Below are positions 1 to 64,000 of a DNA stretch of 64,000 nucleotides, piece after piece; within the stretch, counting starts at the first letter, position 1; each line of letters opens with the position of its first letter. A program made the position numbers and the translations under genes. The notes beneath the pieces were generated by a model that saw only the letters and a program-made list of their open reading frames with translations, made no database searches and had not been told where the DNA came from. Source of the stretch: Methanothermococcus sp. Ax23 (GTDB lineage: Archaea > AGJL01 > Methanococci > Methanococcales > Methanococcaceae); assembly GCF_049075655.1 (NCBI RefSeq), contig NZ_CP157522.1, forward strand, positions 480,001-544,000, given 5' to 3'.

Positions 1-214
1 CATATCTTTAAGTAATTCATTAATTAAATAATTATAATATAAATAGGTATATTATTAATATAAATTAATATAATTAAGATATATACAAATAATAAATAAA
101 CCAATCATTTTATTTTTAAGTTTATGATAATATAATAGACATATTAAATTTATAATTTACGATTTAATTATTATGTGTAATGGAATACACATTATTAAAC
201 TTAACGGTGAAACT

Positions 215-1312
215 ATGATATCATCAAAAGCAAGAGAAGACGCTAAGAAAAAGATTATTGATGTTGCAAACCATATGTACGACTGTGTTCTTAACGGCAA
301 AAGACCAAAACTTAAATTTCCAGTTAGAAGTTTAGCAAATGCTAAGTTTGACCGGGAAAGGGGAACATTCGTATTGATGGGCAAGGAAAAAGAGAGAACC
401 TTAACAGTTAATCAGGCTAAAATATTTGCACAAACTGTAAAAATGATGGAATTTTCAAAAGATTTACTTGATACAAATGATTTTTCAACACTGAGGGAAG
501 CATATTACGTTTCAAAAAACTGGGGAGAAGCAAGATTTGATGACCAGCAACCTTCAAATAGTGTCATAGAAGACCTTGAAGCTGCTTTGGACTTTTTGAG
601 GGAAGAACTTGGATTCATACCTGAAGAAGATGGTTCTTCTGTTGTTGGACCTCTTAAAATCGTAGATAAGTCCCCCGAAGGTGAAGAATTAAAGATAGAT
701 TGTGAAAAATTAGGAAGTGGTGCCTATAACATCCCAAACGACATTACAAGATTGGAATTTGAAACAGATGCAGATTTCATATTAGCAATAGAAACAGCAG
801 GTATGTTTGCAAGATTGAATGCTGAAAAATTCTGGAAAAAACATAATTGCATTTTAGCATCCTTAAAAGGTGTTCCAGCAAGGGCTACGAGAAGATTTAT
901 AAAAAGATTAAATGAAGAACATGGACTCCCTGTTTTAGTATTTACAGACGGTGACCCTTATGGATATCTTAACATTTACAGGACATTAAAGGTAGGAAGT
1001 GGTAAAGCTGTTCATTTGGCTGAGAAACTTGCAATTCCTGCGGCAAGATTGATTGGTGTTACTCCTCAGGATATTTTAGATTATGACTTACCAACTCATC
1101 CTTTGAAAGACCACGACCTTAAAAGATTGAAAGACGGTCTAAAAAACGATGATTTTGTAAAAAGCTTCCCTGAATGGCAGAAGGCATTGAATCAGATGCT
1201 TGAAATGAAGCAGAGGGCAGAACAGCAATCTTTGGCAAAATACGGTTTAAAGTATGTTGTTGAGGAGTATCTTCCAGCAAAGATTGAGGATAAGAGCACA
1301 TGGTTGCCTTAA
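215..1312 (+). CDS. top6A: DNA topoisomerase VI subunit A
   Basis: Spo11/Top6A motifs TLREAYY, AIETAG, DGDPYG, EQQ; start set at ATG 215 behind GGTGA RBS (track start 173). Confidence 0.95.
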   Translation: MISSKAREDAKKKIIDVANHMYDCVLNGKRPKLKFPVRSLANAKFDRERGTFVLMGKEKERTLTVNQAKIFAQTVKMMEFSKDLLDTNDFSTLREAYYVSKNWGEARFDDQQPSNSVIEDLEAALDFLREELGFIPEEDGSSVVGPLKIVDKSPEGEELKIDCEKLGSGAYNIPNDITRLEFETDADFILAIETAGMFARLNAEKFWKKHNCILASLKGVPARATRRFIKRLNEEHGLPVLVFTDGDPYGYLNIYRTLKVGSGKAVHLAEKLAIPAARLIGVTPQDILDYDLPTHPLKDHDLKRLKDGLKNDDFVKSFPEWQKALNQMLEMKQRAEQQSLAKYGLKYVVEEYLPAKIEDKSTWLP

Positions 1313-1413
1313 TAATAACTATTAAATATTAAATAATATAATTTTTATTTTTAATAATATTATATCATAACATATATTCATGTTATTTTGATTTTTTTAA
1401 ATTAGGGGAAAAT

Positions 1414-1938
1414 ATGGCTAAAAAACCGATTATAGCGAAGCTTTCAGACGACAGAGTTTTGATATTCAACAGAGACGGCATTTCAAGATTAAATGCAAAA
1501 GGATATGGCGAATTGAATGATAATTTTTTATCCATTTCATTGGTTGAATCGCTATATTTAGTTTCCAAAAACTGGATTAAGGTTAAATCCAAAAAAGATA
1601 GATTTTTATCTTTTGAAGAATTATATGATTACGCACATAACATTGATGAGAGATTGTGCATAAAATATTTAGTTTATAAAGATTTAAGAAACAGGGGCTA
1701 TACAGTAAAAACTGGCTTAAAATACGGCTCTGATTATAGATTATATAGTAGGGAAAATATCAACGAAGTTCATTCCGAATATCTTGTTAAAGTTTTTTCC
1801 GAAGATAGACCCTGCGCTATTTCAGAGCTCACTGGGTTTGTGAGGGTGGCACATTCCGTAAGGAAAAAACTTATAATTGCCATTGTAGATGATGATGGCG
1901 ATATTGTTTATTACAACATGGGATACTTGCGACTTTAA
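1414..1938 (+). CDS. endA: tRNA-splicing endonuclease (alpha4 type)
   Basis: YLVYKDLRNRGY..GLKYGSDYRLY..HSEY..RVAHSVRKK catalytic Y/H/K motifs. Confidence 0.95.
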   Translation: MAKKPIIAKLSDDRVLIFNRDGISRLNAKGYGELNDNFLSISLVESLYLVSKNWIKVKSKKDRFLSFEELYDYAHNIDERLCIKYLVYKDLRNRGYTVKTGLKYGSDYRLYSRENINEVHSEYLVKVFSEDRPCAISELTGFVRVAHSVRKKLIIAIVDDDGDIVYYNMGYLRL

Positions 1939-2013
1939 AAAAGAGATGATTAATATAATTAAATAAAATAATTAAATAAATTACATAGATAATTAAATAA
2001 ATAAGGTGATATT

Positions 2014-3045
2014 GTGAAACTTATGCCTGAAAATGAGAAAAAACTTATTATGGATATCTTGATGAAATATGGGATAAATAAAAAAGACGCAGAAACCACA
2101 GCAAATATATATGTTGAGGCAGATTTAAAGGGTTTTACATCACATGGAATTGGAAGATTCCCACAAACAGTGGTGGGTCTTGAAGTGGGAAACATCAAAC
2201 CAAATCCTGAAATGAAAATAATAAAAGAAAGTCCTGCAACTGGGACAATTGATGGAGATATGGGATTAGGTTATGTAATTGGTGAAAAGGCAATGAATAT
2301 GGCAATTGAAAAGGCAAAAAACGTAGGTATTGGTGCAGTTGCCACTGTTAATGCAAATCACTTTGGTATTACCGGACATTACTCAGAAATGGCACTTAAT
2401 GAGGATTTAATAGGCATTGCCATTACAAATACAGAACCTGCAATGGCTCCCTTTGGAGGAACTGAAAAGATTTTAGGGACAAATCCAATAGCAATAGCAA
2501 TCAAGGGGAAAAAATATACATATTCCCTTGATATGGCTACTGCATCCATTGCCCGGGGAAAAATACTTGAAGCTCTAAGAGTTGGAAAAGAAATTCCAGA
2601 AGGCTGTGCTGTGGATAAAGAGGGAAATATAACTACAAATCCGGAAAAAGCACTGGAAGGATGTATTCTTCCATTTGGAGGACCTAAGGGCTATGGTCTT
2701 GCGTTGGCTATTGAAATCATCTCAGCAATCGGCGGAGCTCAGATGGGAACAAATGTAAAGGGAACCGCAAATCCAACGGACAAATGCACAAAAGGAGATT
2801 TCTTTATGGCAATAAATCCTGAATTCTTTGGAGATAAAGAGGAGTTTATGGAAAAGGTCGATAATCTTGTAGAGGAAATAAAAAACTCAAAACCAGCGGA
2901 AGGATTTAGCATATTAATTCCAGGGGAAATTGAAAAAATGAATATTGAAAAAAACAAAAATGGCTTTGAGATAGACGATGCATTGTATAATAAATTAAAA
3001 GATATTTGCGATAAAAATGGTTTAAACATTAACGAATACTTTTGA
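2014..3045 (+). CDS. comC: L-sulfolactate dehydrogenase (Ldh2 family)
   Basis: Ldh_2 motifs SHGIGR, NHFG, GTNPIA, DMATA, GGPKGYGL; methanogen context. Confidence 0.85.
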   Translation: MKLMPENEKKLIMDILMKYGINKKDAETTANIYVEADLKGFTSHGIGRFPQTVVGLEVGNIKPNPEMKIIKESPATGTIDGDMGLGYVIGEKAMNMAIEKAKNVGIGAVATVNANHFGITGHYSEMALNEDLIGIAITNTEPAMAPFGGTEKILGTNPIAIAIKGKKYTYSLDMATASIARGKILEALRVGKEIPEGCAVDKEGNITTNPEKALEGCILPFGGPKGYGLALAIEIISAIGGAQMGTNVKGTANPTDKCTKGDFFMAINPEFFGDKEEFMEKVDNLVEEIKNSKPAEGFSILIPGEIEKMNIEKNKNGFEIDDALYNKLKDICDKNGLNINEYF

Positions 3046-3106
3046 AAATATATTTATATATTATCCTCTTAATAAATATTTGGTTATACAAGTTGGAGGG
3101 AATTAA

Positions 3107-3955
3107 ATGAAAATAAACTATAAAATAATAGCAATTATACCTGTGATATTGACTATTATTTCAGGCATTTTTGTATATGCTCATGGATTAAAGGAAAGTA
3201 TAGACGTGAGCGGAGGTACTGAAATAACAATAACTGCTCCAAATAATGTGGATATCAACAAATTAAAAGAGATACTTCCCACAGGAGTTGAGGTAAAAAA
3301 ATCTCAGTCAGTATCTGGGACATTTATTATAATAAAAGCTGGAAAAGATGTGGATACATCCCAAATCGATACGGCATTAAAAAATTTCTTTAATGTGGAT
3401 GATTTGAATAAACTCCAATACTCCCAAAAACAAATTGGAGCATCGTTAAGTGAAAAATTCTGGAAGGATGGATTTAAAGCTGTTGGATTTGCATTCATAT
3501 TTATGGCTATTGTAGTATATCTCGTATTTAGGACTCCTGTCCCTAGTGCTGCGGTTATACTTGCAGCCGTGTCTGATATCGTGCTTGCAATTGGCGGTAT
3601 GAGTTTATTTGGAATACCAGTATCAACTGCCACGGTTGCAGCTCTACTTATGCTTATCGGATACAGTGTTGATACCGACATTATGCTCACCACAAGGGTA
3701 TTAAAAAGAAGAGCGGGAAGCCTAGATGAAAGAATAAATGAATCCATGAAAACTGGAATGACCATGTCCATAACAACCATTGTGGCTATGTTTGTGCTAT
3801 ATTTGGTGGTGTCCTATATTGTGCCGGCTGCGAGTTTATTGAAAGATATTTCCGCAGTCATATTGTTTGGTTTAATTGCGGATTTAATGACCACATGGAT
3901 GACCAATGTAGGTATTTTAAGATACTACGTTTCAGAGTATAAGGGCAGAAAATGA
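3107..3955 (+). CDS. secF: Protein-export membrane protein SecF
   Basis: SIDVSGG, IGYSVDTDI motifs; adjacent to secD. Confidence 0.92.
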   Translation: MKINYKIIAIIPVILTIISGIFVYAHGLKESIDVSGGTEITITAPNNVDINKLKEILPTGVEVKKSQSVSGTFIIIKAGKDVDTSQIDTALKNFFNVDDLNKLQYSQKQIGASLSEKFWKDGFKAVGFAFIFMAIVVYLVFRTPVPSAAVILAAVSDIVLAIGGMSLFGIPVSTATVAALLMLIGYSVDTDIMLTTRVLKRRAGSLDERINESMKTGMTMSITTIVAMFVLYLVVSYIVPAASLLKDISAVILFGLIADLMTTWMTNVGILRYYVSEYKGRK

Positions 3956-3993
3956 AATGGGCCATAATGGTATAAATCATACTAAGAAAATTA

Positions 3994-4041
3994 ACAAAAT
4001 CCCTTCGGTTTTGTAAATCAGAAAATCCAAAAGATTCACTT
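3994..4041. repeat. Short double-hairpin palindromic module (degenerate copy of 26330-26379)
   Basis: acaaaatcccttcggttttgt..aaatccaaaagatt aligns with acaaaatcccttcgggattttgt..aaatccaaaggatt at 26330. Confidence 0.7.
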
Positions 4042-4087
4042 CTAAAAGAAAAAAGGAAAACGAATTATAGATATTGAGGGATATATT

Positions 4088-5260
4088 ATGAAACTATTGA
4101 GCGATAGTAAAATATTAATCCTAATCGGATGTATCATTCTATCGATACTTCTAATCTCATTTAAGGGCATTTCATTTGGGGTTGATTTAAGTGGGGGCTC
4201 TACAATCGTATTAAAAACTGACGAACCCCTTTCAGAGCAGAACATGACCGTGGTTACTACGATATTATCAAGTAGATTAAATGCAAATGGTTTAAGTGAT
4301 ATTACTGTTTATCCCAGGGGAAATGACGAAATAATTGTTGAGATACCCAAAACTGCTGATTTAGATAGAATAAAAAAGATTCTAACTCAACAGGGTGTTT
4401 TTGTAGCTAAAATAGACAACATTACTGCATATACTGGGCAGGATGTGGCATATGTTGAAGAACCTGGATTAACACCATCAGGATATGGAGTAAGTTTTAA
4501 ACTAACTCCCGAAGGGGCAGATAAATTTGCAAAAGTGGCTTATGGAAAAGGAGGACATGCCGTAGAGCTCTACATGGATGGTAGATTAGTAAGCAATCCT
4601 ACACTTTCTCCAGGATTGGCAGATGGAAAACCACATCCAGACCAGATAATCACTGTTGCAGGAAAAAATCCAACCAAACAGGATGAAGACGAAGCATGGG
4701 CAATATATACTGCATTAAAATCAGGTTCTTTACCAGTTAAAGTTCATATTGAATATGTAAGTTCCATATCACCAACACTTGGAGAAGAATTCATTAAGGG
4801 AGCGGCAATAGCAGGATTGTTTGCATTCTTAGCAGTCGGGGCAGTTGTTGCAATTAGGTATAAAAAGCCTATGATTGTTTTACCTATACTTATAACCTGT
4901 GCCTCCGAAATTTTAATCATACTTGGATTTGCATCGGCAATTGGCTGGAAACTTGATTTAGCATCAATTGCTGGAATTATCGCCTCGGTTGGAACTGGGG
5001 TTGATGACCAAATAGTCATAACAGATGAAACACTTTCAAGAGAGTCAAAAAGAGTCAAAAAAAGTATTAAACGAGCATTCTTTATTATATTTGCAGCAGC
5101 AGGAACTACAATTGCCGCAATGCTTCCATTGTTTGTTATGAGCATTGGTATGTTAAAGGGATTCGCCATTACAACAATAGCTGGTGTATTAATTGGTATA
5201 TTGATTACAAGACCTGCATTTGCAAGAATCGTTCAATATGTCGTGAAAAAAGAATATTAA
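4088..5260 (+). CDS. secD: Protein-export membrane protein SecD
   Basis: GVDLSGG, LKSGSLP, GTGVDDQIVI motifs. Confidence 0.93.
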   Translation: MKLLSDSKILILIGCIILSILLISFKGISFGVDLSGGSTIVLKTDEPLSEQNMTVVTTILSSRLNANGLSDITVYPRGNDEIIVEIPKTADLDRIKKILTQQGVFVAKIDNITAYTGQDVAYVEEPGLTPSGYGVSFKLTPEGADKFAKVAYGKGGHAVELYMDGRLVSNPTLSPGLADGKPHPDQIITVAGKNPTKQDEDEAWAIYTALKSGSLPVKVHIEYVSSISPTLGEEFIKGAAIAGLFAFLAVGAVVAIRYKKPMIVLPILITCASEILIILGFASAIGWKLDLASIAGIIASVGTGVDDQIVITDETLSRESKRVKKSIKRAFFIIFAAAGTTIAAMLPLFVMSIGMLKGFAITTIAGVLIGILITRPAFARIVQYVVKKEY

Positions 5261-5467
5261 TATACATTATTATAGAAAATATTTTTTATCTTTTTTATCT
5301 TTTTGTCATAAACATGGCGAGAATTGAAAACATTTTTGTTTAATTTAATTTATATGATTTAAAATAAATTTTTTTATCATCTCAACCCATATTAAAATAA
5401 ATAATAAATAGGAGATAGGATGATATTGATTTGATGATTTTTCTATAAAGAATATTTTAAAATTACA

Positions 5468-6496
5468 GTGATGTGCATGAATATAAAAAGAATTTTAAAA
5501 AATATATTGTTGTATGGGACCGGTATTATTATAATATTGTTGATAATATGGCATATAGGCGTTAAAGAAATAATTGCTGTATTTTTATCAATGAATATAT
5601 ATCTTTTTTTATTGGCGACATTTATCTATTTTCTAACCATTTTTATTATTGTGATGCGTTGGAGGTCCCTACTACAAATAAATAATTACAATGCAAAACT
5701 TAAAAATTTATTCCTATTAATTGTAATGGGACAGTTTATAAACAATATAACTCCATCCATGAAAGGTGGAAGTGAGCCATTTAGAGCATATTATCTCTCA
5801 AAATTAGAAAATATTCCAAATCATGTTTCATTTTCGAGTGTTGTGGTTGAGAGATTATTGGACACCATGGTATTCTTAATATTAACATTTTTTGTAATCA
5901 TATACTTCATAATACATGGAATCATCTATGCAAAGGAGCTCATATTTATATGGATTACCATTGGTGGATTAACAGCCCTTGCTTTATATATCATAATGCA
6001 TAAAACATTAGCATTTAAAATTACATTAAAAATAGTAAAAATTATATCAAAATTTTCTTCAAAAACCATAAATGAAGATAAAATAAAGGAATCCATAAAT
6101 CGATTTCAAGATAACATAAAATTTTTTAAAAACAATAAAAGAAAAATAATTATGCCATTTATATTATCATTTGGCTGGTGGTTTCTTGATATTTTAAGGA
6201 TATACATATTATTTTTAGCAATTAAATGCAATATTTCACTTGTGGCAGTATCCTCAACATACTTAGTATCCCTCCTTATAGGCATTCTCCCAACATTGCC
6301 TGGAAGTCTTGGAACCTCCGATGCTGTAATGATTGCCATGTATTCGCTGTTCAATATTCCTTATTCAAAAGCTGCTGCTGGAACGATTTTAGATAGAATA
6401 ATTTCCTATGGATTAGCCACAATAATGGGAGCTCTTGCATTTAAGATAATAAAAAAGAAAATAAAAACCAAAAAATATAAAGATATAGGAATATAA
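5468..6496 (+). CDS. UPF0104 / flippase-like multi-pass membrane protein
   Basis: RW..FINNITPS..GGSEPFR..ERLLD..PGSLG..R pattern, many TM segments. Confidence 0.85.
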   Translation: MMCMNIKRILKNILLYGTGIIIILLIIWHIGVKEIIAVFLSMNIYLFLLATFIYFLTIFIIVMRWRSLLQINNYNAKLKNLFLLIVMGQFINNITPSMKGGSEPFRAYYLSKLENIPNHVSFSSVVVERLLDTMVFLILTFFVIIYFIIHGIIYAKELIFIWITIGGLTALALYIIMHKTLAFKITLKIVKIISKFSSKTINEDKIKESINRFQDNIKFFKNNKRKIIMPFILSFGWWFLDILRIYILFLAIKCNISLVAVSSTYLVSLLIGILPTLPGSLGTSDAVMIAMYSLFNIPYSKAAAGTILDRIISYGLATIMGALAFKIIKKKIKTKKYKDIGI

Positions 6497-6560
6497 AAAC
6501 TAAAATGATAAACTAATTAACGATAAACTAATTAATGACGAATTAGCAATTGGTGAGACT

Positions 6561-6980
6561 ATGATAATCAATATTACCACTGGAAGAATGATGAAATCCC
6601 TTGAAGCGTTTAAAGGTTCAAAACCAATTTATGATAGAAATGGGCTTTTAATTGTAAGGGGCGTTTGTAGGGATAAGAATTTTGAAAACTATGATTCAAT
6701 TAAACAATATCTTGAAAGTAAATTAAAAGAAAATGGTTTTGAAATTGTAGATAATGAAGAGATGGTTTTATTTATGGAAAAAATTGATGAAAAACTTGGG
6801 GAAGAAAGTGATATATATCCTGATACTTTTGGATTTGAGATATTGAAAAAATCTTTTGAAGATATGGGATGCGAATGCGATTACGCCATTGGAAAAAAGG
6901 GAGAGCTCATGCTTGGAATAAGTTTATGGTATGACAAAATTAGAGGAGCTCCGAAGTTTGTAGAAGTTGTTTGTTGCTAA
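6561..6980 (+). CDS. Methanogen conserved protein (DUF2120-like)
   Basis: GRMM..AFKGSKP..GFE.LK.SFE.MGC.CDY pattern; GGTGA RBS. Confidence 0.7.
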   Translation: MIINITTGRMMKSLEAFKGSKPIYDRNGLLIVRGVCRDKNFENYDSIKQYLESKLKENGFEIVDNEEMVLFMEKIDEKLGEESDIYPDTFGFEILKKSFEDMGCECDYAIGKKGELMLGISLWYDKIRGAPKFVEVVCC

Positions 6981-7016
6981 ATTAGTTATTTTTCTTTTTG
7001 TTTTTTTATATTTTAC

Positions 7017-7390
7017 GATAAACCGCCGAGAAAGCCAACGATTTTAATCGTTATACAAAACATAGTTTTGTAAAATCTCTTATGAGATTGGATGAGAGGC
7101 GGACATTATATCGGCTAGTAAGTAGTAAAATATAAATATGTGAAGATTAGTAGTAAGTAACGCTACCAGTCCAAGTATCTATGGGTAGGGTTATCGAAAA
7201 CTCTACCGCTGGTAGTGTTTGGAAGTTCAAAAGGTAGCCCTGAATCTCCTAAACGGGGATAGGGGTAGTGGGTTTGGCCACCGTGTAGGGTTAAACCCTA
7301 CTAAAATTAGACGAAATCACTTCGTGATTTCGTTGCTCGCTTACTACCGTAAGCGAGAACCCAACGAGTTCACTCGTTGGAGTAGGTCAG
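7017..7390 (+). mobile_element. Non-autonomous IS200/IS605 derivative, family 1 copy A (no tnpA/tnpB)
   Basis: Near-identical to 44127-44498 and inverted 35860-36234; left-end hairpin aaaccgcc..ccaacg/cgtt..gg..ggcgg after TTTAC; right-end hairpin ccaacgag-ttca-ctcgttgg ending TCAG; no target duplication. Confidence 0.85.
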
Positions 7391-7394
7391 ATTA

Positions 7395-8063
7395 TTATTT
7401 TATTAATTCATTCCTTGTTTTTTCAATAAATTCGATGATTTTATCAATTCCTTCATCATTTTTTATTGAGGTCAATAATACATCCATATTGTCGTTTAAT
7501 TGTTCTGCATCATTTTTCATCTTTACAGGGTCAGCACCGACGGCGTCTGCAATATCTATTTTATTTATAATAGTCAAATCTGCGGTTTTAAATATCATAG
7601 GATGCTTTTCAACTGTGTCGTCTCCTTCTGTAACGCTGACAACCACTATTCTTTTATGTGTTCCCAAATCAAAATCAGCAGGACATATCAGGTTTCCAAC
7701 ATTTTCTATAAATAATATATCGATATTGTCCAAATCTAAGTCCGGTAGAGCATGTCCAACCAAATGTGCATCCAAATGACATTCTTTTCCAGTATTCAGA
7801 GGTATAACCTGAACATTGTGATTTTCCATTCTTTCTGCATCGTATTTTGCCACTACATCTCCTGCAATACAGCCTATATTATATTTGTCCTTTAAATTTT
7901 CTATCAATTTTTCTATTAAAAGGGTTTTTCCACTTCCCGTTGCACCCATAAAATCAAAGGCAACTACATTATGCTGATTTAATAATTTTCTATTTTTATC
8001 GGCATGTTTTTTGTTTGCTTTTAGTAAATCTTTTCCTATATCCAATACACTAACAAAATGCAT
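7395..8063 (-). CDS. hypB: Hydrogenase nickel incorporation GTPase HypB
   Basis: GSGKT, CHLDAH, ENVGNLICPADFDLG, NKID; start at MHFVS behind GGTGAT. Confidence 0.95.
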   Translation of the reverse strand: MHFVSVLDIGKDLLKANKKHADKNRKLLNQHNVVAFDFMGATGSGKTLLIEKLIENLKDKYNIGCIAGDVVAKYDAERMENHNVQVIPLNTGKECHLDAHLVGHALPDLDLDNIDILFIENVGNLICPADFDLGTHKRIVVVSVTEGDDTVEKHPMIFKTADLTIINKIDIADAVGADPVKMKNDAEQLNDNMDVLLTSIKNDEGIDKIIEFIEKTRNELIK

Positions 8064-8427
8064 ATCATCACCCAAGTTATTTATTATTCCCAAATTGGAA
8101 ATAATGATATTAAAACTTATTTATTACAAACATAAATAATAGGATGAAGTTAAAATTGTTAATATATCATGATTAATATATTATTATGAAGTAATATCAT
8201 CATAATAATTAAATAATAACATTGTGAGGCGTAGGTTAATTATTCTTTTCATGGAATTCTATAATTCAATAATAAATATAATTTAATAGGTGAAAATATA
8301 TAAATATATTGTGGTAATGAAAATGTATATATAAATGAAAATTAGTAATATCTTTTAGGGACAAACATTGGATATAATATTGTAAAATTTATATTTAATT
8401 AATTTACTTTTTAATTTTGGTGAAATA

Positions 8428-9006
8428 ATGAATTATATGGACATATTTAAATTTAGCCCCGAGGAAATTAAGGATTTAACTATTTCAACCTTTGCCATTG
8501 CATTAATATTCGCATGGTATGGCAGAGGAATACCCCATATAGATTCTTGGTTTATATTGCAGTTCTTGATAGCAAGTTTTACGGTTGGGAGTGGATTTAT
8601 ATTGCATGAGCTCGCCCATAGAACAGTGGCTCGTCATTTTGGAGCATGGAGTGAATTTAGAGCATGGTATGAAGGATTGGTTATTGCATTGGTATTGAAA
8701 ATAATAATGGGCGCTACTTTTATAGCCCCTGGTGCAGTTTATATTTATAAAGATTATCTAACCACAGAGGAAAATGGACTTATATCCATTGCAGGACCTT
8801 TAACAAATGTTGCCTTGGCATTTGTGTTTTATATATTAAATATTCCACTAATATCAAGTTTAGGTTTCCATGTTAATTTATTCCTTGCAGCATTTAACAT
8901 GATACCAATCTACCCACTTGATGGAAACAAAGTTCTAAATTGGAATCCTTTAATATGGGGCGTTGTGGCTATTCCTTTATTTTTATGGGCGTTGGGAATT
9001 TTTTAA
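8428..9006 (+). CDS. Site-2 protease family (M50) intramembrane metalloprotease
   Basis: HELAH, AGP..N, FNMIPIYPLDG. Confidence 0.9.
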   Translation: MNYMDIFKFSPEEIKDLTISTFAIALIFAWYGRGIPHIDSWFILQFLIASFTVGSGFILHELAHRTVARHFGAWSEFRAWYEGLVIALVLKIIMGATFIAPGAVYIYKDYLTTEENGLISIAGPLTNVALAFVFYILNIPLISSLGFHVNLFLAAFNMIPIYPLDGNKVLNWNPLIWGVVAIPLFLWALGIF

Positions 9007-9065
9007 ATCTTATCCTATTTCATTCTAAATATTCATTAATCATTAAAAAATAAAAAGTTGAAAAT

Positions 9066-9644
9066 ATGAGATATACAATTACAATCATTGGATTATGCAT
9101 CATAATATATTTATTTGGATTATTTTCCAACAACTTAATATATCTATTATTATTTAATCCGTATTATGCCCTAAACATGCCATGGCAGTTTATAACGAGT
9201 ATATTTGTCCATGCAAATTTTATGCATTTGTTTGTCAATATGTTTGTATTATTTTTCTTTGGCATAAAACTTGAAAGATGGGTTGGTGGGGCAAATTTTA
9301 TAAAAATATTTTTCATATCAGGTATTGTTGGAAACATTGCATATCTCCTATATTCCGATTTTACCAATCTATACATTCCGGCTTTGGGTGCATCAGGTGC
9401 GGTTAGTGGTATCTTAGGAGCTCTCACAGTTTTAGAACCTAACATGAGAATTATGATATTTCCATTTCCAGTTCCCATAAAACTCAAAACTGCAACAATA
9501 TTATTTGCAGGATTTGGAATATTATGTCTTATGTTCTCAATATTGCCAACAATAGGACATGCGGCTCATCTTGGAGGGTTATTCACGGGCATGCTATTTG
9601 GAAAAATATTTAAAAGGAAAATGAACTACCCATCATATTACTGA
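9066..9644 (+). CDS. Rhomboid family intramembrane serine protease
   Basis: PWQFITS.F.H..HL..NM, GASGA, AHLGG. Confidence 0.9.
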   Translation: MRYTITIIGLCIIIYLFGLFSNNLIYLLLFNPYYALNMPWQFITSIFVHANFMHLFVNMFVLFFFGIKLERWVGGANFIKIFFISGIVGNIAYLLYSDFTNLYIPALGASGAVSGILGALTVLEPNMRIMIFPFPVPIKLKTATILFAGFGILCLMFSILPTIGHAAHLGGLFTGMLFGKIFKRKMNYPSYY

Positions 9645-9673
9645 CCATTATATCTATTAATTTTGGGGATAGT

Positions 9674-10372
9674 ATGGAATTTGAACTTTGGATAAGGATT
9701 ATAAAGGAAAGTATAGACAAAAGGAACATAGAACCTTGGAACATCAATATCGCAGAAATAACCGATGAGTATATCAAAACAATTAAAGAGCTTAAAAAAT
9801 TCGATATACGGCTATCCGCAGATGTTATTCTCGTTGGTGGAATATTATTACGGATGAAATCTCAGATACTTTATGGAGAATGCGAAAATACATTTAATGA
9901 AGATGAGGAGTTTGAGGAGGAGTTCCCTGAAAATTATGATGAATATGATGAATATGAAGAAAACTACGATAATGATGTTATTGTAAATACTGTCAAAGAA
10001 AATAAAAATAAGGGTGATACCACTACTAAAAATACTAAAAGCAAGCAAATAACATTTAACGATTTAATTAACACTCTAAAATCAGAGCTTAAAAAGGTTA
10101 AAAAAACCAAAACAAGACCAAAAAATAAAAGAGAAACTCCAATTTATAACATTATAGAAGAAATGGAAGAAGAATATGACATTTCTGATTTGATGGAAAA
10201 TTTAATGTCTGAACTTAAAAAAGAAGGGGAGCTCATATATCAAAATAAGTTTTCTAACAGAAAAGATATTGTAAAAAATTTCTTACCTTCCCTTTATCTT
10301 GCAAATGATGGTAAAATTGAAATTTTTCAGGAAGACATCTTTAAGGACATAGTTCTTAGATGCAAAAATTAA
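9674..10372 (+). CDS. scpA: Segregation and condensation protein A (kleisin)
   Basis: PWNINIAEITDEY..LLRMKS N-terminus, acidic linker, FLPSLYL..Q..F..I C-terminal winged helix. Confidence 0.85.
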   Translation: MEFELWIRIIKESIDKRNIEPWNINIAEITDEYIKTIKELKKFDIRLSADVILVGGILLRMKSQILYGECENTFNEDEEFEEEFPENYDEYDEYEENYDNDVIVNTVKENKNKGDTTTKNTKSKQITFNDLINTLKSELKKVKKTKTRPKNKRETPIYNIIEEMEEEYDISDLMENLMSELKKEGELIYQNKFSNRKDIVKNFLPSLYLANDGKIEIFQEDIFKDIVLRCKN

Positions 10373-10593
10373 ATATTATTGTATTTATTTATTGTTAATT
10401 ATCAATATTATATTTTATATTTTTAGTCAGTATATTACTACATTACTATATTCATGTATATCGTAGTGTTTTAAAACAACACATCTCAGTAAGATTTATA
10501 TAGAAGTTCATAATCATATACATACCGTTAGAGTAGATACTAAACAATTATGGGATTATTAATAAAAAATATTAAAAAAATTGAGGTGATGGC

Positions 10594-12228
10594 ATGGCAG
10601 CAGGTCAGCCAGTAGTTGTATTACCAGAAAATGTAAAAAGATACATGGGAAGAGATGCTCAGAGAATGAACATATTAGCAGGAAGAATCATTGCTGAAAC
10701 CGTAAGATCCACATTGGGACCAAAGGGAATGGACAAAATGTTAGTTGATGATTTGGGGGACATTGTTGTTACAAACGATGGTGTAACAATCTTAAAAGAA
10801 ATGAGTGTAGAACACCCAGCTGCAAAAATGTTAATCGAAGTTGCAAAAACCCAAGAAAAAGAAGTTGGGGATGGAACAACAACAGCTGTTGTTATATCTG
10901 GTGAATTATTAAGAAAAGCTGAAGAATTACTTGACCAGAATGTTCATCCAACAATCGTTATCAAAGGATACCAGTTAGCACTTGAAAAAGTTCAGGAAAT
11001 ATTAAAAGACATTGCTATTGAAGTAAAAGCTGACGACAAAGAAATGTTAAAGAAAATAGCAATGACATCAATCACAGGAAAAGGTGCTGAAAAAGCTAAG
11101 GAAAAATTGGGGGACATAATTGTTGAAGCTGTATCAACAGTTGTTGATGAAAACGGTAAAATCGATAAAGATTTAATAAAAGTAGAGAAGAAAGAAGGAA
11201 CATCCGTTGATGAAACAGAATTAATCAGAGGAGTATTAATCGATAAGGAAAGAGTAAATCCACAGATGCCTAAGAAGGTAGAAAATGCAAAAATTGCATT
11301 GTTGAACTGCCCAATTGAAGTTAAAGAAACAGAAACAGATGCTAAAATAAGCATAACAGACCCTGCAAAGATGATGGAATTCATCGAACAGGAAGAAAAG
11401 ATGTTAAAAGACATGGTTGATGAAATAAAAGCATCTGGTGCAAATGTTGTATTCTGTCAGAAAGGAATTGATGACTTAGCTCAGCACTACCTTGCAAAAG
11501 CAGGAATCCTTGCAGTAAGAAGAGTTAAAAAATCAGACATAGAAAAACTTTCAAAAGCAACAGGAGCAAACATTATTACAAACATAAAAGACTTAACAGC
11601 AGACGACTTAGGAGAAGCTGGACTTGTATCAGAAGAGAAAGTTGCTGGCGACGCAATGATATTCGTTAAAGAATGCAAGCATCCAAAAGCAGTAACAATC
11701 TTAGTAAGAGGAACAACAGAACATGTTGTAGATGAAGTAGCAAGAGCTATCGATGACGCAATAGGCGTTGTAGCATGCACCATAGAAGATGGTAAAATCG
11801 TTGCTGGTGGTGGAGCAGCAGAAGTAGAATTAGCTATGAGATTAAGAGACTACGCAGACACAGTAAGCGGAAGAGAACAGTTAGCAGTTAGAGGATTTGC
11901 TGACGCATTAGAAGTAATCCCAAGAACATTGGCAGAAAATGCTGGTTTAGATGCTATCGAAATGCTCGTAAATCTCAGAGCTAAACATGCAACAGATGGA
12001 AGCTCAACATATGGATTAAATGTATTCACAGGCGAAGTTGAAGACATGGCTGAAAATGGAGTTGTTGAACCATTGAGAGTTAAAACACAAGCTATCCAGT
12101 CAGCTACTGAATCAGCAGAAATGTTATTAAGAATAGACGATGTAATCGCAGCTGAAAAATTGAGCGGTGGAGCTGGCGGAGATGCTGGTGACATGGGCGG
12201 AATGGGAGGTATGGGCGGAATGATGTAA
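10594..12228 (+). CDS. ths: Thermosome (group II chaperonin) subunit
   Basis: [26 protein letters not shown]-repeat tail; TTTATATA box at about 10495. Confidence 0.97.
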
Positions 12229-12323
12229 GCCCCCATCCCATTACTTTCTTTTTTAGAAAAATATATTTATAAATTTAAATAAACTATATAAAAAAGGATA
12301 ATAAAATAAGAATAATAAATTAT

Positions 12324-13646
12324 CTAATATCTCTCAATTCCTCCTATATTTTTCACAACTTCCAAAAATGATTCTTCCAATGCCTTCAAATCATCTTTTT
12401 TATAGGAGTATATTCTAAATGTAATGCTTTTAAATCCATTTTTAATATTACTTCCTTCATATACATCTATAATTTCAATATCAAACATGCAGTTCAATAA
12501 TTTCAAAATAATGTCTGGATTCACTTCTTTTTTGAATAATACGGATATATCATAATAATATTTTTTTAAATTTTGTTCTTTCCATTGTTTTAATTCCTCA
12601 TCATCCATTAAAATTACATTTGCCACATTAATTTTTAAATCCTTTCCATTTTTATCTATAATTACAAAATCATCAACAATATTTTTTACAATCCCAAAAT
12701 GAACTTTATTTGAATATACATGCCTTAATCCAATTTCTTTACCTGTTGATTTTTTAATTCTCTCGATTTCTTCGGTAATTGCACCAACTGCCTTATTTGA
12801 GTAATTCATACCCCTGATGGTTTCATTTCCAAAGTGTTTAGCAGCTTCTTTCATTATATTTGCAAATGATTCTCTGTCCTTTTTTTCCACTACCTGTTTT
12901 ATGTTATTACATTCTTTTATAAATGTTTCATGAATATGTTTTATTTGTGGATTGTGCATCTGAATATCTGCATATAAATAAGGATTCTGACCAATAATCC
13001 TTGCTATGATATTTATCATGAGCTCATATATTGGTGAGGCATATTTTCTTGATTCTTTAATATTTATGTCCAAGTCCTTCAATGTTGCACCAAGAGTGAT
13101 ATAGGCATAATGGGTTAAACCTTGAACAACACCCATAATCCTGTCGTGCTTCTCAGGAGGTATTACAATAACCCTTGCCCCTTCTTTTTCAAGGAAATTT
13201 TTTATTTTATCGAACCATGGATTATTTTTATGCTTTTCGGAGGGCGTAAGTATTACAACCTGTCTTTTTAATGAAGGAGTAGCTGGCCCAAACATTGGGT
13301 GGGTGGGAATCACACAAACGCCATCTTTTGCATATTTTTCCATGGCTCTTGATGGAATTTCTTTTATTGATGTGATATCCATCAAAACACAATTTTCCCG
13401 CACGTGTGGAGCTATTTCTTGAATAACCCTTTCAGTAATGTTTATGGGAACTGCAACCATTACTATGTCCCCAATTTTAGAGGCTTCAATATTGTCGTTG
13501 GTGTATTTTACACCCAATTCTTTTTCAACATTTTTACCTTTTACCACATCTCTTCCGGTAACTACTACATCAAAACCTTTATTTTTTAAAAATCTTGCAA
13601 ACCATTTTCCTAGTCCATCCGTTCCGCCGATTATAGAAATTATCAT
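12324..13646 (-). CDS. tyrA: Prephenate dehydrogenase with C-terminal extension
   Basis: IIGGTDGLG Rossmann, DITSIK, HPMFGP, HDRIMGVVQGLTH. Confidence 0.92.
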   Translation of the reverse strand: MIISIIGGTDGLGKWFARFLKNKGFDVVVTGRDVVKGKNVEKELGVKYTNDNIEASKIGDIVMVAVPINITERVIQEIAPHVRENCVLMDITSIKEIPSRAMEKYAKDGVCVIPTHPMFGPATPSLKRQVVILTPSEKHKNNPWFDKIKNFLEKEGARVIVIPPEKHDRIMGVVQGLTHYAYITLGATLKDLDINIKESRKYASPIYELMINIIARIIGQNPYLYADIQMHNPQIKHIHETFIKECNNIKQVVEKKDRESFANIMKEAAKHFGNETIRGMNYSNKAVGAITEEIERIKKSTGKEIGLRHVYSNKVHFGIVKNIVDDFVIIDKNGKDLKINVANVILMDDEELKQWKEQNLKKYYYDISVLFKKEVNPDIILKLLNCMFDIEIIDVYEGSNIKNGFKSITFRIYSYKKDDLKALEESFLEVVKNIGGIERY

Positions 13647-13748
13647 AACAATTCCTTCATGTGTTTTTATAATTATTAATAATACTCATAATGATACCTA
13701 TAATAATACCTATAATATGTATTGTATTTTTATATTTATAATGGCATG

Positions 13749-13765
13749 ACCAAAAAGTTTATATA
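13749..13765 (+). promoter_or_regulatory. BRE/TATA promoter of tRNA-Cys
   Basis: ACCAAAAAGTTTATATA matches the Methanococcus stable-RNA promoter consensus upstream of the tRNA. Confidence 0.7.
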
Positions 13766-13812
13766 TTAGAATTGTATTTTTAATGTATGGAATTAATAAC
13801 ATGTATTAATGT

Positions 13813-13886
13813 GCCAGGGTAGTCTAGTCCGGCGAGGCAGCGGACTGCAGATCCGCTTCAGAAGGGTTCAAATCCCTTCCCTGGCT
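13813..13886 (+). tRNA. tRNA-Cys(GCA)
   Basis: Cloverleaf gccaggg/ccctggc, anticodon arm gcgga-ctGCAga-tccgc, GGTTCAAATCC T-arm. Confidence 0.95.
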
Positions 13887-13904
13887 TTTCTGAAAGAATG
13901 TGAA

Positions 13905-13941
13905 GAAATCAAGCAAATCTCGAAAGAGATTTGCGAGATTT
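13905..13941. repeat. Short palindromic module downstream of tRNA-Cys
   Basis: aaatc..gcaaatctc-gaaa-gagatttgc..gattt hairpin. Confidence 0.6.
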
Positions 13942-14184
13942 TATTTTTATATGGTAATATCGATTAATTTAAATATATTATTATAAGTTTAAGGCTCTTT
14001 CGACTATGGCTTAACCTTTTTAAAGAGTGTATTTAGATTTACAATTTTAATATTATTCATAAGTATTAATTAAATTAATACAGGACATAATATTTTTTTT
14101 AGGTATATTGATACCTTAAATCAAATCGATAAGTTTTTATATTATTTTATAAAATAAATTTATTACAAAAATTGAGGTGATATA

Positions 14185-15249
14185 TTGAAAATCGCTATAT
14201 TGGGAGCAGGATGTTATAGAACACACGCTGCATGTGGTATTACAAACTTTTCAAGAGCAGCAGAAGTTGCAAAAGAAGTGGGAATACCTGAAATCACAAT
14301 GACACACTCTACAATCACAATGGGGGCTGAATTATTACATTTAATCCCAGAAGTTGATGAAGTTGTAGTTTCTGACCCTTGCTTTGCAGAAGAGCCAGGA
14401 ATCGTCGTAATTGACGAATTTGACCCAAAAGAAGTTATGGAAGCTCACCTAGCAGGAGAGCCTGAAAAGGTAATGCCTGCTATTAGAGATGCTGTTAAGG
14501 CTAAGGCAAAAGAACTTCCAAAACCACCAAAAGCATGTATTCATTTTGTCCATCCAGAAAAAGTTGGATTGAAAGTAACCTCTGACGATAGAGAAGCAGT
14601 AGCAGATGCAGATATTGTAATTACATGGTTGCCAAAAGGGGGAAGCCAGCCAGCAATTATTGAAAAATTCGCAGATGCTATAAAAGAAGGAGCAATTGTA
14701 ACACATGCATGCACCATCCCAACACCAAAATTCGCAAAAATTTTCAAAGACTTAGGAAGAGAAGATTTAAACATCATTTCATACCACCCAGGAGCAGTTC
14801 CTGAAATGAAAGGACAGGTATTCTTATCAGAAGGGTTTGCATCAGAAGAAGCTGTTGAAAAACTCTACTGTATAGCAAAAACCGCAAGAGGAACTGCATT
14901 CAAAATGCCTGCAAACTTAATCAGCCCTGTATGTGATATGGGTTCAGCAGTTACTGCACCAGTTTATGCGGCAATATTAGCATACAGAGATGCAGTTACA
15001 AACATATTGGGAGCTCCTGCTGACTTCGCTCAGATGATGGCAGATGAAGCTATCACACAAATGTTGGAATTAATGAGAAAAGAAGGCATTAGAAACATGG
15101 AAGATAAATTAGACCCAAAAGCTTTAACTGGAACAGCAGACAGTATGTGCTTCGGTCCATTAGCAGACATCCTTCCATCAGCATTAAAAGTTCTTGAAAA
15201 ACATGGTAAAGATGACAAATGCGATTGTGGATGTAATATAAAACCATAA
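14185..15249 (+). CDS. hmd: [Fe]-hydrogenase (H2-forming methylene-H4MPT dehydrogenase)
   Basis: KIAILGAGCYRTHAA..GITNF, HACTIPT (Fe-ligand Cys), VCDMGS; TTG start after GAGGTGA. Confidence 0.97.
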   Translation: MKIAILGAGCYRTHAACGITNFSRAAEVAKEVGIPEITMTHSTITMGAELLHLIPEVDEVVVSDPCFAEEPGIVVIDEFDPKEVMEAHLAGEPEKVMPAIRDAVKAKAKELPKPPKACIHFVHPEKVGLKVTSDDREAVADADIVITWLPKGGSQPAIIEKFADAIKEGAIVTHACTIPTPKFAKIFKDLGREDLNIISYHPGAVPEMKGQVFLSEGFASEEAVEKLYCIAKTARGTAFKMPANLISPVCDMGSAVTAPVYAAILAYRDAVTNILGAPADFAQMMADEAITQMLELMRKEGIRNMEDKLDPKALTGTADSMCFGPLADILPSALKVLEKHGKDDKCDCGCNIKP

Positions 15250-15357
15250 TCATTTTCGTTGCTCACAGATTTGTGATTGCACGGCAATATACTTTTTTAT
15301 TTTATTTCCTTTTTATTTTTACTAATGAAAACTATAATTTACAGTTTTGGTGATGCA

Positions 15358-16389
15358 ATGAATTTTTCAAAAATAAAAAGCAATTTTCAAGATTTAAAAA
15401 ATGGAGAAATTGATGTAAAACAGGGATTACTATCAAAAGAAGATGCTTTAAAGTTATTCGAGATTACCCATTGGAAGGATTATTTAAAATTATTTAGTAT
15501 TGCATCAGAAGTAAGAGATTATTTTAAAAAAGAGATAGAAATTACATCAACAATACATATAACGAATATCTGCAAAGTTCATCCAAAATGTCTATACTGC
15601 GGTTTTGCGTCTGGAACTTCAAAAGAGGGATACTACACACCATTTAAAATATCAGATGAGGAGATAAAAAACTCCGCTATTGCAATAGATAAAAGTGGGA
15701 TATGTCGTGTAAGTTGTTCATCTGCCCACGGTTATGAAGGTGGGGAAGTATTAAGAGCTCTAAAGATAGTTAAAGAAAATACCAACTTAGAGGTTTTAGT
15801 AAATGCAGGTGCAGATTTAACAGAGGAATCCATAAAAGAAATGAAAAAATACGGCATAGACACCATTTGCTGTAATTTGGAAACTACAAACAAAGAATTA
15901 TTTAAAAAAATAAAGCCCGGGGAAGAATTGGAGGATAGAATAGAAGTTTGTAAATTGGTTAAAAAATACGATATAGAACTATCATCAGGTTTATTATTGG
16001 GGGTTGGAGAAAGTCATGAGGATAGAGTAAATCATCTCCTATTTTTAAAGGAGCTCGATGTTGATGAGATACCAATTATGGGATTCAATCCATACAAAGG
16101 AACCCCTATGGAAAACCATCCAAGATGTTCTTCATTGGAGCAGGCAAAGACCATTGCAATTGTAAGATTGATGTTTCCAGACATAAGAATTACATCACCA
16201 ACCCCGACGATTGGGGCTGAGCTCATGCAGTTTGCACTGATGGGAGGAGCAAGCAACATAGCAACAGTAATTCCTGATAATCATCCTATGAATATAAAAG
16301 GAGTGGGAAACCCAAAAACAGGAAATTTAAAGGATGTAATTAGAATGATTAAAGAATTGGGTCTAAAACCAAAAATAAGGATGGACTAA
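15358..16389 (+). CDS. hcgA: FeGP cofactor biosynthesis radical SAM protein HcgA (HmdB)
   Basis: CX5CX2C motif (CKVHPKCLYC), BioB-like, directly after hmd; start at ATG behind GGTGAT. Confidence 0.92.
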   Translation: MNFSKIKSNFQDLKNGEIDVKQGLLSKEDALKLFEITHWKDYLKLFSIASEVRDYFKKEIEITSTIHITNICKVHPKCLYCGFASGTSKEGYYTPFKISDEEIKNSAIAIDKSGICRVSCSSAHGYEGGEVLRALKIVKENTNLEVLVNAGADLTEESIKEMKKYGIDTICCNLETTNKELFKKIKPGEELEDRIEVCKLVKKYDIELSSGLLLGVGESHEDRVNHLLFLKELDVDEIPIMGFNPYKGTPMENHPRCSSLEQAKTIAIVRLMFPDIRITSPTPTIGAELMQFALMGGASNIATVIPDNHPMNIKGVGNPKTGNLKDVIRMIKELGLKPKIRMD

Positions 16390-16421
16390 AATTATGCAAT
16401 ATAATAAAAATAAGGGGGATT

Positions 16422-16958
16422 ATGAGGGGAATTAATCCATTCATCTTAAATTTAATTGTTTTAACATCAATAATTGCATTAATTGGTTTAGTGTATTTTT
16501 TTATGAGCTCATATATTATATTACTTCTCACTGCAATTTTGTTTATATCCTTAATAATTTATGCTTATTCTGTTATAGAAGTGATGGGGACAAATAAGGG
16601 AAAATTAGTTTATAAACCTAAATTAAACCTATCTAAATTGAGATATGATTCAGTTATGTTTATAATATTTATGATTATGTTTATACTACATTCTAAAGAA
16701 ATCATATCTATGAATTTATTAATAATATTCATTATATTGTATTTCATTTACAACCATTTGGGAAATTACATTATTTGGAAACCTCCTATTAAAGTATATG
16801 AAAAAGGCATTGTTTTGGGAGATACTGCTTTTTATAAATGGGATGAATTAAATATAAAAGATGAAGGGGATAAAATAAAAATAAAGATAAAATATTATCC
16901 AAAAGAGGTTGTTTTAGATAAAAATATATTAAAGGGTGTAGATTATGAAAGGGATTAA
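16422..16958 (+). CDS. Membrane protein with C-terminal DUF5673/PH-like domain, paralogue 1
   Basis: About 4 TM segments; MxGINP start, NKG motif, YEKG..AFY.W.E shared with the next two ORFs. Confidence 0.75.
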   Translation: MRGINPFILNLIVLTSIIALIGLVYFFMSSYIILLLTAILFISLIIYAYSVIEVMGTNKGKLVYKPKLNLSKLRYDSVMFIIFMIMFILHSKEIISMNLLIIFIILYFIYNHLGNYIIWKPPIKVYEKGIVLGDTAFYKWDELNIKDEGDKIKIKIKYYPKEVVLDKNILKGVDYERD

Positions 16959-17439
16959 TCCACTTTATTTTAAACTAATAAACTCAACCACCATACTATT
17001 AATTTTAGTGCCTTCAATGCTTCATACTGTTGATTTTAAAACTGCTATTTCTGTGGCAATATTATTGGGTGCAATTATTTTAATAGTTATATACTACAAT
17101 TGGAAAAAAATTTCAAAAATAAACAAAGGAAAAATAATAAAATCAGTAAAGGGAAAAATTGGAAATTGGCATTATCTTTTGGCTGGACTGTTGTTGGCAG
17201 GGGTTGGGGGATATTTAGTTATGGCAATTTCATGGACTATGGCATTTATCATACTATTGGGATTTATCATATCTGATTTTAATCAATCCTACAATATTAC
17301 GATTTATGAAAAGGGAGTAGTATTTGATGGTTTGGCATATTATGATTGGAATGAAATTAATAAAATTGATAATGGAGGTAAATTAACATTTAAAATAAAA
17401 AATATTCCAAAAGAAATAGTTATTATAGATAAGAATTAG
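16945..17439 (+). CDS. Membrane protein with C-terminal DUF5673/PH-like domain, paralogue 2
   Basis: MKGINP..NKGK..IYEKGVVFDGLAYYDWNE; overlaps the previous stop. Confidence 0.75.
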   Translation: MKGINPLYFKLINSTTILLILVPSMLHTVDFKTAISVAILLGAIILIVIYYNWKKISKINKGKIIKSVKGKIGNWHYLLAGLLLAGVGGYLVMAISWTMAFIILLGFIISDFNQSYNITIYEKGVVFDGLAYYDWNEINKIDNGGKLTFKIKNIPKEIVIIDKN

Positions 17440-17761
17440 GTGAATTACATCTCCCTTGCGGGAGGGCTTCCTGCTTCATTGAGCTTTCGCCCTCCACAGG
17501 CACAACGGACTCTCCCAGCCCTGACTTTATATTATATCTTGGCGTAAATTCGTAAATCCATCTTATACTTCCAGAGTATTTTATAACAAAAACTAATATA
17601 AATATTTTTCGTCGGATTTCCGAGCGATAGCGAAGGAAAGTAATGAAATGCGAAGCATTTCATCTGATTTCATCCCCTCCCTTACGGAAGGGAATGTCTG
17701 AGCGATAGCGAAGACATTTATAAATTCCGAAGGAATTTATCAAACTTCACGCAGACATTAG
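17440..17761 (-). mobile_element. Non-autonomous IS200/IS605 derivative, family 2 (tnpB 3'-end/omegaRNA-like segment plus ends)
   Basis: Minus strand ends gggctgggagagtccgttgtgcctgtggag..atgaagcaggaagccctcccgcaagggagatgtaaTTCAC, typical of a tnpB tail/right end; left-end hairpin cccttcc-gtaa-gggaggg preceded by TTTAA. Confidence 0.82.
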
Positions 17762-17782
17762 TTAAAACAAAAAGGTGGTGTA

Positions 17783-18406
17783 GTGATAGGGATAAATCCA
17801 AATAAATTTAACAACATAAAAATTATTTATTTTGCATTTTATGTGGGGGTGTGGATTTTTCTTTATAACATGGGAGCTCCTACATTACCAATACTTATCT
17901 TAATCATTCCAATAATTGCCGTTATGGGACAGTTGCGGAGTATGTTAAATAACGCAAATAAAGGAAGTTTTTTGTATGAAGTTAAATATCGCTCAATAAA
18001 TGGTAAATATATATCTATTGCAGTATTGATAGGAATATGTTTGGTATTTTTAAAATATTGGTTAATAAAATATGGAGTAATACCATATAATGGGGAATTT
18101 ATAGTTTATTTTGGAATATTGATGCTTATTATGTTAGTTATAATATTGCTTGGAATAAAATATACGCATTTAAAGTTTTATGAGAAGGGCATAATATACA
18201 ATAACACCGCCTTTTACAATTGGGATGAGGTAGAGCTCACCAAAGATAAAAAAGTTATGAAGTTGAAAATAAAGGACAGTTCAGAGGAAATATTGATTAA
18301 AAATCATTCTTTTAAATTAGATGAGATTGTGGGATATTATGAAAGTTGGAATTTACCCAAATCAAAGATTTGTGAATTGCCGAACGGCAATAACCAAAAT
18401 GTATAG
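17783..18406 (+). CDS. Membrane protein with C-terminal DUF5673/PH-like domain, paralogue 3
   Basis: GTG start, IGINP..NKGS..FYEKGIIYNNTAFYNWDE. Confidence 0.75.
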   Translation: MIGINPNKFNNIKIIYFAFYVGVWIFLYNMGAPTLPILILIIPIIAVMGQLRSMLNNANKGSFLYEVKYRSINGKYISIAVLIGICLVFLKYWLIKYGVIPYNGEFIVYFGILMLIMLVIILLGIKYTHLKFYEKGIIYNNTAFYNWDEVELTKDKKVMKLKIKDSSEEILIKNHSFKLDEIVGYYESWNLPKSKICELPNGNNQNV

Positions 18407-18923
18407 GGATATTGCAGAAATAATTGGTATTGAAGATTACGATGTAGTTAATCCATACAACAATAAACTAAAAGAACATTATGATTTATTGATTATTTCA
18501 AAAGGATACAAAGAAAGAGTGGAAAAATTAAATCCCTATCCGATTTTTGAAATAAAATCCGCCACATTTGATGATTTAATTGAAAGCATGAATGAATTAA
18601 AAAAGTTGAATGTAGGAGCTCCGGATAAGATAGAAAATTACATTGAAACTATCAATAAAAAGAAAAATAAAATTAAATCCTTAGAATACAATAAAAATGT
18701 AAAGATAAACTCTGAAACTGAATTTATAAAAAAGATTATAGTTGATTTAGGCATTACTCCCTCAGATGATGGAATTTTGATAATTCCTGATTATATGATT
18801 GATGAAGATGATGATAATAATTACAATAAAATAATCCTAAATACTCACAGATACGATTTAAATACTCTTGAAAGAATTGAGGATAGGTATTTATCAATTA
18901 TAGAATCAATTAATAAATTGTAG
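18339..18923 (+). CDS. Hypothetical protein upstream of hcgG
   Basis: Soluble ORF with normal codon usage; start placed at MKVGIYP; stop 10 bp before hcgG. Confidence 0.7.
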   Translation: MKVGIYPNQRFVNCRTAITKMYRDIAEIIGIEDYDVVNPYNNKLKEHYDLLIISKGYKERVEKLNPYPIFEIKSATFDDLIESMNELKKLNVGAPDKIENYIETINKKKNKIKSLEYNKNVKINSETEFIKKIIVDLGITPSDDGILIIPDYMIDEDDDNNYNKIILNTHRYDLNTLERIEDRYLSIIESINKL

Positions 18924-18933
18924 TGGTGGAACC

Positions 18934-20460
18934 ATGAAAGATATGATAAAAAATGCAGTAAATGACTTAGATGCCTGTTTAGAATTGAGAAAACAGGTTA
19001 TTGAAAAAATAACAAAAAACAAACTATCTGAAAGTGATATAATTGAAGTGGTTGATGCAGTTGATGATTTAAGCATTGAAGAAATCCAAAAGCTTGGAAG
19101 TAATTTTAGAAAATTCCCTCTTGGATGCGATTTAGTGGAAATTGGCATAGGTCCATGTGCTTCATCATTGACTTTAACGGAGCTCATGGAGAATTGTATT
19201 TTAACTGACCATTTGGGATTCCCAATACATATATGCTCCTATGCACTTGGAGATATTGCGGAAAAAGAAGGCATGACACCGTTGGAGGTTTTCAAAACTA
19301 TCCATGGTGAAATTGAAGTTCCAATTGATTTAGACCACTTTGGAAAATACGGAGCAATGAGATTTCCAAAAGAAATTACCCACTGTTATGGGGATTGTTA
19401 TTACAAAGGACCGCCATACATAGGATGTCCGAGGGATAGGATACATAAACGACTTATCGACAAAGAAAAAGAATATTCTTATGAATTTGACGACTGGATA
19501 AAATTGTCCTCTACTGTATGTATTAATGTTGTGGAGGAACAAGGTGGGGAAGAGCATGCCGCACCGTTGGATGAGATGAAAGTTGTTGCAGAAGCCGCTA
19601 AAAAATATGGCAGAGGATTGGAAGGCATATTCCATATTGGAGATGGATACGACGACTTAATCACTGGTTTAAAGTCATGCATTGATATGGATGTGGATGT
19701 GTTTGTTGTTGAAGGAGCTCCGTTCAACCGTTCAAAAGATAGGTTAAAAGCATTTGCAAAGGCAGTTGCAGTATCCCGTATATTGGTAAAAGGTGGAGTA
19801 GTTGCCACCAATGGTGCCTATGAGGATGAATGCAGAATAGGGCTTAGAAGCGGTTTAAATGTAATATTAAGCGGTTTCAAAGGAAATCATCACGGTTATA
19901 TGTGTGGCTATTCACCAAAAACTGCTAAACGAGGAAACTTTGGAGTTCCAAGAGTTTTGAGGATTATTAAGGAAGAAATCGAATATAATAAATTGGATAC
20001 CTGCATACTAGATAATAACATATTGAAGGCAATAGCAAAGGGAAGCAAATTTTTAAACTACAATAATGAGAGCTTAATTTATCCAAATAAATTAGGCGGG
20101 CATTTTATTGGCGATGCTCACTGGGTAGCAGTTAAAAACAGCAATTTATACAATAATATCCACAGCAAGACAATTGACGACATTGGAGAATGGGATAAAT
20201 TAGGTTTATTGGGTGGTAGATATATAGCATGGGGAATGGCAAAGGCGTTAAAGCCAGAAGAGGTTTATATTAGTGATGCTGACAAATGGGTAGAGAAAAC
20301 CGCTGTAAAAATATTAAATGATGCTGGAATAAACGCCTATGGATGTAATGGAGACGATAAAAAAGTAATAGAAAATGCCGATAAATCCTTTATCACTTCA
20401 TTTATTCCCGAAATAATTCTAAGAATAAAGAATAAAACTAATGCGGAAAGTTTGATTTAA
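18934..20460 (+). CDS. hcgG: FeGP cofactor biosynthesis protein HcgG (HmdC)
   Basis: 508 aa; FPLGCDL.E..GPC, DLDHFG..G.MRFPKEI..C.G.CY..GPP..GCPR; hmd cluster context. Confidence 0.9.
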   Translation: MKDMIKNAVNDLDACLELRKQVIEKITKNKLSESDIIEVVDAVDDLSIEEIQKLGSNFRKFPLGCDLVEIGIGPCASSLTLTELMENCILTDHLGFPIHICSYALGDIAEKEGMTPLEVFKTIHGEIEVPIDLDHFGKYGAMRFPKEITHCYGDCYYKGPPYIGCPRDRIHKRLIDKEKEYSYEFDDWIKLSSTVCINVVEEQGGEEHAAPLDEMKVVAEAAKKYGRGLEGIFHIGDGYDDLITGLKSCIDMDVDVFVVEGAPFNRSKDRLKAFAKAVAVSRILVKGGVVATNGAYEDECRIGLRSGLNVILSGFKGNHHGYMCGYSPKTAKRGNFGVPRVLRIIKEEIEYNKLDTCILDNNILKAIAKGSKFLNYNNESLIYPNKLGGHFIGDAHWVAVKNSNLYNNIHSKTIDDIGEWDKLGLLGGRYIAWGMAKALKPEEVYISDADKWVEKTAVKILNDAGINAYGCNGDDKKVIENADKSFITSFIPEIILRIKNKTNAESLI

Positions 20461-20461
20461 A

Positions 20462-20536
20462 AAAAACATCCTCAGCTACCCCAGGTCTCATCTTATACAG
20501 CATCAGCAGGGATGACTCTCATCACCGGATGTTTTT
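20462..20536 (-). ncRNA. Box C/D guide sRNA
   Basis: Minus strand: terminal stem aaaaacatcc/ggatgttttt, C box GTGATGA, 12-nt guide, D' CTGA, C' AGATGA, 12-nt guide, D CTGA. Confidence 0.88.
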
Positions 20537-20609
20537 TATATTTTATTTATTTTATTCATTTTTTATATTTATTTTCTCTTTTTTTATTTTTTACATTATA
20601 ATTTTTTAT

Positions 20610-21803
20610 CTACCACAAATTTCCATCTAAGTGGCTTTTTATTTTATCGTTGGTTGAATTATACATTCTTCCTATTTTAACTTTATGTATTCCATTTTCT
20701 AGTTTTTGTTTTTCTTTTATTGTATATGCAATATGGAGTTTTTTCAAATATACTAAAAATTCATTTAAATCCTCTTCACTATCTAAATATATCTCAAAAT
20801 CTTCTGTAATCAATTCACCTTTTGAAATATTTTTTATAGTATCTACCATTGGATAAAGTATTGATTTTCCTATGTTTTTTGCTCTTTCCTCCATTTCTTT
20901 TTCGTCTTCATTGAATTCAAATGACTGATATCCCTCCCTAACTAATCTGCTGAACATAAAATCAATACCTAAATCATATACATACCTAAATGCCACAGAT
21001 AAATCATTGCACTGGGTGTAGTGAGTGGTGTATTTTATAGGGTTTATTAACATGCCAGGGTCTTTTAAAACTACACCTTCCCTTTTTTCTTCATTTAGCT
21101 TTAATATTACCTTCTTTATGTGCTCAACATCCTCTTTATTAAATACTCCAATAGGTTTCACATAGGGGAGCTCATATTTTTGTAGGAGCTCCTCCTTTTC
21201 CTTTATTGAAAGTGGCTTATTTGTTTCCCTATGTCTTACATCAAATATATAAAACCCTAAATTTTCGATAATATTATTTTTATTATTGCCATTGTTCTTA
21301 ATTAGTATATTATCAACTTCTGGATAATAATGAGGAACATAGGGATTGTTTAATCCTATCATCTCACCACAAAGCATTAAATCAGGATAATCGTCCAATA
21401 TATTCGTATTTAAAAACTTTAATGCTTTTTTTGTCGTGAATGGACAAATTCGCCCTCCTCGTGTAATTGCCACCACTTCATTATCTACTTTTGCTATCCT
21501 CACATTGTATCCGTCCAGTTTTTCCTCAACAACAATTTTATCAATAAAGTAATTTTTTAATGTGGGATAAAGCATCATTGCACGCCTTATTTTTGGATAG
21601 CCCATTACAATATCCATATTATTATTTAAAAATAAAACCGTCCCCCTCTCAATATGTCTAAGCTTCTTTTTAAATAAAAGGTATTTTTTATTATTGTGCT
21701 CATCAAAAGAAATTATTTTTCTTTCAAATGCCTTTTTTATATCAGCTTCATCTAATTTCAACCTTTCCGAGACCTTTAAAATATCAATATCCATAAAAAT
21801 CAC
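20610..21803 (-). CDS. ATP-dependent RNA ligase, archaeal Rnl3 (Pab1020) family
   Basis: ERGT, GYPKIRR, EKLDGYNVR (motif I), TRGG.ICPFTT, CGE, REGVVLKD, KYTT. Confidence 0.93.
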   Translation of the reverse strand: MIFMDIDILKVSERLKLDEADIKKAFERKIISFDEHNNKKYLLFKKKLRHIERGTVLFLNNNMDIVMGYPKIRRAMMLYPTLKNYFIDKIVVEEKLDGYNVRIAKVDNEVVAITRGGRICPFTTKKALKFLNTNILDDYPDLMLCGEMIGLNNPYVPHYYPEVDNILIKNNGNNKNNIIENLGFYIFDVRHRETNKPLSIKEKEELLQKYELPYVKPIGVFNKEDVEHIKKVILKLNEEKREGVVLKDPGMLINPIKYTTHYTQCNDLSVAFRYVYDLGIDFMFSRLVREGYQSFEFNEDEKEMEERAKNIGKSILYPMVDTIKNISKGELITEDFEIYLDSEEDLNEFLVYLKKLHIAYTIKEKQKLENGIHKVKIGRMYNSTNDKIKSHLDGNLW

Positions 21804-21860
21804 AATTATATTTATTATATCTATTCACTTAATTTATGCTTATTTTATATTATGCTTATT

Positions 21861-22520
21861 TTATATCTTGTTTTTTATAATATTTAATTTCCTTAATTTT
21901 TTAGATACCTTACTAAAAAACAGAATATTCAATGGAGTTCCCAATTTTGTATAACATTTTGGCTCTTTATTCTTTTTTAGTGCCTTTAAAAATTCCTTTG
22001 GATTGTCTTTATCAAATTCATCAACTTCCATATATGCATTGCCGAGCTCCCATGGAAAATGAGAATCGCTCCCTACACCCATTAACAGATTATTTATTTT
22101 AGCATATTCATATGCCATCATATTTGGTTCATCCTGTATGCATCGACTATTAAAAACCTCGACAATATCAACTTTCTTAATAAATTCTTTATTATTTAAC
22201 ACATCAAACCTACACAGAGACCTCCTTCTCCTCCCATCAAATGGATGAGGTAGATAAATCAATCCACCCTGCTCCTTTACCTTATCCATAGCCTCAAAAA
22301 TATCCTTTTCATTTATCTGTTCATTTAAAAATACTCCTATAAATTCTCCTTTTTCTGTGGCTATCTCCTCTCCCGGAATCCCAAAATCCACCTTTGTTAA
22401 TACATTATGGTCTGCTATAACAGGCAGGATATCTTTTATTGAACAAACTTTTTTTAGAAGTTTTATGGGATTTATTGAACATCTGGAACATACTGTATGA
22501 ACATGCATGTCAATTTTCAT
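21861..22520 (-). CDS. PHP-domain metal-dependent phosphoesterase
   Basis: DMHVHT, DHN, PHPF, EVFNSR, GSDSH. Confidence 0.88.
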   Translation of the reverse strand: MKIDMHVHTVCSRCSINPIKLLKKVCSIKDILPVIADHNVLTKVDFGIPGEEIATEKGEFIGVFLNEQINEKDIFEAMDKVKEQGGLIYLPHPFDGRRRRSLCRFDVLNNKEFIKKVDIVEVFNSRCIQDEPNMMAYEYAKINNLLMGVGSDSHFPWELGNAYMEVDEFDKDNPKEFLKALKKNKEPKCYTKLGTPLNILFFSKVSKKLRKLNIIKNKI

Positions 22521-22548
22521 TTATTTTTCACCAAATAAATTTTATAAG

Positions 22549-22607
22549 TATAGTAAATCGACGAACATTTAAGGACATTCAAGGACATCTCATGTCGATT
22601 TACTATA
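22549..22607. repeat. 59-bp element with perfect 14-bp terminal inverted repeats
   Basis: TATAGTAAATCGAC...GTCGATTTACTATA enclosing tandem acatt(t/c)aagg units. Confidence 0.75.
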
Positions 22608-22612
22608 ATCCC

Positions 22613-23911
22613 TCATTCATTAGGGATGAATTTCTCTTTTATTTTACCTATCTTTTTATAAATATCATTTAAAAACTTATCCCCGAATATGAATTTTTTA
22701 TTTTCCAATAATACTCTCCCATTCACTATTACTGTATCCACATCATTTCCATTTGCAGAATATACAATATTTGATTTTATATTATTGATAGGTCTTAAAT
22801 GTGGTGCATTAAGGTCTAATAACACAATATCGTTATTTTCAAATCCTAATATTTCACTGTCAAAAGCCATCTTTAAAACCGTGTCAATATCTCCAACTGT
22901 TGGGTCCCATCTATGTGCTTTGTGAAGTAATGCGGTGATTTTCATTTCTTCCAAAATATCTAAATTATTGTTGCTCGCAGGTCCATCTGTTCCAATGGAT
23001 ACTTTTACGCCATCATTTAACATCTCCACAAGGGGCATAACCCCACCGCTTGCAAGTTTCATATTACTTCCTGGGCAGTGGGATACTTTCACATTATGCT
23101 TCGCAAGTTTTTTTACCTCATCCTTTGTAATCCATACACAGTGAGCTCCCATTACATTGCTATCCAACACTCCAATATTTTCCAAATATTCAATAGGTCT
23201 CATTTTTATATTATTCTCCATTTCCACTACTTCGTATCTAGTTTCAGATATGTGGGTGTGCAATAAGGTGTTGTATTCATCGGCTATTTCCTTACATCTA
23301 ATATATGTTTCCTTTGAGCAGGTGTATGGGGCATGTGGGGCTATTGCTGGTTTAACTGTTTTTTCATCCTTATGTTCTTTTATAAAATTTTCTGCCATCT
23401 TTAAAAGTTTGTCCAAGTCCTTACTTTCAGGAGTTCCAAAGTCAATTATTGGAAAACTTATTACTCCCTTTAATCCAATTTCCTTTGTAGCTCTTAATAT
23501 CTCTTCTGAAAAGAAATACATTTCATTAAATGATGTAATACCAAACCTCAGCATTTCAAGGCATCCCAATAGAGAACCGTAATAAACATCCTCTTTTGTG
23601 AGTTTTGCCTCATTGGGCCATATTTTATCATTTAACCAATTCTGTAAAATCATGTCGTCGGCAATTCCCCTTAAAAGGGTCATTGGAATATGTGTATGAG
23701 TGTTTGTTAATCCCGGCATTGCACATTTGTTCTTTCCATCGATTATTTTTAAATCCTTCTTGTTTAGGTTTTCCTTTTCCAACAGATTCTTGCCAATTAC
23801 AATTTTTGTGTTATTGTCGTCATTTTCTTCTTTTATTAGGATATCGACACTTTCATAAACATTTAACTCTTTATCAACTGCGTAATTTAAATTTTCTACC
23901 AATATCATCAT
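22613..23911 (-). CDS. dadD: 5'-deoxyadenosine / methylthioadenosine deaminase (amidohydrolase)
   Basis: NTHTH, PHAPYTC, HISET, AHCV, GTDGPASNN motifs of the MtaD/DadD family. Confidence 0.85.
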   Translation of the reverse strand: MMILVENLNYAVDKELNVYESVDILIKEENDDNNTKIVIGKNLLEKENLNKKDLKIIDGKNKCAMPGLTNTHTHIPMTLLRGIADDMILQNWLNDKIWPNEAKLTKEDVYYGSLLGCLEMLRFGITSFNEMYFFSEEILRATKEIGLKGVISFPIIDFGTPESKDLDKLLKMAENFIKEHKDEKTVKPAIAPHAPYTCSKETYIRCKEIADEYNTLLHTHISETRYEVVEMENNIKMRPIEYLENIGVLDSNVMGAHCVWITKDEVKKLAKHNVKVSHCPGSNMKLASGGVMPLVEMLNDGVKVSIGTDGPASNNNLDILEEMKITALLHKAHRWDPTVGDIDTVLKMAFDSEILGFENNDIVLLDLNAPHLRPINNIKSNIVYSANGNDVDTVIVNGRVLLENKKFIFGDKFLNDIYKKIGKIKEKFIPNE

Positions 23912-24087
23912 ATTACCACTAAATTTGCAAATTATTTTATAAATATAATATTAAATTAAAAATAAAAAGATAAAAGGTTTTTTATAATATATAATACAAC
24001 ATATAAATTTGTTAATGTTTAAATTCGTTATTTCATTATTAAAATTCTTTGTTCATAAAAATAGTAATTTAAAGGATTCATTTATAT

Positions 24088-25016
24088 TAGTGTGGGTCAT
24101 ATTACACTCTAACCTCTAATACCTTCATATAAGGATAACCTCTGGTAATGAGATTATATAGTGCTAAAACCTGTGCAGAAACTACTGCACAGAGACAGAA
24201 TACTTTTTTACGAATATAACCTTTGATATTAATCCAAAACTTATTCATAAATCGGTTCTTTAATATTGAATTGGTGTGCTCTATTTTAACTCTTATCTTA
24301 GAAACTTCCGAAGGAAGTTTCTTTTTATTTTTCCTACCCAATCTCCGTGGATTATGTGCTGTTATTAGTTCATTTTTGTATAATTCTATCGCTTTTTTTT
24401 AAATCTTTTGAATCATAGCCTGCATCTGCACAGGACTTTTTGGTAGGTACTAATAATTTATCAGCTACTTTACAATCGTGAGTATTTGCTGTGGTAAATT
24501 CTGCTCTTAATGGTATTCCTAACTTATCTACTGCTAAATGTAATTTAAAGCCTTTAAACATTCCTACACTGTTATATCCTATCTTTCCCTCAATATCTGT
24601 TTCGTCTTTTATTGGAGTGCTATCGTATATTGACCATTCAGGATTATTTAGTTCAATATATTTATCACCTAATAAAGTAATTATTGCATGCAATTCTTCA
24701 TCTAGGGATTTTTTCCATCTATCGATGGTTCTTCTACCAGGGCAGGATTTAAATCCTAATGCAGTTAAAATCTGTGGATTATTTTGTAAGTGTAATACTA
24801 ACGCTCTATTTGAATGTATGCCTTTTAAAAAGGCATACACTAATAGTTTAAGCCTCAACTCTAAATTATATCCTTTTCTCCCTACCTTTCTTCGTTTAGG
24901 GATTCGGTCAATTAAATCTGATGTAATTATCTCATTTACCACTTCCTCAGCCTTCATATTATCGTCTTTTTTATAATATTATATTTAGTATAGGTTATAT
25001 ATTTTGACCCATACTA
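24088..25016 (-). mobile_element. Insertion sequence (IS5/IS1182-like DDE), about 0.93 kb
   Basis: Terminal inverted repeats TAGT(G/A)TGGGTCA; flanking direct repeat GGATTCATTTATAT at 24074 and 25017; encloses a transposase. Confidence 0.9.
24102..24957 (-). pseudogene. DDE transposase split by a one-base frameshift at an A8 run (about 24393-24400)
   Basis: N-terminal GRKGY..LL..SNR.L domain, YDSTP, GFKLHL, ADAGYDS; removing one A joins it to NPRR..RVKIEHTN (catalytic E) in ORF 24102-24341. Confidence 0.85.
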
Positions 25017-25081
25017 GGATTCATTTATATTTTTAAAACACGGTTTACTATGCTCTTTTTTAAATCTTAAAATATAATATT

Positions 25082-25414
25082 TTACTCCACATTTCTTATA
25101 TAAATAAATACATCATATTTATTTCCTTCATTATCATAGGCATGGGTTTTTCTCCTGAAATAATATTCTCCCTCATCCTCATAATCGTCAAATATCTTTA
25201 ATTCATCTTCTGATATGCCAAATAAAATAATTCCTTCGACAACTGAATTTTCTTTTTTCCTAATGCCGTAATAACCGATACTTTGGTCAAAAAACTTTTC
25301 AAATCCCATTATTTTTCCTTTTTTCATCTCTGGAATTCTATTTATTAATTCCTTTAACCTATCCTTTTTCATTAATTCTCCATAGGCAAATACATTAATT
25401 TTCGTAATATCCAT
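25082..25414 (-). CDS. Gamma-glutamylcyclotransferase (AIG2-like) family protein
   Basis: VFAYGELM, VEG, FDDYE..Y.R motifs. Confidence 0.85.
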   Translation of the reverse strand: MDITKINVFAYGELMKKDRLKELINRIPEMKKGKIMGFEKFFDQSIGYYGIRKKENSVVEGIILFGISEDELKIFDDYEDEGEYYFRRKTHAYDNEGNKYDVFIYIRNVE

Positions 25415-26283
25415 TATATCCCCATATTTAGATGATTATATATTATCCCTTCTCTTATGCCATATTCTGAAATAATTAACTCCTTACACTCAAATAAGTC
25501 CATAATCTCAGATATTACTATTCCAGCAGAAACTACGGTTTCTGACCGTTTAGATGATATGTCATATTTATTTGAGATATCATCTGGTTTTAAATGTTTT
25601 ATTTTTGATAGTATTTCATTTAACTGATTCTTACTTACCCTTCTCTTACCTATAATTTTTACCAATGCCCTTACACTACCACCTACTCCAACTATTTTAT
25701 CAGATGTTGATGCTGGGTTAATATGTTTTTTTATCTTTTTCCGCATACCTTCTTCATCTACCAATACTCCGTTTTTAAAAAACTCTCCATAGTTCAGAGT
25801 GCCTAATGGGTAGCTATTATAATGTTTAATCTTGCCTCCTGATACACCGCATATTTCTAAACTTCCACCGCCAATATCAAAAACAAGACCCTCTGAAATG
25901 TCAGTATCCAATAAAGCCCCATATGCTGAATACATCGCTTCCTCTTCATCAGATAATATTTTTATATCAAAAATATCCTTAGTTTCTTCCAAAAATTCTG
26001 ATTTATTTCCTGCTATTCTTACAGCATATGTTGCAAAGGCTATTACCTCTTTTGGATTATATTTATCCAATTCTTCCTTAAAGTCCTTTAAAATATTTTT
26101 AGTTTTTAATATACCATCCTTTGAAATTATACATTTATTAAAATATATATGTTGTAAATAATTAAATAACCTTAAATAAATTGATTTTGTATATATCTTA
26201 TTAATTTTACCGTTATTAATTTTATATATTACTAATTTTACAGTATTTGAACCTATATCCACTAACCCTACTGTTCCCTCCAA
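25414..26283 (-). CDS. Ppx/GppA family exopolyphosphatase
   Basis: DIGSNTVKL, AT.AVR.A.N, EEEA, DIGGGSLE, GIREG. Confidence 0.9.
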   Translation of the reverse strand: MEGTVGLVDIGSNTVKLVIYKINNGKINKIYTKSIYLRLFNYLQHIYFNKCIISKDGILKTKNILKDFKEELDKYNPKEVIAFATYAVRIAGNKSEFLEETKDIFDIKILSDEEEAMYSAYGALLDTDISEGLVFDIGGGSLEICGVSGGKIKHYNSYPLGTLNYGEFFKNGVLVDEEGMRKKIKKHINPASTSDKIVGVGGSVRALVKIIGKRRVSKNQLNEILSKIKHLKPDDISNKYDISSKRSETVVSAGIVISEIMDLFECKELIISEYGIREGIIYNHLNMGI

Positions 26284-26329
26284 TTTAACACCTTCTTTAA
26301 CATCTTATGCTTATCGGTTTTATTACTTG

Positions 26330-26379
26330 ACAAAATCCCTTCGGGATTTTGTAAGTTAGTAAATCCAAAGGATTAACTT
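26330..26379. repeat. Short double-hairpin palindromic module
   Basis: acaaaatccc-ttc-gggattttgt followed by aagtta..atcc-aaa-ggat-taactt; related to 3994-4041. Confidence 0.75.
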
Positions 26380-26552
26380 TGAATTAATATACTAATTTCA
26401 TCCATAATCATATTCTATTATTTAAATAGTTCTAATTTGTATATAAAATTTTCTATTTATTAAATATTAATTCATAAATTATGAACTTATATTATAAAAT
26501 AAAAAATTATTAAATAATACACACACCCACTTAAATAACCAAATAACCTAAA

Positions 26553-28916
26553 TTAGAAAAAACTATCCAATGTTATTTGTTTATTAAGGTTTTTGAGCTC
26601 ATCCTTTGAAATTCCTAATGATTCCATTATCCGTAATACGGGCGGTAAAATTTGATTATCAATATAATATGATGTATCGTAATCTTTTGCATCCTCTGGA
26701 AGAGTTGCCCTTTCACTTATAGATTTATTTCCACTAATTATTATATATCCTATCACATCCCCTACTTTTAATCTCCCGCCATTTTTTAATATTTTTTTTG
26801 CCACTTCAACATGGGGTGCTGTGGTTTTATATTCGTTGATATCCTTTGTGAGCTGAGTATATATTATTAAATCCTTTTTATCGATTTTTCCATTTCTTAA
26901 ATCTGTTATGGTGTCCCTTATAATACTTTTTGCCTTTTCAATATCCCCCTCTTTTAACAGGGTTTCTAAAACATCTCTTTGAGTTTTCTTTGCAATATTC
27001 GACCAGTCCCGCCTTACAAACTCTAATCCTTTTATTGTTATTTTATCGTTTTCGTCGATAAGTGCGTATCTCTTTTTTGTGATAAATATACCCCTTTTAT
27101 AGTATCCTTCAAACTCTAACTCCATATCTTTTGGAAGTTTTTCATTTATTCTGTTTAAAAATTCATAGGTTTTATTTAATAGGGTTTTTTTATCGGTGTT
27201 TTTCTTCAATACTGAATATAATCCATCAGTGTCAGCATATATTACTTTAAATCCGTTTTTTTCCGCTTCTTCAATAGTTTTTTGAATATATGTCCTGCCC
27301 AAATGTGTAATTATTTCGGCACATTCCTTCGAATACCACCGAGCTCTTGGATAAGCCATATATCCATAATATGAATTTGCCAATGTCTTCAAAGATTTTT
27401 GCTCATAATTTAGCAGATTATAGTATTCAGAGTTATTTTTATATTTATCATCTTTTTTACTGTCTTTCTCTTTTAAAATTTTTTTAATATTTTTTCTCCT
27501 TTCAATCAAGTTCCTTAATACTTTTGGAATAAGTCCAGTTCTTCTTTTACAAAACCAATGACCCAATATCTTTTCAGATGTATCCTCACAGCATTTGCAG
27601 TCGATGGTATCAGGGCTAATATTGTAGCTTATTATGATGGAAGGGTAGAGAGCTCTGAAATCCATACTCACAATATTTTCATGCATGCCCTTAATTGGCT
27701 CCTTTACATAACCCCCTTCATAATATCCCCTTAATCTTTTTTGATATTCTCTGTTTGAAGGTTTATTTGGTGCTAAAAAGTTGTTATTAAATGAATGCTT
27801 TAATAAAAGATATTCAACCATCTGACTGCTTCCCATTCTGCTAACTTCGAATAGTGTTTGATTTACAATTCTTGAAAACATGACCTCCAACGGCAAAAAA
27901 TATTCTCCAATTTTGTATGTATAATAAGCGTCTTGAAAAGAGTATTCAACAAGATTTTTATCCATATTATTCCACAGATTTGATATATTTTGATGCCCAA
28001 CTTCTAACTTATGCACCCCAAAGAGCTCATAACTTACATCTTCCAATTTATATTTTGTTAGGTTTAGGGTTCTTCTTGCTATTGGATATAAATCAATATG
28101 CACTTTTCCCGGAATATAGCTTCTTAAATGAATTCCCCCTCGTGAAATCTTTATTTTCTGTTTTTTCTGTTTATCAAAAGATACATCTATTCCAAAATGC
28201 TCAGCTCTTCTTTTTAAATAAGGAAAATCAAAGTTATCGCCGTTGTAAGTGTATATTATATCGTAATCTTTTAGAATGTCAATTGTTCTTTTTATAAGTT
28301 CTTTCTCATCCATCACGAGCTCCACATATTCATGCTCAAAAGGTTTGTATGTTATTACTTTTTTTAAGTCCTTTGAACAAAAACTTGTCATCAATATGGG
28401 GTTTTTCTCTGGGTCAGGTTCTCTGCCTTCGCAATATACTTCCATATCAAAGGAAATGGTTTTTAATTCTGGTAGGTTGTTATTTGCTATTATTCTGTTT
28501 TCATCCTCAAAATCATTATAGTATGTTGTTGGGATTATATTTTTATCAATTAAATACCGCTTTGTAAATGGAATGTCGTGTTCATATATTTCTCCGAGCT
28601 CCTTTAATACTCTCAGTTTTGGAACATCTTTTGGATACTTTACAGTTATTTTTGTAAGATTCTTTTCAATTATTCGATTTTTTGAGTCATTGAGATTACT
28701 GTTTATAATAATCTTTTTTACAGTTTCAAGGTCTTCGATATAATTTAGGAGATTTTTTTTATCCTCATCACTACTTAAAAAGTCATTTATTTCCTTTATA
28801 GGGGCATCCACATAAAAATATGGTTTAAAATTATTCTCTTTTAAAATTCTATTTAGCAGATATAGGTAGATACATTTGTCTTCTGAATCGTAATTTATAT
28901 CAATAAGGGCATCCAT
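26553..28916 (-). CDS. polB: Family B DNA polymerase, intein-free
   Basis: FDME, YNGDNFDFPYL, DFRALYPSII, KTLANSYYGY, YADTDG, C-terminal PIP box QITLDSFF. Confidence 0.97.
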   Translation of the reverse strand: MDALIDINYDSEDKCIYLYLLNRILKENNFKPYFYVDAPIKEINDFLSSDEDKKNLLNYIEDLETVKKIIINSNLNDSKNRIIEKNLTKITVKYPKDVPKLRVLKELGEIYEHDIPFTKRYLIDKNIIPTTYYNDFEDENRIIANNNLPELKTISFDMEVYCEGREPDPEKNPILMTSFCSKDLKKVITYKPFEHEYVELVMDEKELIKRTIDILKDYDIIYTYNGDNFDFPYLKRRAEHFGIDVSFDKQKKQKIKISRGGIHLRSYIPGKVHIDLYPIARRTLNLTKYKLEDVSYELFGVHKLEVGHQNISNLWNNMDKNLVEYSFQDAYYTYKIGEYFLPLEVMFSRIVNQTLFEVSRMGSSQMVEYLLLKHSFNNNFLAPNKPSNREYQKRLRGYYEGGYVKEPIKGMHENIVSMDFRALYPSIIISYNISPDTIDCKCCEDTSEKILGHWFCKRRTGLIPKVLRNLIERRKNIKKILKEKDSKKDDKYKNNSEYYNLLNYEQKSLKTLANSYYGYMAYPRARWYSKECAEIITHLGRTYIQKTIEEAEKNGFKVIYADTDGLYSVLKKNTDKKTLLNKTYEFLNRINEKLPKDMELEFEGYYKRGIFITKKRYALIDENDKITIKGLEFVRRDWSNIAKKTQRDVLETLLKEGDIEKAKSIIRDTITDLRNGKIDKKDLIIYTQLTKDINEYKTTAPHVEVAKKILKNGGRLKVGDVIGYIIISGNKSISERATLPEDAKDYDTSYYIDNQILPPVLRIMESLGISKDELKNLNKQITLDSFF

Positions 28917-29068
28917 ACTTACACCAAAAAATATAATAATTAACTGAATTTATCTGATTTCAGCTATTTAATATTTTTCCAGATGTTAATCTTCCTAAAA
29001 TAATATATATTAATAAATATATACCTTATTGCTGTAAAATAAGTAGAAAATGGCTGAGAGTGATATTA

Positions 29069-29251
29069 ATGAATATAGTTCAATCCTATATTACTGATGA
29101 AAAAGGAGATATTAAAGGAGTGATTTTAGATTATAAAGTATTTAAAAAGATTGAAGAGATGATTTTAGATTATGGCCTCTTAAAGGCGATGGAAGAAGTT
29201 GAAGAAGATGAAGAGATAGACTTAGAAACTGCAAAAAAGTTATTGGAATAG
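29069..29251 (+). CDS. Putative antitoxin (RelB-like)
   Basis: Small acidic ORF (YITDEKG..VILD..LDYGL.KAM) immediately upstream of a RelE-type toxin. Confidence 0.8.
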
Positions 29252-29258
29252 GGAGAGA

Positions 29259-29525
29259 ATGGAAGTTTCATTCAAAAAGGCGTTTATTAAAGATTTTAAA
29301 AATTTGCCCAATAACATTAAAGAGCGAGTTAAGAAATTAGTTTTTGAAGAGATACCGAATAAAGCTAATATCTCCGATATACCAAATATTAAGAGATTAA
29401 AAGGGCATACTGGATATTACAGGATTAGAGTTGGAGATTATAGAATTGGTTTTAAATATAATAATGGAAAAATTGTTTTTTATAGGATTTTGCATCGAAA
29501 ATATATTTATAAAAAATTTCCATAA
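29259..29525 (+). CDS. RelE/ParE family type II toxin
   Basis: Basic 88 aa; [19 protein letters not shown]. Confidence 0.9.
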
Positions 29526-29642
29526 GTTCAATATAATTAATAGTACATTATTTAGTGCCAACATCATATAAATATAATAATACTTTTTTGATTCAGATGA
29601 AATAAAAACTTAAACTTTAACTGAAGATTTTTTGGTGGTATT

Positions 29643-30137
29643 ATGATAATAAAAGGTAATGTTCATTCATTTGGTGATGATGTAGATACTGATGCTATAA
29701 TTCCAGGACCTTATTTAAAAACAACAGACCCTTATGAGCTCGCATCACACTGCATGGCAGGTATTGATGAGAACTTTCCAAAGAAGGTTAAGGAAGGAGA
29801 TATAATAGTTGCTGGCGAAAATTTTGGCTGTGGAAGTAGTAGGGAGCAGGCACCAATTTCTATAAAATACACAGGTATTAGGGCGGTTGTTGCCGAGAGT
29901 TTTGCAAGAATATTTTACAGAAACTGCATAAATATAGGGCTTATTCCAATTACCTGTAAAGGGATAAAAAAGGAGAATATACAGGACGGAGATATTGTAG
30001 AAATTGATTTAGAAAATAAAAAAATAATCATTAACAATAAAAAATTAGATTGCGATGTTCCAAAAGGCATAGAATGGGACATATTAAGTGCTGGTGGATT
30101 GGTTAAATATGCTAAATTAAAGGTAAATAAGGAATAA
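29643..30137 (+). CDS. aksE: Homoaconitase small subunit (LeuD-like)
   Basis: [37 protein letters not shown]; YL(R/K)T loop points to homoaconitase rather than IPMI (YLVY). Confidence 0.8.
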
Positions 30138-30206
30138 AAAGAAAATAGATAAAAAATAAAATAAAAAGTAAAAAAATAAAAAACAAATAAATATAATGGT
30201 GATTTA

Positions 30207-31988
30207 ATGGCAGATAGATTGGCTATTTTGGATTATGATAGGTGTCAGCCGAGAAGATGTTCAATGGAATGTATAAAATACTGCCCCGGAGTTAGAATGG
30301 GGGAAGAAACCATTGTTATGGATGAAGACATTGGAAAACCGATAATTTCAGAAGAATTATGTAGCGGATGCGGAATATGTGTAAAAAGATGCCCCTTTGA
30401 AGCTATTGCAATCATAGGTCTTCCAGAAGAGCTCACCGAAGATAAGATAGTTCATTCCTATGGTAAAAATAGGTTTAGGTTATACGGTTTAATAGCTCCA
30501 AGAGAAGGAGTAGTTGGTATATTAGGACCAAACGGTGTTGGTAAATCCACAATATTGGCAATATTAAGCGGAGCTCTCATACCAAATTTAAACAATATCG
30601 ATGAAGAACCAAATTATGACAAGGTAATAAAACACTTCTCAGGAACCGAGCTCCAAAAATATTTTGAAAATTTAAAAAATGGAAATATTAAACCTGTCCA
30701 TAAACCACAGTATATTGATGCTCTCCCAAAGGTTGTAAAGGGAACAGTTGGAGAGTTGTTAAAAAAGGTGGATGAGAAGGGACTATTTGATGAAATAGTA
30801 GATACTTTGGAAATAAAAAACATACTTGATAGAACCTTCGACCAATTGAGTGGAGGTGAGCTCCAAAGAGTGGCAATTGCCGCGGCATGTTTAAGGGAAG
30901 GGGATATTTATTACTTCGATGAACCATCATCATGGCTTGATGTAAGGCAGAGATTCAATGCTGCAAAGGTGATTAGAAAAATATCAGAAGAGGGCAAAAA
31001 GGTTGTTGCAGTAGAACACGATTTAATAGTTTTGGATTATCTCTCCGACCATATACATATTATGTATGGTATTCCTTCTGCCTATGGGGTTGTAACTCAC
31101 CCAAGAGGAACAAGGGTTGGAATAAATACATACTTAAATGGTTTTCTAAGGGAGGAGAATATAAGATTTAGAAAAAATCCAATAGTATTCGAAAAAAGAC
31201 CGCCAGCAAATTATTCAAATAGACCGTTGCTTTTGGAGTATTCAAAGGTTTCAAAAACCCTTGGCAATTTCAACCTGTCCGTTGATGGTGGAACAATACA
31301 CAGGGGAGAAGTAATAGGTATATTGGGACCAAATGGTATAGGTAAAACAACATTTGTAAAAATACTCGCTGGAATTGTTAAACCTGATGAAGGTAGTGTT
31401 TCAAGTGAAGATGTAAAGGTATCATACAAACCTCAGTATATTTCCTCAGATTACGATGGAACTGTTAGAGACCTTTTAATGAGTATAGCGAATATAAACA
31501 CATCATTCTATAAATCTGAGATAATAAAGCCGTTGAGCTTGGAAAAAATAATGGACTTTGATGTGAAAGACCTCTCTGGTGGTGAGCTCCAAAGAGTGGC
31601 AATTGCCGCATGTTTGAGTAGGGATGCAGATATATATTTAATAGATGAGCCATCGGCATTTTTAGATGTGGAGCAGAGGTTAAATGTATCAAGAACAATA
31701 AGAAGAATGGCGGATGAAAAGGATGCGGCAATGTTTGTAGTGGACCATGATATATTATTCCAAGATTATATCTCTGATAGATTTGTCGTATTCAGCGGTG
31801 AAGCTGGTAAAATTGGAAAAGGCTCTTCACCATTGGATAAAAGAAGCGGCGCAAATAAGTTTTTAAAAGAGATGAATATAACATTTAGAAGAGACCCCGA
31901 CACAGGAAGACCAAGAGTAAATAAAGAGGGAAGTCAGAGGGATTTATACCAGAAGGAAATTGGGGAATATTACTATGTGGATGAGTGA
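30207..31988 (+). CDS. Ribosome recycling ATPase ABCE1 (RLI)
   Basis: N-terminal Fe-S domain, two NBDs with LSGGELQR, C-terminal RRD..GRPRVNK. Confidence 0.96.
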   Translation: MADRLAILDYDRCQPRRCSMECIKYCPGVRMGEETIVMDEDIGKPIISEELCSGCGICVKRCPFEAIAIIGLPEELTEDKIVHSYGKNRFRLYGLIAPREGVVGILGPNGVGKSTILAILSGALIPNLNNIDEEPNYDKVIKHFSGTELQKYFENLKNGNIKPVHKPQYIDALPKVVKGTVGELLKKVDEKGLFDEIVDTLEIKNILDRTFDQLSGGELQRVAIAAACLREGDIYYFDEPSSWLDVRQRFNAAKVIRKISEEGKKVVAVEHDLIVLDYLSDHIHIMYGIPSAYGVVTHPRGTRVGINTYLNGFLREENIRFRKNPIVFEKRPPANYSNRPLLLEYSKVSKTLGNFNLSVDGGTIHRGEVIGILGPNGIGKTTFVKILAGIVKPDEGSVSSEDVKVSYKPQYISSDYDGTVRDLLMSIANINTSFYKSEIIKPLSLEKIMDFDVKDLSGGELQRVAIAACLSRDADIYLIDEPSAFLDVEQRLNVSRTIRRMADEKDAAMFVVDHDILFQDYISDRFVVFSGEAGKIGKGSSPLDKRSGANKFLKEMNITFRRDPDTGRPRVNKEGSQRDLYQKEIGEYYYVDE

Positions 31989-32252
31989 ATGGATTGATAA
32001 ATAACCATAATATATAGATTTATAAATATAAATTTTAATTCTTTTAAAACAGTTGCAAATATTTGCAACTAATTGTTTTTTTAAAATAATGGTTTTTAGG
32101 TGCTATATTTAATATTTAACACATATTATTAATATTCTAGACATGAAACTATTGTTAGAACTGTTTCAGATGGTAAAGTATATATACTAATAATGCAAAG
32201 TGTAATTTGTGAAAAAAATTAAAAATCCAAAAAAAATTGAGGGTGAAAAAAT

Positions 32253-33911
32253 ATGGCAATGAGCTTAAAGAAAATCGGAGCAATGGCAATTGGAGGAGCT
32301 ATGGTAGCATCCGCATTAGCAAGCGGTGCGATGGCAGCAGCTACAACATCAGGAGATGTTGCAGGATTCATGAAAAATGTAGTTAAAGACGGACAGCCAA
32401 ACGTAGATATTGTAGTTGGTTCAAACGCAGCAGCAATGGACGTTGTTTCAGCAGCTGACGTTGCAGCAAAAATCGGTTCAATGTGCTACAAAACAGGAGC
32501 AGTTACAGATGGAAGTGCTGATTTAAATGTTCATGTTTCATCAGATGCTAGTAAAGTAGAGTTCAACACAAGTAGTACTGGAAATATGACATATGCAGTA
32601 ACTCCGGATGATGGGGATTATCCATTAACAAGCGGTGTAAATTATAGTGGTAAGACATATTACGCATCTAACGACATTACAAAAACATTATCCACATTGA
32701 TGAAAATTGATGATGTAGATTTAAAAAATATTTATTCAGTAAATGATGACGATGGTATTGAATTAGGATTTTTCGCAATGAAAAATGAATCAAATGAGAT
32801 TGGTGTTGATTTAGTAGGTTATGCATCAATAGTAACTGCTGATTCCTCATTAAATACAAACAATACATACTTAGCCCCTGGAGTATTGATACCATTCTTA
32901 GGACAGCAATACATGTTTGTTAAAGCAGATGCAGACAATGAAGATTTAATAATCGGAAAATTAGCATATGATGGAGTATTAGGGGAAGGGGAAACCCAAG
33001 ATTTAGGAAATGGATACACGGCTAAAGTAAAGACAGTATTGGAATCCACTACAAGTGGAGCAGCTCCAAAAGTAGATGTCCAAATATTAAAAGATGGTAC
33101 TGTTGTAGCAGAGAAGTTTGATTATGCCAATGCTACAAAACCATTGGTATTAGTTAGCGGTCCTGTGGGAATAATAGTTACAAATGCATATAAAAACGTA
33201 GCAGCAACTACAGGATATGCTGATTTATATTTAGTGAAAGATGTAAAGAAATTACACTTAGGAGATAAGTACGAAGGAGATTACAAAATATATGCAGTAG
33301 TTCAAGATCCAACTAATAATCAAATAAAAATTGAAAAAACTACCGATATCACAGATAGCGGTGTGAGTATAAAAGGCGAAGGTAAAGTTAATAACAAGGT
33401 AATTTGTGGTATTGCATTAGTAGATGATACAGATCCTACAAAAGATGACAATATATTAAGCTCTAAGGGAGATGAATTCTCAGCAATAGATAATTACTTT
33501 AAATTAAAAGTAGATAAAGTTGTTGATTCTACCACTGGTACCTATAAAATATATGCTTATTCCGATGTATCAAAAGAAGCAACATTAAACATCGGTCAAA
33601 AAGAAAGTGTGTTAAATGCAGACATTACATTAAAAGGTCTCAAAGCAGATGCACAGCAAGCAGTTCCAGTAACAGCTCCAATTGCAAAATTAGACACAGA
33701 AGTTTCATTAGACAGCGGCAAAAACTTAATCTTAATTGGAGGACCTGTTGTAAACAAATTAACAAAAGAGCTCCAAGATGCTGGTAAAGTTTCAATCGAC
33801 AACACAAGCCCAGCAACATTAGCAGTTGTAGATGACAAAGTATTAGTTGTTGCAGGTGGAGACAGAGACAAAACAAGAGAAGCTGCATTAGACTTAATCA
33901 AAAACTACTAA
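32253..33911 (+). CDS. S-layer protein (Methanococcales type)
   Basis: MAMSLKKIGA.A.GGAMVA signal, IVVGS.AAAMDVVSAADVAAKIG, C-terminal LILIGGPVVN..VAGGDRDKT. Confidence 0.95.
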   Translation: MAMSLKKIGAMAIGGAMVASALASGAMAAATTSGDVAGFMKNVVKDGQPNVDIVVGSNAAAMDVVSAADVAAKIGSMCYKTGAVTDGSADLNVHVSSDASKVEFNTSSTGNMTYAVTPDDGDYPLTSGVNYSGKTYYASNDITKTLSTLMKIDDVDLKNIYSVNDDDGIELGFFAMKNESNEIGVDLVGYASIVTADSSLNTNNTYLAPGVLIPFLGQQYMFVKADADNEDLIIGKLAYDGVLGEGETQDLGNGYTAKVKTVLESTTSGAAPKVDVQILKDGTVVAEKFDYANATKPLVLVSGPVGIIVTNAYKNVAATTGYADLYLVKDVKKLHLGDKYEGDYKIYAVVQDPTNNQIKIEKTTDITDSGVSIKGEGKVNNKVICGIALVDDTDPTKDDNILSSKGDEFSAIDNYFKLKVDKVVDSTTGTYKIYAYSDVSKEATLNIGQKESVLNADITLKGLKADAQQAVPVTAPIAKLDTEVSLDSGKNLILIGGPVVNKLTKELQDAGKVSIDNTSPATLAVVDDKVLVVAGGDRDKTREAALDLIKNY

Positions 33912-34046
33912 ATTCTTTAACTTTTTTCTTTTTTTATTTAATAATATATTTATTAATTTAAATAATTAGATTAAAATTTTTAAATAATAATGCCCATAAT
34001 GAGAAGAATCTCATTAAAAGTGAAAAAAACGATATAGATAAATTAC

Positions 34047-34253
34047 TATAAACCGCCAAGAAGGTTCCAACAGCTTTTAGCTGTTGGACGAAAGGCGGTC
34101 ATTATATGAAAATAAAATATAACCAGTCCAAGTATCTATGGGTAGCGTTTGTAAATACTCTACTGTCTCAGAGTTTGGAAGTACATAAGGTAACCTTAAC
34201 CTCCTAATGAAGATAGGAGTAGTAGGCTTGGTAATTTAATAGGGTTAAAACCC
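34047..34253 (+). mobile_element. Diverged, 3'-truncated family 1 IS200/IS605 derivative (copy D)
   Basis: TTAC then tataaaccgcc..ccaacagc/gctgttgg..ggcgg left end; shares accagtccaagtatctatgggtag with copies A-C; right end absent. Confidence 0.78.
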
Positions 34254-34254
34254 A

Positions 34255-34330
34255 TAGCGGGGCGAAGATTTGAACTTCGGATCTCCGGGTTATGAGCCCG
34301 GCGGGATGGGCCTGGCTACCCTACCCCGCT
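34255..34330 (-). tRNA. Initiator tRNA-Met(CAT)
   Basis: A1-U72 pair, anticodon arm ccggg-ctCATaa-cccgg with three G-C pairs. Confidence 0.95.
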
Positions 34331-34417
34331 TCTTTTAACTTACTCGCAAAATAAAGAAGTAATATGTAATATATAAAGTTTATTGTTATGTGGTATAATT
34401 AAGCACAACCGTATCTA

Positions 34418-34603
34418 TTATTTAAAAAACATCATACCAACATAAATCGCCAATATTATCAGCATCATAAGAAAAAACATCTGCTGACTTCTAACCATTT
34501 TTTTTCTCTTTTTTAAATATTCTTCTTTGCATTTCTCAGAGCAGAACACTTCCTCAGGCGGAATAGATATTCCACAATTTAAACAATGTTTATGTTTTTC
34601 CAT
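34418..34603 (-). CDS. DUF2116 family Zn-ribbon membrane-anchored protein
   Basis: HKHCLNCGISIPP..FCSEKC plus C-terminal TM helix. Confidence 0.85.
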   Translation of the reverse strand: MEKHKHCLNCGISIPPEEVFCSEKCKEEYLKKRKKMVRSQQMFFLMMLIILAIYVGMMFFK

Positions 34604-34625
34604 AAAATGTCACCAAAATTACTTA

Positions 34626-35309
34626 TTACTCATCTGGAACTATTACAGTTCCATGATGCTCACCAGTTATGGCATTTAATATTTCACCCGGAGCTCCTTC
34701 AATTACCACAGTTTTTAATTTTGCCCTATCTATAATCTTAGATGCAAGTGGGTCGATTATGGACGAAGAGCCTGCGGCTATTGATGCAGAACCTGTAATA
34801 TTTAGGAGCTCTTTTGTTGTTATTTTTGTTAGTTTTTTTGCATCTTCATATTTTCTCGGGTCTTTATCATAGACTCCATCAACATTTGTAGCTATAACCA
34901 ATAAATCTGCGTTAATATACTCTGCCAGTGAAGCCGCTACTGCATCTGTTGTATGTGCAGGATGAGTCCCACCCATTACAACGATTTTATTTAGATTTAA
35001 AATCAATTCTGCTTCTTTAAAGTTTTCTGGAACCTTTTTTATAACATAATTTCCAAGAGCAGACATCAAAAGCATGCTGTTCATTCTTGTGGCTAGTATT
35101 CCTATTTCATCACAAAAAGCCTCATTTGTAAATTCTCTGGCAACAGAAATGTAGTTTCTCGCAGTATTTCCGCCGCCTACTACTATGCTCAATTCATTGC
35201 CCATGTCTTTTATTTTTTTAAATACCTCAGCATATTCTTTTAACTTATCTACCGACGCTCCTTCTTTTGGCATTACAACCGAACCGCCCAATGCAAAAAC
35301 TATCCTCAT
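34626..35309 (-). CDS. pyrH: Uridylate kinase
   Basis: LGGSV, VVGGG..AR.YI, D.IGI.ATR.N, TTDAVAA, NVDGVYDKDP. Confidence 0.95.
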   Translation of the reverse strand: MRIVFALGGSVVMPKEGASVDKLKEYAEVFKKIKDMGNELSIVVGGGNTARNYISVAREFTNEAFCDEIGILATRMNSMLLMSALGNYVIKKVPENFKEAELILNLNKIVVMGGTHPAHTTDAVAASLAEYINADLLVIATNVDGVYDKDPRKYEDAKKLTKITTKELLNITGSASIAAGSSSIIDPLASKIIDRAKLKTVVIEGAPGEILNAITGEHHGTVIVPDE

Positions 35310-35480
35310 ATTAAGACCTCTATATTAATTTGTAAATAAATATAAAAGTTAAAATTAATTTCTAAAAATTTTATAAACTAATATTATATAAATTATACAC
35401 TCATAACATAAAAATAAGTATCAAATTCTGGAAAAATAATAAAAATAGAAATAAAAATTAATTAGATAGATGCAAAGTAA

Positions 35481-35684
35481 TTACATTTTTAATGCCATTT
35501 TTACATCTTCAGCTTTTACTGTTTTTCTACCAGCATGTTTTGCTAATTCTGCGGATTCTTTTGCAATATCCATTGCAATGTCTTCTAATGCTTCAACTAA
35601 TACCTTAGCTGCTTCTTCACTTACTCTTTCAGCACCTGCTTTTTTTAATATTCTTACTACTGGTGCAACTGGAAGTTCTGCCAT
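35481..35684 (-). CDS. Archaeal histone (HMf family)
   Basis: [29 protein letters not shown]. Confidence 0.96.
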
Positions 35685-35859
35685 CATATCACCTCAGGGT
35701 TTTGTATTTTTAAATTTAGAAAAAGATATATATAAATCTTTCGGAAATAATCCATATTTAATCCTACATTCATCATATATGAACTACCCATTATTTGATT
35801 ACATATATTCAAGCACTGAGTCAATTAATTAATCAATAACATAATAATAACACGTCCCC

Positions 35860-36234
35860 CTGACCTACTCCAACGAGTGAACTCGTTGGGTTCTCGCTTA
35901 CGGTAGTAAGCGAGCAACGAAATCATGAAGTGATTTCGTCTAATTTTAGTAGGGTTTAACCCTACACGGGTGGCCAAGCCCACTACCCCTATCCCCGTTT
36001 AGGAGATTCAGGGCTACCTTTTGAATTTCCAACCACTACCAGCGGTAGAGTTTTCACTAACCCTACCCATAGATACTTGGACTGGTAGCGTTACTTACTA
36101 CTAATCTTCACATATTTATATTTTACTACTTACTAGCCGATATAATGTCCGCCTCTCATCCAATCTCATAAGAGATTTTACAAAACTATGTTTTGTATAA
36201 CGATTAAAATCGTTGGCTTTCCCGGCGGTTTATC
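35860..36234 (-). mobile_element. Non-autonomous IS200/IS605 derivative, family 1 copy B
   Basis: Reverse complement of 7017-7390 with few substitutions; preceded by TTTAC, ends TCAG. Confidence 0.85.
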
Positions 36235-36305
36235 GTAAAGTCATGGATATATTTTTATAAATTCATGTCGGTATAATAAATAGAGCATAATATTGTGGTG
36301 ATACT

Positions 36306-36869
36306 ATTAACATTAACAAAAAATTCAATAAAAAGGAGATAATTGAGTGGGCAGTTTTTTTAATTGTGCTCTTAATAGTTTGGACCCATGTAAATGTTGT
36401 TGTGTCCAACAGCATGTATCCTGTGATGGAGAGGGGAGATTTTGTAATCGTAGAAAATGCAAATTGGGAATTCAACCCAAACGATGTTCAGGTTGGAGAT
36501 ATTGTTGTATATAAAGCGCACTGGCCAAACTATAGGGAAAATAATATGGAATATATGACCAAAATAGACAATAAAACATTAATTGCATTTAACGGAAATA
36601 AGGTTAAACCAGTAATACATAGAGTTATTGAAAAAATAGAACTTAATGGTAATATTTATATTATAACAAAAGGGGACAATAACCCCACTTATGACCCGGA
36701 GCTCATATCCATAAACCAGATAAAACAGAGAGTTGTGTCGATAAATGGAAAACCGCTGGTAATTCCGCATATTGGATATATCTCAATATTACTAAAAGAA
36801 TACATATGGTTGGTAATATTGATAATTATAGTATGGTATGCCTACGATTATTTAAAAAAGAAAAAATAA
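36306..36869 (+). CDS. Signal peptidase I (S26B type)
   Basis: VVVSNSMYP.M.RGD, VIHRV, TKGDNN, IP.IGY; probable ATT start at 36306 behind GGTGAT (track start 36366). Confidence 0.9.
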   Translation: MNINKKFNKKEIIEWAVFLIVLLIVWTHVNVVVSNSMYPVMERGDFVIVENANWEFNPNDVQVGDIVVYKAHWPNYRENNMEYMTKIDNKTLIAFNGNKVKPVIHRVIEKIELNGNIYIITKGDNNPTYDPELISINQIKQRVVSINGKPLVIPHIGYISILLKEYIWLVILIIIVWYAYDYLKKKK

Positions 36870-36919
36870 GTAGAGAAAACAACATTAGGAATAATAAAAA
36901 GAAAATAAAAAGAAAAAAT

Positions 36920-38098
36920 TTAAATAATCTCTTTAAAGTATTTTAACAATGAAGGTGCTTTTCTTACTGCCTTAAATGCTATCTTTTTTACATCTACTTC
37001 TTCTAACTTTTCATCCATTGCATCAGCAAGTGCATTTAATTCCTTTTCAGTTAATTTTTGAAGAACATTTTTATATTTGAGCTCCGCCATTAAGATATCA
37101 TAATATTTTTCCTTCCATTTATTTTCGTATTCAATTAATGCGTCTTTGGAATAATTATTATTTTTAATACTTTTTGCCGCCACTTCACCAGCCATGGAAC
37201 CACAACTCATGGATAAATAGATTCCTCCACCAGACAATGGACTTATCTGTCCTGCGGCATCTCCAACAACCATAATATTATCATCCACAGTTTTTTCTAT
37301 TGGTCCTCCAACAGGAGCTCCCCCACATTTAAATTCGATTGGAGTAGCATCTTTTAATCTTCCTTCCAATATAGGATGCTCTATAAATTCATTCAAATAA
37401 TCTATTGCCTTTTTATTCTTGTCGATAACACCTAAACCAACATTTGCAGTATCTCCCTTAGGGAATATCCAAGCATACCCTTTTGGACATATCTCTCCAA
37501 AATAGAATTCCATCATTTCATTATCTAGCAATTTAACATTTGTCATTTCATATTCTGCACAGGAACATACCTGAGTTGGAATCTTTTTGGACTTTAAACC
37601 TGCCATTTCAGCAACAGAACTTTCAACCCCATCTGCTGCTATAACAATTTTTGCTTTTACAGTATATTCCTCTCCAAGATGATTGACCATTACGTCATAT
37701 CCATCGCCGTTATGTTCCAAGCCCACAACTCTACTTTTAACTGCCACCTTTGTTCCCGCTCTTGCACTCCTTATGGCGAGATATTTGTCAAATATCTTTC
37801 TTTCCACAATATATCCGTCCGTTTTTCCTCCTTTAACCTCTATTTTTTTACCATTTGGAGCTATTAAATATCCTCCTTTTATGTAGTTTCTCACAAACTG
37901 CGGGTCCGGCGATATTCCAAAATCTTCCAACCTCGGAACTGCCTCTGCACACCTTACGGGCTCACCAATTTCCTGAGATTTTTCAATTAAAAGTGTTTTT
38001 GCTCCATTTTTAGATGCATAATATGAAGCCATACTTCCTCCGGGTCCTGCACCAACCACAACCACATCATACTCAGCATTATTTATTAACTCTCTCAT
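36920..38098 (-). CDS. Digeranylgeranylglycerophospholipid reductase
   Basis: [34 protein letters not shown]. Confidence 0.92.
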
Positions 38099-38099
38099 A

Positions 38100-38264
38100 T
38101 TATTCCTCCAATGCATTTAATGGACATACTATCATGCACGATTTGCAGCTATTACATTTTTCAGCATCTATAACAATTGTATTTTCTATCAACTCTATTG
38201 CGAGCTTATTGCACACTCCTACACAGGCTCCACAATATCCACATTTTTCATGATTCACTTTCAT
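38100..38264 (-). CDS. 2x[4Fe-4S] ferredoxin, likely partner of the reductase
   Basis: [11 protein letters not shown] and [12 protein letters not shown]; abuts the reductase start. Confidence 0.9.
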
Positions 38265-38404
38265 AACTATCACTTTGATAATTAAATACACATATAAAAA
38301 TAGCTATTATTTCTTGTATTAAATTATATTTATAGATATTTAACATAATTTTTTATTATGTTATGATATTATATATTATTTAAAAAAGATATATCCTATT
38401 TTTA

Positions 38405-39073
38405 TTAAAATTCTATATTCTGGTTATTTGCCAATCGCGGAACCATAGCCATTAACACTGCATTTTCACATAAATCCATTCGGTTAATACCGCCATTGGT
38501 TAAATATCCAATTATTCCTTCTTTCTTTCCTATATTTTTTACATTATATATTTTTTCAGCCACAACCCCACATTCCTCTCCATGTTTCATTTCTTTAACG
38601 AGCTCCGCTGGCACTTGAAATCCCTGCGAAGTTCCAATGGTATAATTCAATCCATCAAAAATGGCACAAACATGAACATCTAAATATTTTCCACCGATTT
38701 CAACAAGACCTGCCTCTATACCAATTCCATACAGTGAAGGTTTAGCCTCAAATGCATATTTTGCCCTATTTATGGCTCCTTTGGCTGTCTCATCAAATCC
38801 TATTGGCTGTTTTGATACTCCACTATCGGCATCAACCCCCACCACAAGAACACTTCCTATTGTTTTTTCCATTGCCAACTCAACAGCCTTAACTTTAACA
38901 GGATTTTCACTTCCAACAGAAACCACTCTTAATTTATGCCCTGCTGGACCTCCTCTTAATAATTTTGCCTTCTCAACACATTCTTCACTACCACACACAA
39001 AACTTCCAAAAAGGTAGGTTATTGCAGGAGCTCCGCATATATCACATTTTTTATTTTCAAACATCTTTACCAC
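38405..39073 (-). CDS. yjjX: Inosine/xanthosine triphosphatase with N-terminal Cys4 extension
   Basis: VGSENPVKVKAV, SGVSKQP..ET..GA.NRA, GIEAG, G.IGYLT.G...R. Confidence 0.88.
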   Translation of the reverse strand: MVKMFENKKCDICGAPAITYLFGSFVCGSEECVEKAKLLRGGPAGHKLRVVSVGSENPVKVKAVELAMEKTIGSVLVVGVDADSGVSKQPIGFDETAKGAINRAKYAFEAKPSLYGIGIEAGLVEIGGKYLDVHVCAIFDGLNYTIGTSQGFQVPAELVKEMKHGEECGVVAEKIYNVKNIGKKEGIIGYLTNGGINRMDLCENAVLMAMVPRLANNQNIEF

Positions 39074-39119
39074 TTATTTAATTTATTATTATCATTAAGT
39101 TATTATTTATTTTATTAAT

Positions 39120-39827
39120 TTATTTGTTATCCACTACTACTTCCACACCATATCTTATTACATTGTTTTTTCTTAAATATGTCCTATATTCTGCAATTTT
39201 ATAGGGCATCTCCATTATATTTTTTGAATAATTAGAATCCATTGTAAGAGTATTTAAAAAACTTCTTAAATCATTTGGCGATTTTATATCGTATATATTC
39301 TCTGCACCGCTTGAAATTACAACGGGAGTATCGTATTTTTTTGCGAGAAATAGGTTTCTTCTAAATGCCCATAAAATTCTTGCCCTCTCGTAATATTTCT
39401 TTTCCAATAAACTCTTAAAATTCAGTTCAATTGCTACCCTGTGGGAGCTCCCCAATCTTGCAAGCACATGGTCAATACCATTGTCTCTTCTGTTTAGTTC
39501 TGGCGTGGATAAAATATCCACATCGTGCATTTCTAATGCCTTTCTACTAATTTTTATAACTCCACCTTCCACAAGTATAATATCCACTTTATTCCTATAC
39601 TTTTTAACAACCTTTGATAACTCCTTTGAAGATTTTGATGGTATTTTTATTCCAGAATATATTCTTAAACCGTGTTTTTCACCATACTCCTTAACACATT
39701 CTAATTTTTCATTGTCATATCCATCATGATGCTGAACAGCAACTGAACCATACCATCCCAACTCTTTAAGTAGTTTAATGCCTTCTTCATCAAATATGTG
39801 ATTGATATCTACGGGTTTAGTTATCAT
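39120..39827 (-). CDS. rnp3: Ribonuclease P protein component 3 (Rpp30)
   Basis: V.GG..R.A.E..VDIL..PE..G.DHVLAR..VAIE..SSGA..P.DL. Confidence 0.9.
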   Translation of the reverse strand: MITKPVDINHIFDEEGIKLLKELGWYGSVAVQHHDGYDNEKLECVKEYGEKHGLRIYSGIKIPSKSSKELSKVVKKYRNKVDIILVEGGVIKISRKALEMHDVDILSTPELNRRDNGIDHVLARLGSSHRVAIELNFKSLLEKKYYERARILWAFRRNLFLAKKYDTPVVISSGAENIYDIKSPNDLRSFLNTLTMDSNYSKNIMEMPYKIAEYRTYLRKNNVIRYGVEVVVDNK

Positions 39828-40005
39828 AATATCCTCTTCAAAACTGATGGAAAAATAAAATATAAAATAAATGAAAATAAAAAAGGAAGGATAATTTAAT
39901 ATATATTATATGTTTAAAAGCCATTAAAGCCATTTAAAATAAATATTCATGATTTATATAGTCTCCGAAATTCTAGATGTCGTATGCCCACCTATAAATC
40001 TGATA

Positions 40006-40305
40006 TTAATACTTCATCCTATCTTGGGGAGTTCTCACTTCCTCAATTATTCTTTTTCCTGCGGCAACTTCATCTATACTATGTATTACACCGTTCATTG
40101 ATTCTATTATTTCTTTTATTGGCTCATACTGTAAATCCATCCCTTCAATGGTAATTTTAATATTTTCTGTGGATTTATCTATTTCATAAACGGTAATATT
40201 TACACCATCTACTTCATTTAATGCACACAATTTTACCGCTAAATCCGTTAATTTGGGCTCATGTGTTTTTAAAACGTCCAACACTATTCTTCTTAGTCCC
40301 GGCAA
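40006..40305 (-). CDS. DUF211 family protein
   Basis: LRRIVLDVLK.H.P..GVNITV.EID..IHSIDEV. Confidence 0.88.
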   Translation of the reverse strand: MPGLRRIVLDVLKTHEPKLTDLAVKLCALNEVDGVNITVYEIDKSTENIKITIEGMDLQYEPIKEIIESMNGVIHSIDEVAAGKRIIEEVRTPQDRMKY

Positions 40306-40454
40306 TTTCTACTCCTCCAATTCAGTTATATATTATTTATTAATAAAGTATTTAATTTGATATATATAGTTAATGCAAACTATAAATTAATTTTTAAACA
40401 TCGATTGGTAAGTAATAATTATACCTTAAAAAGGGAATGGAGAATTATTTGTTA

Positions 40455-41408
40455 TTAATCTCCTTTTAACATTCCAATTTTAGCAAGTAATGCACTGAGC
40501 TGTATTCTTTCATTTGCCCCTTCCACTATTCTAAAATCACATTCTCCAATTGCTTCAACGAGAGATACCTTTTTTCTTTCTTCAATATCTAAATTAGGAA
40601 TCTCCCTAAACATCTGTAATAGTATGTCTTCTCCACTCATTCCCCAATCAATCATTAAGTTATATAGGAGCTCTCTTGCTTCAATGAATTTGTTGTTTAG
40701 TGCGAGCTCTACCATTTTTATAATCTCATCTGGTCGTGCCTTTGATGATACTTTATAAACTACTTCATCATCGATATTTTTTGAAACTGTTGCAGCGGTT
40801 TGCAATACGTTTATAGCCTTTCTTAAATCCCCTTCTGATACATAGATTATTGCATCAATACCGCTATCATCAATGGTAATATTTTCATTTTCTGCAATTT
40901 CTTTAAGTTTTTTTATAATATCTTCCCGTTTCAGTGGTGAAAACCTAAATATAGCACATCTTGATTGTATCGGAGGAATAATACGGCTTGGAAAGTTGCA
41001 ACTAAGGATAAATCGGCATATATCGGAGTATTTCTCCATAGTTCGCCTTAATGCGTTTTGAGCATCGCTTGTAAGGGCATCGCTTTCATCCAAAAATATT
41101 ATCTTAAATGGTGCATCCCCAATTGGCTTTGTTCGTGCAAAATCCTTTACCTTTGTTCTTATTACATCAATACCTCTTTCATCCGAACTGTTTAATTCTA
41201 AAATATTGTCTCTCCAATTTTCACCAAATAAATCCCTTGCAAGACATAATGCCGCAGTCGTCTTTCCAACGCCGGGCGGACCGCTAAATAGCATATGCGG
41301 CATGGATTTCTTTTTTACATAGTTTTTAAGCCTTTTTATAATTTCATCATGCCCTGTAATTTCATCCAATGTTTTTGGACGGTATTTTTCTACCCATGGT
41401 TTTTCCAT
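40455..41408 (-). CDS. rfcS: Replication factor C small subunit, intein-free
   Basis: PWVEKYRP, GPPGVGKTT, DESD, AQNALRRTME, SRC. Confidence 0.97.
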   Translation of the reverse strand: MEKPWVEKYRPKTLDEITGHDEIIKRLKNYVKKKSMPHMLFSGPPGVGKTTAALCLARDLFGENWRDNILELNSSDERGIDVIRTKVKDFARTKPIGDAPFKIIFLDESDALTSDAQNALRRTMEKYSDICRFILSCNFPSRIIPPIQSRCAIFRFSPLKREDIIKKLKEIAENENITIDDSGIDAIIYVSEGDLRKAINVLQTAATVSKNIDDEVVYKVSSKARPDEIIKMVELALNNKFIEARELLYNLMIDWGMSGEDILLQMFREIPNLDIEERKKVSLVEAIGECDFRIVEGANERIQLSALLAKIGMLKGD

Positions 41409-41452
41409 ATTTTCACCAAATGGTTATTATAGATTATAATATTATTTTACCA

Positions 41453-42553
41453 TTATTGGAATGCATACTTTAAAACTTCACCAAATCTTGATTTTACAAC
41501 AGTTCTTTTTCCCAAAACTTTTGCATGAGCATCCAATTCAATAATGCCATAGTCATAAACTTCCTTTATTGGATGATATAATCTTGGACCGTCGCTTATG
41601 CCAATAGTTATTACATCTTTATTTATTTCTTTCAACTCTTCGATAGGAAGTGCATGGGGAACTCCTGAAACTACAACAATATCGGGATTGATTTCCTTCA
41701 AAATATCGACAGCTTTTCTCCCAGTAACTGGATATTCATCCAATCCACCAGTGATGTAATCAATTGTTATATTATTTTTTGAATATTCATTTAATATATT
41801 TTCTGCATCTTTTCTAATTTTTTCAAATCCTATGTTTTTATCTAAATTTGCTATATTTATAACATCATTTTTATTATTATGTTTATTAATCTCAATTAAT
41901 GGGTGAGCAAATAAGTATGCAGTTTCTTTTTTTGCATTTAAAACGCAGGCGATTTTTAAATCTTTATCCGCAGTTATTAAATTTATTACCTCATCTAAAT
42001 CATCTTCGTAGGTTGGTTTTAGATATCTACTTTTAGCCATACCTCTGGTTTTTTCAACCTCGGTGGCTTTTACAAGCATTTCTTTCTGCCTATTAAATTC
42101 TTTTTCATCAATTATCCCTAAACTTAAACAGCTCTCCATGGTTTTAATAGCTCCAATGGTGTTGTCATTCATTCCGCTATGAACTTCAACTGGAATAATC
42201 ACAACATCCTCATGACTCTCATAATCATCAACTGGGGCGTATAAATCTTCCCCAATTATCATACTCGGGCACGTCCCAACAATACCTATAACATATTTAT
42301 TTTTTTCCGCCTTGTTTTTCTTTAAATAATCTATTACCTCCTTTATTGCATTGCTTAATTTTTCCTGAGCTCCGAATATAAAATCATTCTCATCCATTGC
42401 TGTAGTAAAAACTCTTACTCCGTCTAGTTCTAAAAGTCTTGCAGTTCTAAAACAACAACCGCTTGGTCCGTGCATGATTATAGCATCAACGCCTATATCT
42501 CTTAATTGATACATAGATGCTGCTATTGGTGATGGTCTTGGGTGCATTATCAT
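41453..42553 (-). CDS. cfbD: Ni-sirohydrochlorin a,c-diamide reductive cyclase catalytic subunit (F430 synthesis)
   Basis: HPRPSPIAA..HGPSGCCFRTARLLE.DG, VGTC.SMIIGEDL (NflD family). Confidence 0.93.
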   Translation of the reverse strand: MIMHPRPSPIAASMYQLRDIGVDAIIMHGPSGCCFRTARLLELDGVRVFTTAMDENDFIFGAQEKLSNAIKEVIDYLKKNKAEKNKYVIGIVGTCPSMIIGEDLYAPVDDYESHEDVVIIPVEVHSGMNDNTIGAIKTMESCLSLGIIDEKEFNRQKEMLVKATEVEKTRGMAKSRYLKPTYEDDLDEVINLITADKDLKIACVLNAKKETAYLFAHPLIEINKHNNKNDVINIANLDKNIGFEKIRKDAENILNEYSKNNITIDYITGGLDEYPVTGRKAVDILKEINPDIVVVSGVPHALPIEELKEINKDVITIGISDGPRLYHPIKEVYDYGIIELDAHAKVLGKRTVVKSRFGEVLKYAFQ

Positions 42554-42622
42554 TTTATCATCCTTTTAATCTTTCTTAGAAATAACTAAAATAAAAATAA
42601 AATAAATAATGATTAAATCACA

Positions 42623-43651
42623 TTATGGCTTTAATCCGCCATATAATAGTGATTCTGTTTCATCAAATCCGGCCATTAAATTCATATTATGAACTGCCTG
42701 ACCACTTGCCCCTTTTACAAGGTTGTCTATTGCTGAAACTACAACAAGTCTGCCGTGCCTATCCACTTCAAATCCTCCAATGTCGCAGAAGTTTGAACCT
42801 CTAACTCCTGTCAATGTAGGAGCTCCCTCATCAAATATTCTTACAAATGGTTCATTTTTATAGAATTTTTCATAAATGTCGATTATCTGTTCCCTGCTAA
42901 CATCCTCTTTTAAAAATGTGTGTGCAGTTGTTAATATCCCCCTAGTAATTGGTGCAAGATGTGGTGTAAATGACAATTTTATGTTTTTGTTGGTTAGTTT
43001 TTCCAGTTCTTTCTCTATTTCTGGGCTGTGCCTGTGAGTTGTTATTTTATAAGGGCTTATGTTCTCATTTACATTTGGAAAATGGGTAGTTTCTGATGGA
43101 TTAACCCCTGCACCGCTCACACCAGTTTTTGAATCAACAATTATCCTATTTTCTATCAAATCCTCCTTTACAAGTGGGGCTAATGCTAAAATTGAGCCAG
43201 TTGGGAAGCATCCAGGGTTTGCTACAAGTTTTGCTTTTTTAATGTCTTCCCTGTGGAGCTCAGGTAATCCATATACTGCATCAAGTTTTCCCGTATGTTC
43301 TAAATTATACCACTCCTCGTATGTGGCAATATCTTCAAATCTGTAATCTCCACTTAAATCAATAATCTTCATACCTTTTTCATACAATTCGGGCACTATT
43401 TTCATTGAAGCACCGTGTGGTGTTGCACAAAATACAAAATCGGAATCAATATCCTCAGGAGGGATATTCTTAAATGTCATATTATCAAGGTTTTTGATAC
43501 ATTTCAAATTTGGATGTAGTTTTGTTATTTTTACACCATCCATTTTTCGTGAAGTGATATATTTTATTTCAACTTCTGGATGATTTGAAAGTATTCTTAA
43601 TAATTCGCTCCCTGTGTATCCTGTTCCACCAATTATTGAAACTGTTATCAT
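42623..43651 (-). CDS. argC: N-acetyl-gamma-glutamyl-phosphate reductase
   Basis: [32 protein letters not shown]. Confidence 0.96.
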
Positions 43652-43670
43652 TTAATCACCATACTGTTCA

Positions 43671-44637
43671 TTATTTTTTATCTTTTATTTCCCTTATTAA
43701 ATCAATTACACATTTAACTTTTTTATTTTTTATAATTATACTATCGGATGTTGTCACTACCTCTTTATTCATTAATATGTAATCGCAATTTTTCACACAA
43801 AAAACTTTACCATCGATATTATATTTTTCCATCAAATTTCTTATTTTTTTGGAGAACTCCCCACTTTTTGACACTTGGGCATCAAAATAAAATATTGGTT
43901 TTATATCATACTTTTTAAATAATCCCATCAACAAATTTAGAGCTCTTTCAGTATCTGAGTTAATTTTGTAATTTCCGTAAATTCCCATAAAATCCCTGTA
44001 AATTCCATCATCGCATAAAACTACATTATTTTTTAAAAGTGCTTCAATTCCAATTAATACATTATATCCATCAATATTTAGCTCCTTATTCGATAATTTT
44101 TCAATATCTATTAATTTATTTTTTACGATAAACCGCCGGGAAAGCCAACGACTTCAGTCGTTATACAAAACATAGTTTTGTAAAATCTCTTACGAGATTG
44201 GATGAGAGGCGGACATTATATCGGCTAGTAAGTAGTAAAATATAAATATATGAAGATTAGTAGTAAGTAACGCTACCAGTCCAAGTATCTATGGGTAGGG
44301 TTAGTGAAAACTCTACCGCTGGTAGTGGTTGGAAGTGCATAGCGTAGCCCTGAACCCATTAATGGGTAGGGGTAGTGGGCTTGGCCACCCGTGTAGGGTT
44401 AAACCCTACTAAAATTAGACGAAATCACTTCGTGATTTCGTTGCTCGCTTACTACCGTAAGCGAGAACCCAACGAGTTCACTCGTTGGAGTAGGTCAGAG
44501 ACAACATTCAAAGCATAATCCTTTTTATATCCTCTGTTTATCAAATATCTAAAATCCTTTTTAGCATCCTTTATTTTTACGCTAATTTCTTTATTTAGTT
44601 TAGCACCTATTTTTTCGTTTATTTCTTTATGGGACAT
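43671..44637 (-). pseudogene. DUF434-family protein gene interrupted by the element at 44127-44498
   Basis: 5' part D..YLINRGY..ALNVV (44637-44499); 3' part VKNK..IDGYNVLI..CDDGIYRD..FDAQVSKSG..TSDS (44126-43671). Confidence 0.85.
44127..44498 (+). mobile_element. Non-autonomous IS200/IS605 derivative, family 1 copy C
   Basis: Near-identical to copies A and B; TTTAC 5' flank, TCAG 3' end. Confidence 0.87.
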
Positions 44638-45236
44638 ATTTCCTCACATTCTTTACAAAATATACAAGAATATATATCAACTTTAATTATGCAGGACTTT
44701 ACATAATCAACCGGAGAAACTATTGCATGCATTGGACAAAAATCCATACAAACTAAACAATTTTCACATTTTTTAGAATCTATTGAAATTCTATCATATC
44801 CTTCTTCAATATAGATTGCCTTTTTAGGACATTTTGGAATACATAATCCACAATTATTGCATTCTTTTGTAATAATTGGAGTTTCAGGCATTGGAATTTC
44901 ATTTTTTATAACTGGTATGGCACATACCAATGCACAGTATCCACATTTTATACATTTATCCTTATCAATTGTAAATCTATCCAATAAAATGGCATTGTTG
45001 GGGCAAGCCTCAACACAAGCCCCACAATGGGAACAGATTATATTTCTAAATTTAAAAATCCTTATAGCACTTGTTGGACATACTTCGGCACACAAACCGC
45101 AAGCTATACATTCATTTAAAATTGGCTTTTCTGTTCTTTTAGATTCTTGAAATTCATCTTTTTTAAATACATTTTTAAAAATCTTTTTTAATAGGTTTCC
45201 TTTATTTAGCACCCTATTTATCCCATTATGTTCCAT
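44619..45236 (-). CDS. Polyferredoxin
   Basis: Six CxxCxxCxxxC motifs. Confidence 0.88.
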   Translation of the reverse strand: MEHNGINRVLNKGNLLKKIFKNVFKKDEFQESKRTEKPILNECIACGLCAEVCPTSAIRIFKFRNIICSHCGACVEACPNNAILLDRFTIDKDKCIKCGYCALVCAIPVIKNEIPMPETPIITKECNNCGLCIPKCPKKAIYIEEGYDRISIDSKKCENCLVCMDFCPMHAIVSPVDYVKSCIIKVDIYSCIFCKECEEICPIKK

Positions 45237-45334
45237 ATTTTCGCTCTTTATGTTTTAACATGCATATTTGCCAATTACATTTAAAACTATTTTAGATATA
45301 TTTAAATATACAAATACATATTTATAAAATAAAA

Positions 45335-45409
45335 CGCCCTGGCCGGGATTTGAACCCGAGTCACAGGAGTGACAGTCCTGTATGATAGGCCGAGCTACAC
45401 CACCAGGGC
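45335..45409 (-). tRNA. tRNA-Asp(GTC), distal copy
   Basis: Anticodon arm cagga-ctGTCac-tcctg; identical to 45667-45741. Confidence 0.95.
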
Positions 45410-45424
45410 AAATGTATAAAAAAA

Positions 45425-45542
45425 GGCTGACGGCGTCACCCTGTTCCCACCGAAAGGCAGTACTTAGGGTATCGCTGGAGGGCTTAATTTCCGAGATCGG
45501 AACGGGATCGGATGTGGCACCTCCGCTATGACCGTCATGCCA
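45425..45542 (-). rRNA. rrf: 5S rRNA, distal copy
   Basis: cggtcatagcgg..ccgatcccgttccgatctcggaaattaagcc..agtactg; ends approximate. Confidence 0.93.
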
Positions 45543-45558
45543 AAAATGTTAATCGTAG

Positions 45559-45632
45559 CGGGCCCGAAGGGATTCGAACCCTCGACCGCCTGGTTAAAAG
45601 CCAGGCGCTCTACCAGACTAAGCTACGGGCCC
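45559..45632 (-). tRNA. tRNA-Lys(TTT), distal copy
   Basis: Anticodon arm cctgg-ctTTTaa-ccagg. Confidence 0.95.
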
Positions 45633-45666
45633 AACAATTTCTATATAATCAATATAATTAATAAAA

Positions 45667-45741
45667 CGCCCTGGCCGGGATTTGAACCCGAGTCACAGGA
45701 GTGACAGTCCTGTATGATAGGCCGAGCTACACCACCAGGGC
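45667..45741 (-). tRNA. tRNA-Asp(GTC)
   Basis: Cloverleaf, GTC anticodon. Confidence 0.95.
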
Positions 45742-45756
45742 AAATGTATAAAAAAA

Positions 45757-45874
45757 GGCTGACGGCGTCACCCTGTTCCCACCGAAAGGCAGTACTTAGG
45801 GTATCGCTGGAGGGCTTAATTTCCGAGATCGGAACGGGATCGGATGTGGCACCTCCGCTATGACCGTCATGCCA
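45757..45874 (-). rRNA. rrf: 5S rRNA
   Basis: Identical to 45425-45542 at +332; ends approximate. Confidence 0.93.
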
Positions 45875-45890
45875 AAAATGTTAATCGTAG

Positions 45891-45964
45891 CGGGCCCGAA
45901 GGGATTCGAACCCTCGACCGCCTGGTTAAAAGCCAGGCGCTCTACCAGACTAAGCTACGGGCCC
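45891..45964 (-). tRNA. tRNA-Lys(TTT)
   Basis: Cloverleaf, TTT anticodon. Confidence 0.95.
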
Positions 45965-45971
45965 AATTATG

Positions 45972-46048
45972 TGGTCCGGCGGGCCGGATTTGAACCAGCG
46001 ACATGCGGATCTACAGTCCGCCGTTCTACCACGCTGAACTACCGCCGG
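45972..46048 (-). tRNA. tRNA-Tyr(GTA), CCA encoded
   Basis: Anticodon arm gcgga-ctGTAga-tccgc; C1-G72. Confidence 0.95.
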
Positions 46049-46071
46049 ATAGTGATTAATTAGATAATAAG

Positions 46072-46149
46072 TGGTGGGCCTGCCCAGATTTGAACTGGGG
46101 TCTCAGGATCCCAAATCCCAAAGGATGGACCAGGCTACCCCACAGGCCC
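46072..46149 (-). tRNA. tRNA-Pro(TGG), CCA encoded
   Basis: gggcctg acceptor stem, anticodon loop ttTGGga. Confidence 0.93.
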
Positions 46150-46171
46150 TATTATATATTCTGAAACATCA

Positions 46172-46245
46172 AGCCCCGGGGGGGATTCGAACCCCCGACC
46201 ACCTGATTACAAGTCAGGCGCTCTACCAGGCTGAGCCACCGAGGC
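46172..46245 (-). tRNA. tRNA-Thr(TGT)
   Basis: Anticodon arm cctga-ctTGTaa-tcagg. Confidence 0.95.
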
Positions 46246-46278
46246 ATTTTGTTTGCAAACTGAATAATACCCTTCTAC

Positions 46279-46295
46279 TATATAAACCTTTCGGT
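46279..46295 (-). promoter_or_regulatory. BRE/TATA promoter of the tRNA-5S operon
   Basis: Minus strand ACCGAAAGGTTTATATA, classic Methanococcus stable-RNA promoter, 34 bp before tRNA-Thr. Confidence 0.85.
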
Positions 46296-46363
46296 TTTAA
46301 TAATTTAAATTGATGAGTATATATTAAACAAATAAAAAATATGGTAAAAAATTATGATAAAAT

Positions 46364-47263
46364 TTAATCACCTCTTTTTGCAAGGAGCTCCTTCTCAGGA
46401 ATGTCTTCAATGTTGATTCCAACCATTGCCTCTCCAAGGTTTTTGCTGACTTCTGCTATTACATCAGGCTTATCGTAATTGTATGTTGCCTCAACAATTG
46501 CCTTTGCTCTTTCTTCTGGATTTCCTGATTTGAAAATACCCGAACCAACAAATACACCGTCGCATCCCATCTGCATCATCAATGCTGCATCTGCTGGTGT
46601 TGCGATACCTCCCGCTGCGAAATTAACCACTGGCAATCTTTTCAATTTTGCTACTTCATATACCAAATCTAATGGAACCTTCAATTCATTTCTTGCCATT
46701 TGGACGAGCTCCCTATCAAGACCCATTTCATAGTATCCAACAACTCTTGCAATACCTTCATTTACTGCTCTCATGTGTTTTACAGCTTCAACAACATTTC
46801 CTGTTCCCGCTTCTCCTTTTGTTCTTATCATTGCAGCTCCTTCGTCGATTCTTCTTAATGCCTCTCCAAGATTTCTCGCACCACATACAAATGGAACTTT
46901 AAATGCTTTTTTATCGATATGATTTACTTCATCAGCAGGGGTTAATACCTCACTTTCATCAATCATATCAACGCCAATTGCCTCTAAAACCTGTGCTTCA
47001 ACAAAATGACCTATTCTTGCCTTAGCCATCACAGGAATTGACACAGCATCTTTTATTTCCAATATCATTTCAGGGTCTGACATTCTTGCTACTCCACCCT
47101 GAGCTCTTATGTCTGCTGGAACTCTTTCCAAAGCCATTACCGCAGTAGCTCCTGCATCCTCAGCAATTTGTGCCTGTTCAGCATTTGTAACGTCCATTAC
47201 AACTCCGTGCTTTACCATTTTTGCAAATCCTCTTTTTAAAAGCTCTGTTCCAACTTTTTTCAT
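46364..47263 (-). CDS. pdxS: Pyridoxal 5'-phosphate synthase lyase subunit
   Basis: [43 protein letters not shown]. Confidence 0.97.
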
Positions 47264-47399
47264 AATATACCTCTTTTATTTTATATGTTATAATTTTTAA
47301 TATTCATTTTAATTATTTTTTATATATTTAACATTATCGAAATTAATCTATTAATTTATTAATTACTAATTTTATAATTCTATGATAATACACTCCGCC

Positions 47400-48047
47400 C
47401 TATTCTTCAATATGCCATCCCTCCTCTCCAATTAATGGAACAAATGCAACCTCCCCTAAATTTTTCTTTATTAATGATTTACCTCTTTTTTCCAGTAGAA
47501 TTAAATTTTGAATATACTGCCCAACAGGAGCTACAATTTTTCCCCCATCCTTTAACTGTTCAATTAATGGTTTTGGAATATCCGGACCTGCTGCGGTTAT
47601 ATATATTCTATCATATGGTGCAAGGGGTTCATACCCCAATGTTCCATCTCCACAAATCACTATTACATTATCATAACCTAATTCCCTCAATACAGTTTCG
47701 GCTTTTTCAGCCAGTTTTGGAACTCTCTCTATTGTGATTACCTGCCCGTTTTTTCCAACAATTTCGGCTACAACTGCGGCATGATAACCAGAACCTGTTC
47801 CAACTTCAAGAACCTTATGACCTTCTTTTAAATCAAGAGCTCCGCACATCATAGCCACCATGTGAATGGCTGAAATTGTCTGACCATAACCAATGTTTAA
47901 GGGTGTGTCAATATATGCGTAATCCCTGAGCTCCTCTGGAACAAACTTATCCCTCGGGACTTTTAAAAGAGCCTCAGCTACCTTTTTATCTTTTATATAT
48001 CCTTCCCTCTCCAATCTTTCCACAACTGGAATCATTTCCATTATCAT
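47400..48047 (-). CDS. pcm: Protein-L-isoaspartate O-methyltransferase
   Basis: [28 protein letters not shown]. Confidence 0.95.
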
Positions 48048-48066
48048 AATTTCACCTCATATCCCT

Positions 48067-49296
48067 TTACTTCTTTCCCCTCATGGCGATATATGCTCCC
48101 ACGCACACCATAAATGAAATCATGGCAGAAAACTTATACATATTGGACAATCCTACATAATCTGCAACAAATCCAAGAACTACCGCACCAATAAACATTC
48201 CAATGTTTAAGCTGGTGGTGAAAAATCCCATCGCTCCTCCCTTTTTATGATGGGGAATCTCTTTCATAGCTAGGGCATTTATAGCAGGAACATACATGGC
48301 ACCTCCAAGAGCCATAATTATCAAAGATAGGAACATATTTATGAATGAATGAGATATAGAAAGCCCATAAACCCCCAGAGCTCCGATAATCAAACCTATG
48401 TATATTATAGGATTTCCCAATTTATCATAAATTTTTCCAAATTTTCTTTGAAGAGCTCCCATAACTAAGTTAGTAGATGCTATCAAAAACCCTACATAAG
48501 CCACTCCAATGTTGTAATTCGAAGCATAAACTGCCAAATAACCTATTATACCCGCAGTAATTGCCATGTAAGATGTATTTATAATATAGGATATTAAAAA
48601 ATATTTATTCTCCAAAAACTCGAAAGATATTAACTCTTTATTGGAACTATTTCCCTTAACTACGCAATCCGAAATGTATTCATATTTTCCATCCTTATTA
48701 ACTACCACATTTTTTAATTTAAAATAGCTCACTAAAAATGCAAGAAATGCCAGAGCTCCGCAAAAATAAAATGGTGTTCTTATGCCATACCACTCTGCAA
48801 GAAATCCCCCAATAAGTGGTCCCATGGCAAATCCCAGCCCAATTGCCGAGCCAAAAATACCCATATATTCCCCAAGTTTTTCCCTTGGAGCTATGGTTGC
48901 AACATATGCACCAGCAACAGGAGTAATAAAAGAAGAAAATGCCCCATTAAATATTCTCACAAATAACAGTCCAATAACTGAGCTCACAAAGGCATACATT
49001 AATGTGAAAACACCACAAAAAAATGTTCCTATTAAAATGAATATTTTTTTACCGTATTTATCGGATAAACTTCCAATAGGAATTTGAGCAATGGTTCTTG
49101 CAATTGCAAAAGAACCAAAAATAAGCCCTATTTCAAAATTTGATGCCCCCAATTCCTTGGCATAAATTGACATAAGCGGAGCTATCAAACCAATTCCAAG
49201 CATTGTTATAAATGTTGTAATCCATAATATTATTACAATTTCCATTGGATTTACATTACTATTGTCTTTTATATTATTATGTCTATTATCGCTCAT
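48067..49296 (-). CDS. MFS transporter
   Basis: Multiple TM segments; GSLSDKYGKK motif A, GPLIGG. Confidence 0.92.
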   Translation of the reverse strand: MSDNRHNNIKDNSNVNPMEIVIILWITTFITMLGIGLIAPLMSIYAKELGASNFEIGLIFGSFAIARTIAQIPIGSLSDKYGKKIFILIGTFFCGVFTLMYAFVSSVIGLLFVRIFNGAFSSFITPVAGAYVATIAPREKLGEYMGIFGSAIGLGFAMGPLIGGFLAEWYGIRTPFYFCGALAFLAFLVSYFKLKNVVVNKDGKYEYISDCVVKGNSSNKELISFEFLENKYFLISYIINTSYMAITAGIIGYLAVYASNYNIGVAYVGFLIASTNLVMGALQRKFGKIYDKLGNPIIYIGLIIGALGVYGLSISHSFINMFLSLIIMALGGAMYVPAINALAMKEIPHHKKGGAMGFFTTSLNIGMFIGAVVLGFVADYVGLSNMYKFSAMISFMVCVGAYIAMRGKK

Positions 49297-49358
49297 TATT
49301 TGCCCATATATTAATTTTTTATTTTATTATTATTTTCTATTGAATGTAGGGAGTTATT

Positions 49359-50543
49359 TTATTTTATCCAGTTATCCAGCGTTAATTTAGGCTCATACCA
49401 TCTTATCTTTGGTGGGGTCTTCATTATTTTTCCATACTCTCCGCCACCACCGGGATAGATATATATTTTGTTTCTTCTGAATAAATCAATTGTTTTCCCA
49501 ACCTTTTCATTTATTTTTGTTAAATCTGGTATATCAACATTTGTAAGAATATTAATTTCATCATAGTATAAGTCAATATACTCCTGCCAAAGTGATTCTA
49601 CCGCCTTTGTTCCTATGTTTTTGCCAATTGAAAGGGATATAATTTGAGATAGTGGAATTATTTTATAATACGGTGGTCTAAAATCTGGATGAACGATTTT
49701 TTTATCCTTTGATAGCTCCAAAGTTCTGTCATACACACCTTTTTTAATCCTTCCACCGCATTCAGCACATTTGAAGTTCAATTTTTCAGCATCTTCAATA
49801 TGGTATCTTAAATGGCAGTTTGAACATGCCGTTAAATGATACTTTCCAAGTGCCGGGTCAAGACCGTAGTTTGCAACGATTTTATTGTTTTTTAGGGCTT
49901 TTTTTATTTCTTCAAAATTTTCTTCAATATTTCCGAGATTGCCTATTTCAATCTGGTTAAATTCCCTTCCTAATCTATGGGGGTGGAATGAATGGGCATC
50001 AGAATTACTTAAAAATGGAATATCTCTGAGCTCATCCACCATGTCCCCCATGTCAGTATCTGCGGATAAACCGAGCTCTACAAAATCCGGCTTTTTTCCG
50101 TAGCAATCGTATATTGAATTGAACGATTTATATATGCTTGTGTATGGTGTAAAAGCATGTGCTGGTCCAATGAGTCCCCCAATTTCTTTAATAATTTCAA
50201 ATAGTTCTTTACCACTTAAAACAACTCTTGGTCTTCCCTCTGTGTCAATGTTTTTGGAATATTTTTTTAAGGTATCCCTTAGTTCCTCAACTTTTGAAAT
50301 ACTTGGCAAAAAAACAAGATGATGAACACGGTTTTTATCTTCTATTTCAGTGGTTAAAAGCAAATGGTTGCTGTCATTGTATTTTTTAATCTCTTCCAAG
50401 TATTTTGGATGAAGGCAGTCCCCAGTTCCAATAATATCTAGTCCCTTTAATTTCCCGTATTTTATTATATGCTCAATATCCATATACTTTGATGTCCCCT
50501 TTGCAAATCTTGAATGAATGTGTAAATCTGCGTTTATAATCAC
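49359..50543 (-). CDS. Endonuclease Q family (PHP + Zn finger, TIGR00375-like)
   Basis: DLHIHS, GTGD, PAHAFTP, ELGLSAD, NSDAHS, LGRE, GKYHLTACSNC..CAECGG..KKGV, GGGGEYG. Confidence 0.88.
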   Translation of the reverse strand: MIINADLHIHSRFAKGTSKYMDIEHIIKYGKLKGLDIIGTGDCLHPKYLEEIKKYNDSNHLLLTTEIEDKNRVHHLVFLPSISKVEELRDTLKKYSKNIDTEGRPRVVLSGKELFEIIKEIGGLIGPAHAFTPYTSIYKSFNSIYDCYGKKPDFVELGLSADTDMGDMVDELRDIPFLSNSDAHSFHPHRLGREFNQIEIGNLGNIEENFEEIKKALKNNKIVANYGLDPALGKYHLTACSNCHLRYHIEDAEKLNFKCAECGGRIKKGVYDRTLELSKDKKIVHPDFRPPYYKIIPLSQIISLSIGKNIGTKAVESLWQEYIDLYYDEINILTNVDIPDLTKINEKVGKTIDLFRRNKIYIYPGGGGEYGKIMKTPPKIRWYEPKLTLDNWIK

Positions 50544-50618
50544 AATATCACCATTAAATTAAGAAAATTGTAAATTTAACTAAAAACACTAAAATAGAAA
50601 TAAAAATAAAATAAAAAA

Positions 50619-51056
50619 TTATTCAAGCTCCTTTAAAAATGAAGCTATCTTTTGAACTACAACCTTTGCCTCTTCCTCATTTTTTGGATATATTAAGTTT
50701 AATCTTGGTATTTCCCTTCTTCTTATAAGGTATTTTGAGAGCTCATTTGTTCTCGCACATCCGACGCATCCAAAGGCAATAGGTGCCTCATTCATAATAA
50801 TTGCAGCGTCTGCCTCTTCAATCAACGGACCTATTAAAGACATTCTCCCCCTTACTCCAGAAGGAACCTCAATTGCAGCATATCTGAGTCCTTTTTTAGG
50901 GTCTTCATCAGTCATATTTAAAGGTGGGCTGTCAATTTCCGCAGTCCTTACTTTTTCGCCGATTACATTGTTTAACATTAATGGTTTGTGCCCAAATCTT
51001 TCCACTAAATCTCCCAATATAAGACTGTTTGGCGGGTAAATAAATACTTTTTTCAC
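50619..51056 (-). CDS. Methanogenesis marker protein 5
   Basis: [43 protein letters not shown]; GTG start behind GGTGAT. Confidence 0.88.
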
Positions 51057-51134
51057 ACTATCACCGTAATATTTATTGATTATCAATATTTTAAACTACC
51101 ATTAGTTTATTTTATTTTTTATGCCTTTTACATT

Positions 51135-51527
51135 TTACATTTTCGGATATGCATCATCAGGCAGGAATTTGGACAATTCAGGTCGTCTTGAAAGGGATAA
51201 AATTTCTTCGAACATTCCCGCAGTTATATCAACAGCACCTATTGCCCCTAAAATCTCATCACCATCTTTTATTGGAACTACTATTACTGGAAGTCCTGCA
51301 TAAGGCCCCATTGTAGCACTTACTCTTAATGTTTCTCCCAATTCAATGGCGAGCTTCAAGACATAGCCCTCATAGTTATCATCTACGAGCTCTCCTTTTT
51401 CAATTCTTACTCCAGGTTTTTCCTTAGACCGCATAGCTATTGGAACTTTATTTACCAATAAATGCACGGCATAGGCGATTGGTAGAATATCATTGGCGTC
51501 CCCTTTTTTTAAAACTTCTTTTAACAT
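51135..51527 (-). CDS. DUF2111-like methanogen protein
   Basis: AVH.LVN..P..MRS..GVRIE.G..GPY.G.PV.V.P..GA.D. Confidence 0.75.
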   Translation of the reverse strand: MLKEVLKKGDANDILPIAYAVHLLVNKVPIAMRSKEKPGVRIEKGELVDDNYEGYVLKLAIELGETLRVSATMGPYAGLPVIVVPIKDGDEILGAIGAVDITAGMFEEILSLSRRPELSKFLPDDAYPKM

Positions 51528-51685
51528 ACTTTCACCTTCTTTTTAGTAATTATATTTATACTATAAATTAATATTTAAAAATTAGGTATTGGTGAAATAT
51601 ATAAATAAAAATTACATAATAAGAACTGAAATATGTATGAACATAAACATGCGAGATGGAAAATAACAATTTAATTGGTGATATC

Positions 51686-53017
51686 ATGAAGGTTTTATTG
51701 GTAGGTGGAGGAGCTCGGGAACATGCCATTGCAAGAGCTCTGAAAAAAAATGAGTCTGTAAAACTATACACTCTCATGAAGAACAAAAACCCGGGAATAT
51801 TCAGAATCTCAGAAAAAGTTTCATTAAACAGTGAAACAGATTTGGATGCAGTGAAGAAATTTGCAGAAGAGGTAAAGCCTGATTTGGCAGTGATTGGTCC
51901 AGAAGCTCCTTTGGGCGTTGGGGTTGCGGACATGCTTTGTGAGATGGGCATACCAACAGCAGGACCTAAAAAACTCCCAGCACAAATTGAAACAAGCAAA
52001 GAGTTCATGAGAAATCTCTTTAAAAAATACAGCATAAAAGGTTCATTAAAATACGGTGCATTTAACAGCTACGATGGAGTAGAGGAGTTTATCGATGAAA
52101 TGACAAATTTAGGAATGGATGTTGTTGTTAAACCTGTTGGATTAACAGGAGGAAAGGGAGTAAAGGTTGTCGGTGAGCAGTTAAAGGACAACGAAGAGGC
52201 AAAGGAATATGCAAAGGAGATATTTGAAAAAAGCATCGGCGGTGGAAAATTAATAATTGAGGAAAAACTCGTTGGTGTTGAATTCACACTCCACGGTTTT
52301 GTTGATGGAGAAACTATCGTATTCATGCCACCAGTTCAAGACCACCCTCATGCCTATGAAAATGACGAAGGTCCTATTACCGGTGGTATGGGTTCATACT
52401 CCTGCCCAGACCACAATTTGCCATTTTTAACAGAAGATGATTTGAACGAAGCAAAAGAAATAATGAAAAATACAGTGGAAGCAATTAAAAAAGAAGTAGG
52501 GGCATATCAAGGATTTTTATACGGCCAGTTCATGCTCACAGTAGATGGTCCAAAAATAATCGAATACAATGCAAGATTTGGAGACCCTGAGGCTATGAAT
52601 TTGCTCCCTATATTAAAAACTGACTTTGTGGAAGTATGCAATGCAATAGCAAACGGCGAATTAAATAAATTAAACATAGAATTTGAAAACAAAGCAACAG
52701 TTTGTAAATATGTGGTTCCAGAAGGATATCCATTAAATCCAGTGAAAGATAGGGAAATATTCGTTGATGAAGATAAAATAAAGGAAACTGGTGCAGTATT
52801 GTTCTATGCTTCCATAAACGAGAAGGATGGAAAGTTGTATATCACAGGTTCAAGAAGTGCGGCGGTTGTTGGAGTAGCGGATACTATTGAAGAAGCAGAA
52901 AAAATAGCAGAAAATGCCATACAGCACATAAAGGGAGATGTATTTTATAGAAAAGACATTGGAACATTGGATTTAATAAACAAAAGAATAGAGAGAATGA
53001 AAGAACTTAGGAAATGA
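51686..53017 (+). CDS. purD: Phosphoribosylamine-glycine ligase
   Basis: [35 protein letters not shown]. Confidence 0.96.
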
Positions 53018-53174
53018 ATGAGCTCAGAAGTGGCAACTAAAAATTTATATATATAACCCATAGGAATATACTGAATTTATGAGATACTAAACTTTATAAA
53101 TAACTTATAGTATATTATTAGAAATATTAATAATAGGAATAATTACATTATAAAAAGAGTGATAAAGTAAAAGA

Positions 53175-54332
53175 GTGGATACGATGAAAAAGTTGGATTA
53201 TGAAAAACTTTTAATGATTCCAGGACCTACAATGGTTCCAAATACAGTTTTGACATCAATGGCAAATCCAATAATAGGACACAGAACAAAAGATTATGGG
53301 GAATTGTTGGAAGATACAATAGAAAAAATGAAAAAAGTTTTCATGACAGAAAACGATGTCTATTTAATCACAGGTTCAGGAACATCAGCAATGGATATGG
53401 CTATCTCAAATACCGTTGATAAAGGGGACAAGGTATTAACAATAACAAACGGAAACTTTGGAGAGAGATTCTGCAAAATAGCTGATGTATATGGAGCAGA
53501 AGTAATTAAATTGGAAAATGAATGGGGCGACAATGCAAAACCTGAGCAAGTAAAGGAGATTTTGGAGGAAAACCCAGACATTAAAGTTGTTACTGTCGTC
53601 CATAACGAAACTTCAACAGGTGTCAAAAACCCTATTGAAGAAATAGGTAATATTGTAAAGGATTACGATGCATTGTATGTTGTAGATACAGTTTCATCAC
53701 TTGGTGGGGATTATGTGGATGTAGATAAATTCAACATTGACATTTGTGTCACAGGCTCACAGAAATGTATCGCAGCTCCGCCGGGAATGGCAGCAATATC
53801 AGTAAGTGAAAAGGCATGGGATGTAATCAACGCAACAGAAACAAAATCATTCTACTTGGATATAAAAGCATACAAAAAGAGATACGAAACCAAAAAAGAA
53901 ACACCATATACTCCATCAGTTTCATTAACCTACGCTATGAATGAGGCTCTCGAAATAGTGCTTGATGAAGGTCTTGAAAACAGATTTAAAAGACATGAGA
54001 AACTTGCAAAAGCCACAATAGCAGGATTGGAAGCTATGGGCATTGAGTTATTTGCAAAAGAGTGGGCAAGGTCAGTGACTGTAACCTCTGCAAAGTATCC
54101 TGAGGGAATAACAGATTCAGAATTTAGAGGATTATTAGCTAACAAATACGGCATACTCGTAGCAGGTGGTCAGGGACAGGCTAGCGGAAAAATATTCAGA
54201 GTAGGACACATGGGAGAAGCAAGAGAATATCATGTTTTAGGAACATTGGCTGCTATTGAAATGGCATTTAATGAATTGGGCCTTGATGTAGATGGAGGAG
54301 TAGATGCGGCAAAGAAAATATTGAGAATGTAA
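53175..54332 (+). CDS. Class V PLP aminotransferase (serine-pyruvate/phosphoserine type)
   Basis: LMIPGPT, GSGT, HNETSTG, DTVSS, GSQKC, FRVGHMG. Confidence 0.9.
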   Translation: MDTMKKLDYEKLLMIPGPTMVPNTVLTSMANPIIGHRTKDYGELLEDTIEKMKKVFMTENDVYLITGSGTSAMDMAISNTVDKGDKVLTITNGNFGERFCKIADVYGAEVIKLENEWGDNAKPEQVKEILEENPDIKVVTVVHNETSTGVKNPIEEIGNIVKDYDALYVVDTVSSLGGDYVDVDKFNIDICVTGSQKCIAAPPGMAAISVSEKAWDVINATETKSFYLDIKAYKKRYETKKETPYTPSVSLTYAMNEALEIVLDEGLENRFKRHEKLAKATIAGLEAMGIELFAKEWARSVTVTSAKYPEGITDSEFRGLLANKYGILVAGGQGQASGKIFRVGHMGEAREYHVLGTLAAIEMAFNELGLDVDGGVDAAKKILRM

Positions 54333-54394
54333 AAAATTATTTTTATTTTATAATTTTACTTTTTTATTATTTTTTTATTTTTTAAGGTGAAAGC

Positions 54395-55306
54395 TTGAAA
54401 ATAGTTATTGGGACAAGAGGAAGCAAATTAGCACTTGCTCAAACATATTATATAAAGAATCTTTTGGAAAATTTAAATGAAAATCTCGATATCGAGATAA
54501 AAATTATCAAAACTACCGGGGATAAAGACCAAAAAACAAAATTGTCTGAGCTCGGATTGGGAGTTTTTACAAAAGAACTGGACATTAAAATGCTTGAAAA
54601 TGAAATAGATATCGCCGTCCATAGCTTAAAGGATGTCCCAACAGTGTGGAATGAAAATTTAACAATATCTGCAACTCCTAAAAGGGAAAGCTACCATGAT
54701 TTAATAATATGGAATAAAAACAACGATATAGATATTGAAAAAGATGAATTAATAGTGGGAACTTCCAGTATTAGAAGAAAAGCTTTTTTATCTATAAAAT
54801 ATCCTAATTTAAAGACAAAGCTATTGAGGGGAAATATCGACACACGATTAAGAAAATTAAAAGAAAATAATTATGATGCCATTATCTTGGCAGAAGCTGG
54901 ATTAAATCGGCTAAAAATGGATTTATCTGAGTTTAATTATAAAAGATTGGATATACTACCGGCTCCTGCCCAGGGGATTATAGGGGTTGCTTCAAGAAAG
55001 GACGACAGGGAAATCATAGAAATCCTTCAAAAAATAAATGACAAAAAAACATATTTAGAATCTATTGCAGAGAGATGGGCATTGAGGGAATATGGTGGTG
55101 GATGTCAGGCACCTTTCGGAGCTCTGGCTATATATGATATTAAAAATAATGAATTGTATTTAAAATGTGATGCTGTTCATGAATTAGATGGGAAAAACAT
55201 TATTGTATCAAAAGAGGGCAAAATTCAATGTGGGATTAAAGACATAAACCTCGCCAAAGATATGGGTATTAAGCTTGGAAATGAAATAAAACATACGATA
55301 ATGTAA
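54395..55306 (+). CDS. hemC: Porphobilinogen deaminase
   Basis: GTRGSKLALAQ, HSLKDVP, GTSS.RR, RGNIDTRL, GGCQAP. Confidence 0.96.
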   Translation: MKIVIGTRGSKLALAQTYYIKNLLENLNENLDIEIKIIKTTGDKDQKTKLSELGLGVFTKELDIKMLENEIDIAVHSLKDVPTVWNENLTISATPKRESYHDLIIWNKNNDIDIEKDELIVGTSSIRRKAFLSIKYPNLKTKLLRGNIDTRLRKLKENNYDAIILAEAGLNRLKMDLSEFNYKRLDILPAPAQGIIGVASRKDDREIIEILQKINDKKTYLESIAERWALREYGGGCQAPFGALAIYDIKNNELYLKCDAVHELDGKNIIVSKEGKIQCGIKDINLAKDMGIKLGNEIKHTIM

Positions 55307-55374
55307 AATCCATTGTTTATCGATAACTTTATATATTATCATATTATATTTAAGTTATCATAAGGAGGGATATA

Positions 55375-55644
55375 ATGAATAACACCGTATATGTGGGAAA
55401 TAAAGGTGTAATGAACTATGTTCTTGCAGTAATTACCCAGTTTAACACAGAAAACGCAGAAAAAGTCAGAATTAAGGCGAGAGGCAGAGCCATTAGCAGA
55501 GCAGTAGATGTGGAAGAAATGGTAAAAAATAGATTTTTGCCAGACATTAAAGTGGAAGAAATAAAGCTCGGCACAGACCAAGTGCAAAATGAAGATGGTA
55601 AGACTGTCAATATATCCACAATTGAAATAGTATTATCCAAATAA
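55375..55644 (+). CDS. albA: DNA/RNA-binding protein Alba
   Basis: [28 protein letters not shown]. Confidence 0.96.
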
Positions 55645-55792
55645 TTCCTATTTTTTAGTTTTATTTAATTTAATTTTGATTTATTTTTCCTTATAGTATT
55701 ACTTTTTTTAAATATATATTATTTATTAATAACGTTTAAATAATATTAAACCATATATCATATCAGAAGTAAATACGCATCTTGGTGATATT

Positions 55793-55972
55793 ATGGGAAT
55801 AAGTGAAAAGGAAAGAAAAATAAAAAAACTACTTCATAGTTTAAAACATACCGAAGAACATTTTGAAGAGCTCATAACTTCGATTGAAAGCTGTGGTTTA
55901 AATCCAGAGGCATACAAAGAATTATATGAAAAATTAAAAAATGAAAATGAAAAGCTAAAAGAAAAATTATAG
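55793..55972 (+). CDS. Small helical hypothetical protein, 59 aa (absent from ORF track)
   Basis: GGTGAT RBS, MGISEKERKIKKLLHSLKHTEEHFEEL..EKLKEKL; normal codon usage. Confidence 0.7.
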   Translation: MGISEKERKIKKLLHSLKHTEEHFEELITSIESCGLNPEAYKELYEKLKNENEKLKEKL

Positions 55973-56031
55973 GTTCCAAAACGAGCGATAGCGAGTTTTG
56001 GATTTTGGATGCACACTTTTTTAAAGGGTGC
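55969..56031. repeat. 63-bp double-hairpin insertion flanked by a 22-bp direct repeat
   Basis: ATGAAAAGCTAAAAGAAAAATT at 55947-55968 and 56032-56053; tccaaaac-gagcgatagcga-gttttgga plus tgcac..gtgca hairpins. Confidence 0.8.
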
Positions 56032-56122
56032 ATGAAAAGCTAAAAGAAAAATTGGAAAATTAAAATAAAATTAAAGTTAAAAATAAAATAAATATTTTTA
56101 TTATTTTAGCATTGATTATTAT

Positions 56123-57208
56123 TTATGACAATATTTTATCCACCATATCAAGTTCCAATGCCAGTTTTATCTCTTTTGCTATTCTCTGACCCATACTCAG
56201 TGGCTCTCCGTTGTAAAGGAATGAATATGCACTTCCATTCATAAAGGTGTTTGTTCCGCCATCTATTCTTGCACTCATTTCAAATACCACGAGCTCTAAG
56301 TTTTCATTGCACAATGACTGCAAACAGAATGGACCGAGCATTCCTGGTGGCACGATTTCTTCTGCCTTAGCTGCTAATTTATCTCCCATTTCAAATACCT
56401 GTGGAAGGAGACTTTCCCTTATTACCACTGGGAAGTTTCCGCTTATAACATACGATGGGTCTATGTTGAGCTCCATCTGGTCTTTTGCAGGAACCCTAAC
56501 AATTCCATCAATATTACTTTCATATCTCCTATCTATCCCCATTAATTCCACTTGGTCTTTCAATGGAGAATAGAAGTAGTGAATACAGTAGTTTGTCCCT
56601 ACAACATATTCTTCAATATGTGCATTTCCAACATCTTCATCCGTTAATATGCCCTTTGCCTTGAAATCTTCTATCTTTCTCCAAAACTCCTCTGTTGTAG
56701 AGCATGGGAAATAGCCCCTTCCTCCCCTTGCACCAGGAAATTTAACCATTACAGGTCCGTCTATCTCATCAGGGCTGTTGTATTTTTTAGGAATTCTTAA
56801 ACCACTTTCTTTTAAAAGCTTTCCTTCCAAATCCCTTTCTGCTTCCCATCTTAATATTTTCCTGTTTCCAAACATTGGAACTCTAAAATCATTCTCAACT
56901 TTATCCAGTCCGCAGTATGCAATAAATGAACCGTGCGGAACAATTATGGCATTCATTTCCCTTAATTTCTCTTGGATTTCTTCATTTGATATGTCTGAAA
57001 ATTTATCAACATAAATGAACTTATCTGCAACATTAAATCTTTTATATGGAACATCCCTATCTTTTGTTGTAATTACTGCTGTTGAAAAACCTTCTAATTT
57101 TGCTCCTTTTAATATGTGGAGTGATGTATGGCTACCAACAGTGGCTATGGTTATTTCATCCCTGTTGTATTCTTCAAATATGCTTAAAATTTCTTCCTTT
57201 GAAATCAT
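56123..57208 (-). CDS. purP: FAICAR synthetase
   Basis: GSHTSL, PHGSF, GARGGRGYF, DRRYESN, EMSARIDGGTN. Confidence 0.93.
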   Translation of the reverse strand: MISKEEILSIFEEYNRDEITIATVGSHTSLHILKGAKLEGFSTAVITTKDRDVPYKRFNVADKFIYVDKFSDISNEEIQEKLREMNAIIVPHGSFIAYCGLDKVENDFRVPMFGNRKILRWEAERDLEGKLLKESGLRIPKKYNSPDEIDGPVMVKFPGARGGRGYFPCSTTEEFWRKIEDFKAKGILTDEDVGNAHIEEYVVGTNYCIHYFYSPLKDQVELMGIDRRYESNIDGIVRVPAKDQMELNIDPSYVISGNFPVVIRESLLPQVFEMGDKLAAKAEEIVPPGMLGPFCLQSLCNENLELVVFEMSARIDGGTNTFMNGSAYSFLYNGEPLSMGQRIAKEIKLALELDMVDKILS

Positions 57209-57346
57209 TCTTTCACCAGAGATTTATATGTGCAATGCACAGTAGAAAAATAGATGAGTATAAATTTGTGAAAGGTCATTTATATATTTTATCATTATTA
57301 TTCATTACATAAAATTTAAAAACAAAAAAGTAAGGTATAAAAATAA

Positions 57347-57919
57347 TTATTTTTCAATGCTAACGACTTTTATCGTGAATATTAATGTTTTTCCAGCCAT
57401 TGGCGGATTAAAATCCAAAACCACATTTGTGTCATTTACCTTTATGATTTTAGCAGGAGTTCCCCTAACATATATGTATTTACCAACTATTGGAGTCATA
57501 TTTGCATTTTTAAATGCCTCTATTGGCACAGATATTATTAATTTATCGCTTTTAACACCATATGCCTCCTCTGGTGGAATAGTAACTGTTTTATTTTCTC
57601 CCACATGCATTCCAATTACTGCATTTTCAAAACCCTTAATTAATTGCCCCTTTCCAACGGTAAAATTCAACGGTTTATATTCTCTATTGGGATTGTATAT
57701 TCCGTTTTCTATTGCAACGCTTTTAATTGATGTATCAAAAACAGTTCCATTTTCAAATTTTCCAATATAATCCACACAAACGGTTGTTCCGTTTTTAACT
57801 ACCATATTAGATGCATTGGTAGAGCTCACACATCCAGACAGTGCAGTTGATAGAATTATTAAACTACCAAAAATAATGGATAATTTTGTAAAATTGGATA
57901 ATTTTAACAATTTTTTCAT
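57347..57919 (-). CDS. FKBP-type PPIase with lipoprotein-like signal peptide
   Basis: Basic/hydrophobic N-terminus ending LSGC; VDYIG..G.VFDTS, GQLIKGFE, PEEAYG, DFN.P.AGK. Confidence 0.88.
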   Translation of the reverse strand: MKKLLKLSNFTKLSIIFGSLIILSTALSGCVSSTNASNMVVKNGTTVCVDYIGKFENGTVFDTSIKSVAIENGIYNPNREYKPLNFTVGKGQLIKGFENAVIGMHVGENKTVTIPPEEAYGVKSDKLIISVPIEAFKNANMTPIVGKYIYVRGTPAKIIKVNDTNVVLDFNPPMAGKTLIFTIKVVSIEK

Positions 57920-58029
57920 TGTTTCACCAAAATAAAATCCAGATATAAAAAATAATTAATAATGATTAATAAAATAATAGATTTATATAATAGTTATTGT
58001 TCAAAAATTAAAATAATATAAAATTAAAA

Positions 58030-58494
58030 TTATTCTTTAACATCTACAAGTTTTATTGTAAATATTAAATCCTTTCCTGCTAATTGGTGGTTGAAGTCCA
58101 AAACTACTTCGTTATCTTTAACTTCAATAATTGTAGCTGGAACGCCGCCTGCAAGAATTATCATGCCTTCTTCTGGTTCAAAGTCTGCTCCTTCGAATGC
58201 TTCTTTTGGAATTGTCTGAATTAATTTTTCATCTCTCTGTCCATAAGCTTTTTCTGCTGGGATATTTACTGTTTTTTCGTCCCCCACATTCATATCAAGA
58301 ATTGCTTCTTCAAATCCTTCAATAAGTTGTCCTTCTCCAACGGTAAATTCCAAAGGTTCATATGGTCTCTCAGGCGTGTAAATGCCTTCTTCCTTAGCAA
58401 CACTTTCAATTGATGTATCGAAAACTTCTCCACTTTCTAATTTACCTATGTAATCAACCTTTACTTTATCGCCTTTTTTTACCAAAAAAATCAC
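58030..58494 (-). CDS. Short-type FKBP PPIase/chaperone (FKBP17/SlyD-like)
   Basis: [41 protein letters not shown]. Confidence 0.93.
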
Positions 58495-58649
58495 ATCCTA
58501 TGTTTTAATTTTAATAAAATTAATTAAATATAACATGCTATATATATTTTTTGTTCTTGTTTATGGTATATTTGTTTATGGTAACTAATTATAATGATTA
58601 TATGATTTGATTAAAATGATATAAATTATAAAACGATATTGGTGTTTAA

Positions 58650-59102
58650 ATGTCTAAGAAAGTAGTTGTTGGCGGAACTTTTGATATACTTCATGAAGGT
58701 CATAAAAAACTTCTAAAATATGCCTCACAATTTGGGGAGCTCCACATAGGTGTAACATCCGATGAATTTGCAAAAACATACAAAACCCATAACATAAATC
58801 CATTAAATATTAGATTGAAAAACTTAAAAAAATATCTTGACGACCATAAAATTAATTACGAGATATTGGTTATAGACGATGCTTATGGGGATACCTTAAA
58901 AAAAGATTATGATATAATTGTAGTTACTCCTGAAACAGAAAAAAATGCTAAACGAATAAATGAAATAAGGGTAAAAAACAATCTAAAACCCCTTGAAATA
59001 ATGGTTTATGATTACGTATTAAGTGAAGATAAAAAACCAATATCTACAACAAGAATAAGAAATAAAGAAATAGATGAAAAAGGAAGATTGTTAAAAAAAT
59101 AA
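58650..59102 (+). CDS. coaD: Phosphopantetheine adenylyltransferase (archaeal type)
   Basis: [32 protein letters not shown]. Confidence 0.9.
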
Positions 59103-59193
59103 TTAAAATTCGAGATTATGGCTCCCATGTTTCGTATAACTCCATGTTTCGCTATGAAAGAAAAACATAAAATTAAAAAATTGGTGTAATACT

Positions 59194-60108
59194 ATGGATA
59201 TAATGATTATAATAGTTCTTTTAATATTAACAGGTTATCTATCAAAATACTTTAATATTCTAAGAGAGAGCGATAGAACTATACTCAACAACATTGTAGT
59301 ATATATTGCAATGCCTTCAACAATATTTTTAACAATTATGAAAAATGTTTCACCTGTGGATTTGCCTCAATTTTTAAAACTGCCTTTTTTGATATTTTTA
59401 ACATTTGTCATTTGTGGATTTATAGGATACCTCATTGGAAGATTCTTAAAACTAAATAGAGAATCATTGGGGGGATTAATATTAGTTTGTGCATTGGGAA
59501 ACACTGGATTTTTAGGCTATCCTGTAATATATGGATTTTATGGAACAGAAGGACTTACAAGAGCAATATTTTGCGACATGGGGAGTGTTTTTGCGAGTTT
59601 ATTAATTGGAACATACATCGGTATAAAATTTGGAAAAAATAAAAATAGCGATAAGTCTGTAATAAAGGAGCTCCTAAAATTCCCACCATTGATGACTGGT
59701 GTTATAAGTATAACCCTTGTATTTTTTGGATTATCTATTGGTAGTTTTCCAGAGTTTTTTATTAAAACGCTGAATTACTTGTCAAATGCCACAATACCTT
59801 TAATTATGTTATCTCTTGGATTGTCGTTATCCCCGAGCTCTGCAAAATTCGGTGCTATTTATGGAGTCATAGCATCCATAGTTAGAATGGGGATTGCTCC
59901 TTTAATCGTGTTTGTCCTTTCATCCATATTTTTAATAGATGGACTGGATAAAAATGTATTAATACTTGAATCTGCAATGCCCTCTGCAATGATGTCCTTA
60001 GTATTCTCTGTGCTTTATGGATTAGATGTAAAACTCGTAGCTTCGGCATGTTTCATAACCACGGTGGTTTCTTTGATGGTGTTGCCAATATTGCAGGGTA
60101 TATTGTAA
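59194..60108 (+). CDS. AEC (auxin efflux carrier) family transporter
   Basis: GNTGFLGYP, SAMPSA, multiple TM segments. Confidence 0.9.
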   Translation: MDIMIIIVLLILTGYLSKYFNILRESDRTILNNIVVYIAMPSTIFLTIMKNVSPVDLPQFLKLPFLIFLTFVICGFIGYLIGRFLKLNRESLGGLILVCALGNTGFLGYPVIYGFYGTEGLTRAIFCDMGSVFASLLIGTYIGIKFGKNKNSDKSVIKELLKFPPLMTGVISITLVFFGLSIGSFPEFFIKTLNYLSNATIPLIMLSLGLSLSPSSAKFGAIYGVIASIVRMGIAPLIVFVLSSIFLIDGLDKNVLILESAMPSAMMSLVFSVLYGLDVKLVASACFITTVVSLMVLPILQGIL

Positions 60109-60173
60109 AATAGATTGATAGGGATGAATAGGTTAAGACATATGCCAATAATAAATATATTAAACCATACCGT

Positions 60174-60581
60174 TTATGACCAATTTATATAAACATAGTC
60201 ATCATACTTTACCAGTGAAACGTTTATTATACCTAAATTTGTCTTATATGTATTATTATTAGTAATTAAATTTATATCGCATGTTGTAGTTATGTTATAT
60301 CCATTTCCTTTTAATGTTATATTTCTCCCATTAATTTCCCATTCCGCAGGTGGGGATTTTATATATACCACCTTTTTAGAACCTTTATCCGCAACGGAAA
60401 GCATATCTATATTGGTTTTTAATTTAGATAATGCAGCATGACCTAAACTTGCAGATGATACCTCCACTGTTTTTTTATAACCATACATGCCAGGAGTCAT
60501 TGTGGATACTATCACAACGACCAGCAGTGCCAAAAATAGTATGGAAAATTCCAAAGAAATTTGTCCCCTCATACCAAACAC
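60174..60581 (-). CDS. Class III signal peptide (pilin-like) protein
   Basis: MRG-QISLEF plus hydrophobic helix. Confidence 0.85.
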   Translation of the reverse strand: MFGMRGQISLEFSILFLALLVVVIVSTMTPGMYGYKKTVEVSSASLGHAALSKLKTNIDMLSVADKGSKKVVYIKSPPAEWEINGRNITLKGNGYNITTTCDINLITNNNTYKTNLGIINVSLVKYDDYVYINWS

Positions 60582-61406
60582 CTAATTATACTTTTTATCC
60601 CAATACATAACATACGCAAAATCTATTGGTTGTTTATCGGATGTTGTAAATGCCATTGCAGGCACATCAAACAATTTTAAATTAACACCACTGCCAAAAC
60701 TATCATCCATATTTGGAACTAACGCATCATCGATATTATATAACTCAGGATTTTGCTTGTAGGCTGTTTTTTTATGCTTATTGATGTATTCATTATAGGA
60801 GCTCACCCAAATATCTACATCATATTTTCCAAAAATTTTGTTAAATTGATAGTAGTTATCCAAAACAAGTGGTGCTGGAACAATTATACTTATAACTTCG
60901 GAATTATCCGATTTTATTATTGAACCTCTGACATAGAGTTTAAAATTATCAAGCATGATTCCTTTTTGATATATGGGAAATACCTGTTTTAAATTTAAAA
61001 TCTTCGTAGTATCTACCAATGCTGGACCTGCAATATCGTAATTTACCTGAGACTCATCAATATTTAACGTATAATTTAAGATACCCTCTCTACTTATTTT
61101 TACCGTGGTATATGGTGGAATCCAAAATCCCCTTTTTCCATTTAATATAGTATTGTAAAAAACCGTACCATCTGGGTTATCCACAATATTGCCTGACAAA
61201 CTTACTTTTAAAAAGTCGTTTGAGGATTTTAATGTTTTATCGGTGTAATCTATATTATCGGGCACAGCCACAAATACAGTATATGGATTGGCGTTGGTAA
61301 TTTCACCAGTTAATACCCAATACCCATCCATTGTAGCTATTGCTGTTTCTGCAAACCCGATTGGAATAAGGACAATAAGGAGAATTATGGGAATAATATA
61401 TTTCAT
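60582..61406 (-). CDS. Secreted hypothetical protein in a pilus-associated cassette
   Basis: N-terminal signal peptide; GFWIPPYT motif; tightly coupled to neighbours. Confidence 0.75.
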   Translation of the reverse strand: MKYIIPIILLIVLIPIGFAETAIATMDGYWVLTGEITNANPYTVFVAVPDNIDYTDKTLKSSNDFLKVSLSGNIVDNPDGTVFYNTILNGKRGFWIPPYTTVKISREGILNYTLNIDESQVNYDIAGPALVDTTKILNLKQVFPIYQKGIMLDNFKLYVRGSIIKSDNSEVISIIVPAPLVLDNYYQFNKIFGKYDVDIWVSSYNEYINKHKKTAYKQNPELYNIDDALVPNMDDSFGSGVNLKLFDVPAMAFTTSDKQPIDFAYVMYWDKKYN

Positions 61407-61410
61407 AACA

Positions 61411-62556
61411 TCACCCTGCCTTTACAATATAGGCATTGCTACTTTTTAATGAAATGATTTCCGGTACTGAATCTGATGGAATGGATAATATTAACAGATA
61501 TTGGACACTACCATCAAATATCTGCGTATCTGATTGTATTTTATTTAGTTTTTCCCCATATCTACCAAATTTTTCATTAATTTTGTTATAATCGAGTTTA
61601 TCAGCAGCAGTTGCATACAATACTCCTGGAAGATTGTTCAGAGAGTAAGATACTGATGAAGAACTTGAAGCTGATGTAGAATCTCCATTATCATTTAAAT
61701 TACTTGAAACGTCCTTTGTTTCTGAATAAGATATATCTTTAAGTATAACATATGAAGAATTAACAATTCCTACAATGGGCTCTTTGCTTGCATTGCTTTT
61801 ATCATATATTAGTATTTTATCCCCTTCATAAGGTATCTTACCACATTGCATTGCAGATACCACAATTGTAATTTTATTATCGAACGATACCGGGGTTATT
61901 GTAATACCTTTGAGCTCTGCCAAACTTAATCTTTTTACATATTCTGAGAGTTCTTCTTTTGTCATGAGTTTCTTTGTCTTCCCCATTTCAACACTAAAAT
62001 AATCTCCAATGGCCAGTTCATTAATAATTTCATTCAAATAATACTCCTTTGCATTTTCTTCAATATTGCTATTTTTAATAATCTCATCAACTTCATTTCG
62101 TGATTTAGCAGATTCTATCTGATTAACCAGTGATTTCGCATAGAAACTTCTATCGTAATATTTTCCATATGTATTTTTTATTAAATTAATCATCTCTTCC
62201 TTGTAGGATTTAAACGCCATATAATTCTTTGCATTATTCAGTACATTGTTCAATTCCTCATTGGTATTACTGTTTTGAATCTGGGAAATATACACGATTT
62301 TATTTGGGTCATTCGGATATCTGGAAAACATTTGATTTATACTATTTATTGCCATATTTTTGCTATTCTCAAAAGCTTTTGTTTTTTGAATCTGCTCGTT
62401 ATACTTGCTATTATAAACTGTATATAATACAAATGACATGCCTATCGCAATTAAGGCTATCAAAACATATTTCACATATTTAGACCTATCTCCAGATGTT
62501 CTTTTAGTTTTTGATTTCAATTTTTTTAATTTATTGCCAAAATCCTCATTAACCAT
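61411..62556 (-). CDS. DUF515-like membrane-anchored protein
   Basis: KLKKLK.K, single TM, helical repeats, SYSL.NLPG.L.A.AA.KLDY; start at MVNEDF after GGAGAGG. Confidence 0.75.
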   Translation of the reverse strand: MVNEDFGNKLKKLKSKTKRTSGDRSKYVKYVLIALIAIGMSFVLYTVYNSKYNEQIQKTKAFENSKNMAINSINQMFSRYPNDPNKIVYISQIQNSNTNEELNNVLNNAKNYMAFKSYKEEMINLIKNTYGKYYDRSFYAKSLVNQIESAKSRNEVDEIIKNSNIEENAKEYYLNEIINELAIGDYFSVEMGKTKKLMTKEELSEYVKRLSLAELKGITITPVSFDNKITIVVSAMQCGKIPYEGDKILIYDKSNASKEPIVGIVNSSYVILKDISYSETKDVSSNLNDNGDSTSASSSSSVSYSLNNLPGVLYATAADKLDYNKINEKFGRYGEKLNKIQSDTQIFDGSVQYLLILSIPSDSVPEIISLKSSNAYIVKAG

Positions 62557-62737
62557 GTTATCTGCCTCTCCAAAACATTGCATTAAATGGCGTGAAACAA
62601 TACTAAAAACATGTAATAAAAACATATAATAAAAACATGTACTTTTAGAAGTATAATTTATAAATATATTAATTAGCATTTAAATAAATATTTGATTGTT
62701 ATTTAAAATGAATAATTATTGCAGTAATAAATATAAT

Positions 62738-63712
62738 CTAAAACCTTTGGAATTTCAAACTATGGAGGTAATCTGCCAAACTAATTAAATAATCCCTATT
62801 TTTAATACCTTTCACCCATCTTTCTGGCATATTATTAAATCCATAATATGTGCCAGCAATAGCACCATATATACATCCTAAGCTATCTGTATCCCCACCA
62901 GCATTTACTGCTTTAATCATTCCAGTTTTAAAATCATTTGTTAAATAGAATGTTAAAATAGCAGAAGGAACGCATTCAATAGCATCCATCCCAGTTCCAA
63001 ATAATTCATATCCTTCTTCTACTGTTTCCATTTGTTTTATAATTAATATCTTTTCTGCAAATTCTTCTGAAATATCCAATATAAAATCTGCAAGTTCTGA
63101 TATAAAATTTTTAGAGTGATTACATCGAACGATTTTGCAAGATTTAGATAATGGGTTATTTGTATTTAAATTTTTCAAACACCACGAAACCAGAAAACCT
63201 ACTGCCAGAGCTCCGGCTATTGCCTCGTTGTTGTTATGGGTTATTTTAGATGCCTCGATTATGACATTTTTTAATTCATGGGGATTATTATAATAAAAAA
63301 TTCCCAATGGCGATATTCTCATCGCAGCACCACAGGTTTTTGAATCTATGCCATTATAATTCCCATTTATTATATTCTCAATTGCCTTTTTACTTGTTGG
63401 CCCAATTCCAACAGGATTGTTCCTATACCATTTTATGAGCTCCTTTATAAATAAATTTTTATCAAAACCTTCTTTTGTTATTGACTTTATTAAACATATG
63501 GTTTGTTCTGTATCATCGGTATAATCTCCAGCATTTAATACATTTTTAAAATGGTTTTTAGGTGGCAAATAATCATCGATTACTCCATAGTTCGATATTA
63601 TTTCATTTTTTGTTAGCCCCTCAGATGGCATGCCAAGTGCATCACCTATTGCAGTTCCAAATATGCAACCTTGAATTTTATATTTATACTCCACATACTC
63701 ATAATTACCCAT
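62738..63712 (-). CDS. ADP-ribosylglycohydrolase (DraG/ARH family)
   Basis: G.AIGDALG, YTDDTE, GAAMR, TH, GGDTDS. Confidence 0.92.
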   Translation of the reverse strand: MGNYEYVEYKYKIQGCIFGTAIGDALGMPSEGLTKNEIISNYGVIDDYLPPKNHFKNVLNAGDYTDDTEQTICLIKSITKEGFDKNLFIKELIKWYRNNPVGIGPTSKKAIENIINGNYNGIDSKTCGAAMRISPLGIFYYNNPHELKNVIIEASKITHNNNEAIAGALAVGFLVSWCLKNLNTNNPLSKSCKIVRCNHSKNFISELADFILDISEEFAEKILIIKQMETVEEGYELFGTGMDAIECVPSAILTFYLTNDFKTGMIKAVNAGGDTDSLGCIYGAIAGTYYGFNNMPERWVKGIKNRDYLISLADYLHSLKFQRF

Positions 63713-63827
63713 ATAAAAACACCGATATTATGTTAGTTTTATATTATATTAATATATAATTGTAATTCAAAATAATTATTTATTTATCTTATTTTAATTA
63801 ATTTTAATTATTATTATGGGTGATATA

Positions 63828-64000
63828 TTGAGATACTTGGAGCTCTGCGACATTGAATATGCAAAAAGTATAGTTAAAGGAGTTATTGAATCCTATGAAA
63901 ATGAGGAAGTTAATCTATTTAACTCAATAAATAGGATTTTGACAGAGGATATAATTTCCAATGTTGATGTTCCACCATTTGATAGGTCAAAAATGGATGG
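63828..64000 (+). CDS. moeA: Molybdopterin molybdenumtransferase MoeA, 5' part (cut by window edge)
   Basis: TTG start after GGTGAT; RILTEDI...DVPPFDRSKMDG. Confidence 0.88.
   Translation, partial: MRYLELCDIEYAKSIVKGVIESYENEEVNLFNSINRILTEDIISNVDVPPFDRSKMD

Follow-up and report, generated by a model that had tools for sequence, protein, structure and literature searches.

In the Methanothermococcus-type genome analysed here (Methanothermococcus sp. Ax23, labelled G000), GAGCTC is a true highly iterated palindrome: a DNA-level force specific for the whole hexamer maintains it at roughly one copy per 0.8 kb, both within genes and between them (2089 copies in 1.67 Mb at 32% GC). The pattern looks like one of active maintenance, as for the cyanobacterial palindrome HIP1 (GCGATCGC), which is described together with the alternate HIPs of cyanobacteria in parts of Elhai 2015 (PMC4390886) and Xu et al. 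2018 (PMC5861425), and of which GAGCTC is an archaeal counterpart. Relative to base composition GAGCTC reaches 16.8 times its expected count, the highest ratio of all hexamers. In the window, by which we mean the whole stretch of 64,000 nucleotides under analysis, 82 copies stand against 4.11 expected from 100 dinucleotide-preserving shuffles (sd 2.16, largest value 12; none of the 100 reached 82). These counts bear out an earlier sequence-only reading, which had put the sites at about 80 and their expected number at about 4, and all 20 of the coordinates that it named are in our site list (Table 1).

We give practically no credence to the view that the excess merely reflects base composition, the choice of codons or dipeptides, or the presence of a repeat family. 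Such a view can draw on the 1096 of the 1940 coding sites that encode Glu-Leu and on an observed/expected ratio of just 1.6 under a fourth-order Markov model, but it is ruled out by the codon shuffle, the non-coding enrichment, the unique contexts and the site-poor relatives. Shuffling synonymous codons leaves 188 ± 11 of the 1940 coding copies (ratio 10.3, z ~160), and GAG precedes 39% of all CTC codons. Outside genes, 146 copies are present genome-wide against 8.7 expected, and this ratio of 16.8 is matched by 17.0 in core genes; accessory genes reach 13.1. The 30-base contexts of the sites are distinct in 2077 of 2085 cases, so GAGCTC is not a repeat family, and relatives of similar composition hold only 6-16 sites each. 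The fourth-order ratio is low because the 5-mers of the model, GAGCT and AGCTC, already hold the signal (arithmetic on the genome counts gives C as the next base after ~81% of GAGCT copies); the third-order model gives 4.9. The sequence-only reading had named a ratio near 1, once codons and lower-order k-mers are modelled, as the result that would count against it, and the values of 10.3, 4.9 and, at fourth order only, 1.6 are not of that kind. Its argument that protein constraint does not explain the sites thus holds, enrichment being equal in coding and non-coding DNA and surviving the codon shuffle.

Coding sites occupy all three reading frames genome-wide (1096 in frame 0, 620 in frame 1 and 224 in frame 2), and 1096 of the 3924 Glu-Leu dipeptides are written as GAGCTC. 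All three frames and intergenic DNA are represented in the window, as had been proposed (Table 1). In the family-B DNA polymerase gene, on which the tree and the codon alignment are based, the sites fall on conserved Glu-Leu positions at which non-enriched relatives show GAATTA, GAGTTG or GAACTT. No GAGCTC lies inside the 9 tRNA genes or the two 5S genes of the window, nor in its DDE transposase remnant, in both cases as first noticed by eye.

Table 1. Location of GAGCTC sites and of reference features in the window.
Feature	Coordinates	Strand	Details
All GAGCTC sites, n=82	1825..63845	.	starts: 1825, 2735, 4565, 5936, 6429, 6903, 6946, 8608, 9418, 10229, 13020, 15011, 15755, 16051, 16219, 16505, 17874, 18233, 18616, 19180, 19715, 21168, 21186, 22044, 23143, 26595, 27341, 27650, 28023, 28317, 28596, 29736, 30429, 30571, 30648, 30858, 31584, 33768, 34691, 34806, 36699, 37079, 37315, 38600, 39028, 39445, 40668, 40704, 42367, 42820, 43256, 43940, 46385, 46706, 47101, 47837, 47928, 48378, 48453, 48753, 48980, 50028, 50073, 50739, 51387, 51711, 51735, 53020, 54548, 55119, 55868, 56291, 56468, 57822, 58737, 59668, 59835, 60799, 61912, 63208, 63437, 63840
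Frame-0 example, GAG-CTC Glu-Leu	1825..1830	+	within ORF 1414-1938
Frame-1 example, xGA-GCT-Cxx	2735..2740	+	within ORF 2014-3045
Frame-2 example, xxG-AGC-TCx	16505..16510	+	within ORF 16422-16958
Intergenic example	53020..53025	.	outside any ORF
Family-B DNA polymerase gene	26553..28916	-	marker gene; six sites (26595, 27341, 27650, 28023, 28317, 28596)
tRNA and 5S rRNA cluster	45334..46245	-	no GAGCTC (gene locations against site list)
IS-type DDE transposase remnant	24102..24957	-	no GAGCTC (locations against site list)

Recognition of GAGCTC is all-or-none and covers the whole hexamer, because its nine one-letter variant classes sit at only 0.04-1.21 of expectation. Among these, the transition variants GAGCTT/AAGCTC and GAGTTC/GAACTC stand at 0.61 and 0.88 and the transversion variants at 0.50-1.21; as Glu-Leu codon pairs, GAG-CTT and GAA-CTC are mildly deficient, by ~30-40% on our own arithmetic. 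An equal enrichment of all xAGCTx hexamers, the second outcome named beforehand as counting against the sequence-only reading, was not seen (AAGCTT 0.57, CAGCTG 1.29, TAGCTA 0.32), and the comparison hexamers that it had proposed are likewise unenriched (CTCGAG 0.06, besides GAGCTT/AAGCTC). Many palindromes are avoided in the genome, GATC and GTAC among them, with ratios of 0.03 and 0.07. In E. coli, Dcm/Vsr very-short-patch repair enriches CCWGG, a case in which a repair step biases the oligonucleotide composition of a whole genome in favour of a short palindrome. Methylation-directed repair of this kind around AGCT, as had been suggested from the sequence, is not supported because the methylase and Vsr searches came back empty (no PF00145 C5 methylase in G000; no PF03852 Vsr in 31 genomes, with the control matched in 3 of 14), because all six positions of the hexamer are favoured rather than just the T-for-C variants, which lie no lower than the transversions, and because AGCT itself is not the target. 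A search for NucS also found no match. SacI recognises GAGCTC and AluI recognises AGCT, and restriction targets are normally avoided. The SacI target is the identical sequence and is likewise recognised all-or-none as a palindrome, but GAGCTC is enriched 16.8-fold rather than avoided, which speaks against a SacI-type restriction target; the RE_SacI family has no match in 31 genomes, although its control matched nowhere either.

Enrichment of GAGCTC is found in 5 of 36 related genomes; these relatives are few and not independent, and account for no more than two or three evolutionary events. In the sister clade the tetramer AGCT is avoided instead, and the genus g3, which we take to be that of the competent Methanococcus maripaludis, is not enriched in its three genomes or in the seven of a wider set. 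In the relative G010 the specificity of the motif has widened to the 8-mer GGAGCTCC, with 1259 copies against ~2.2 expected (observed/expected 571), and 217 of the 240 non-coding G010 sites have this form. Aligned relatives show how sites persist. Sites of G000 are retained in G012 in 15 of 18 cases against 545 of 1486 (37%) for control hexamers, and in G003 in 19 of 40 against 1331 of 2705 (49%), figures that come from alignments of 18-33 kb containing 18-40 sites; conversely, 19 of 20 G003 sites are retained in G000. In three-genome comparisons, G012 has 8 private sites, G000 has 4 and G003 has none. The force slows the loss of GAGCTC ~2.4-5.5-fold while new sites keep arising, and it has been lost in G003, where sites decay neutrally. 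On our own arithmetic the fixation formula with S = ln 16.8 gives a 5.6-fold slower loss, and the observed value, -ln(15/18) against -ln(545/1486), is ~5.5-fold. Since sites are kept and gained in two relatives and neutrally lost in the third, the force is heritable and can be lost. The alignments show retention above controls in G012 and not in G003. Measured against their nearest state in the other two genomes, the 12 private sites differ by one letter in 3 cases, by two letters in 7 and by three letters in 2, whereas by rough arithmetic a stepwise point-mutation model would predict mostly one-letter precursors. Among 809 conserved Glu-Leu positions shared by G000, G010 and G005, G000 has a site at 267 and G010 at 128, with only 70 in common, so most sites arose separately. 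Lineage-specific amino-acid changes of G010 are in excess at sites (131 against 103.5, 164 against 126 and 85 against 58.4), a behaviour that we label drive-like. Equal coding and non-coding enrichment, the codon shuffle, these patterns of conservation and the 8-mer of G010 together uphold the earlier proposal of a genome-wide process that creates or keeps GAGCTC.

How such a force might be exerted is less clear-cut, and we regard as unlikely a methylation-linked model of the kind proposed for HIP1 in parts of Elhai 2015 (PMC4390886), in which non-orthologous methylases of the carriers would modify GAGCTC and methyl-directed repair would restore or fix the modified site. Type II methylases and restriction enzymes typically show all-or-none specificity for a palindrome of 6-8 bp, every carrier encodes one or more DNA methylases of unassigned specificity, and HIP1 has cognate methylases according to portions of PMC4390886, PMC13756078 and a 2024 bioRxiv preprint. 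Moreover, in the site-losing G003 the orthologue of the 300-aa N6/N4 methylase of G000 has a stop codon, the adjoining ORF has four, and a D12-class methylase is split into two frames. However, no DNA methylase family or orthologue is common to the five carriers, and thus no cognate orphan methylase either, whereas HIP1 accompanies DmtA and DmtC. The 300-aa enzyme is missing from G010, G012 and G013 and yet has 75-77% identical orthologues in four non-enriched Methanocaldococcus-group genomes, and a 567-aa methylase is restricted to G000 and G003, being intact in the latter. In G012 the complement is limited to two type I HsdM genes and one D12 gene, plus a weak type IIG-like match located on the second contig; the single recognisable DNA methylase of G010 has no orthologue in G000, which itself yielded no C5 methylase. 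The SMRT methylome of a Methanococcus aeolicus strain, as given in part of PMC10113651, comprises only CTAG, GTNAC, GCACY, CGAG and an inferred ACGT, although this strain may not carry the palindrome.

The density and surroundings of the sites bear on a second idea, namely that an abundant chromosome-organising or silencing protein binds an array of sites of which selection keeps the needed ~1 per kb; we consider it doubtful. Across GC classes the density in G000 is nearly flat at 0.89-1.38 per kb while observed/expected drops from 22.7 to 9.7, and the 8-mer of G010 stays at 0.54-0.86 per kb while its expectation varies 9-fold, such that density is nearly independent of both local GC and motif length, as would suit an array. 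The non-coding density in G010 (240 sites in ~13% of the genome) at least matches the coding density. A symmetric flank preference, C/A-G preceding GAGCTC and C-G/T following it, persists in non-coding DNA (in 133 sites strictly outside coding sequence, the frequency of G is 0.38 at -1 and that of C is 0.30 at -2, where the background for either base is 0.127) and suggests a dimer footprint of at least 10 bp. On the other hand, spacing is close to random rather than regular (gaps <100 bp 13.2% against 11.8% for an exponential distribution; gaps >3 kb 3.0% against 2.3%), loss at the neutral rate in G003 would make the function dispensable, one-letter variants lack the partial enrichment usual for architectural proteins, and our search found no candidate protein.

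The scarcity of sites in young DNA recalls the uptake sequences of bacteria. DUS of Neisseriaceae and USS of Pasteurellaceae occur ~1 per kb in lineage dialects, are scarce in recently acquired DNA and are attributed to transmission bias rather than to a benefit per gene; they are non-palindromic, 9-12 bases long and need a competence machine. GAGCTC shares with them its density of ~1 per kb, its dialects (the 6-mer in most carriers, the 8-mer in G010), a proposed explanation by transmission bias and a scarcity in recent DNA: accessory genes carry half the site density, the share of Glu-Leu written as GAGCTC falls from 0.30-0.32 in vertically inherited genes to 0.144 in genes without a G010 homologue, and the IS elements lack sites. 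For the IS605 derivatives, earlier described as site-free, this is nearly so genome-wide, with 1 site in 18 TnpB-like ORFs (17.7 kb in total) against ~24 at genome density. That the transformation machinery recognises GAGCTC, and that preferential uptake and recombination have spread it, nevertheless seems to us rather improbable. The natural competence of M. maripaludis, for which a TctA-like gene is essential according to part of PMC10133366, and the view of HIP1 as an uptake or Chi-like signal in parts of PMC13756078 and 10.1101/2024.09.10.611283 speak for it. The earlier suggestion of a DNA-uptake tag is weakened because this transformation gene, which is intact in G000, G003, G010 and G013, is divided between two frames in G012, an active carrier that conserves and gains sites. 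The gene is also intact in 20 of 26 non-enriched genomes as well as in the site-losing G003, the g3 genomes are not enriched, PMC10133366 makes no mention of an uptake sequence, and GAGCTC, unlike DUS and USS, is a short palindrome.

We tentatively prefer, with confidence somewhat short of even, to see GAGCTC as a HIP1- or Chi-like self tag that a putative dimeric protein recognises and that biased gene conversion maintains. A sequence-specific homodimeric protein of these lineages, different from a canonical cognate methylase, Vsr or NucS, would read the motif as duplex DNA and would work in recombination or repair. Whenever a heteroduplex or a break is resolved, between cells or among the many genome copies that these polyploid archaea contain, the allele with the full site would be favoured. 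The recombination or gene-conversion step in particular is a conjecture; its net result would be a conversion bias in favour of a 'self' tag. The bias would act like a selection coefficient of ~ln 17 per site and would account for tag-free young mobile DNA. The near-flat density across GC classes is not what a simple bias of constant strength per site predicts, and a density-dependent function fits it at least as well.

Chi, the signal of RecBCD and AddAB, is a lineage-specific over-represented oligomer that marks a cell's own DNA, and is asymmetric, strand-skewed and only several-fold over-represented; we know of no archaeal Chi. GAGCTC resembles it in being over-represented and lineage-specific but is palindromic. 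As to Chi readers, the sole AddAB-like pair seen, a UvrD helicase with a PD-(D/E)xK nuclease, is located in an island, and G012 lacks the TGT-like gene of that island. With HIP1, GAGCTC has in common that it is a short GC-rich palindrome at ~1 per kb, over-represented by a factor of tens to hundreds, that it occurs between genes as well as in every reading frame, that its conservation among related genomes exceeds what codons account for, and that some lineages have variant motifs and others have lost the signal. By the criteria of a HIP, GAGCTC lies far above compositional and codon-aware expectation, occurs in unique contexts in all frames and in non-coding DNA, and exceeds controls in retention in G012 but not in G003, on small samples. 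It is not HIP1 proper, since the motif is GAGCTC or GGAGCTCC rather than GCGATCGC and CGATCG has just 3 copies in the genome, and it differs further in belonging to Archaea, in that its one-letter variants are not enriched whereas those of HIP1 are reported to be common, and in the avoidance of its inner tetramer by a sister clade. Enrichment extends as well to the small contig C2, which at 7.7 kb is probably a plasmid and carries 4 GAGCTC against 0.35 expected.

The window contains 82 copies of GAGCTC (each hereafter a site), in agreement with the figure of about 80 reached by the sequence-only reading, against a mean of 4.11 and a maximum of 12 in 100 dinucleotide-preserving shuffles. Every coordinate listed in that reading matches a site, its examples in the three reading frames and in intergenic DNA lie where it placed them, and, as it had also claimed, no site falls in any of the nine tRNA genes, in either 5S gene or in a remnant of an IS-type transposase. 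The host genome, G000 (1,662,948 + 7,732 bases; 31.9% G+C), includes the window as C1:480001-544000; its chromosome bears 2085 sites and its small 7.7-kb contig another 4, where 0.35 are expected. GAGCTC ranks first for over-representation among all 4096 hexamers, with an observed/expected ratio of 16.8 on base composition (expectations are mononucleotide-based unless otherwise stated, and gene calls are uncurated long ORFs), and the runner-up among 6-mer palindromes reaches only 2.6. We give next to no credence to an artefact as the source of this excess.

The excess, which the sequence-only reading had held to be beyond the reach of protein constraint, outlasts stricter null models. Observed/expected is 4.9 under a third-order Markov model and 1.6 under a fourth-order one; the latter value is no refutation, because a fourth-order model already takes in the 5-mers GAGCT and AGCTC, which themselves bear the signal. 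The next base after GAGCT is C in approximately 81% of copies (arithmetic on k-mer counts). Permuting synonymous codons inside each of 1550 long ORFs (30 shuffles) yielded 188 ± 11 sites, compared with 1940 observed (z ~160). Glu-Leu dipeptides are written GAG-CTC in 1096 of 3924 cases in a genome where 25% of Glu residues use GAG and 6.6% of Leu residues use CTC, and GAG precedes 39% of all CTC codons. Equal enrichment of all xAGCTx hexamers was also sought; AGCT overall stands at 1.03 of expectation and the other xAGCTx palindromes at just 0.32-1.29, which rules out a general AGCT enrichment.

It is the DNA rather than the proteins that bears the signal. Genes common to two relatives have an observed/expected ratio of 17.0, non-coding DNA one of 16.8 and genes lacking homologues in those relatives one of 13.1, and the non-coding value together with the synonymous shuffle rules out codon or dipeptide bias. 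A repeat family is likewise ruled out, since 2077 of the 2085 sites lie in distinct 30-base contexts; the spacing between sites is approximately exponential. Recognition of GAGCTC is all-or-none, the nine classes of one-letter variants standing at 0.04-1.21 of expectation. The symmetric flank preference holds in the 133 strictly non-coding sites (G at -1 0.38, C at -2 0.30; background 0.127 each), and this symmetry suggests a two-fold symmetric reader, i.e., a protein that would recognize GAGCTC, with a footprint of at least 10 bp. That the sites form a binding-site array for a chromosomal protein we consider unlikely. Across GC classes the number of sites per kb hardly varies, yet observed/expected drops 2-12-fold, a misfit with a simple constant bias. 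The first tenth of genes is poorer in GAGCTC than the others (133 sites vs 184-230 in other tenths). Within the window, a tRNA-Asp/5S rRNA/tRNA-Lys unit is tandemly duplicated, with identical Rfam scores between the copies.

Retention of sites was scored on 18-33 kb of the window aligned to two close relatives, G012 and G003 (the latter 90% complete), a comparison of one region with small numbers.

Retention of GAGCTC sites between pairs of genomes
Sites of	Scored in	Sites kept	Control hexamers kept
G000	G012	15/18	37%
G012	G000	15/22	40%
G000	G003	19/40	49%
G003	G000	19/20	52%
G003	G012	7/7	30%

G000 and G012 keep and gain sites, whereas in G003 they decay at the neutral rate and no new ones appear; three-way alignments, with ten gapped-column sites dropped, hold 8 private sites in G012, 4 in G000 and 0 in G003. 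Keeping in two genomes as against neutral decay in the third implies that the force is inherited and that it can be turned off. For the 12 lineage-private sites, whose flanks are otherwise conserved, the closest counterpart in the other genomes differs by one letter in 3 cases, by two in 7 and by three in 2, and precursors mostly at least two letters away are a poor match to a simple constant bias. The fixation formula with S = ln 16.8 per site predicts a 5.6-fold slower loss; arithmetic on these small numbers gives a slowdown of about 5.5-fold from the G000-to-G012 figures and 2.4-fold in the reverse direction, in which new gains are included. A force acting at the level of duplex DNA, specific to the whole motif and heritable, cuts the loss rate and adds new sites.

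At greater distance, we compared 809 Glu-Leu positions, from 773 orthologue triplets, conserved in G000, in the enriched relative G010 and in the non-enriched G005. Sites occupy 267 of these positions in G000 and 128 in G010, with 70 in both (42 under independence, by arithmetic), and this small overlap implies that most sites arose separately. In the gene for family-B DNA polymerase, GAGCTC stands at conserved Glu-Leu spots at which non-enriched genomes have GAATTA, GAGTTG or GAACTT, and the site positions vary between lineages. Lineage-specific amino-acid changes at G010 site positions exceed those at the same peptides encoded otherwise by approximately 30-45%; no such excess is seen in G000.

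Enrichment is confined to five genomes, the carriers. The 8-mer GGAGCTCC, counted in 31 relatives and in 36 genomes of a wider set (>=85% completeness), occurs 333 times in G000, 335 in G012, 184 in G003, 191 in G013, 1259 in G010 and 1-35 times in every other genome. GAGCTC itself occurs 2070 times in G012, 1321 in G003, 1515 in G013 and 1645 in G010, and, in non-enriched genomes, 16 times in G002, 130 in G028 and 6 in 1.1 Mb of G005. The iterated word of G010 is the 8-mer (observed/expected 571), which makes up 1259 of its 1645 sites and 217 of its 240 non-coding ones. In a DNA-polymerase tree of 18 of 30 loci (G018, G015 and ten genus-g5 genomes in which the gene matches in pieces were left out), G010, G000, G012 and G003 form one clade and G013 falls outside the genus; the carriers represent at most two or three independent events. 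In the sister clade of eight genomes, which belongs to the same genus, GAGCTC is not enriched and AGCT is depleted, with 383 copies vs 3589 expected in G005 (L118-L173, 1.1 Mb) and 0-3 copies in the 5.3-kb polymerase loci (L012-L020) of G002, G004, G001, G005, G006 and G008. Such avoidance, the reverse of the enrichment in the window's clade, suggests that these genomes were long exposed to restriction of the AluI type. In the ten g5 genomes (L029-L038) the polymerase gives two or three separated matches within open frames of 956-2142 aa, the pattern expected if inteins interrupt the gene.

GAGCTC qualifies as a highly iterated palindrome in the operational sense, but it is not HIP1, the cyanobacterial one, and no DNA methylase common to all five carriers was found. 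Hyper-abundant palindromes have until now been treated as a cyanobacterial peculiarity, and the G000 case is independent and archaeal; archaea and methanogens receive 0 mentions each in two HIP papers (PMC4390886, PMC5861425). Among the papers listed by literature searches, none has a title or abstract on over-representation of GAGCTC or GGAGCTCC in archaea, and supplements (Elhai 2015, methylome surveys) may list non-cyanobacterial palindromes or methylated motifs of relevance to the novelty of the case. The explanation that we tentatively rank first, while according it somewhat less than an even chance, is a two-fold symmetric protein reader that would act in recombination or repair. Site-bearing alleles would then win in gene conversion among the many genome copies, and GAGCTC would become a Chi- or HIP1-like tag of self. 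A fuller version, which we hold to be doubtful, is that of an archaeal palindrome without a cognate DNA methylase: a candidate reader in a few Methanothermococcus-type lineages would tag the chromosomes of its cell about once per kb and bias recombination or repair among the many genome copies toward tagged alleles, its specificity having evolved from 6 to 8 bp in one lineage and been lost in another. If true, Archaea would possess a new type of self-marking or gene-conversion drive, and the 30-year-old HIP1 problem could be approached from an independent side. Should the reader prove not to be a methylase, present HIP1 models would need to change; the case would also point toward a sequence-tagged bias of recombination or repair in polyploid archaea. 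Three natural contrasts make the question testable, namely the keepers G000 and G012, the lapsed keeper G003 and the 8-bp specificity of G010, and a complete-genome comparison across them should expose the reader gene. In practical terms, SacI sites fall approximately every 0.8 kb in carrier-type genomes, and the tag could matter for methanogen genetics, e.g., in the design of donor DNA.

Coordinates of the features discussed
Feature	Genome	Position
IS-type transposase remnant	G000	window 24102-24957
Duplicated tRNA-Asp/5S rRNA/tRNA-Lys unit	G000	window 45334-45964
567-aa N6 methylase	G000	C1:63550-65253
382-aa PUA-domain methyltransferase		C1:1214886
Probable type II restriction-modification pair	G000	C1:1437541-1439159 (L001:5541-7159)
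Five-gene island with TGT-family protein	G000	C1:1536507-1542521
TctA-like gene, split	G012	C1:516935-518076

A methylation-linked origin, in which non-orthologous methylases would be joined by a methyl-directed repair step, seems improbable to us. G000 encodes a 300-aa N6/N4 methylase, a type III, a type I, two type IIG and a 567-aa N6 enzyme; no C5 methylase was found in it, and none of its DNA methylases has an orthologue in G010. The type I, III and IIG systems, being absent from G010, were rejected as reader, as was the 567-aa enzyme, which occurs in G000 and G003 only. The 300-aa methylase and a convergent 245-aa ORF without a Pfam match, the probable endonuclease partner, were rejected for their genome distribution: the pair recurs at 68-77% identity in five genomes of the other family, and the methylase is present in four non-enriched genomes of that family but missing from both G012 and G013. 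Stop codons break both genes in G003. In G012 the complement is limited to two HsdM genes and a D12-class methylase, with a further weak match of type IIG kind on the second contig; the single recognizable DNA methylase of G010, of 446 aa, was rejected for want of an orthologue in G000. PDB sequence searches with two methylases revealed no specificity. Also rejected were the PUA-domain methyltransferase, which looks like an RNA methylase, and the AGOG glycosylase, which is widespread (19 of 31 genomes). Vsr was found in 0 of 31 genomes and NucS in 0 of the 5 carriers; RE_SacI was likewise found in 0 of 31, with a positive control that was equally silent. In the consulted text on the SMRT methylome of a Methanococcus aeolicus strain, which may or may not be a carrier, the motifs are m4C CTAG, m6A GTNAC, GCACY, CGAG and inferred m5C ACGT, with nothing containing GAGCTC (PMC10113651).

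An uptake sequence is a still less probable origin. Natural transformation in M. maripaludis depends on a TctA-like gene (PMC10133366); the homologue of this gene is split into two reading frames in the site-keeping G012, whose genome is otherwise complete, and intact in the site-losing G003, which argues against an uptake signal. The five-gene island of G000 encodes a weak kinase-like ORF, DUF6884, a UvrD-type helicase, a PD-(D/E)xK nuclease and a TGT-family (DpdA-like) protein, and may be a 7-deazaguanine DNA-modification or defence system. Its TGT gene is present only in G000, G013 (81%), G010 (70%) and the non-enriched G028 (60%), and the island was rejected as reader for its absence from G012.

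A presence/absence screen of 1550 G000 ORFs against all of G010 and, as negative comparator, 73% of G005 returned 471 candidates, too many because of that partial coverage. Among the 16 with clean synteny, none was DNA-related except TnpB. The translations of 44 further candidates were inspected by eye, with a Pfam scan on five; many are what we take, from their sequences, to be core genes, e.g., primase large subunit, TFE and MBF1.

G000 is strikingly poor in many other palindromes: GATC stands at 0.03 of expectation, GTAC at 0.07, ACGT at 0.10, CTAG at 0.14 and CGCG/GCGC at 0.13, and a dozen 6-mers, e.g., CTTAAG, GTTAAC, GTATAC, GTGCAC and CTCGAG (0.06), at 0.02-0.06. Avoidance this extreme points to heavy restriction pressure.

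Young DNA is without the tag. The 18 TnpB-like ORFs, together 17.7 kb, hold 1 site where the genome density would give about 24, and the fraction of Glu-Leu written as GAGCTC falls from 0.30-0.32 in genes with 60-100% identity to G010, through 0.28 at 50-60%, to 0.144 in genes without a homologue there. G000 has at least 18 such TnpB-like (IS605-type) ORFs, and three of them are 88-89% identical to one G010 copy, a value much higher than the genome-wide average and suggestive of a recent exchange of this element.

Follow-up and report, generated by a model that had tools for sequence, protein, structure and literature searches.

That TnpB serves stand-alone omegaRNAs and PATEs in trans has been put forward in earlier publications. 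In OMEGA systems, stand-alone omegaRNAs are mobilised loci that hold a guide-RNA scaffold with neither effector nor transposase and are said to act in trans; the genomes that carry them also hold effector-bearing loci, and their biological role is said to be unknown (Altae-Tran et al. 2023, PNAS, PMC10691335). The PATEs of Haloquadratum and the Halobacterium element VNG_R0052, a 99-nt fusion of two ends, are gene-less elements with fused left and right ends, one of them expressed as RNA, and the same study failed to find a classical BRE-TATA promoter for the Halobacterium sotRNAs (Gomes-Filho et al. 2015, PMC4615843). A preprint on PATE-like elements in G. stearothermophilus states that PATEs often encode omegaRNAs, on which TnpB has to act in trans (Meers et al. 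2023, PMC10055086). In ISDra2, the omegaRNA scaffold overlaps the 3' end of tnpB and the right end, the flank serves as guide, the nucleotides before the guide pair with a far-upstream region as a pseudoknot, and the 5' region is disordered and dispensable (Nakagawa et al. 2023, PMC10097598).

Here, we describe a family of gene-less IS200/IS605 cassettes in a Methanothermococcus genome, three full copies and one diverged copy of which lie in the window, that is, the whole 64,000-nt stretch of DNA that was analysed. Like stand-alone omegaRNAs, they are scaffold-only loci beside effector-bearing ones, but they are archaeal, with a conserved TATA box at constant spacing, an additional 5' hairpin that comes from the middle of tnpB and a strong placement bias. 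Like the PATEs, they are gene-less derivatives with fused left and right ends; unlike the 99-nt VNG_R0052 they measure 283–405 bp and contain the full scaffold together with the 5' hairpin (stem A), and unlike in the Halobacterium sotRNAs the box is conserved. With ISDra2 they share the scaffold from the tnpB 3' end and right end, the guide-adjacent long-range pairing and the flank as predicted guide, whereas there is no detectable sequence similarity and the 5' element of the cassette is a conserved covarying hairpin.

All three full copies, and also the truncated one, were found where the original prediction had placed them (Table 1), copies 2 and 3 being 98% and 94% identical to copy 1, respectively. 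Copies 1–3 are preceded by TTTAC, begin with GATAAACC, end in GGTCAG and have unlike 3' flanks, which bears out the predicted TTTAC, terminal TCAG and differing flanks; hairpins lie subterminally at both ends, and terminal inverted repeats are lacking. The diverged copy retains the left end, stem A and stem B, is broken off at about element position 282 and scores 56.5 bits with RNA model R1 (G000:C1:514124-514239). That the copies hold no tnpA or tnpB reading frame was confirmed with one correction, a 186-aa ORF (7219–7779, plus strand) that starts within copy 1 and ends in the flank. It is treated as spurious because it is antisense to a Pfam-supported CobW/HypB-family gene and because, the flanks being unlike, it is not common to the copies.

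Table 1 Cassette copies, neighbouring features and predicted RNA anatomy in the window
Feature	Position	Strand	Remarks
Copy 1, gene-less IS200/IS605 cassette	7017–7390	+	374 bp
Copy 2, gene-less cassette	35860–36234	-	375 bp
Copy 3, gene-less cassette	44127–44498	+	372 bp
Old diverged copy without right end	34047–34254	+	after ATTAC; adjoins tRNA-Met
tRNA-Met	34255–34330	-	begins where the diverged copy breaks off
Target motif TTTAC (core TTAC)	7012–7016	+	directly 5' of copy 1; predicted TAM of cognate TnpB
Copy 1, left end with subterminal hairpins	7017–7116	+	corresponds to 1–107 of tnpB-bearing element F1300k
Copy 1, TATA-like box TATAAATA	7131–7138	+	22 nt upstream of stem A; putative promoter
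Copy 1, stem A	7161–7217	+	predicted transcription start ~7161
Copy 1, stem B	7237–7266	+	last tnpB codons in parent
Copy 1, long-range helix, 5' strand UGGCC	7275–7279	+	partner 7385–7389
Copy 1, stem C hairpin	7285–7301	+	
Copy 1, optional double-hairpin module	7306–7356	+	~50 nt; missing in 9 cassettes; also dispersed alone
Copy 1, right-end subterminal hairpin	7361–7380	+	
Copy 1, right terminus GGTCAG	7385–7390	+	GGUCA is the 3' strand of the long-range helix
Copy 1, predicted guide (flank)	7391–7410	+	antisense to 3' end of gene 7395–8093 (-); by position only
Copy 2, TATA box	36120–36113	-	
Copy 2, predicted start	~36090	-	
Copy 2, predicted guide	35859–35840	-	
Copy 3, TATA box	44241–44248	+	
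Copy 3, predicted start	~44271	+	
Copy 3, predicted guide	44499–44518	+	

Genome-wide, 28 gene-less cassettes and nine tnpB-bearing elements have the same ends, and with this membership the element family is far beyond chance. All 37 elements are preceded by TTAC (TTTAC 30, ATTAC 6, CTTAC 1) and terminate in GTCAG, and their 3' flanks are all unlike. As is well established, the TAM of TnpB equals the target motif of TnpA. Past mobility of the cassettes is suggested by element-free sites in relatives. In a congeneric species (G016), the element is absent from all three window sites and a target duplication is found at none of them: the sites of copies 1 and 2 are empty, and at that of copy 3 both G016 and G010 have 77–79 nt of other sequence, corresponding to a 77-nt adjacent deletion without duplication. 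Orthologous cassettes in two species, a sign of long-term retention at one site, were looked for: the site of one G022 cassette is empty in G021, and at a second site the flanks lie on different contigs. The original prediction of gene-less IS200/IS605 derivatives with a TTAC target, no duplication, subterminal hairpins and ends common to tnpB elements is upheld.

A pairwise comparison with the full-length element F1300k shows that the cassette derives from a tnpB element through two internal deletions. Three parts of the parent are kept: the left end (cassette 1–100, parent 1–107), a 43-nt hairpin from the middle of the tnpB ORF that forms part of stem A (152–194, parent 572–614), and the last 26 tnpB codons with the right end (212–374, parent 1306–1469). 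The structured segments are spared exactly by both deletions, and in the parent gene the counterpart of stem A lies ~690 nt upstream. In copy 1, stem A consists of a 10-bp closing helix (7161–7170 with 7208–7217) with a 13-nt 5' bulge and an inner hairpin (7184–7191 with 7200–7207). The omegaRNA-type right-end scaffold that had been proposed behind a TATA-like box is retained in the cassettes.

Covariation across three genera supports stem A, stem B and the guide-adjacent long-range helix, the last of these being known here purely from covariation. Within the family, an alignment of 26 sequences has 99.3% paired cells, and in 16 of 47 pairs both partners have changed, a level that none of 500 shuffles attained; slid controls gave 1–4 pairs. 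Across the three genera (21 sequences), the corresponding values are 98.5% and 13 of 33 pairs, with 0–3 pairs in slid controls. Both-side changes affect 4–5 of the 10 pairs of stem B and 6/8 pairs of the right-end hairpin, and the stems named in the original prediction are real and covary. The long-range helix, UGGC(C/G/A) with (G/C/U)GUCA, shows pairing in every cell (100%), its fifth pair being GC in 12, CG in 7 and AU in 2 of the 21 sequences. Six pairs in the within-family alignment are mainly G-U, so that the structure fits the tnpB-sense strand only. The closing stem of stem A also covaries inside the tnpB ORF, where the hairpin is apparently upheld at the cost of amino-acid changes. The covariation could largely have been inherited from tnpB-bearing masters, which would not require selection within the cassettes. 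A pairing of the stem A bulge with the region after stem B was rejected, given that the alignments, inspected by eye, have no consistent covariation for it.

The TATA-like box predicted near 7131 was located; all 28 cassettes of the genome have (T/C)ATAAATA, always exactly 22 nt upstream of stem A. The box is a weak one in this genome: it is an A/T-only octamer that reads CATAAATA in five copies, and octamers of this kind are common in AT-rich DNA. Of 16 cassettes from two other genera, 13 have a TTTATATA-like box with the 22-nt spacing. The same fused architecture is present in 9 of 40 genomes of the class, belonging to three genera, and across these the linkers are unalignable yet the box spacing of 22 nt is retained.

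RNAs from the 3' ends of archaeal IS1341-type tnpB genes are represented in Rfam by sot0042 (RF02656) and HgcC (RF00062). At gathering scores, a scan of the window returned tRNAs and 5S rRNA only, and a permissive scan of 6900–7500 gave one chance snoR12 match (E 3.9) and none for sot0042 or HgcC up to E 10. Related cassettes match sot0042 at 34.9 bits (E 1e-5; gathering score 88) and HgcC at 32.2 bits (E 6e-4; gathering score 50), and no family reaches its gathering score on the element, the window copies or their relatives. Support for the proposed link to sot and HgcC RNAs is therefore sub-threshold and confined to relatives, the window copies giving none.

Of the two proteins originally proposed to be supplied from elsewhere in the genome, TnpA and TnpB, a gene was found for TnpB alone. 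Two of the nine full-length same-end copies have an intact tnpB, encoding proteins of 408 and 420 aa that match PF01385, PF07282 and solved TnpB/Cas12f chains and in which, by reading, IDLG, GELN and NADING are the probable RuvC motifs; the other seven are broken. For TnpA, the PF01797 profile has no match in the whole genome, and tblastn with the TnpA of G021 finds only a 23-aa vestige (E 0.009). The search for an autonomous parent therefore yields tnpB-bearing elements here but no TnpA gene, and for this reason the cassettes are probably immobile, or stranded, at present. G021 holds an autonomous tnpA+tnpB element with a homologous stem A and right end. Its tnpB has a break at an A7 run before stem A that would need a +1 shift; a programmed frameshift was rejected, a homopolymer error or pseudogene being simpler.

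Metatranscriptome contigs give a weak hint of cassette RNA. In run X1, summed contig depth is 81 in the linker, 430–1800 at 7151–7285, 5900–8100 at 7313–7393 and 6–10 past 7394, values that come from one study, may include DNA in the libraries and contributions of other organisms, and are inflated by repeat copy number. Parts of the stretch outside the element have little or no contig cover, which speaks neither for nor against transcription, and such contigs cannot reveal RNA starts, ends or levels. Second genomic targets for the guides were considered and rejected: 16-mers with ≤2 mismatches occur elsewhere in about the number expected by chance, and none of the matches listed (the first three per guide) is preceded by TTAC.

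From the observed anatomy, copy number, target motif, parent, empty sites, covariation, promoter geometry and intact TnpB genes, we infer transcription, TnpB loading, cleavage and homing, and consider it probable, though well short of assured, that the cassettes are a non-autonomous IS200/IS605 family of PATE/MITE type in which the ends frame a TATA promoter and a guide-RNA gene. Each copy keeps both transposon ends, on which a Y1 TnpA depends, along with a putative TATA-type promoter, a predicted structured RNA gene of ~230 nt and a flank that would be its guide. This RNA would have its 5' end at the base of stem A, span an omegaRNA-type scaffold of stem B, the guide-adjacent long-range helix, stem C and the right-end hairpin, and extend into the flanking DNA. 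The TnpB encoded by the two intact full-length copies would take it up in trans and, after excision by TnpA, cut the emptied site (TTAC plus flank), whereupon recombination with another genome copy would restore the element. We propose that, through this restoration, carrying the RNA would aid the persistence of a gene-less copy; with no TnpA gene in this genome, the homing cycle cannot run at present.

The placement of the cassettes might instead suggest that they serve, or were co-opted, as modules that fire a promoter or antisense RNA outward at gene 3' ends and affect the expression of neighbours, with or without TnpB. On the guide side, 25/28 cassettes have an opposite-strand ORF whose 3' end faces the guide at a median of ~20 nt, against an expected share from intergenic TTAC sites of 0.49–0.55 (binomial p 8e-6 to 1.4e-4) and against one of nine tnpB-bearing copies (Fisher p 3.5e-5), all with crude ORF calls; Pfam matches exist for 25 of the 28 guide-side ORFs. 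Other genera have the same placement in 12 of 15 scorable cassettes, and cassettes persist in G022 and G024, where the cognate TnpB is absent and the best matches are 31% and 26% identical, a point that also weighs against the guide-RNA reading. However, the neighbouring genes have no common functional theme, two or more insertions cut genes short (molybdopterin oxidoreductase and SfsA), and related species do not have cassettes at orthologous sites. The bias can also be explained by counter-selection of outward promoters aimed at gene starts, and part of it stems from the target, since the frequent stop codon TAA is contained in GTAA, the complement of TTAC. Insertion exactly at a G|TAA stop codon is not significant here (3/28, p 0.19); across genera it reaches 6/43 (p 0.027), a rough value given that the null of this genome was applied to the others. 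Replication-strand bias was rejected as a cause after an informal look, plus and minus copies being intermixed along the chromosome. On balance we regard such regulatory modules as very improbable.

An inert origin is unlikely rather than implausible. Under it, the cassettes are deletion derivatives whose ends were kept for TnpA, the hairpins and TATA-like box are functionless leftovers and any RNA is noise. The missing TnpA gene and the seven broken tnpB copies are what it would lead one to expect; the copies are also young (median pairwise identity 0.944), so that conservation within the genome says little, variants without positions 37–71 or 290–340 persist, and transcription of the cassettes is a prediction. 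Yet the architecture and the 22-nt box spacing are kept in three genera despite unalignable linkers, stem A and the long-range helix covary although neither of them is a subterminal transposase hairpin, the structured segments are precisely what both deletions leave intact, and the orientation bias is unlike that of tnpB-bearing copies with the same target motif. A bolder and improbable version of the guide-RNA reading would make the cassettes a self-promoted RNA gene family, with a 5' hairpin functional in both tnpB mRNA and cassette RNA and with antisense docking as control of neighbouring genes. The hairpin could then be, for example, a TnpB-recruiting or processing signal, and RNA-guided or antisense control of neighbours would let cassettes persist after loss of the cognate TnpB and TnpA.

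Our literature search did not find the fixed promoter geometry, stem A (also inside tnpB) or the orientation bias in print, and as far as could be checked stem A has no counterpart among described omegaRNAs. If neither stem A nor the placement were functional, this would be an ordinary, well-preserved PATE family. The family offers a clean natural test case, with a predicted start site open to direct checking, intact cognate TnpB genes in the same genome and relatives with and without TnpA and TnpB. The covarying hairpin, present in tnpB as well as at the start of the predicted cassette RNA, and the strong antisense placement at gene ends may prove relevant to the production and loading of guide RNAs and to the way in which such elements establish themselves in compact genomes.

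The window carries three copies of a gene-less IS200/IS605 derivative with an omegaRNA-type scaffold (the cassette) and a diverged fourth, with coordinates, preceding TTTAC, ends and differing 3' flanks as originally described. Copies 1–3 each follow TTTAC directly, start with GATAAACC, end in GGTCAG and have different 3' flanks. In the fourth, the left end and two stems (the first two) are preserved, and the copy stops at the start of tRNA-Met (34255). The window corresponds to G000:C1:480001-544000, and the host genome (G000) comprises 1.663 Mb plus a 7.7-kb contig at a G+C content of 32%. BLAST of copy 1 against it, followed by inspection of the ends, gave 28 gene-less copies and nine tnpB-bearing elements of approximately 1.4–1.6 kb with the same ends. 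Fifteen gene-less copies are full (369–405 bp), three are without element positions 37–71, six without 290–340, three without both, and one has an insertion of approximately 1 kb (G000:C1:1542609-1544034, inserted between element positions 109 and 99). TTAC precedes all 37 elements (TTTAC in 30, ATTAC in six, CTTAC in one) and all terminate in GTCAG.

Coordinates of the cassette copies, their parts and other repeats in the window
Feature	Position	Strand	Remark
Copy 1	7017-7390	+	reference for identities
Copy 2	35860-36234	-	98% identical to copy 1
Copy 3	44127-44498	+	94% identical to copy 1
Fourth copy	start 34047		diverged; after ATTAC
Stem A, copy 1	7161-7217
Stem B, copy 1	7237-7266
Stem C, copy 1	7285-7301
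Right-end hairpin, copy 1	7361-7380
Segment 1	cassette 1-100		parent left end
Segment 2	cassette 101-151		linker with TATA-like box
Segment 3	cassette 152-194		parent 572-614, within tnpB ORF
Segment 4	cassette 195-211		short linker
Segment 5	cassette 212-374		last 26 tnpB codons and right end
Double-hairpin module	7306-7356		about 50 nt
Tandem duplication	45328-45959		exact, 332-nt unit
Direct repeats	57513-57775; 58196-58458		263 nt, 71% identical

Segments 1–5 come from comparing the cassette with one intact tnpB-bearing element. TnpB was expected to be encoded elsewhere, and tnpB is indeed intact in two of the nine long elements (408 and 420 aa); both proteins match PF01385, PF07282 and solved TnpB/Cas12f chains, and we interpret IDLG, GELN and NADING as their three probable RuvC motifs. 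The 3' flanks of one gene-less (G000:C1:1132537) and one tnpB-bearing element (G000:C1:131954) agree at 14 of the first 16 nt, for which a rough estimate of the chance among all element pairs is 0.01–0.02, and their 5' flanks are unrelated.

The expectation that TnpA, too, is encoded elsewhere did not hold for this genome: a search of G000 for Y1 TnpA (PF01797) gave no match, and tblastn with the TnpA of a relative gave only a 23-aa C-terminal match (E 0.009, 65% identity). This lies at G000:C1:947365-947430, immediately before a tnpB that belongs to a different family, and looks like the vestige of a lost tnpA. PF01797 matches occur in 3 of the 23 genomes of the taxonomic family. In one of these, G021, an intact tnpA (143 aa) immediately precedes a tnpB with homologous stem A and right-end sequences; this is an autonomous IS605-type relative. 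The frame of that tnpB breaks in an A7 run shortly before stem A (L091, G021:C103, reverse strand, ~1740-1760), for which a homopolymer error, a pseudogene or recoding may account.

Sites without the element were found in relatives. The sequences flanking copy 1 adjoin each other in the congeneric G016, where the element is missing to within 2 nt with nothing duplicated, and the copy 2 site there likewise lacks it (junction CACCT|GTAAA). At the copy 3 site (window 44127), G016 and G010 have 77–79 nt with TTAC on both sides in place of the cassette (loci L174 and L175), which suggests that insertion went together with loss of the adjacent segment between two TTAC sites, without duplication. A cassette of another relative, G022, is missing at the orthologous site of G021.

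When 40 genomes of the class were searched with a covariance model of stem A fused to stem B, 13 gave a match, and nine had full-length fused matches: 28 in G000, six in G029, three each in G036 and G039, two each in G022 and G035, and one each in G021, G024 and G033. All 16 cassettes inspected outside G000 are gene-less; the left end is recognisable in 15, which are 287–493 bp long, follow TTAC (one ATAC) and terminate in GTCAT. G029 and G039 have a cognate TnpB (65–70% identity), which is broken in G036 and absent from the cassette-bearing G022 and G024. In G036, a CRISPR array (L099 700-1084; six repeats, Rfam CRISPR-DR13) lies approximately 350 nt from one cassette.

From stem A to the right end the cassette folds at -102.5 kcal/mol (z = -7.7 versus shuffles). 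Within the family (26 distinct sequences, 23 from G000 and three from genus g4), 99.3% of cells in the consensus structure are paired and both sides have changed in 16 of 47 pairs, a level reached by 0 of 500 shuffles, with 1–4 two-sided pairs in slid controls. Across three genera (21 sequences, four helices), 98.5% of cells are paired and both sides have changed in 13 of 33 pairs, against 0–3 in slid controls; this count excludes the right-end hairpin and stem C, for which the alignment loses register from one genus to another. The six pairs that are predominantly G-U fit the tnpB-sense strand only. In a long-range helix, UGGC(C/G/A) just after stem B pairs with (G/C/U)GUCA, the last bases before the flank, with three pair types at one position. 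The bases next to the predicted guide, the flank directly 3' of the right end, would pair far upstream as in the ISDra2 omegaRNA, where pre-guide bases pair with a region approximately 100 nt upstream in the pseudoknot.

Stem A is the sole internal part of tnpB retained in cassettes. In tnpB-bearing elements it lies within the ORF, around residues 135–160, with a 9–13-bp closing stem that varies in sequence among families and genera and keeps its complementarity. In G029, on our reading, synonymous changes on the 5' side are matched by amino-acid-altering ones on the 3' side (T to A, M to V). Our guesses at its role are a 5' protective hairpin or a signal for TnpB recognition or processing.

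In 28/28 G000 cassettes the box (T/C)ATAAATA precedes the first stem A base by exactly 22 nt, reading TATAAATA in 23 and CATAAATA in five. As A/T-only octamers are common in the genome, the G000 box alone is weak evidence, and the case for a promoter rests on the conserved geometry of box and stem: among 16 cassettes from two further genera, 13 have a TTTATATA-like box at 22 nt and three have one at 23–27 nt, with no conservation of the sequence between box and stem. Archaeal TATA boxes lie approximately 26 nt upstream of the transcription start, which places the predicted start at the base of stem A, at ~7161 in copy 1. Metatranscriptome contigs, in four sets that all come from one study, were mapped on 6800-7600. 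Summed depth in one run (X1) was 300–600 over the left end, 81 over the linker (7097-7150), 430 over 7151-7177, 1100–1800 over 7178-7285, 5900–8100 over 7313-7393 and 6–10 past 7394; being derived from contigs, to which other organisms, repeat copy number and possibly library DNA contribute, these depths cannot rank parts of a gene and are no more than a weak hint of cassette transcription.

With ORFs called crudely (110 aa or longer, overlaps pruned), an opposite-strand ORF lies on the guide (right-end) side of 25 of 28 cassettes at a median of approximately 20 nt, and in nine cases the guide-side ORF runs into the right end. Only one of nine tnpB-bearing copies is so placed (Fisher p 3.5e-5). 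The share expected from intergenic TTAC/TTTAC/TTTTAC sites is 0.49–0.55 (binomial p between 8e-6 and 1.4e-4), or 0.52 with 114 G-TAA-ending genes added (p 2.9e-5). Of the 15 cassettes that could be scored in the other genera, 12 share the placement; one more had no ORF to score. Pfam matches for 25 of 28 guide-side ORFs reveal no common theme. At least two of these ORFs are truncated by the insertion. Exact G|TAA stop junctions occur at the cassettes at G000:C1 1132537, 557341 and 1283296, where the terminal CTGA (reverse complement of TCAG) gives a new in-frame TGA, so that the gene loses nothing, although its last residue may change; three cassettes of other genera have the same 4-nt overlap. 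The bias is consistent with selection against a promoter that points outward into gene starts, which would indirectly support an active promoter, and a regulatory role is a further possible cause.

Other repeats were noted. The double-hairpin module, its first hairpin conserved and its second variable, forms part of the right end in most cassettes (absent from nine) and also lies inside broken tnpB copies, in the stem A loop of other-genera cassettes, and alone at no fewer than nine other places (G000:C1:1266043, 1048244, 1043329, 1276528, 1012397, 1541075, 1419587, 1263378 and 550773), and is possibly a minimal mobile hairpin element. The tandemly duplicated unit contains tRNA-Asp, 5S rRNA and tRNA-Lys and adjoins tRNA-Tyr, tRNA-Pro and tRNA-Thr.

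The original interpretation was largely right for a cassette whose expression and function are putative; TnpA is absent from the genome, and this kind of element was already known. Stand-alone omegaRNAs are described as mobilised loci that lack both effector and transposase and act in trans, their role being called unknown (PMC10691335); PATEs (palindrome-associated transposable elements) often encode omegaRNAs needing TnpB in trans (Meers et al., PMC10055086); and in Halobacterium a PATE-derived RNA is expressed, sotRNAs are linked to HgcC, and no classical BRE-TATA promoter was found for sotRNAs (Gomes-Filho et al., PMC4615843). A literature search of main texts found neither this family in Methanocaldococcus and relatives nor promoter-bearing TnpB MITEs. 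The cassette family is not new in kind, and the features that merit follow-up are the fixed geometry of its promoter, stem A and the bias in its placement.
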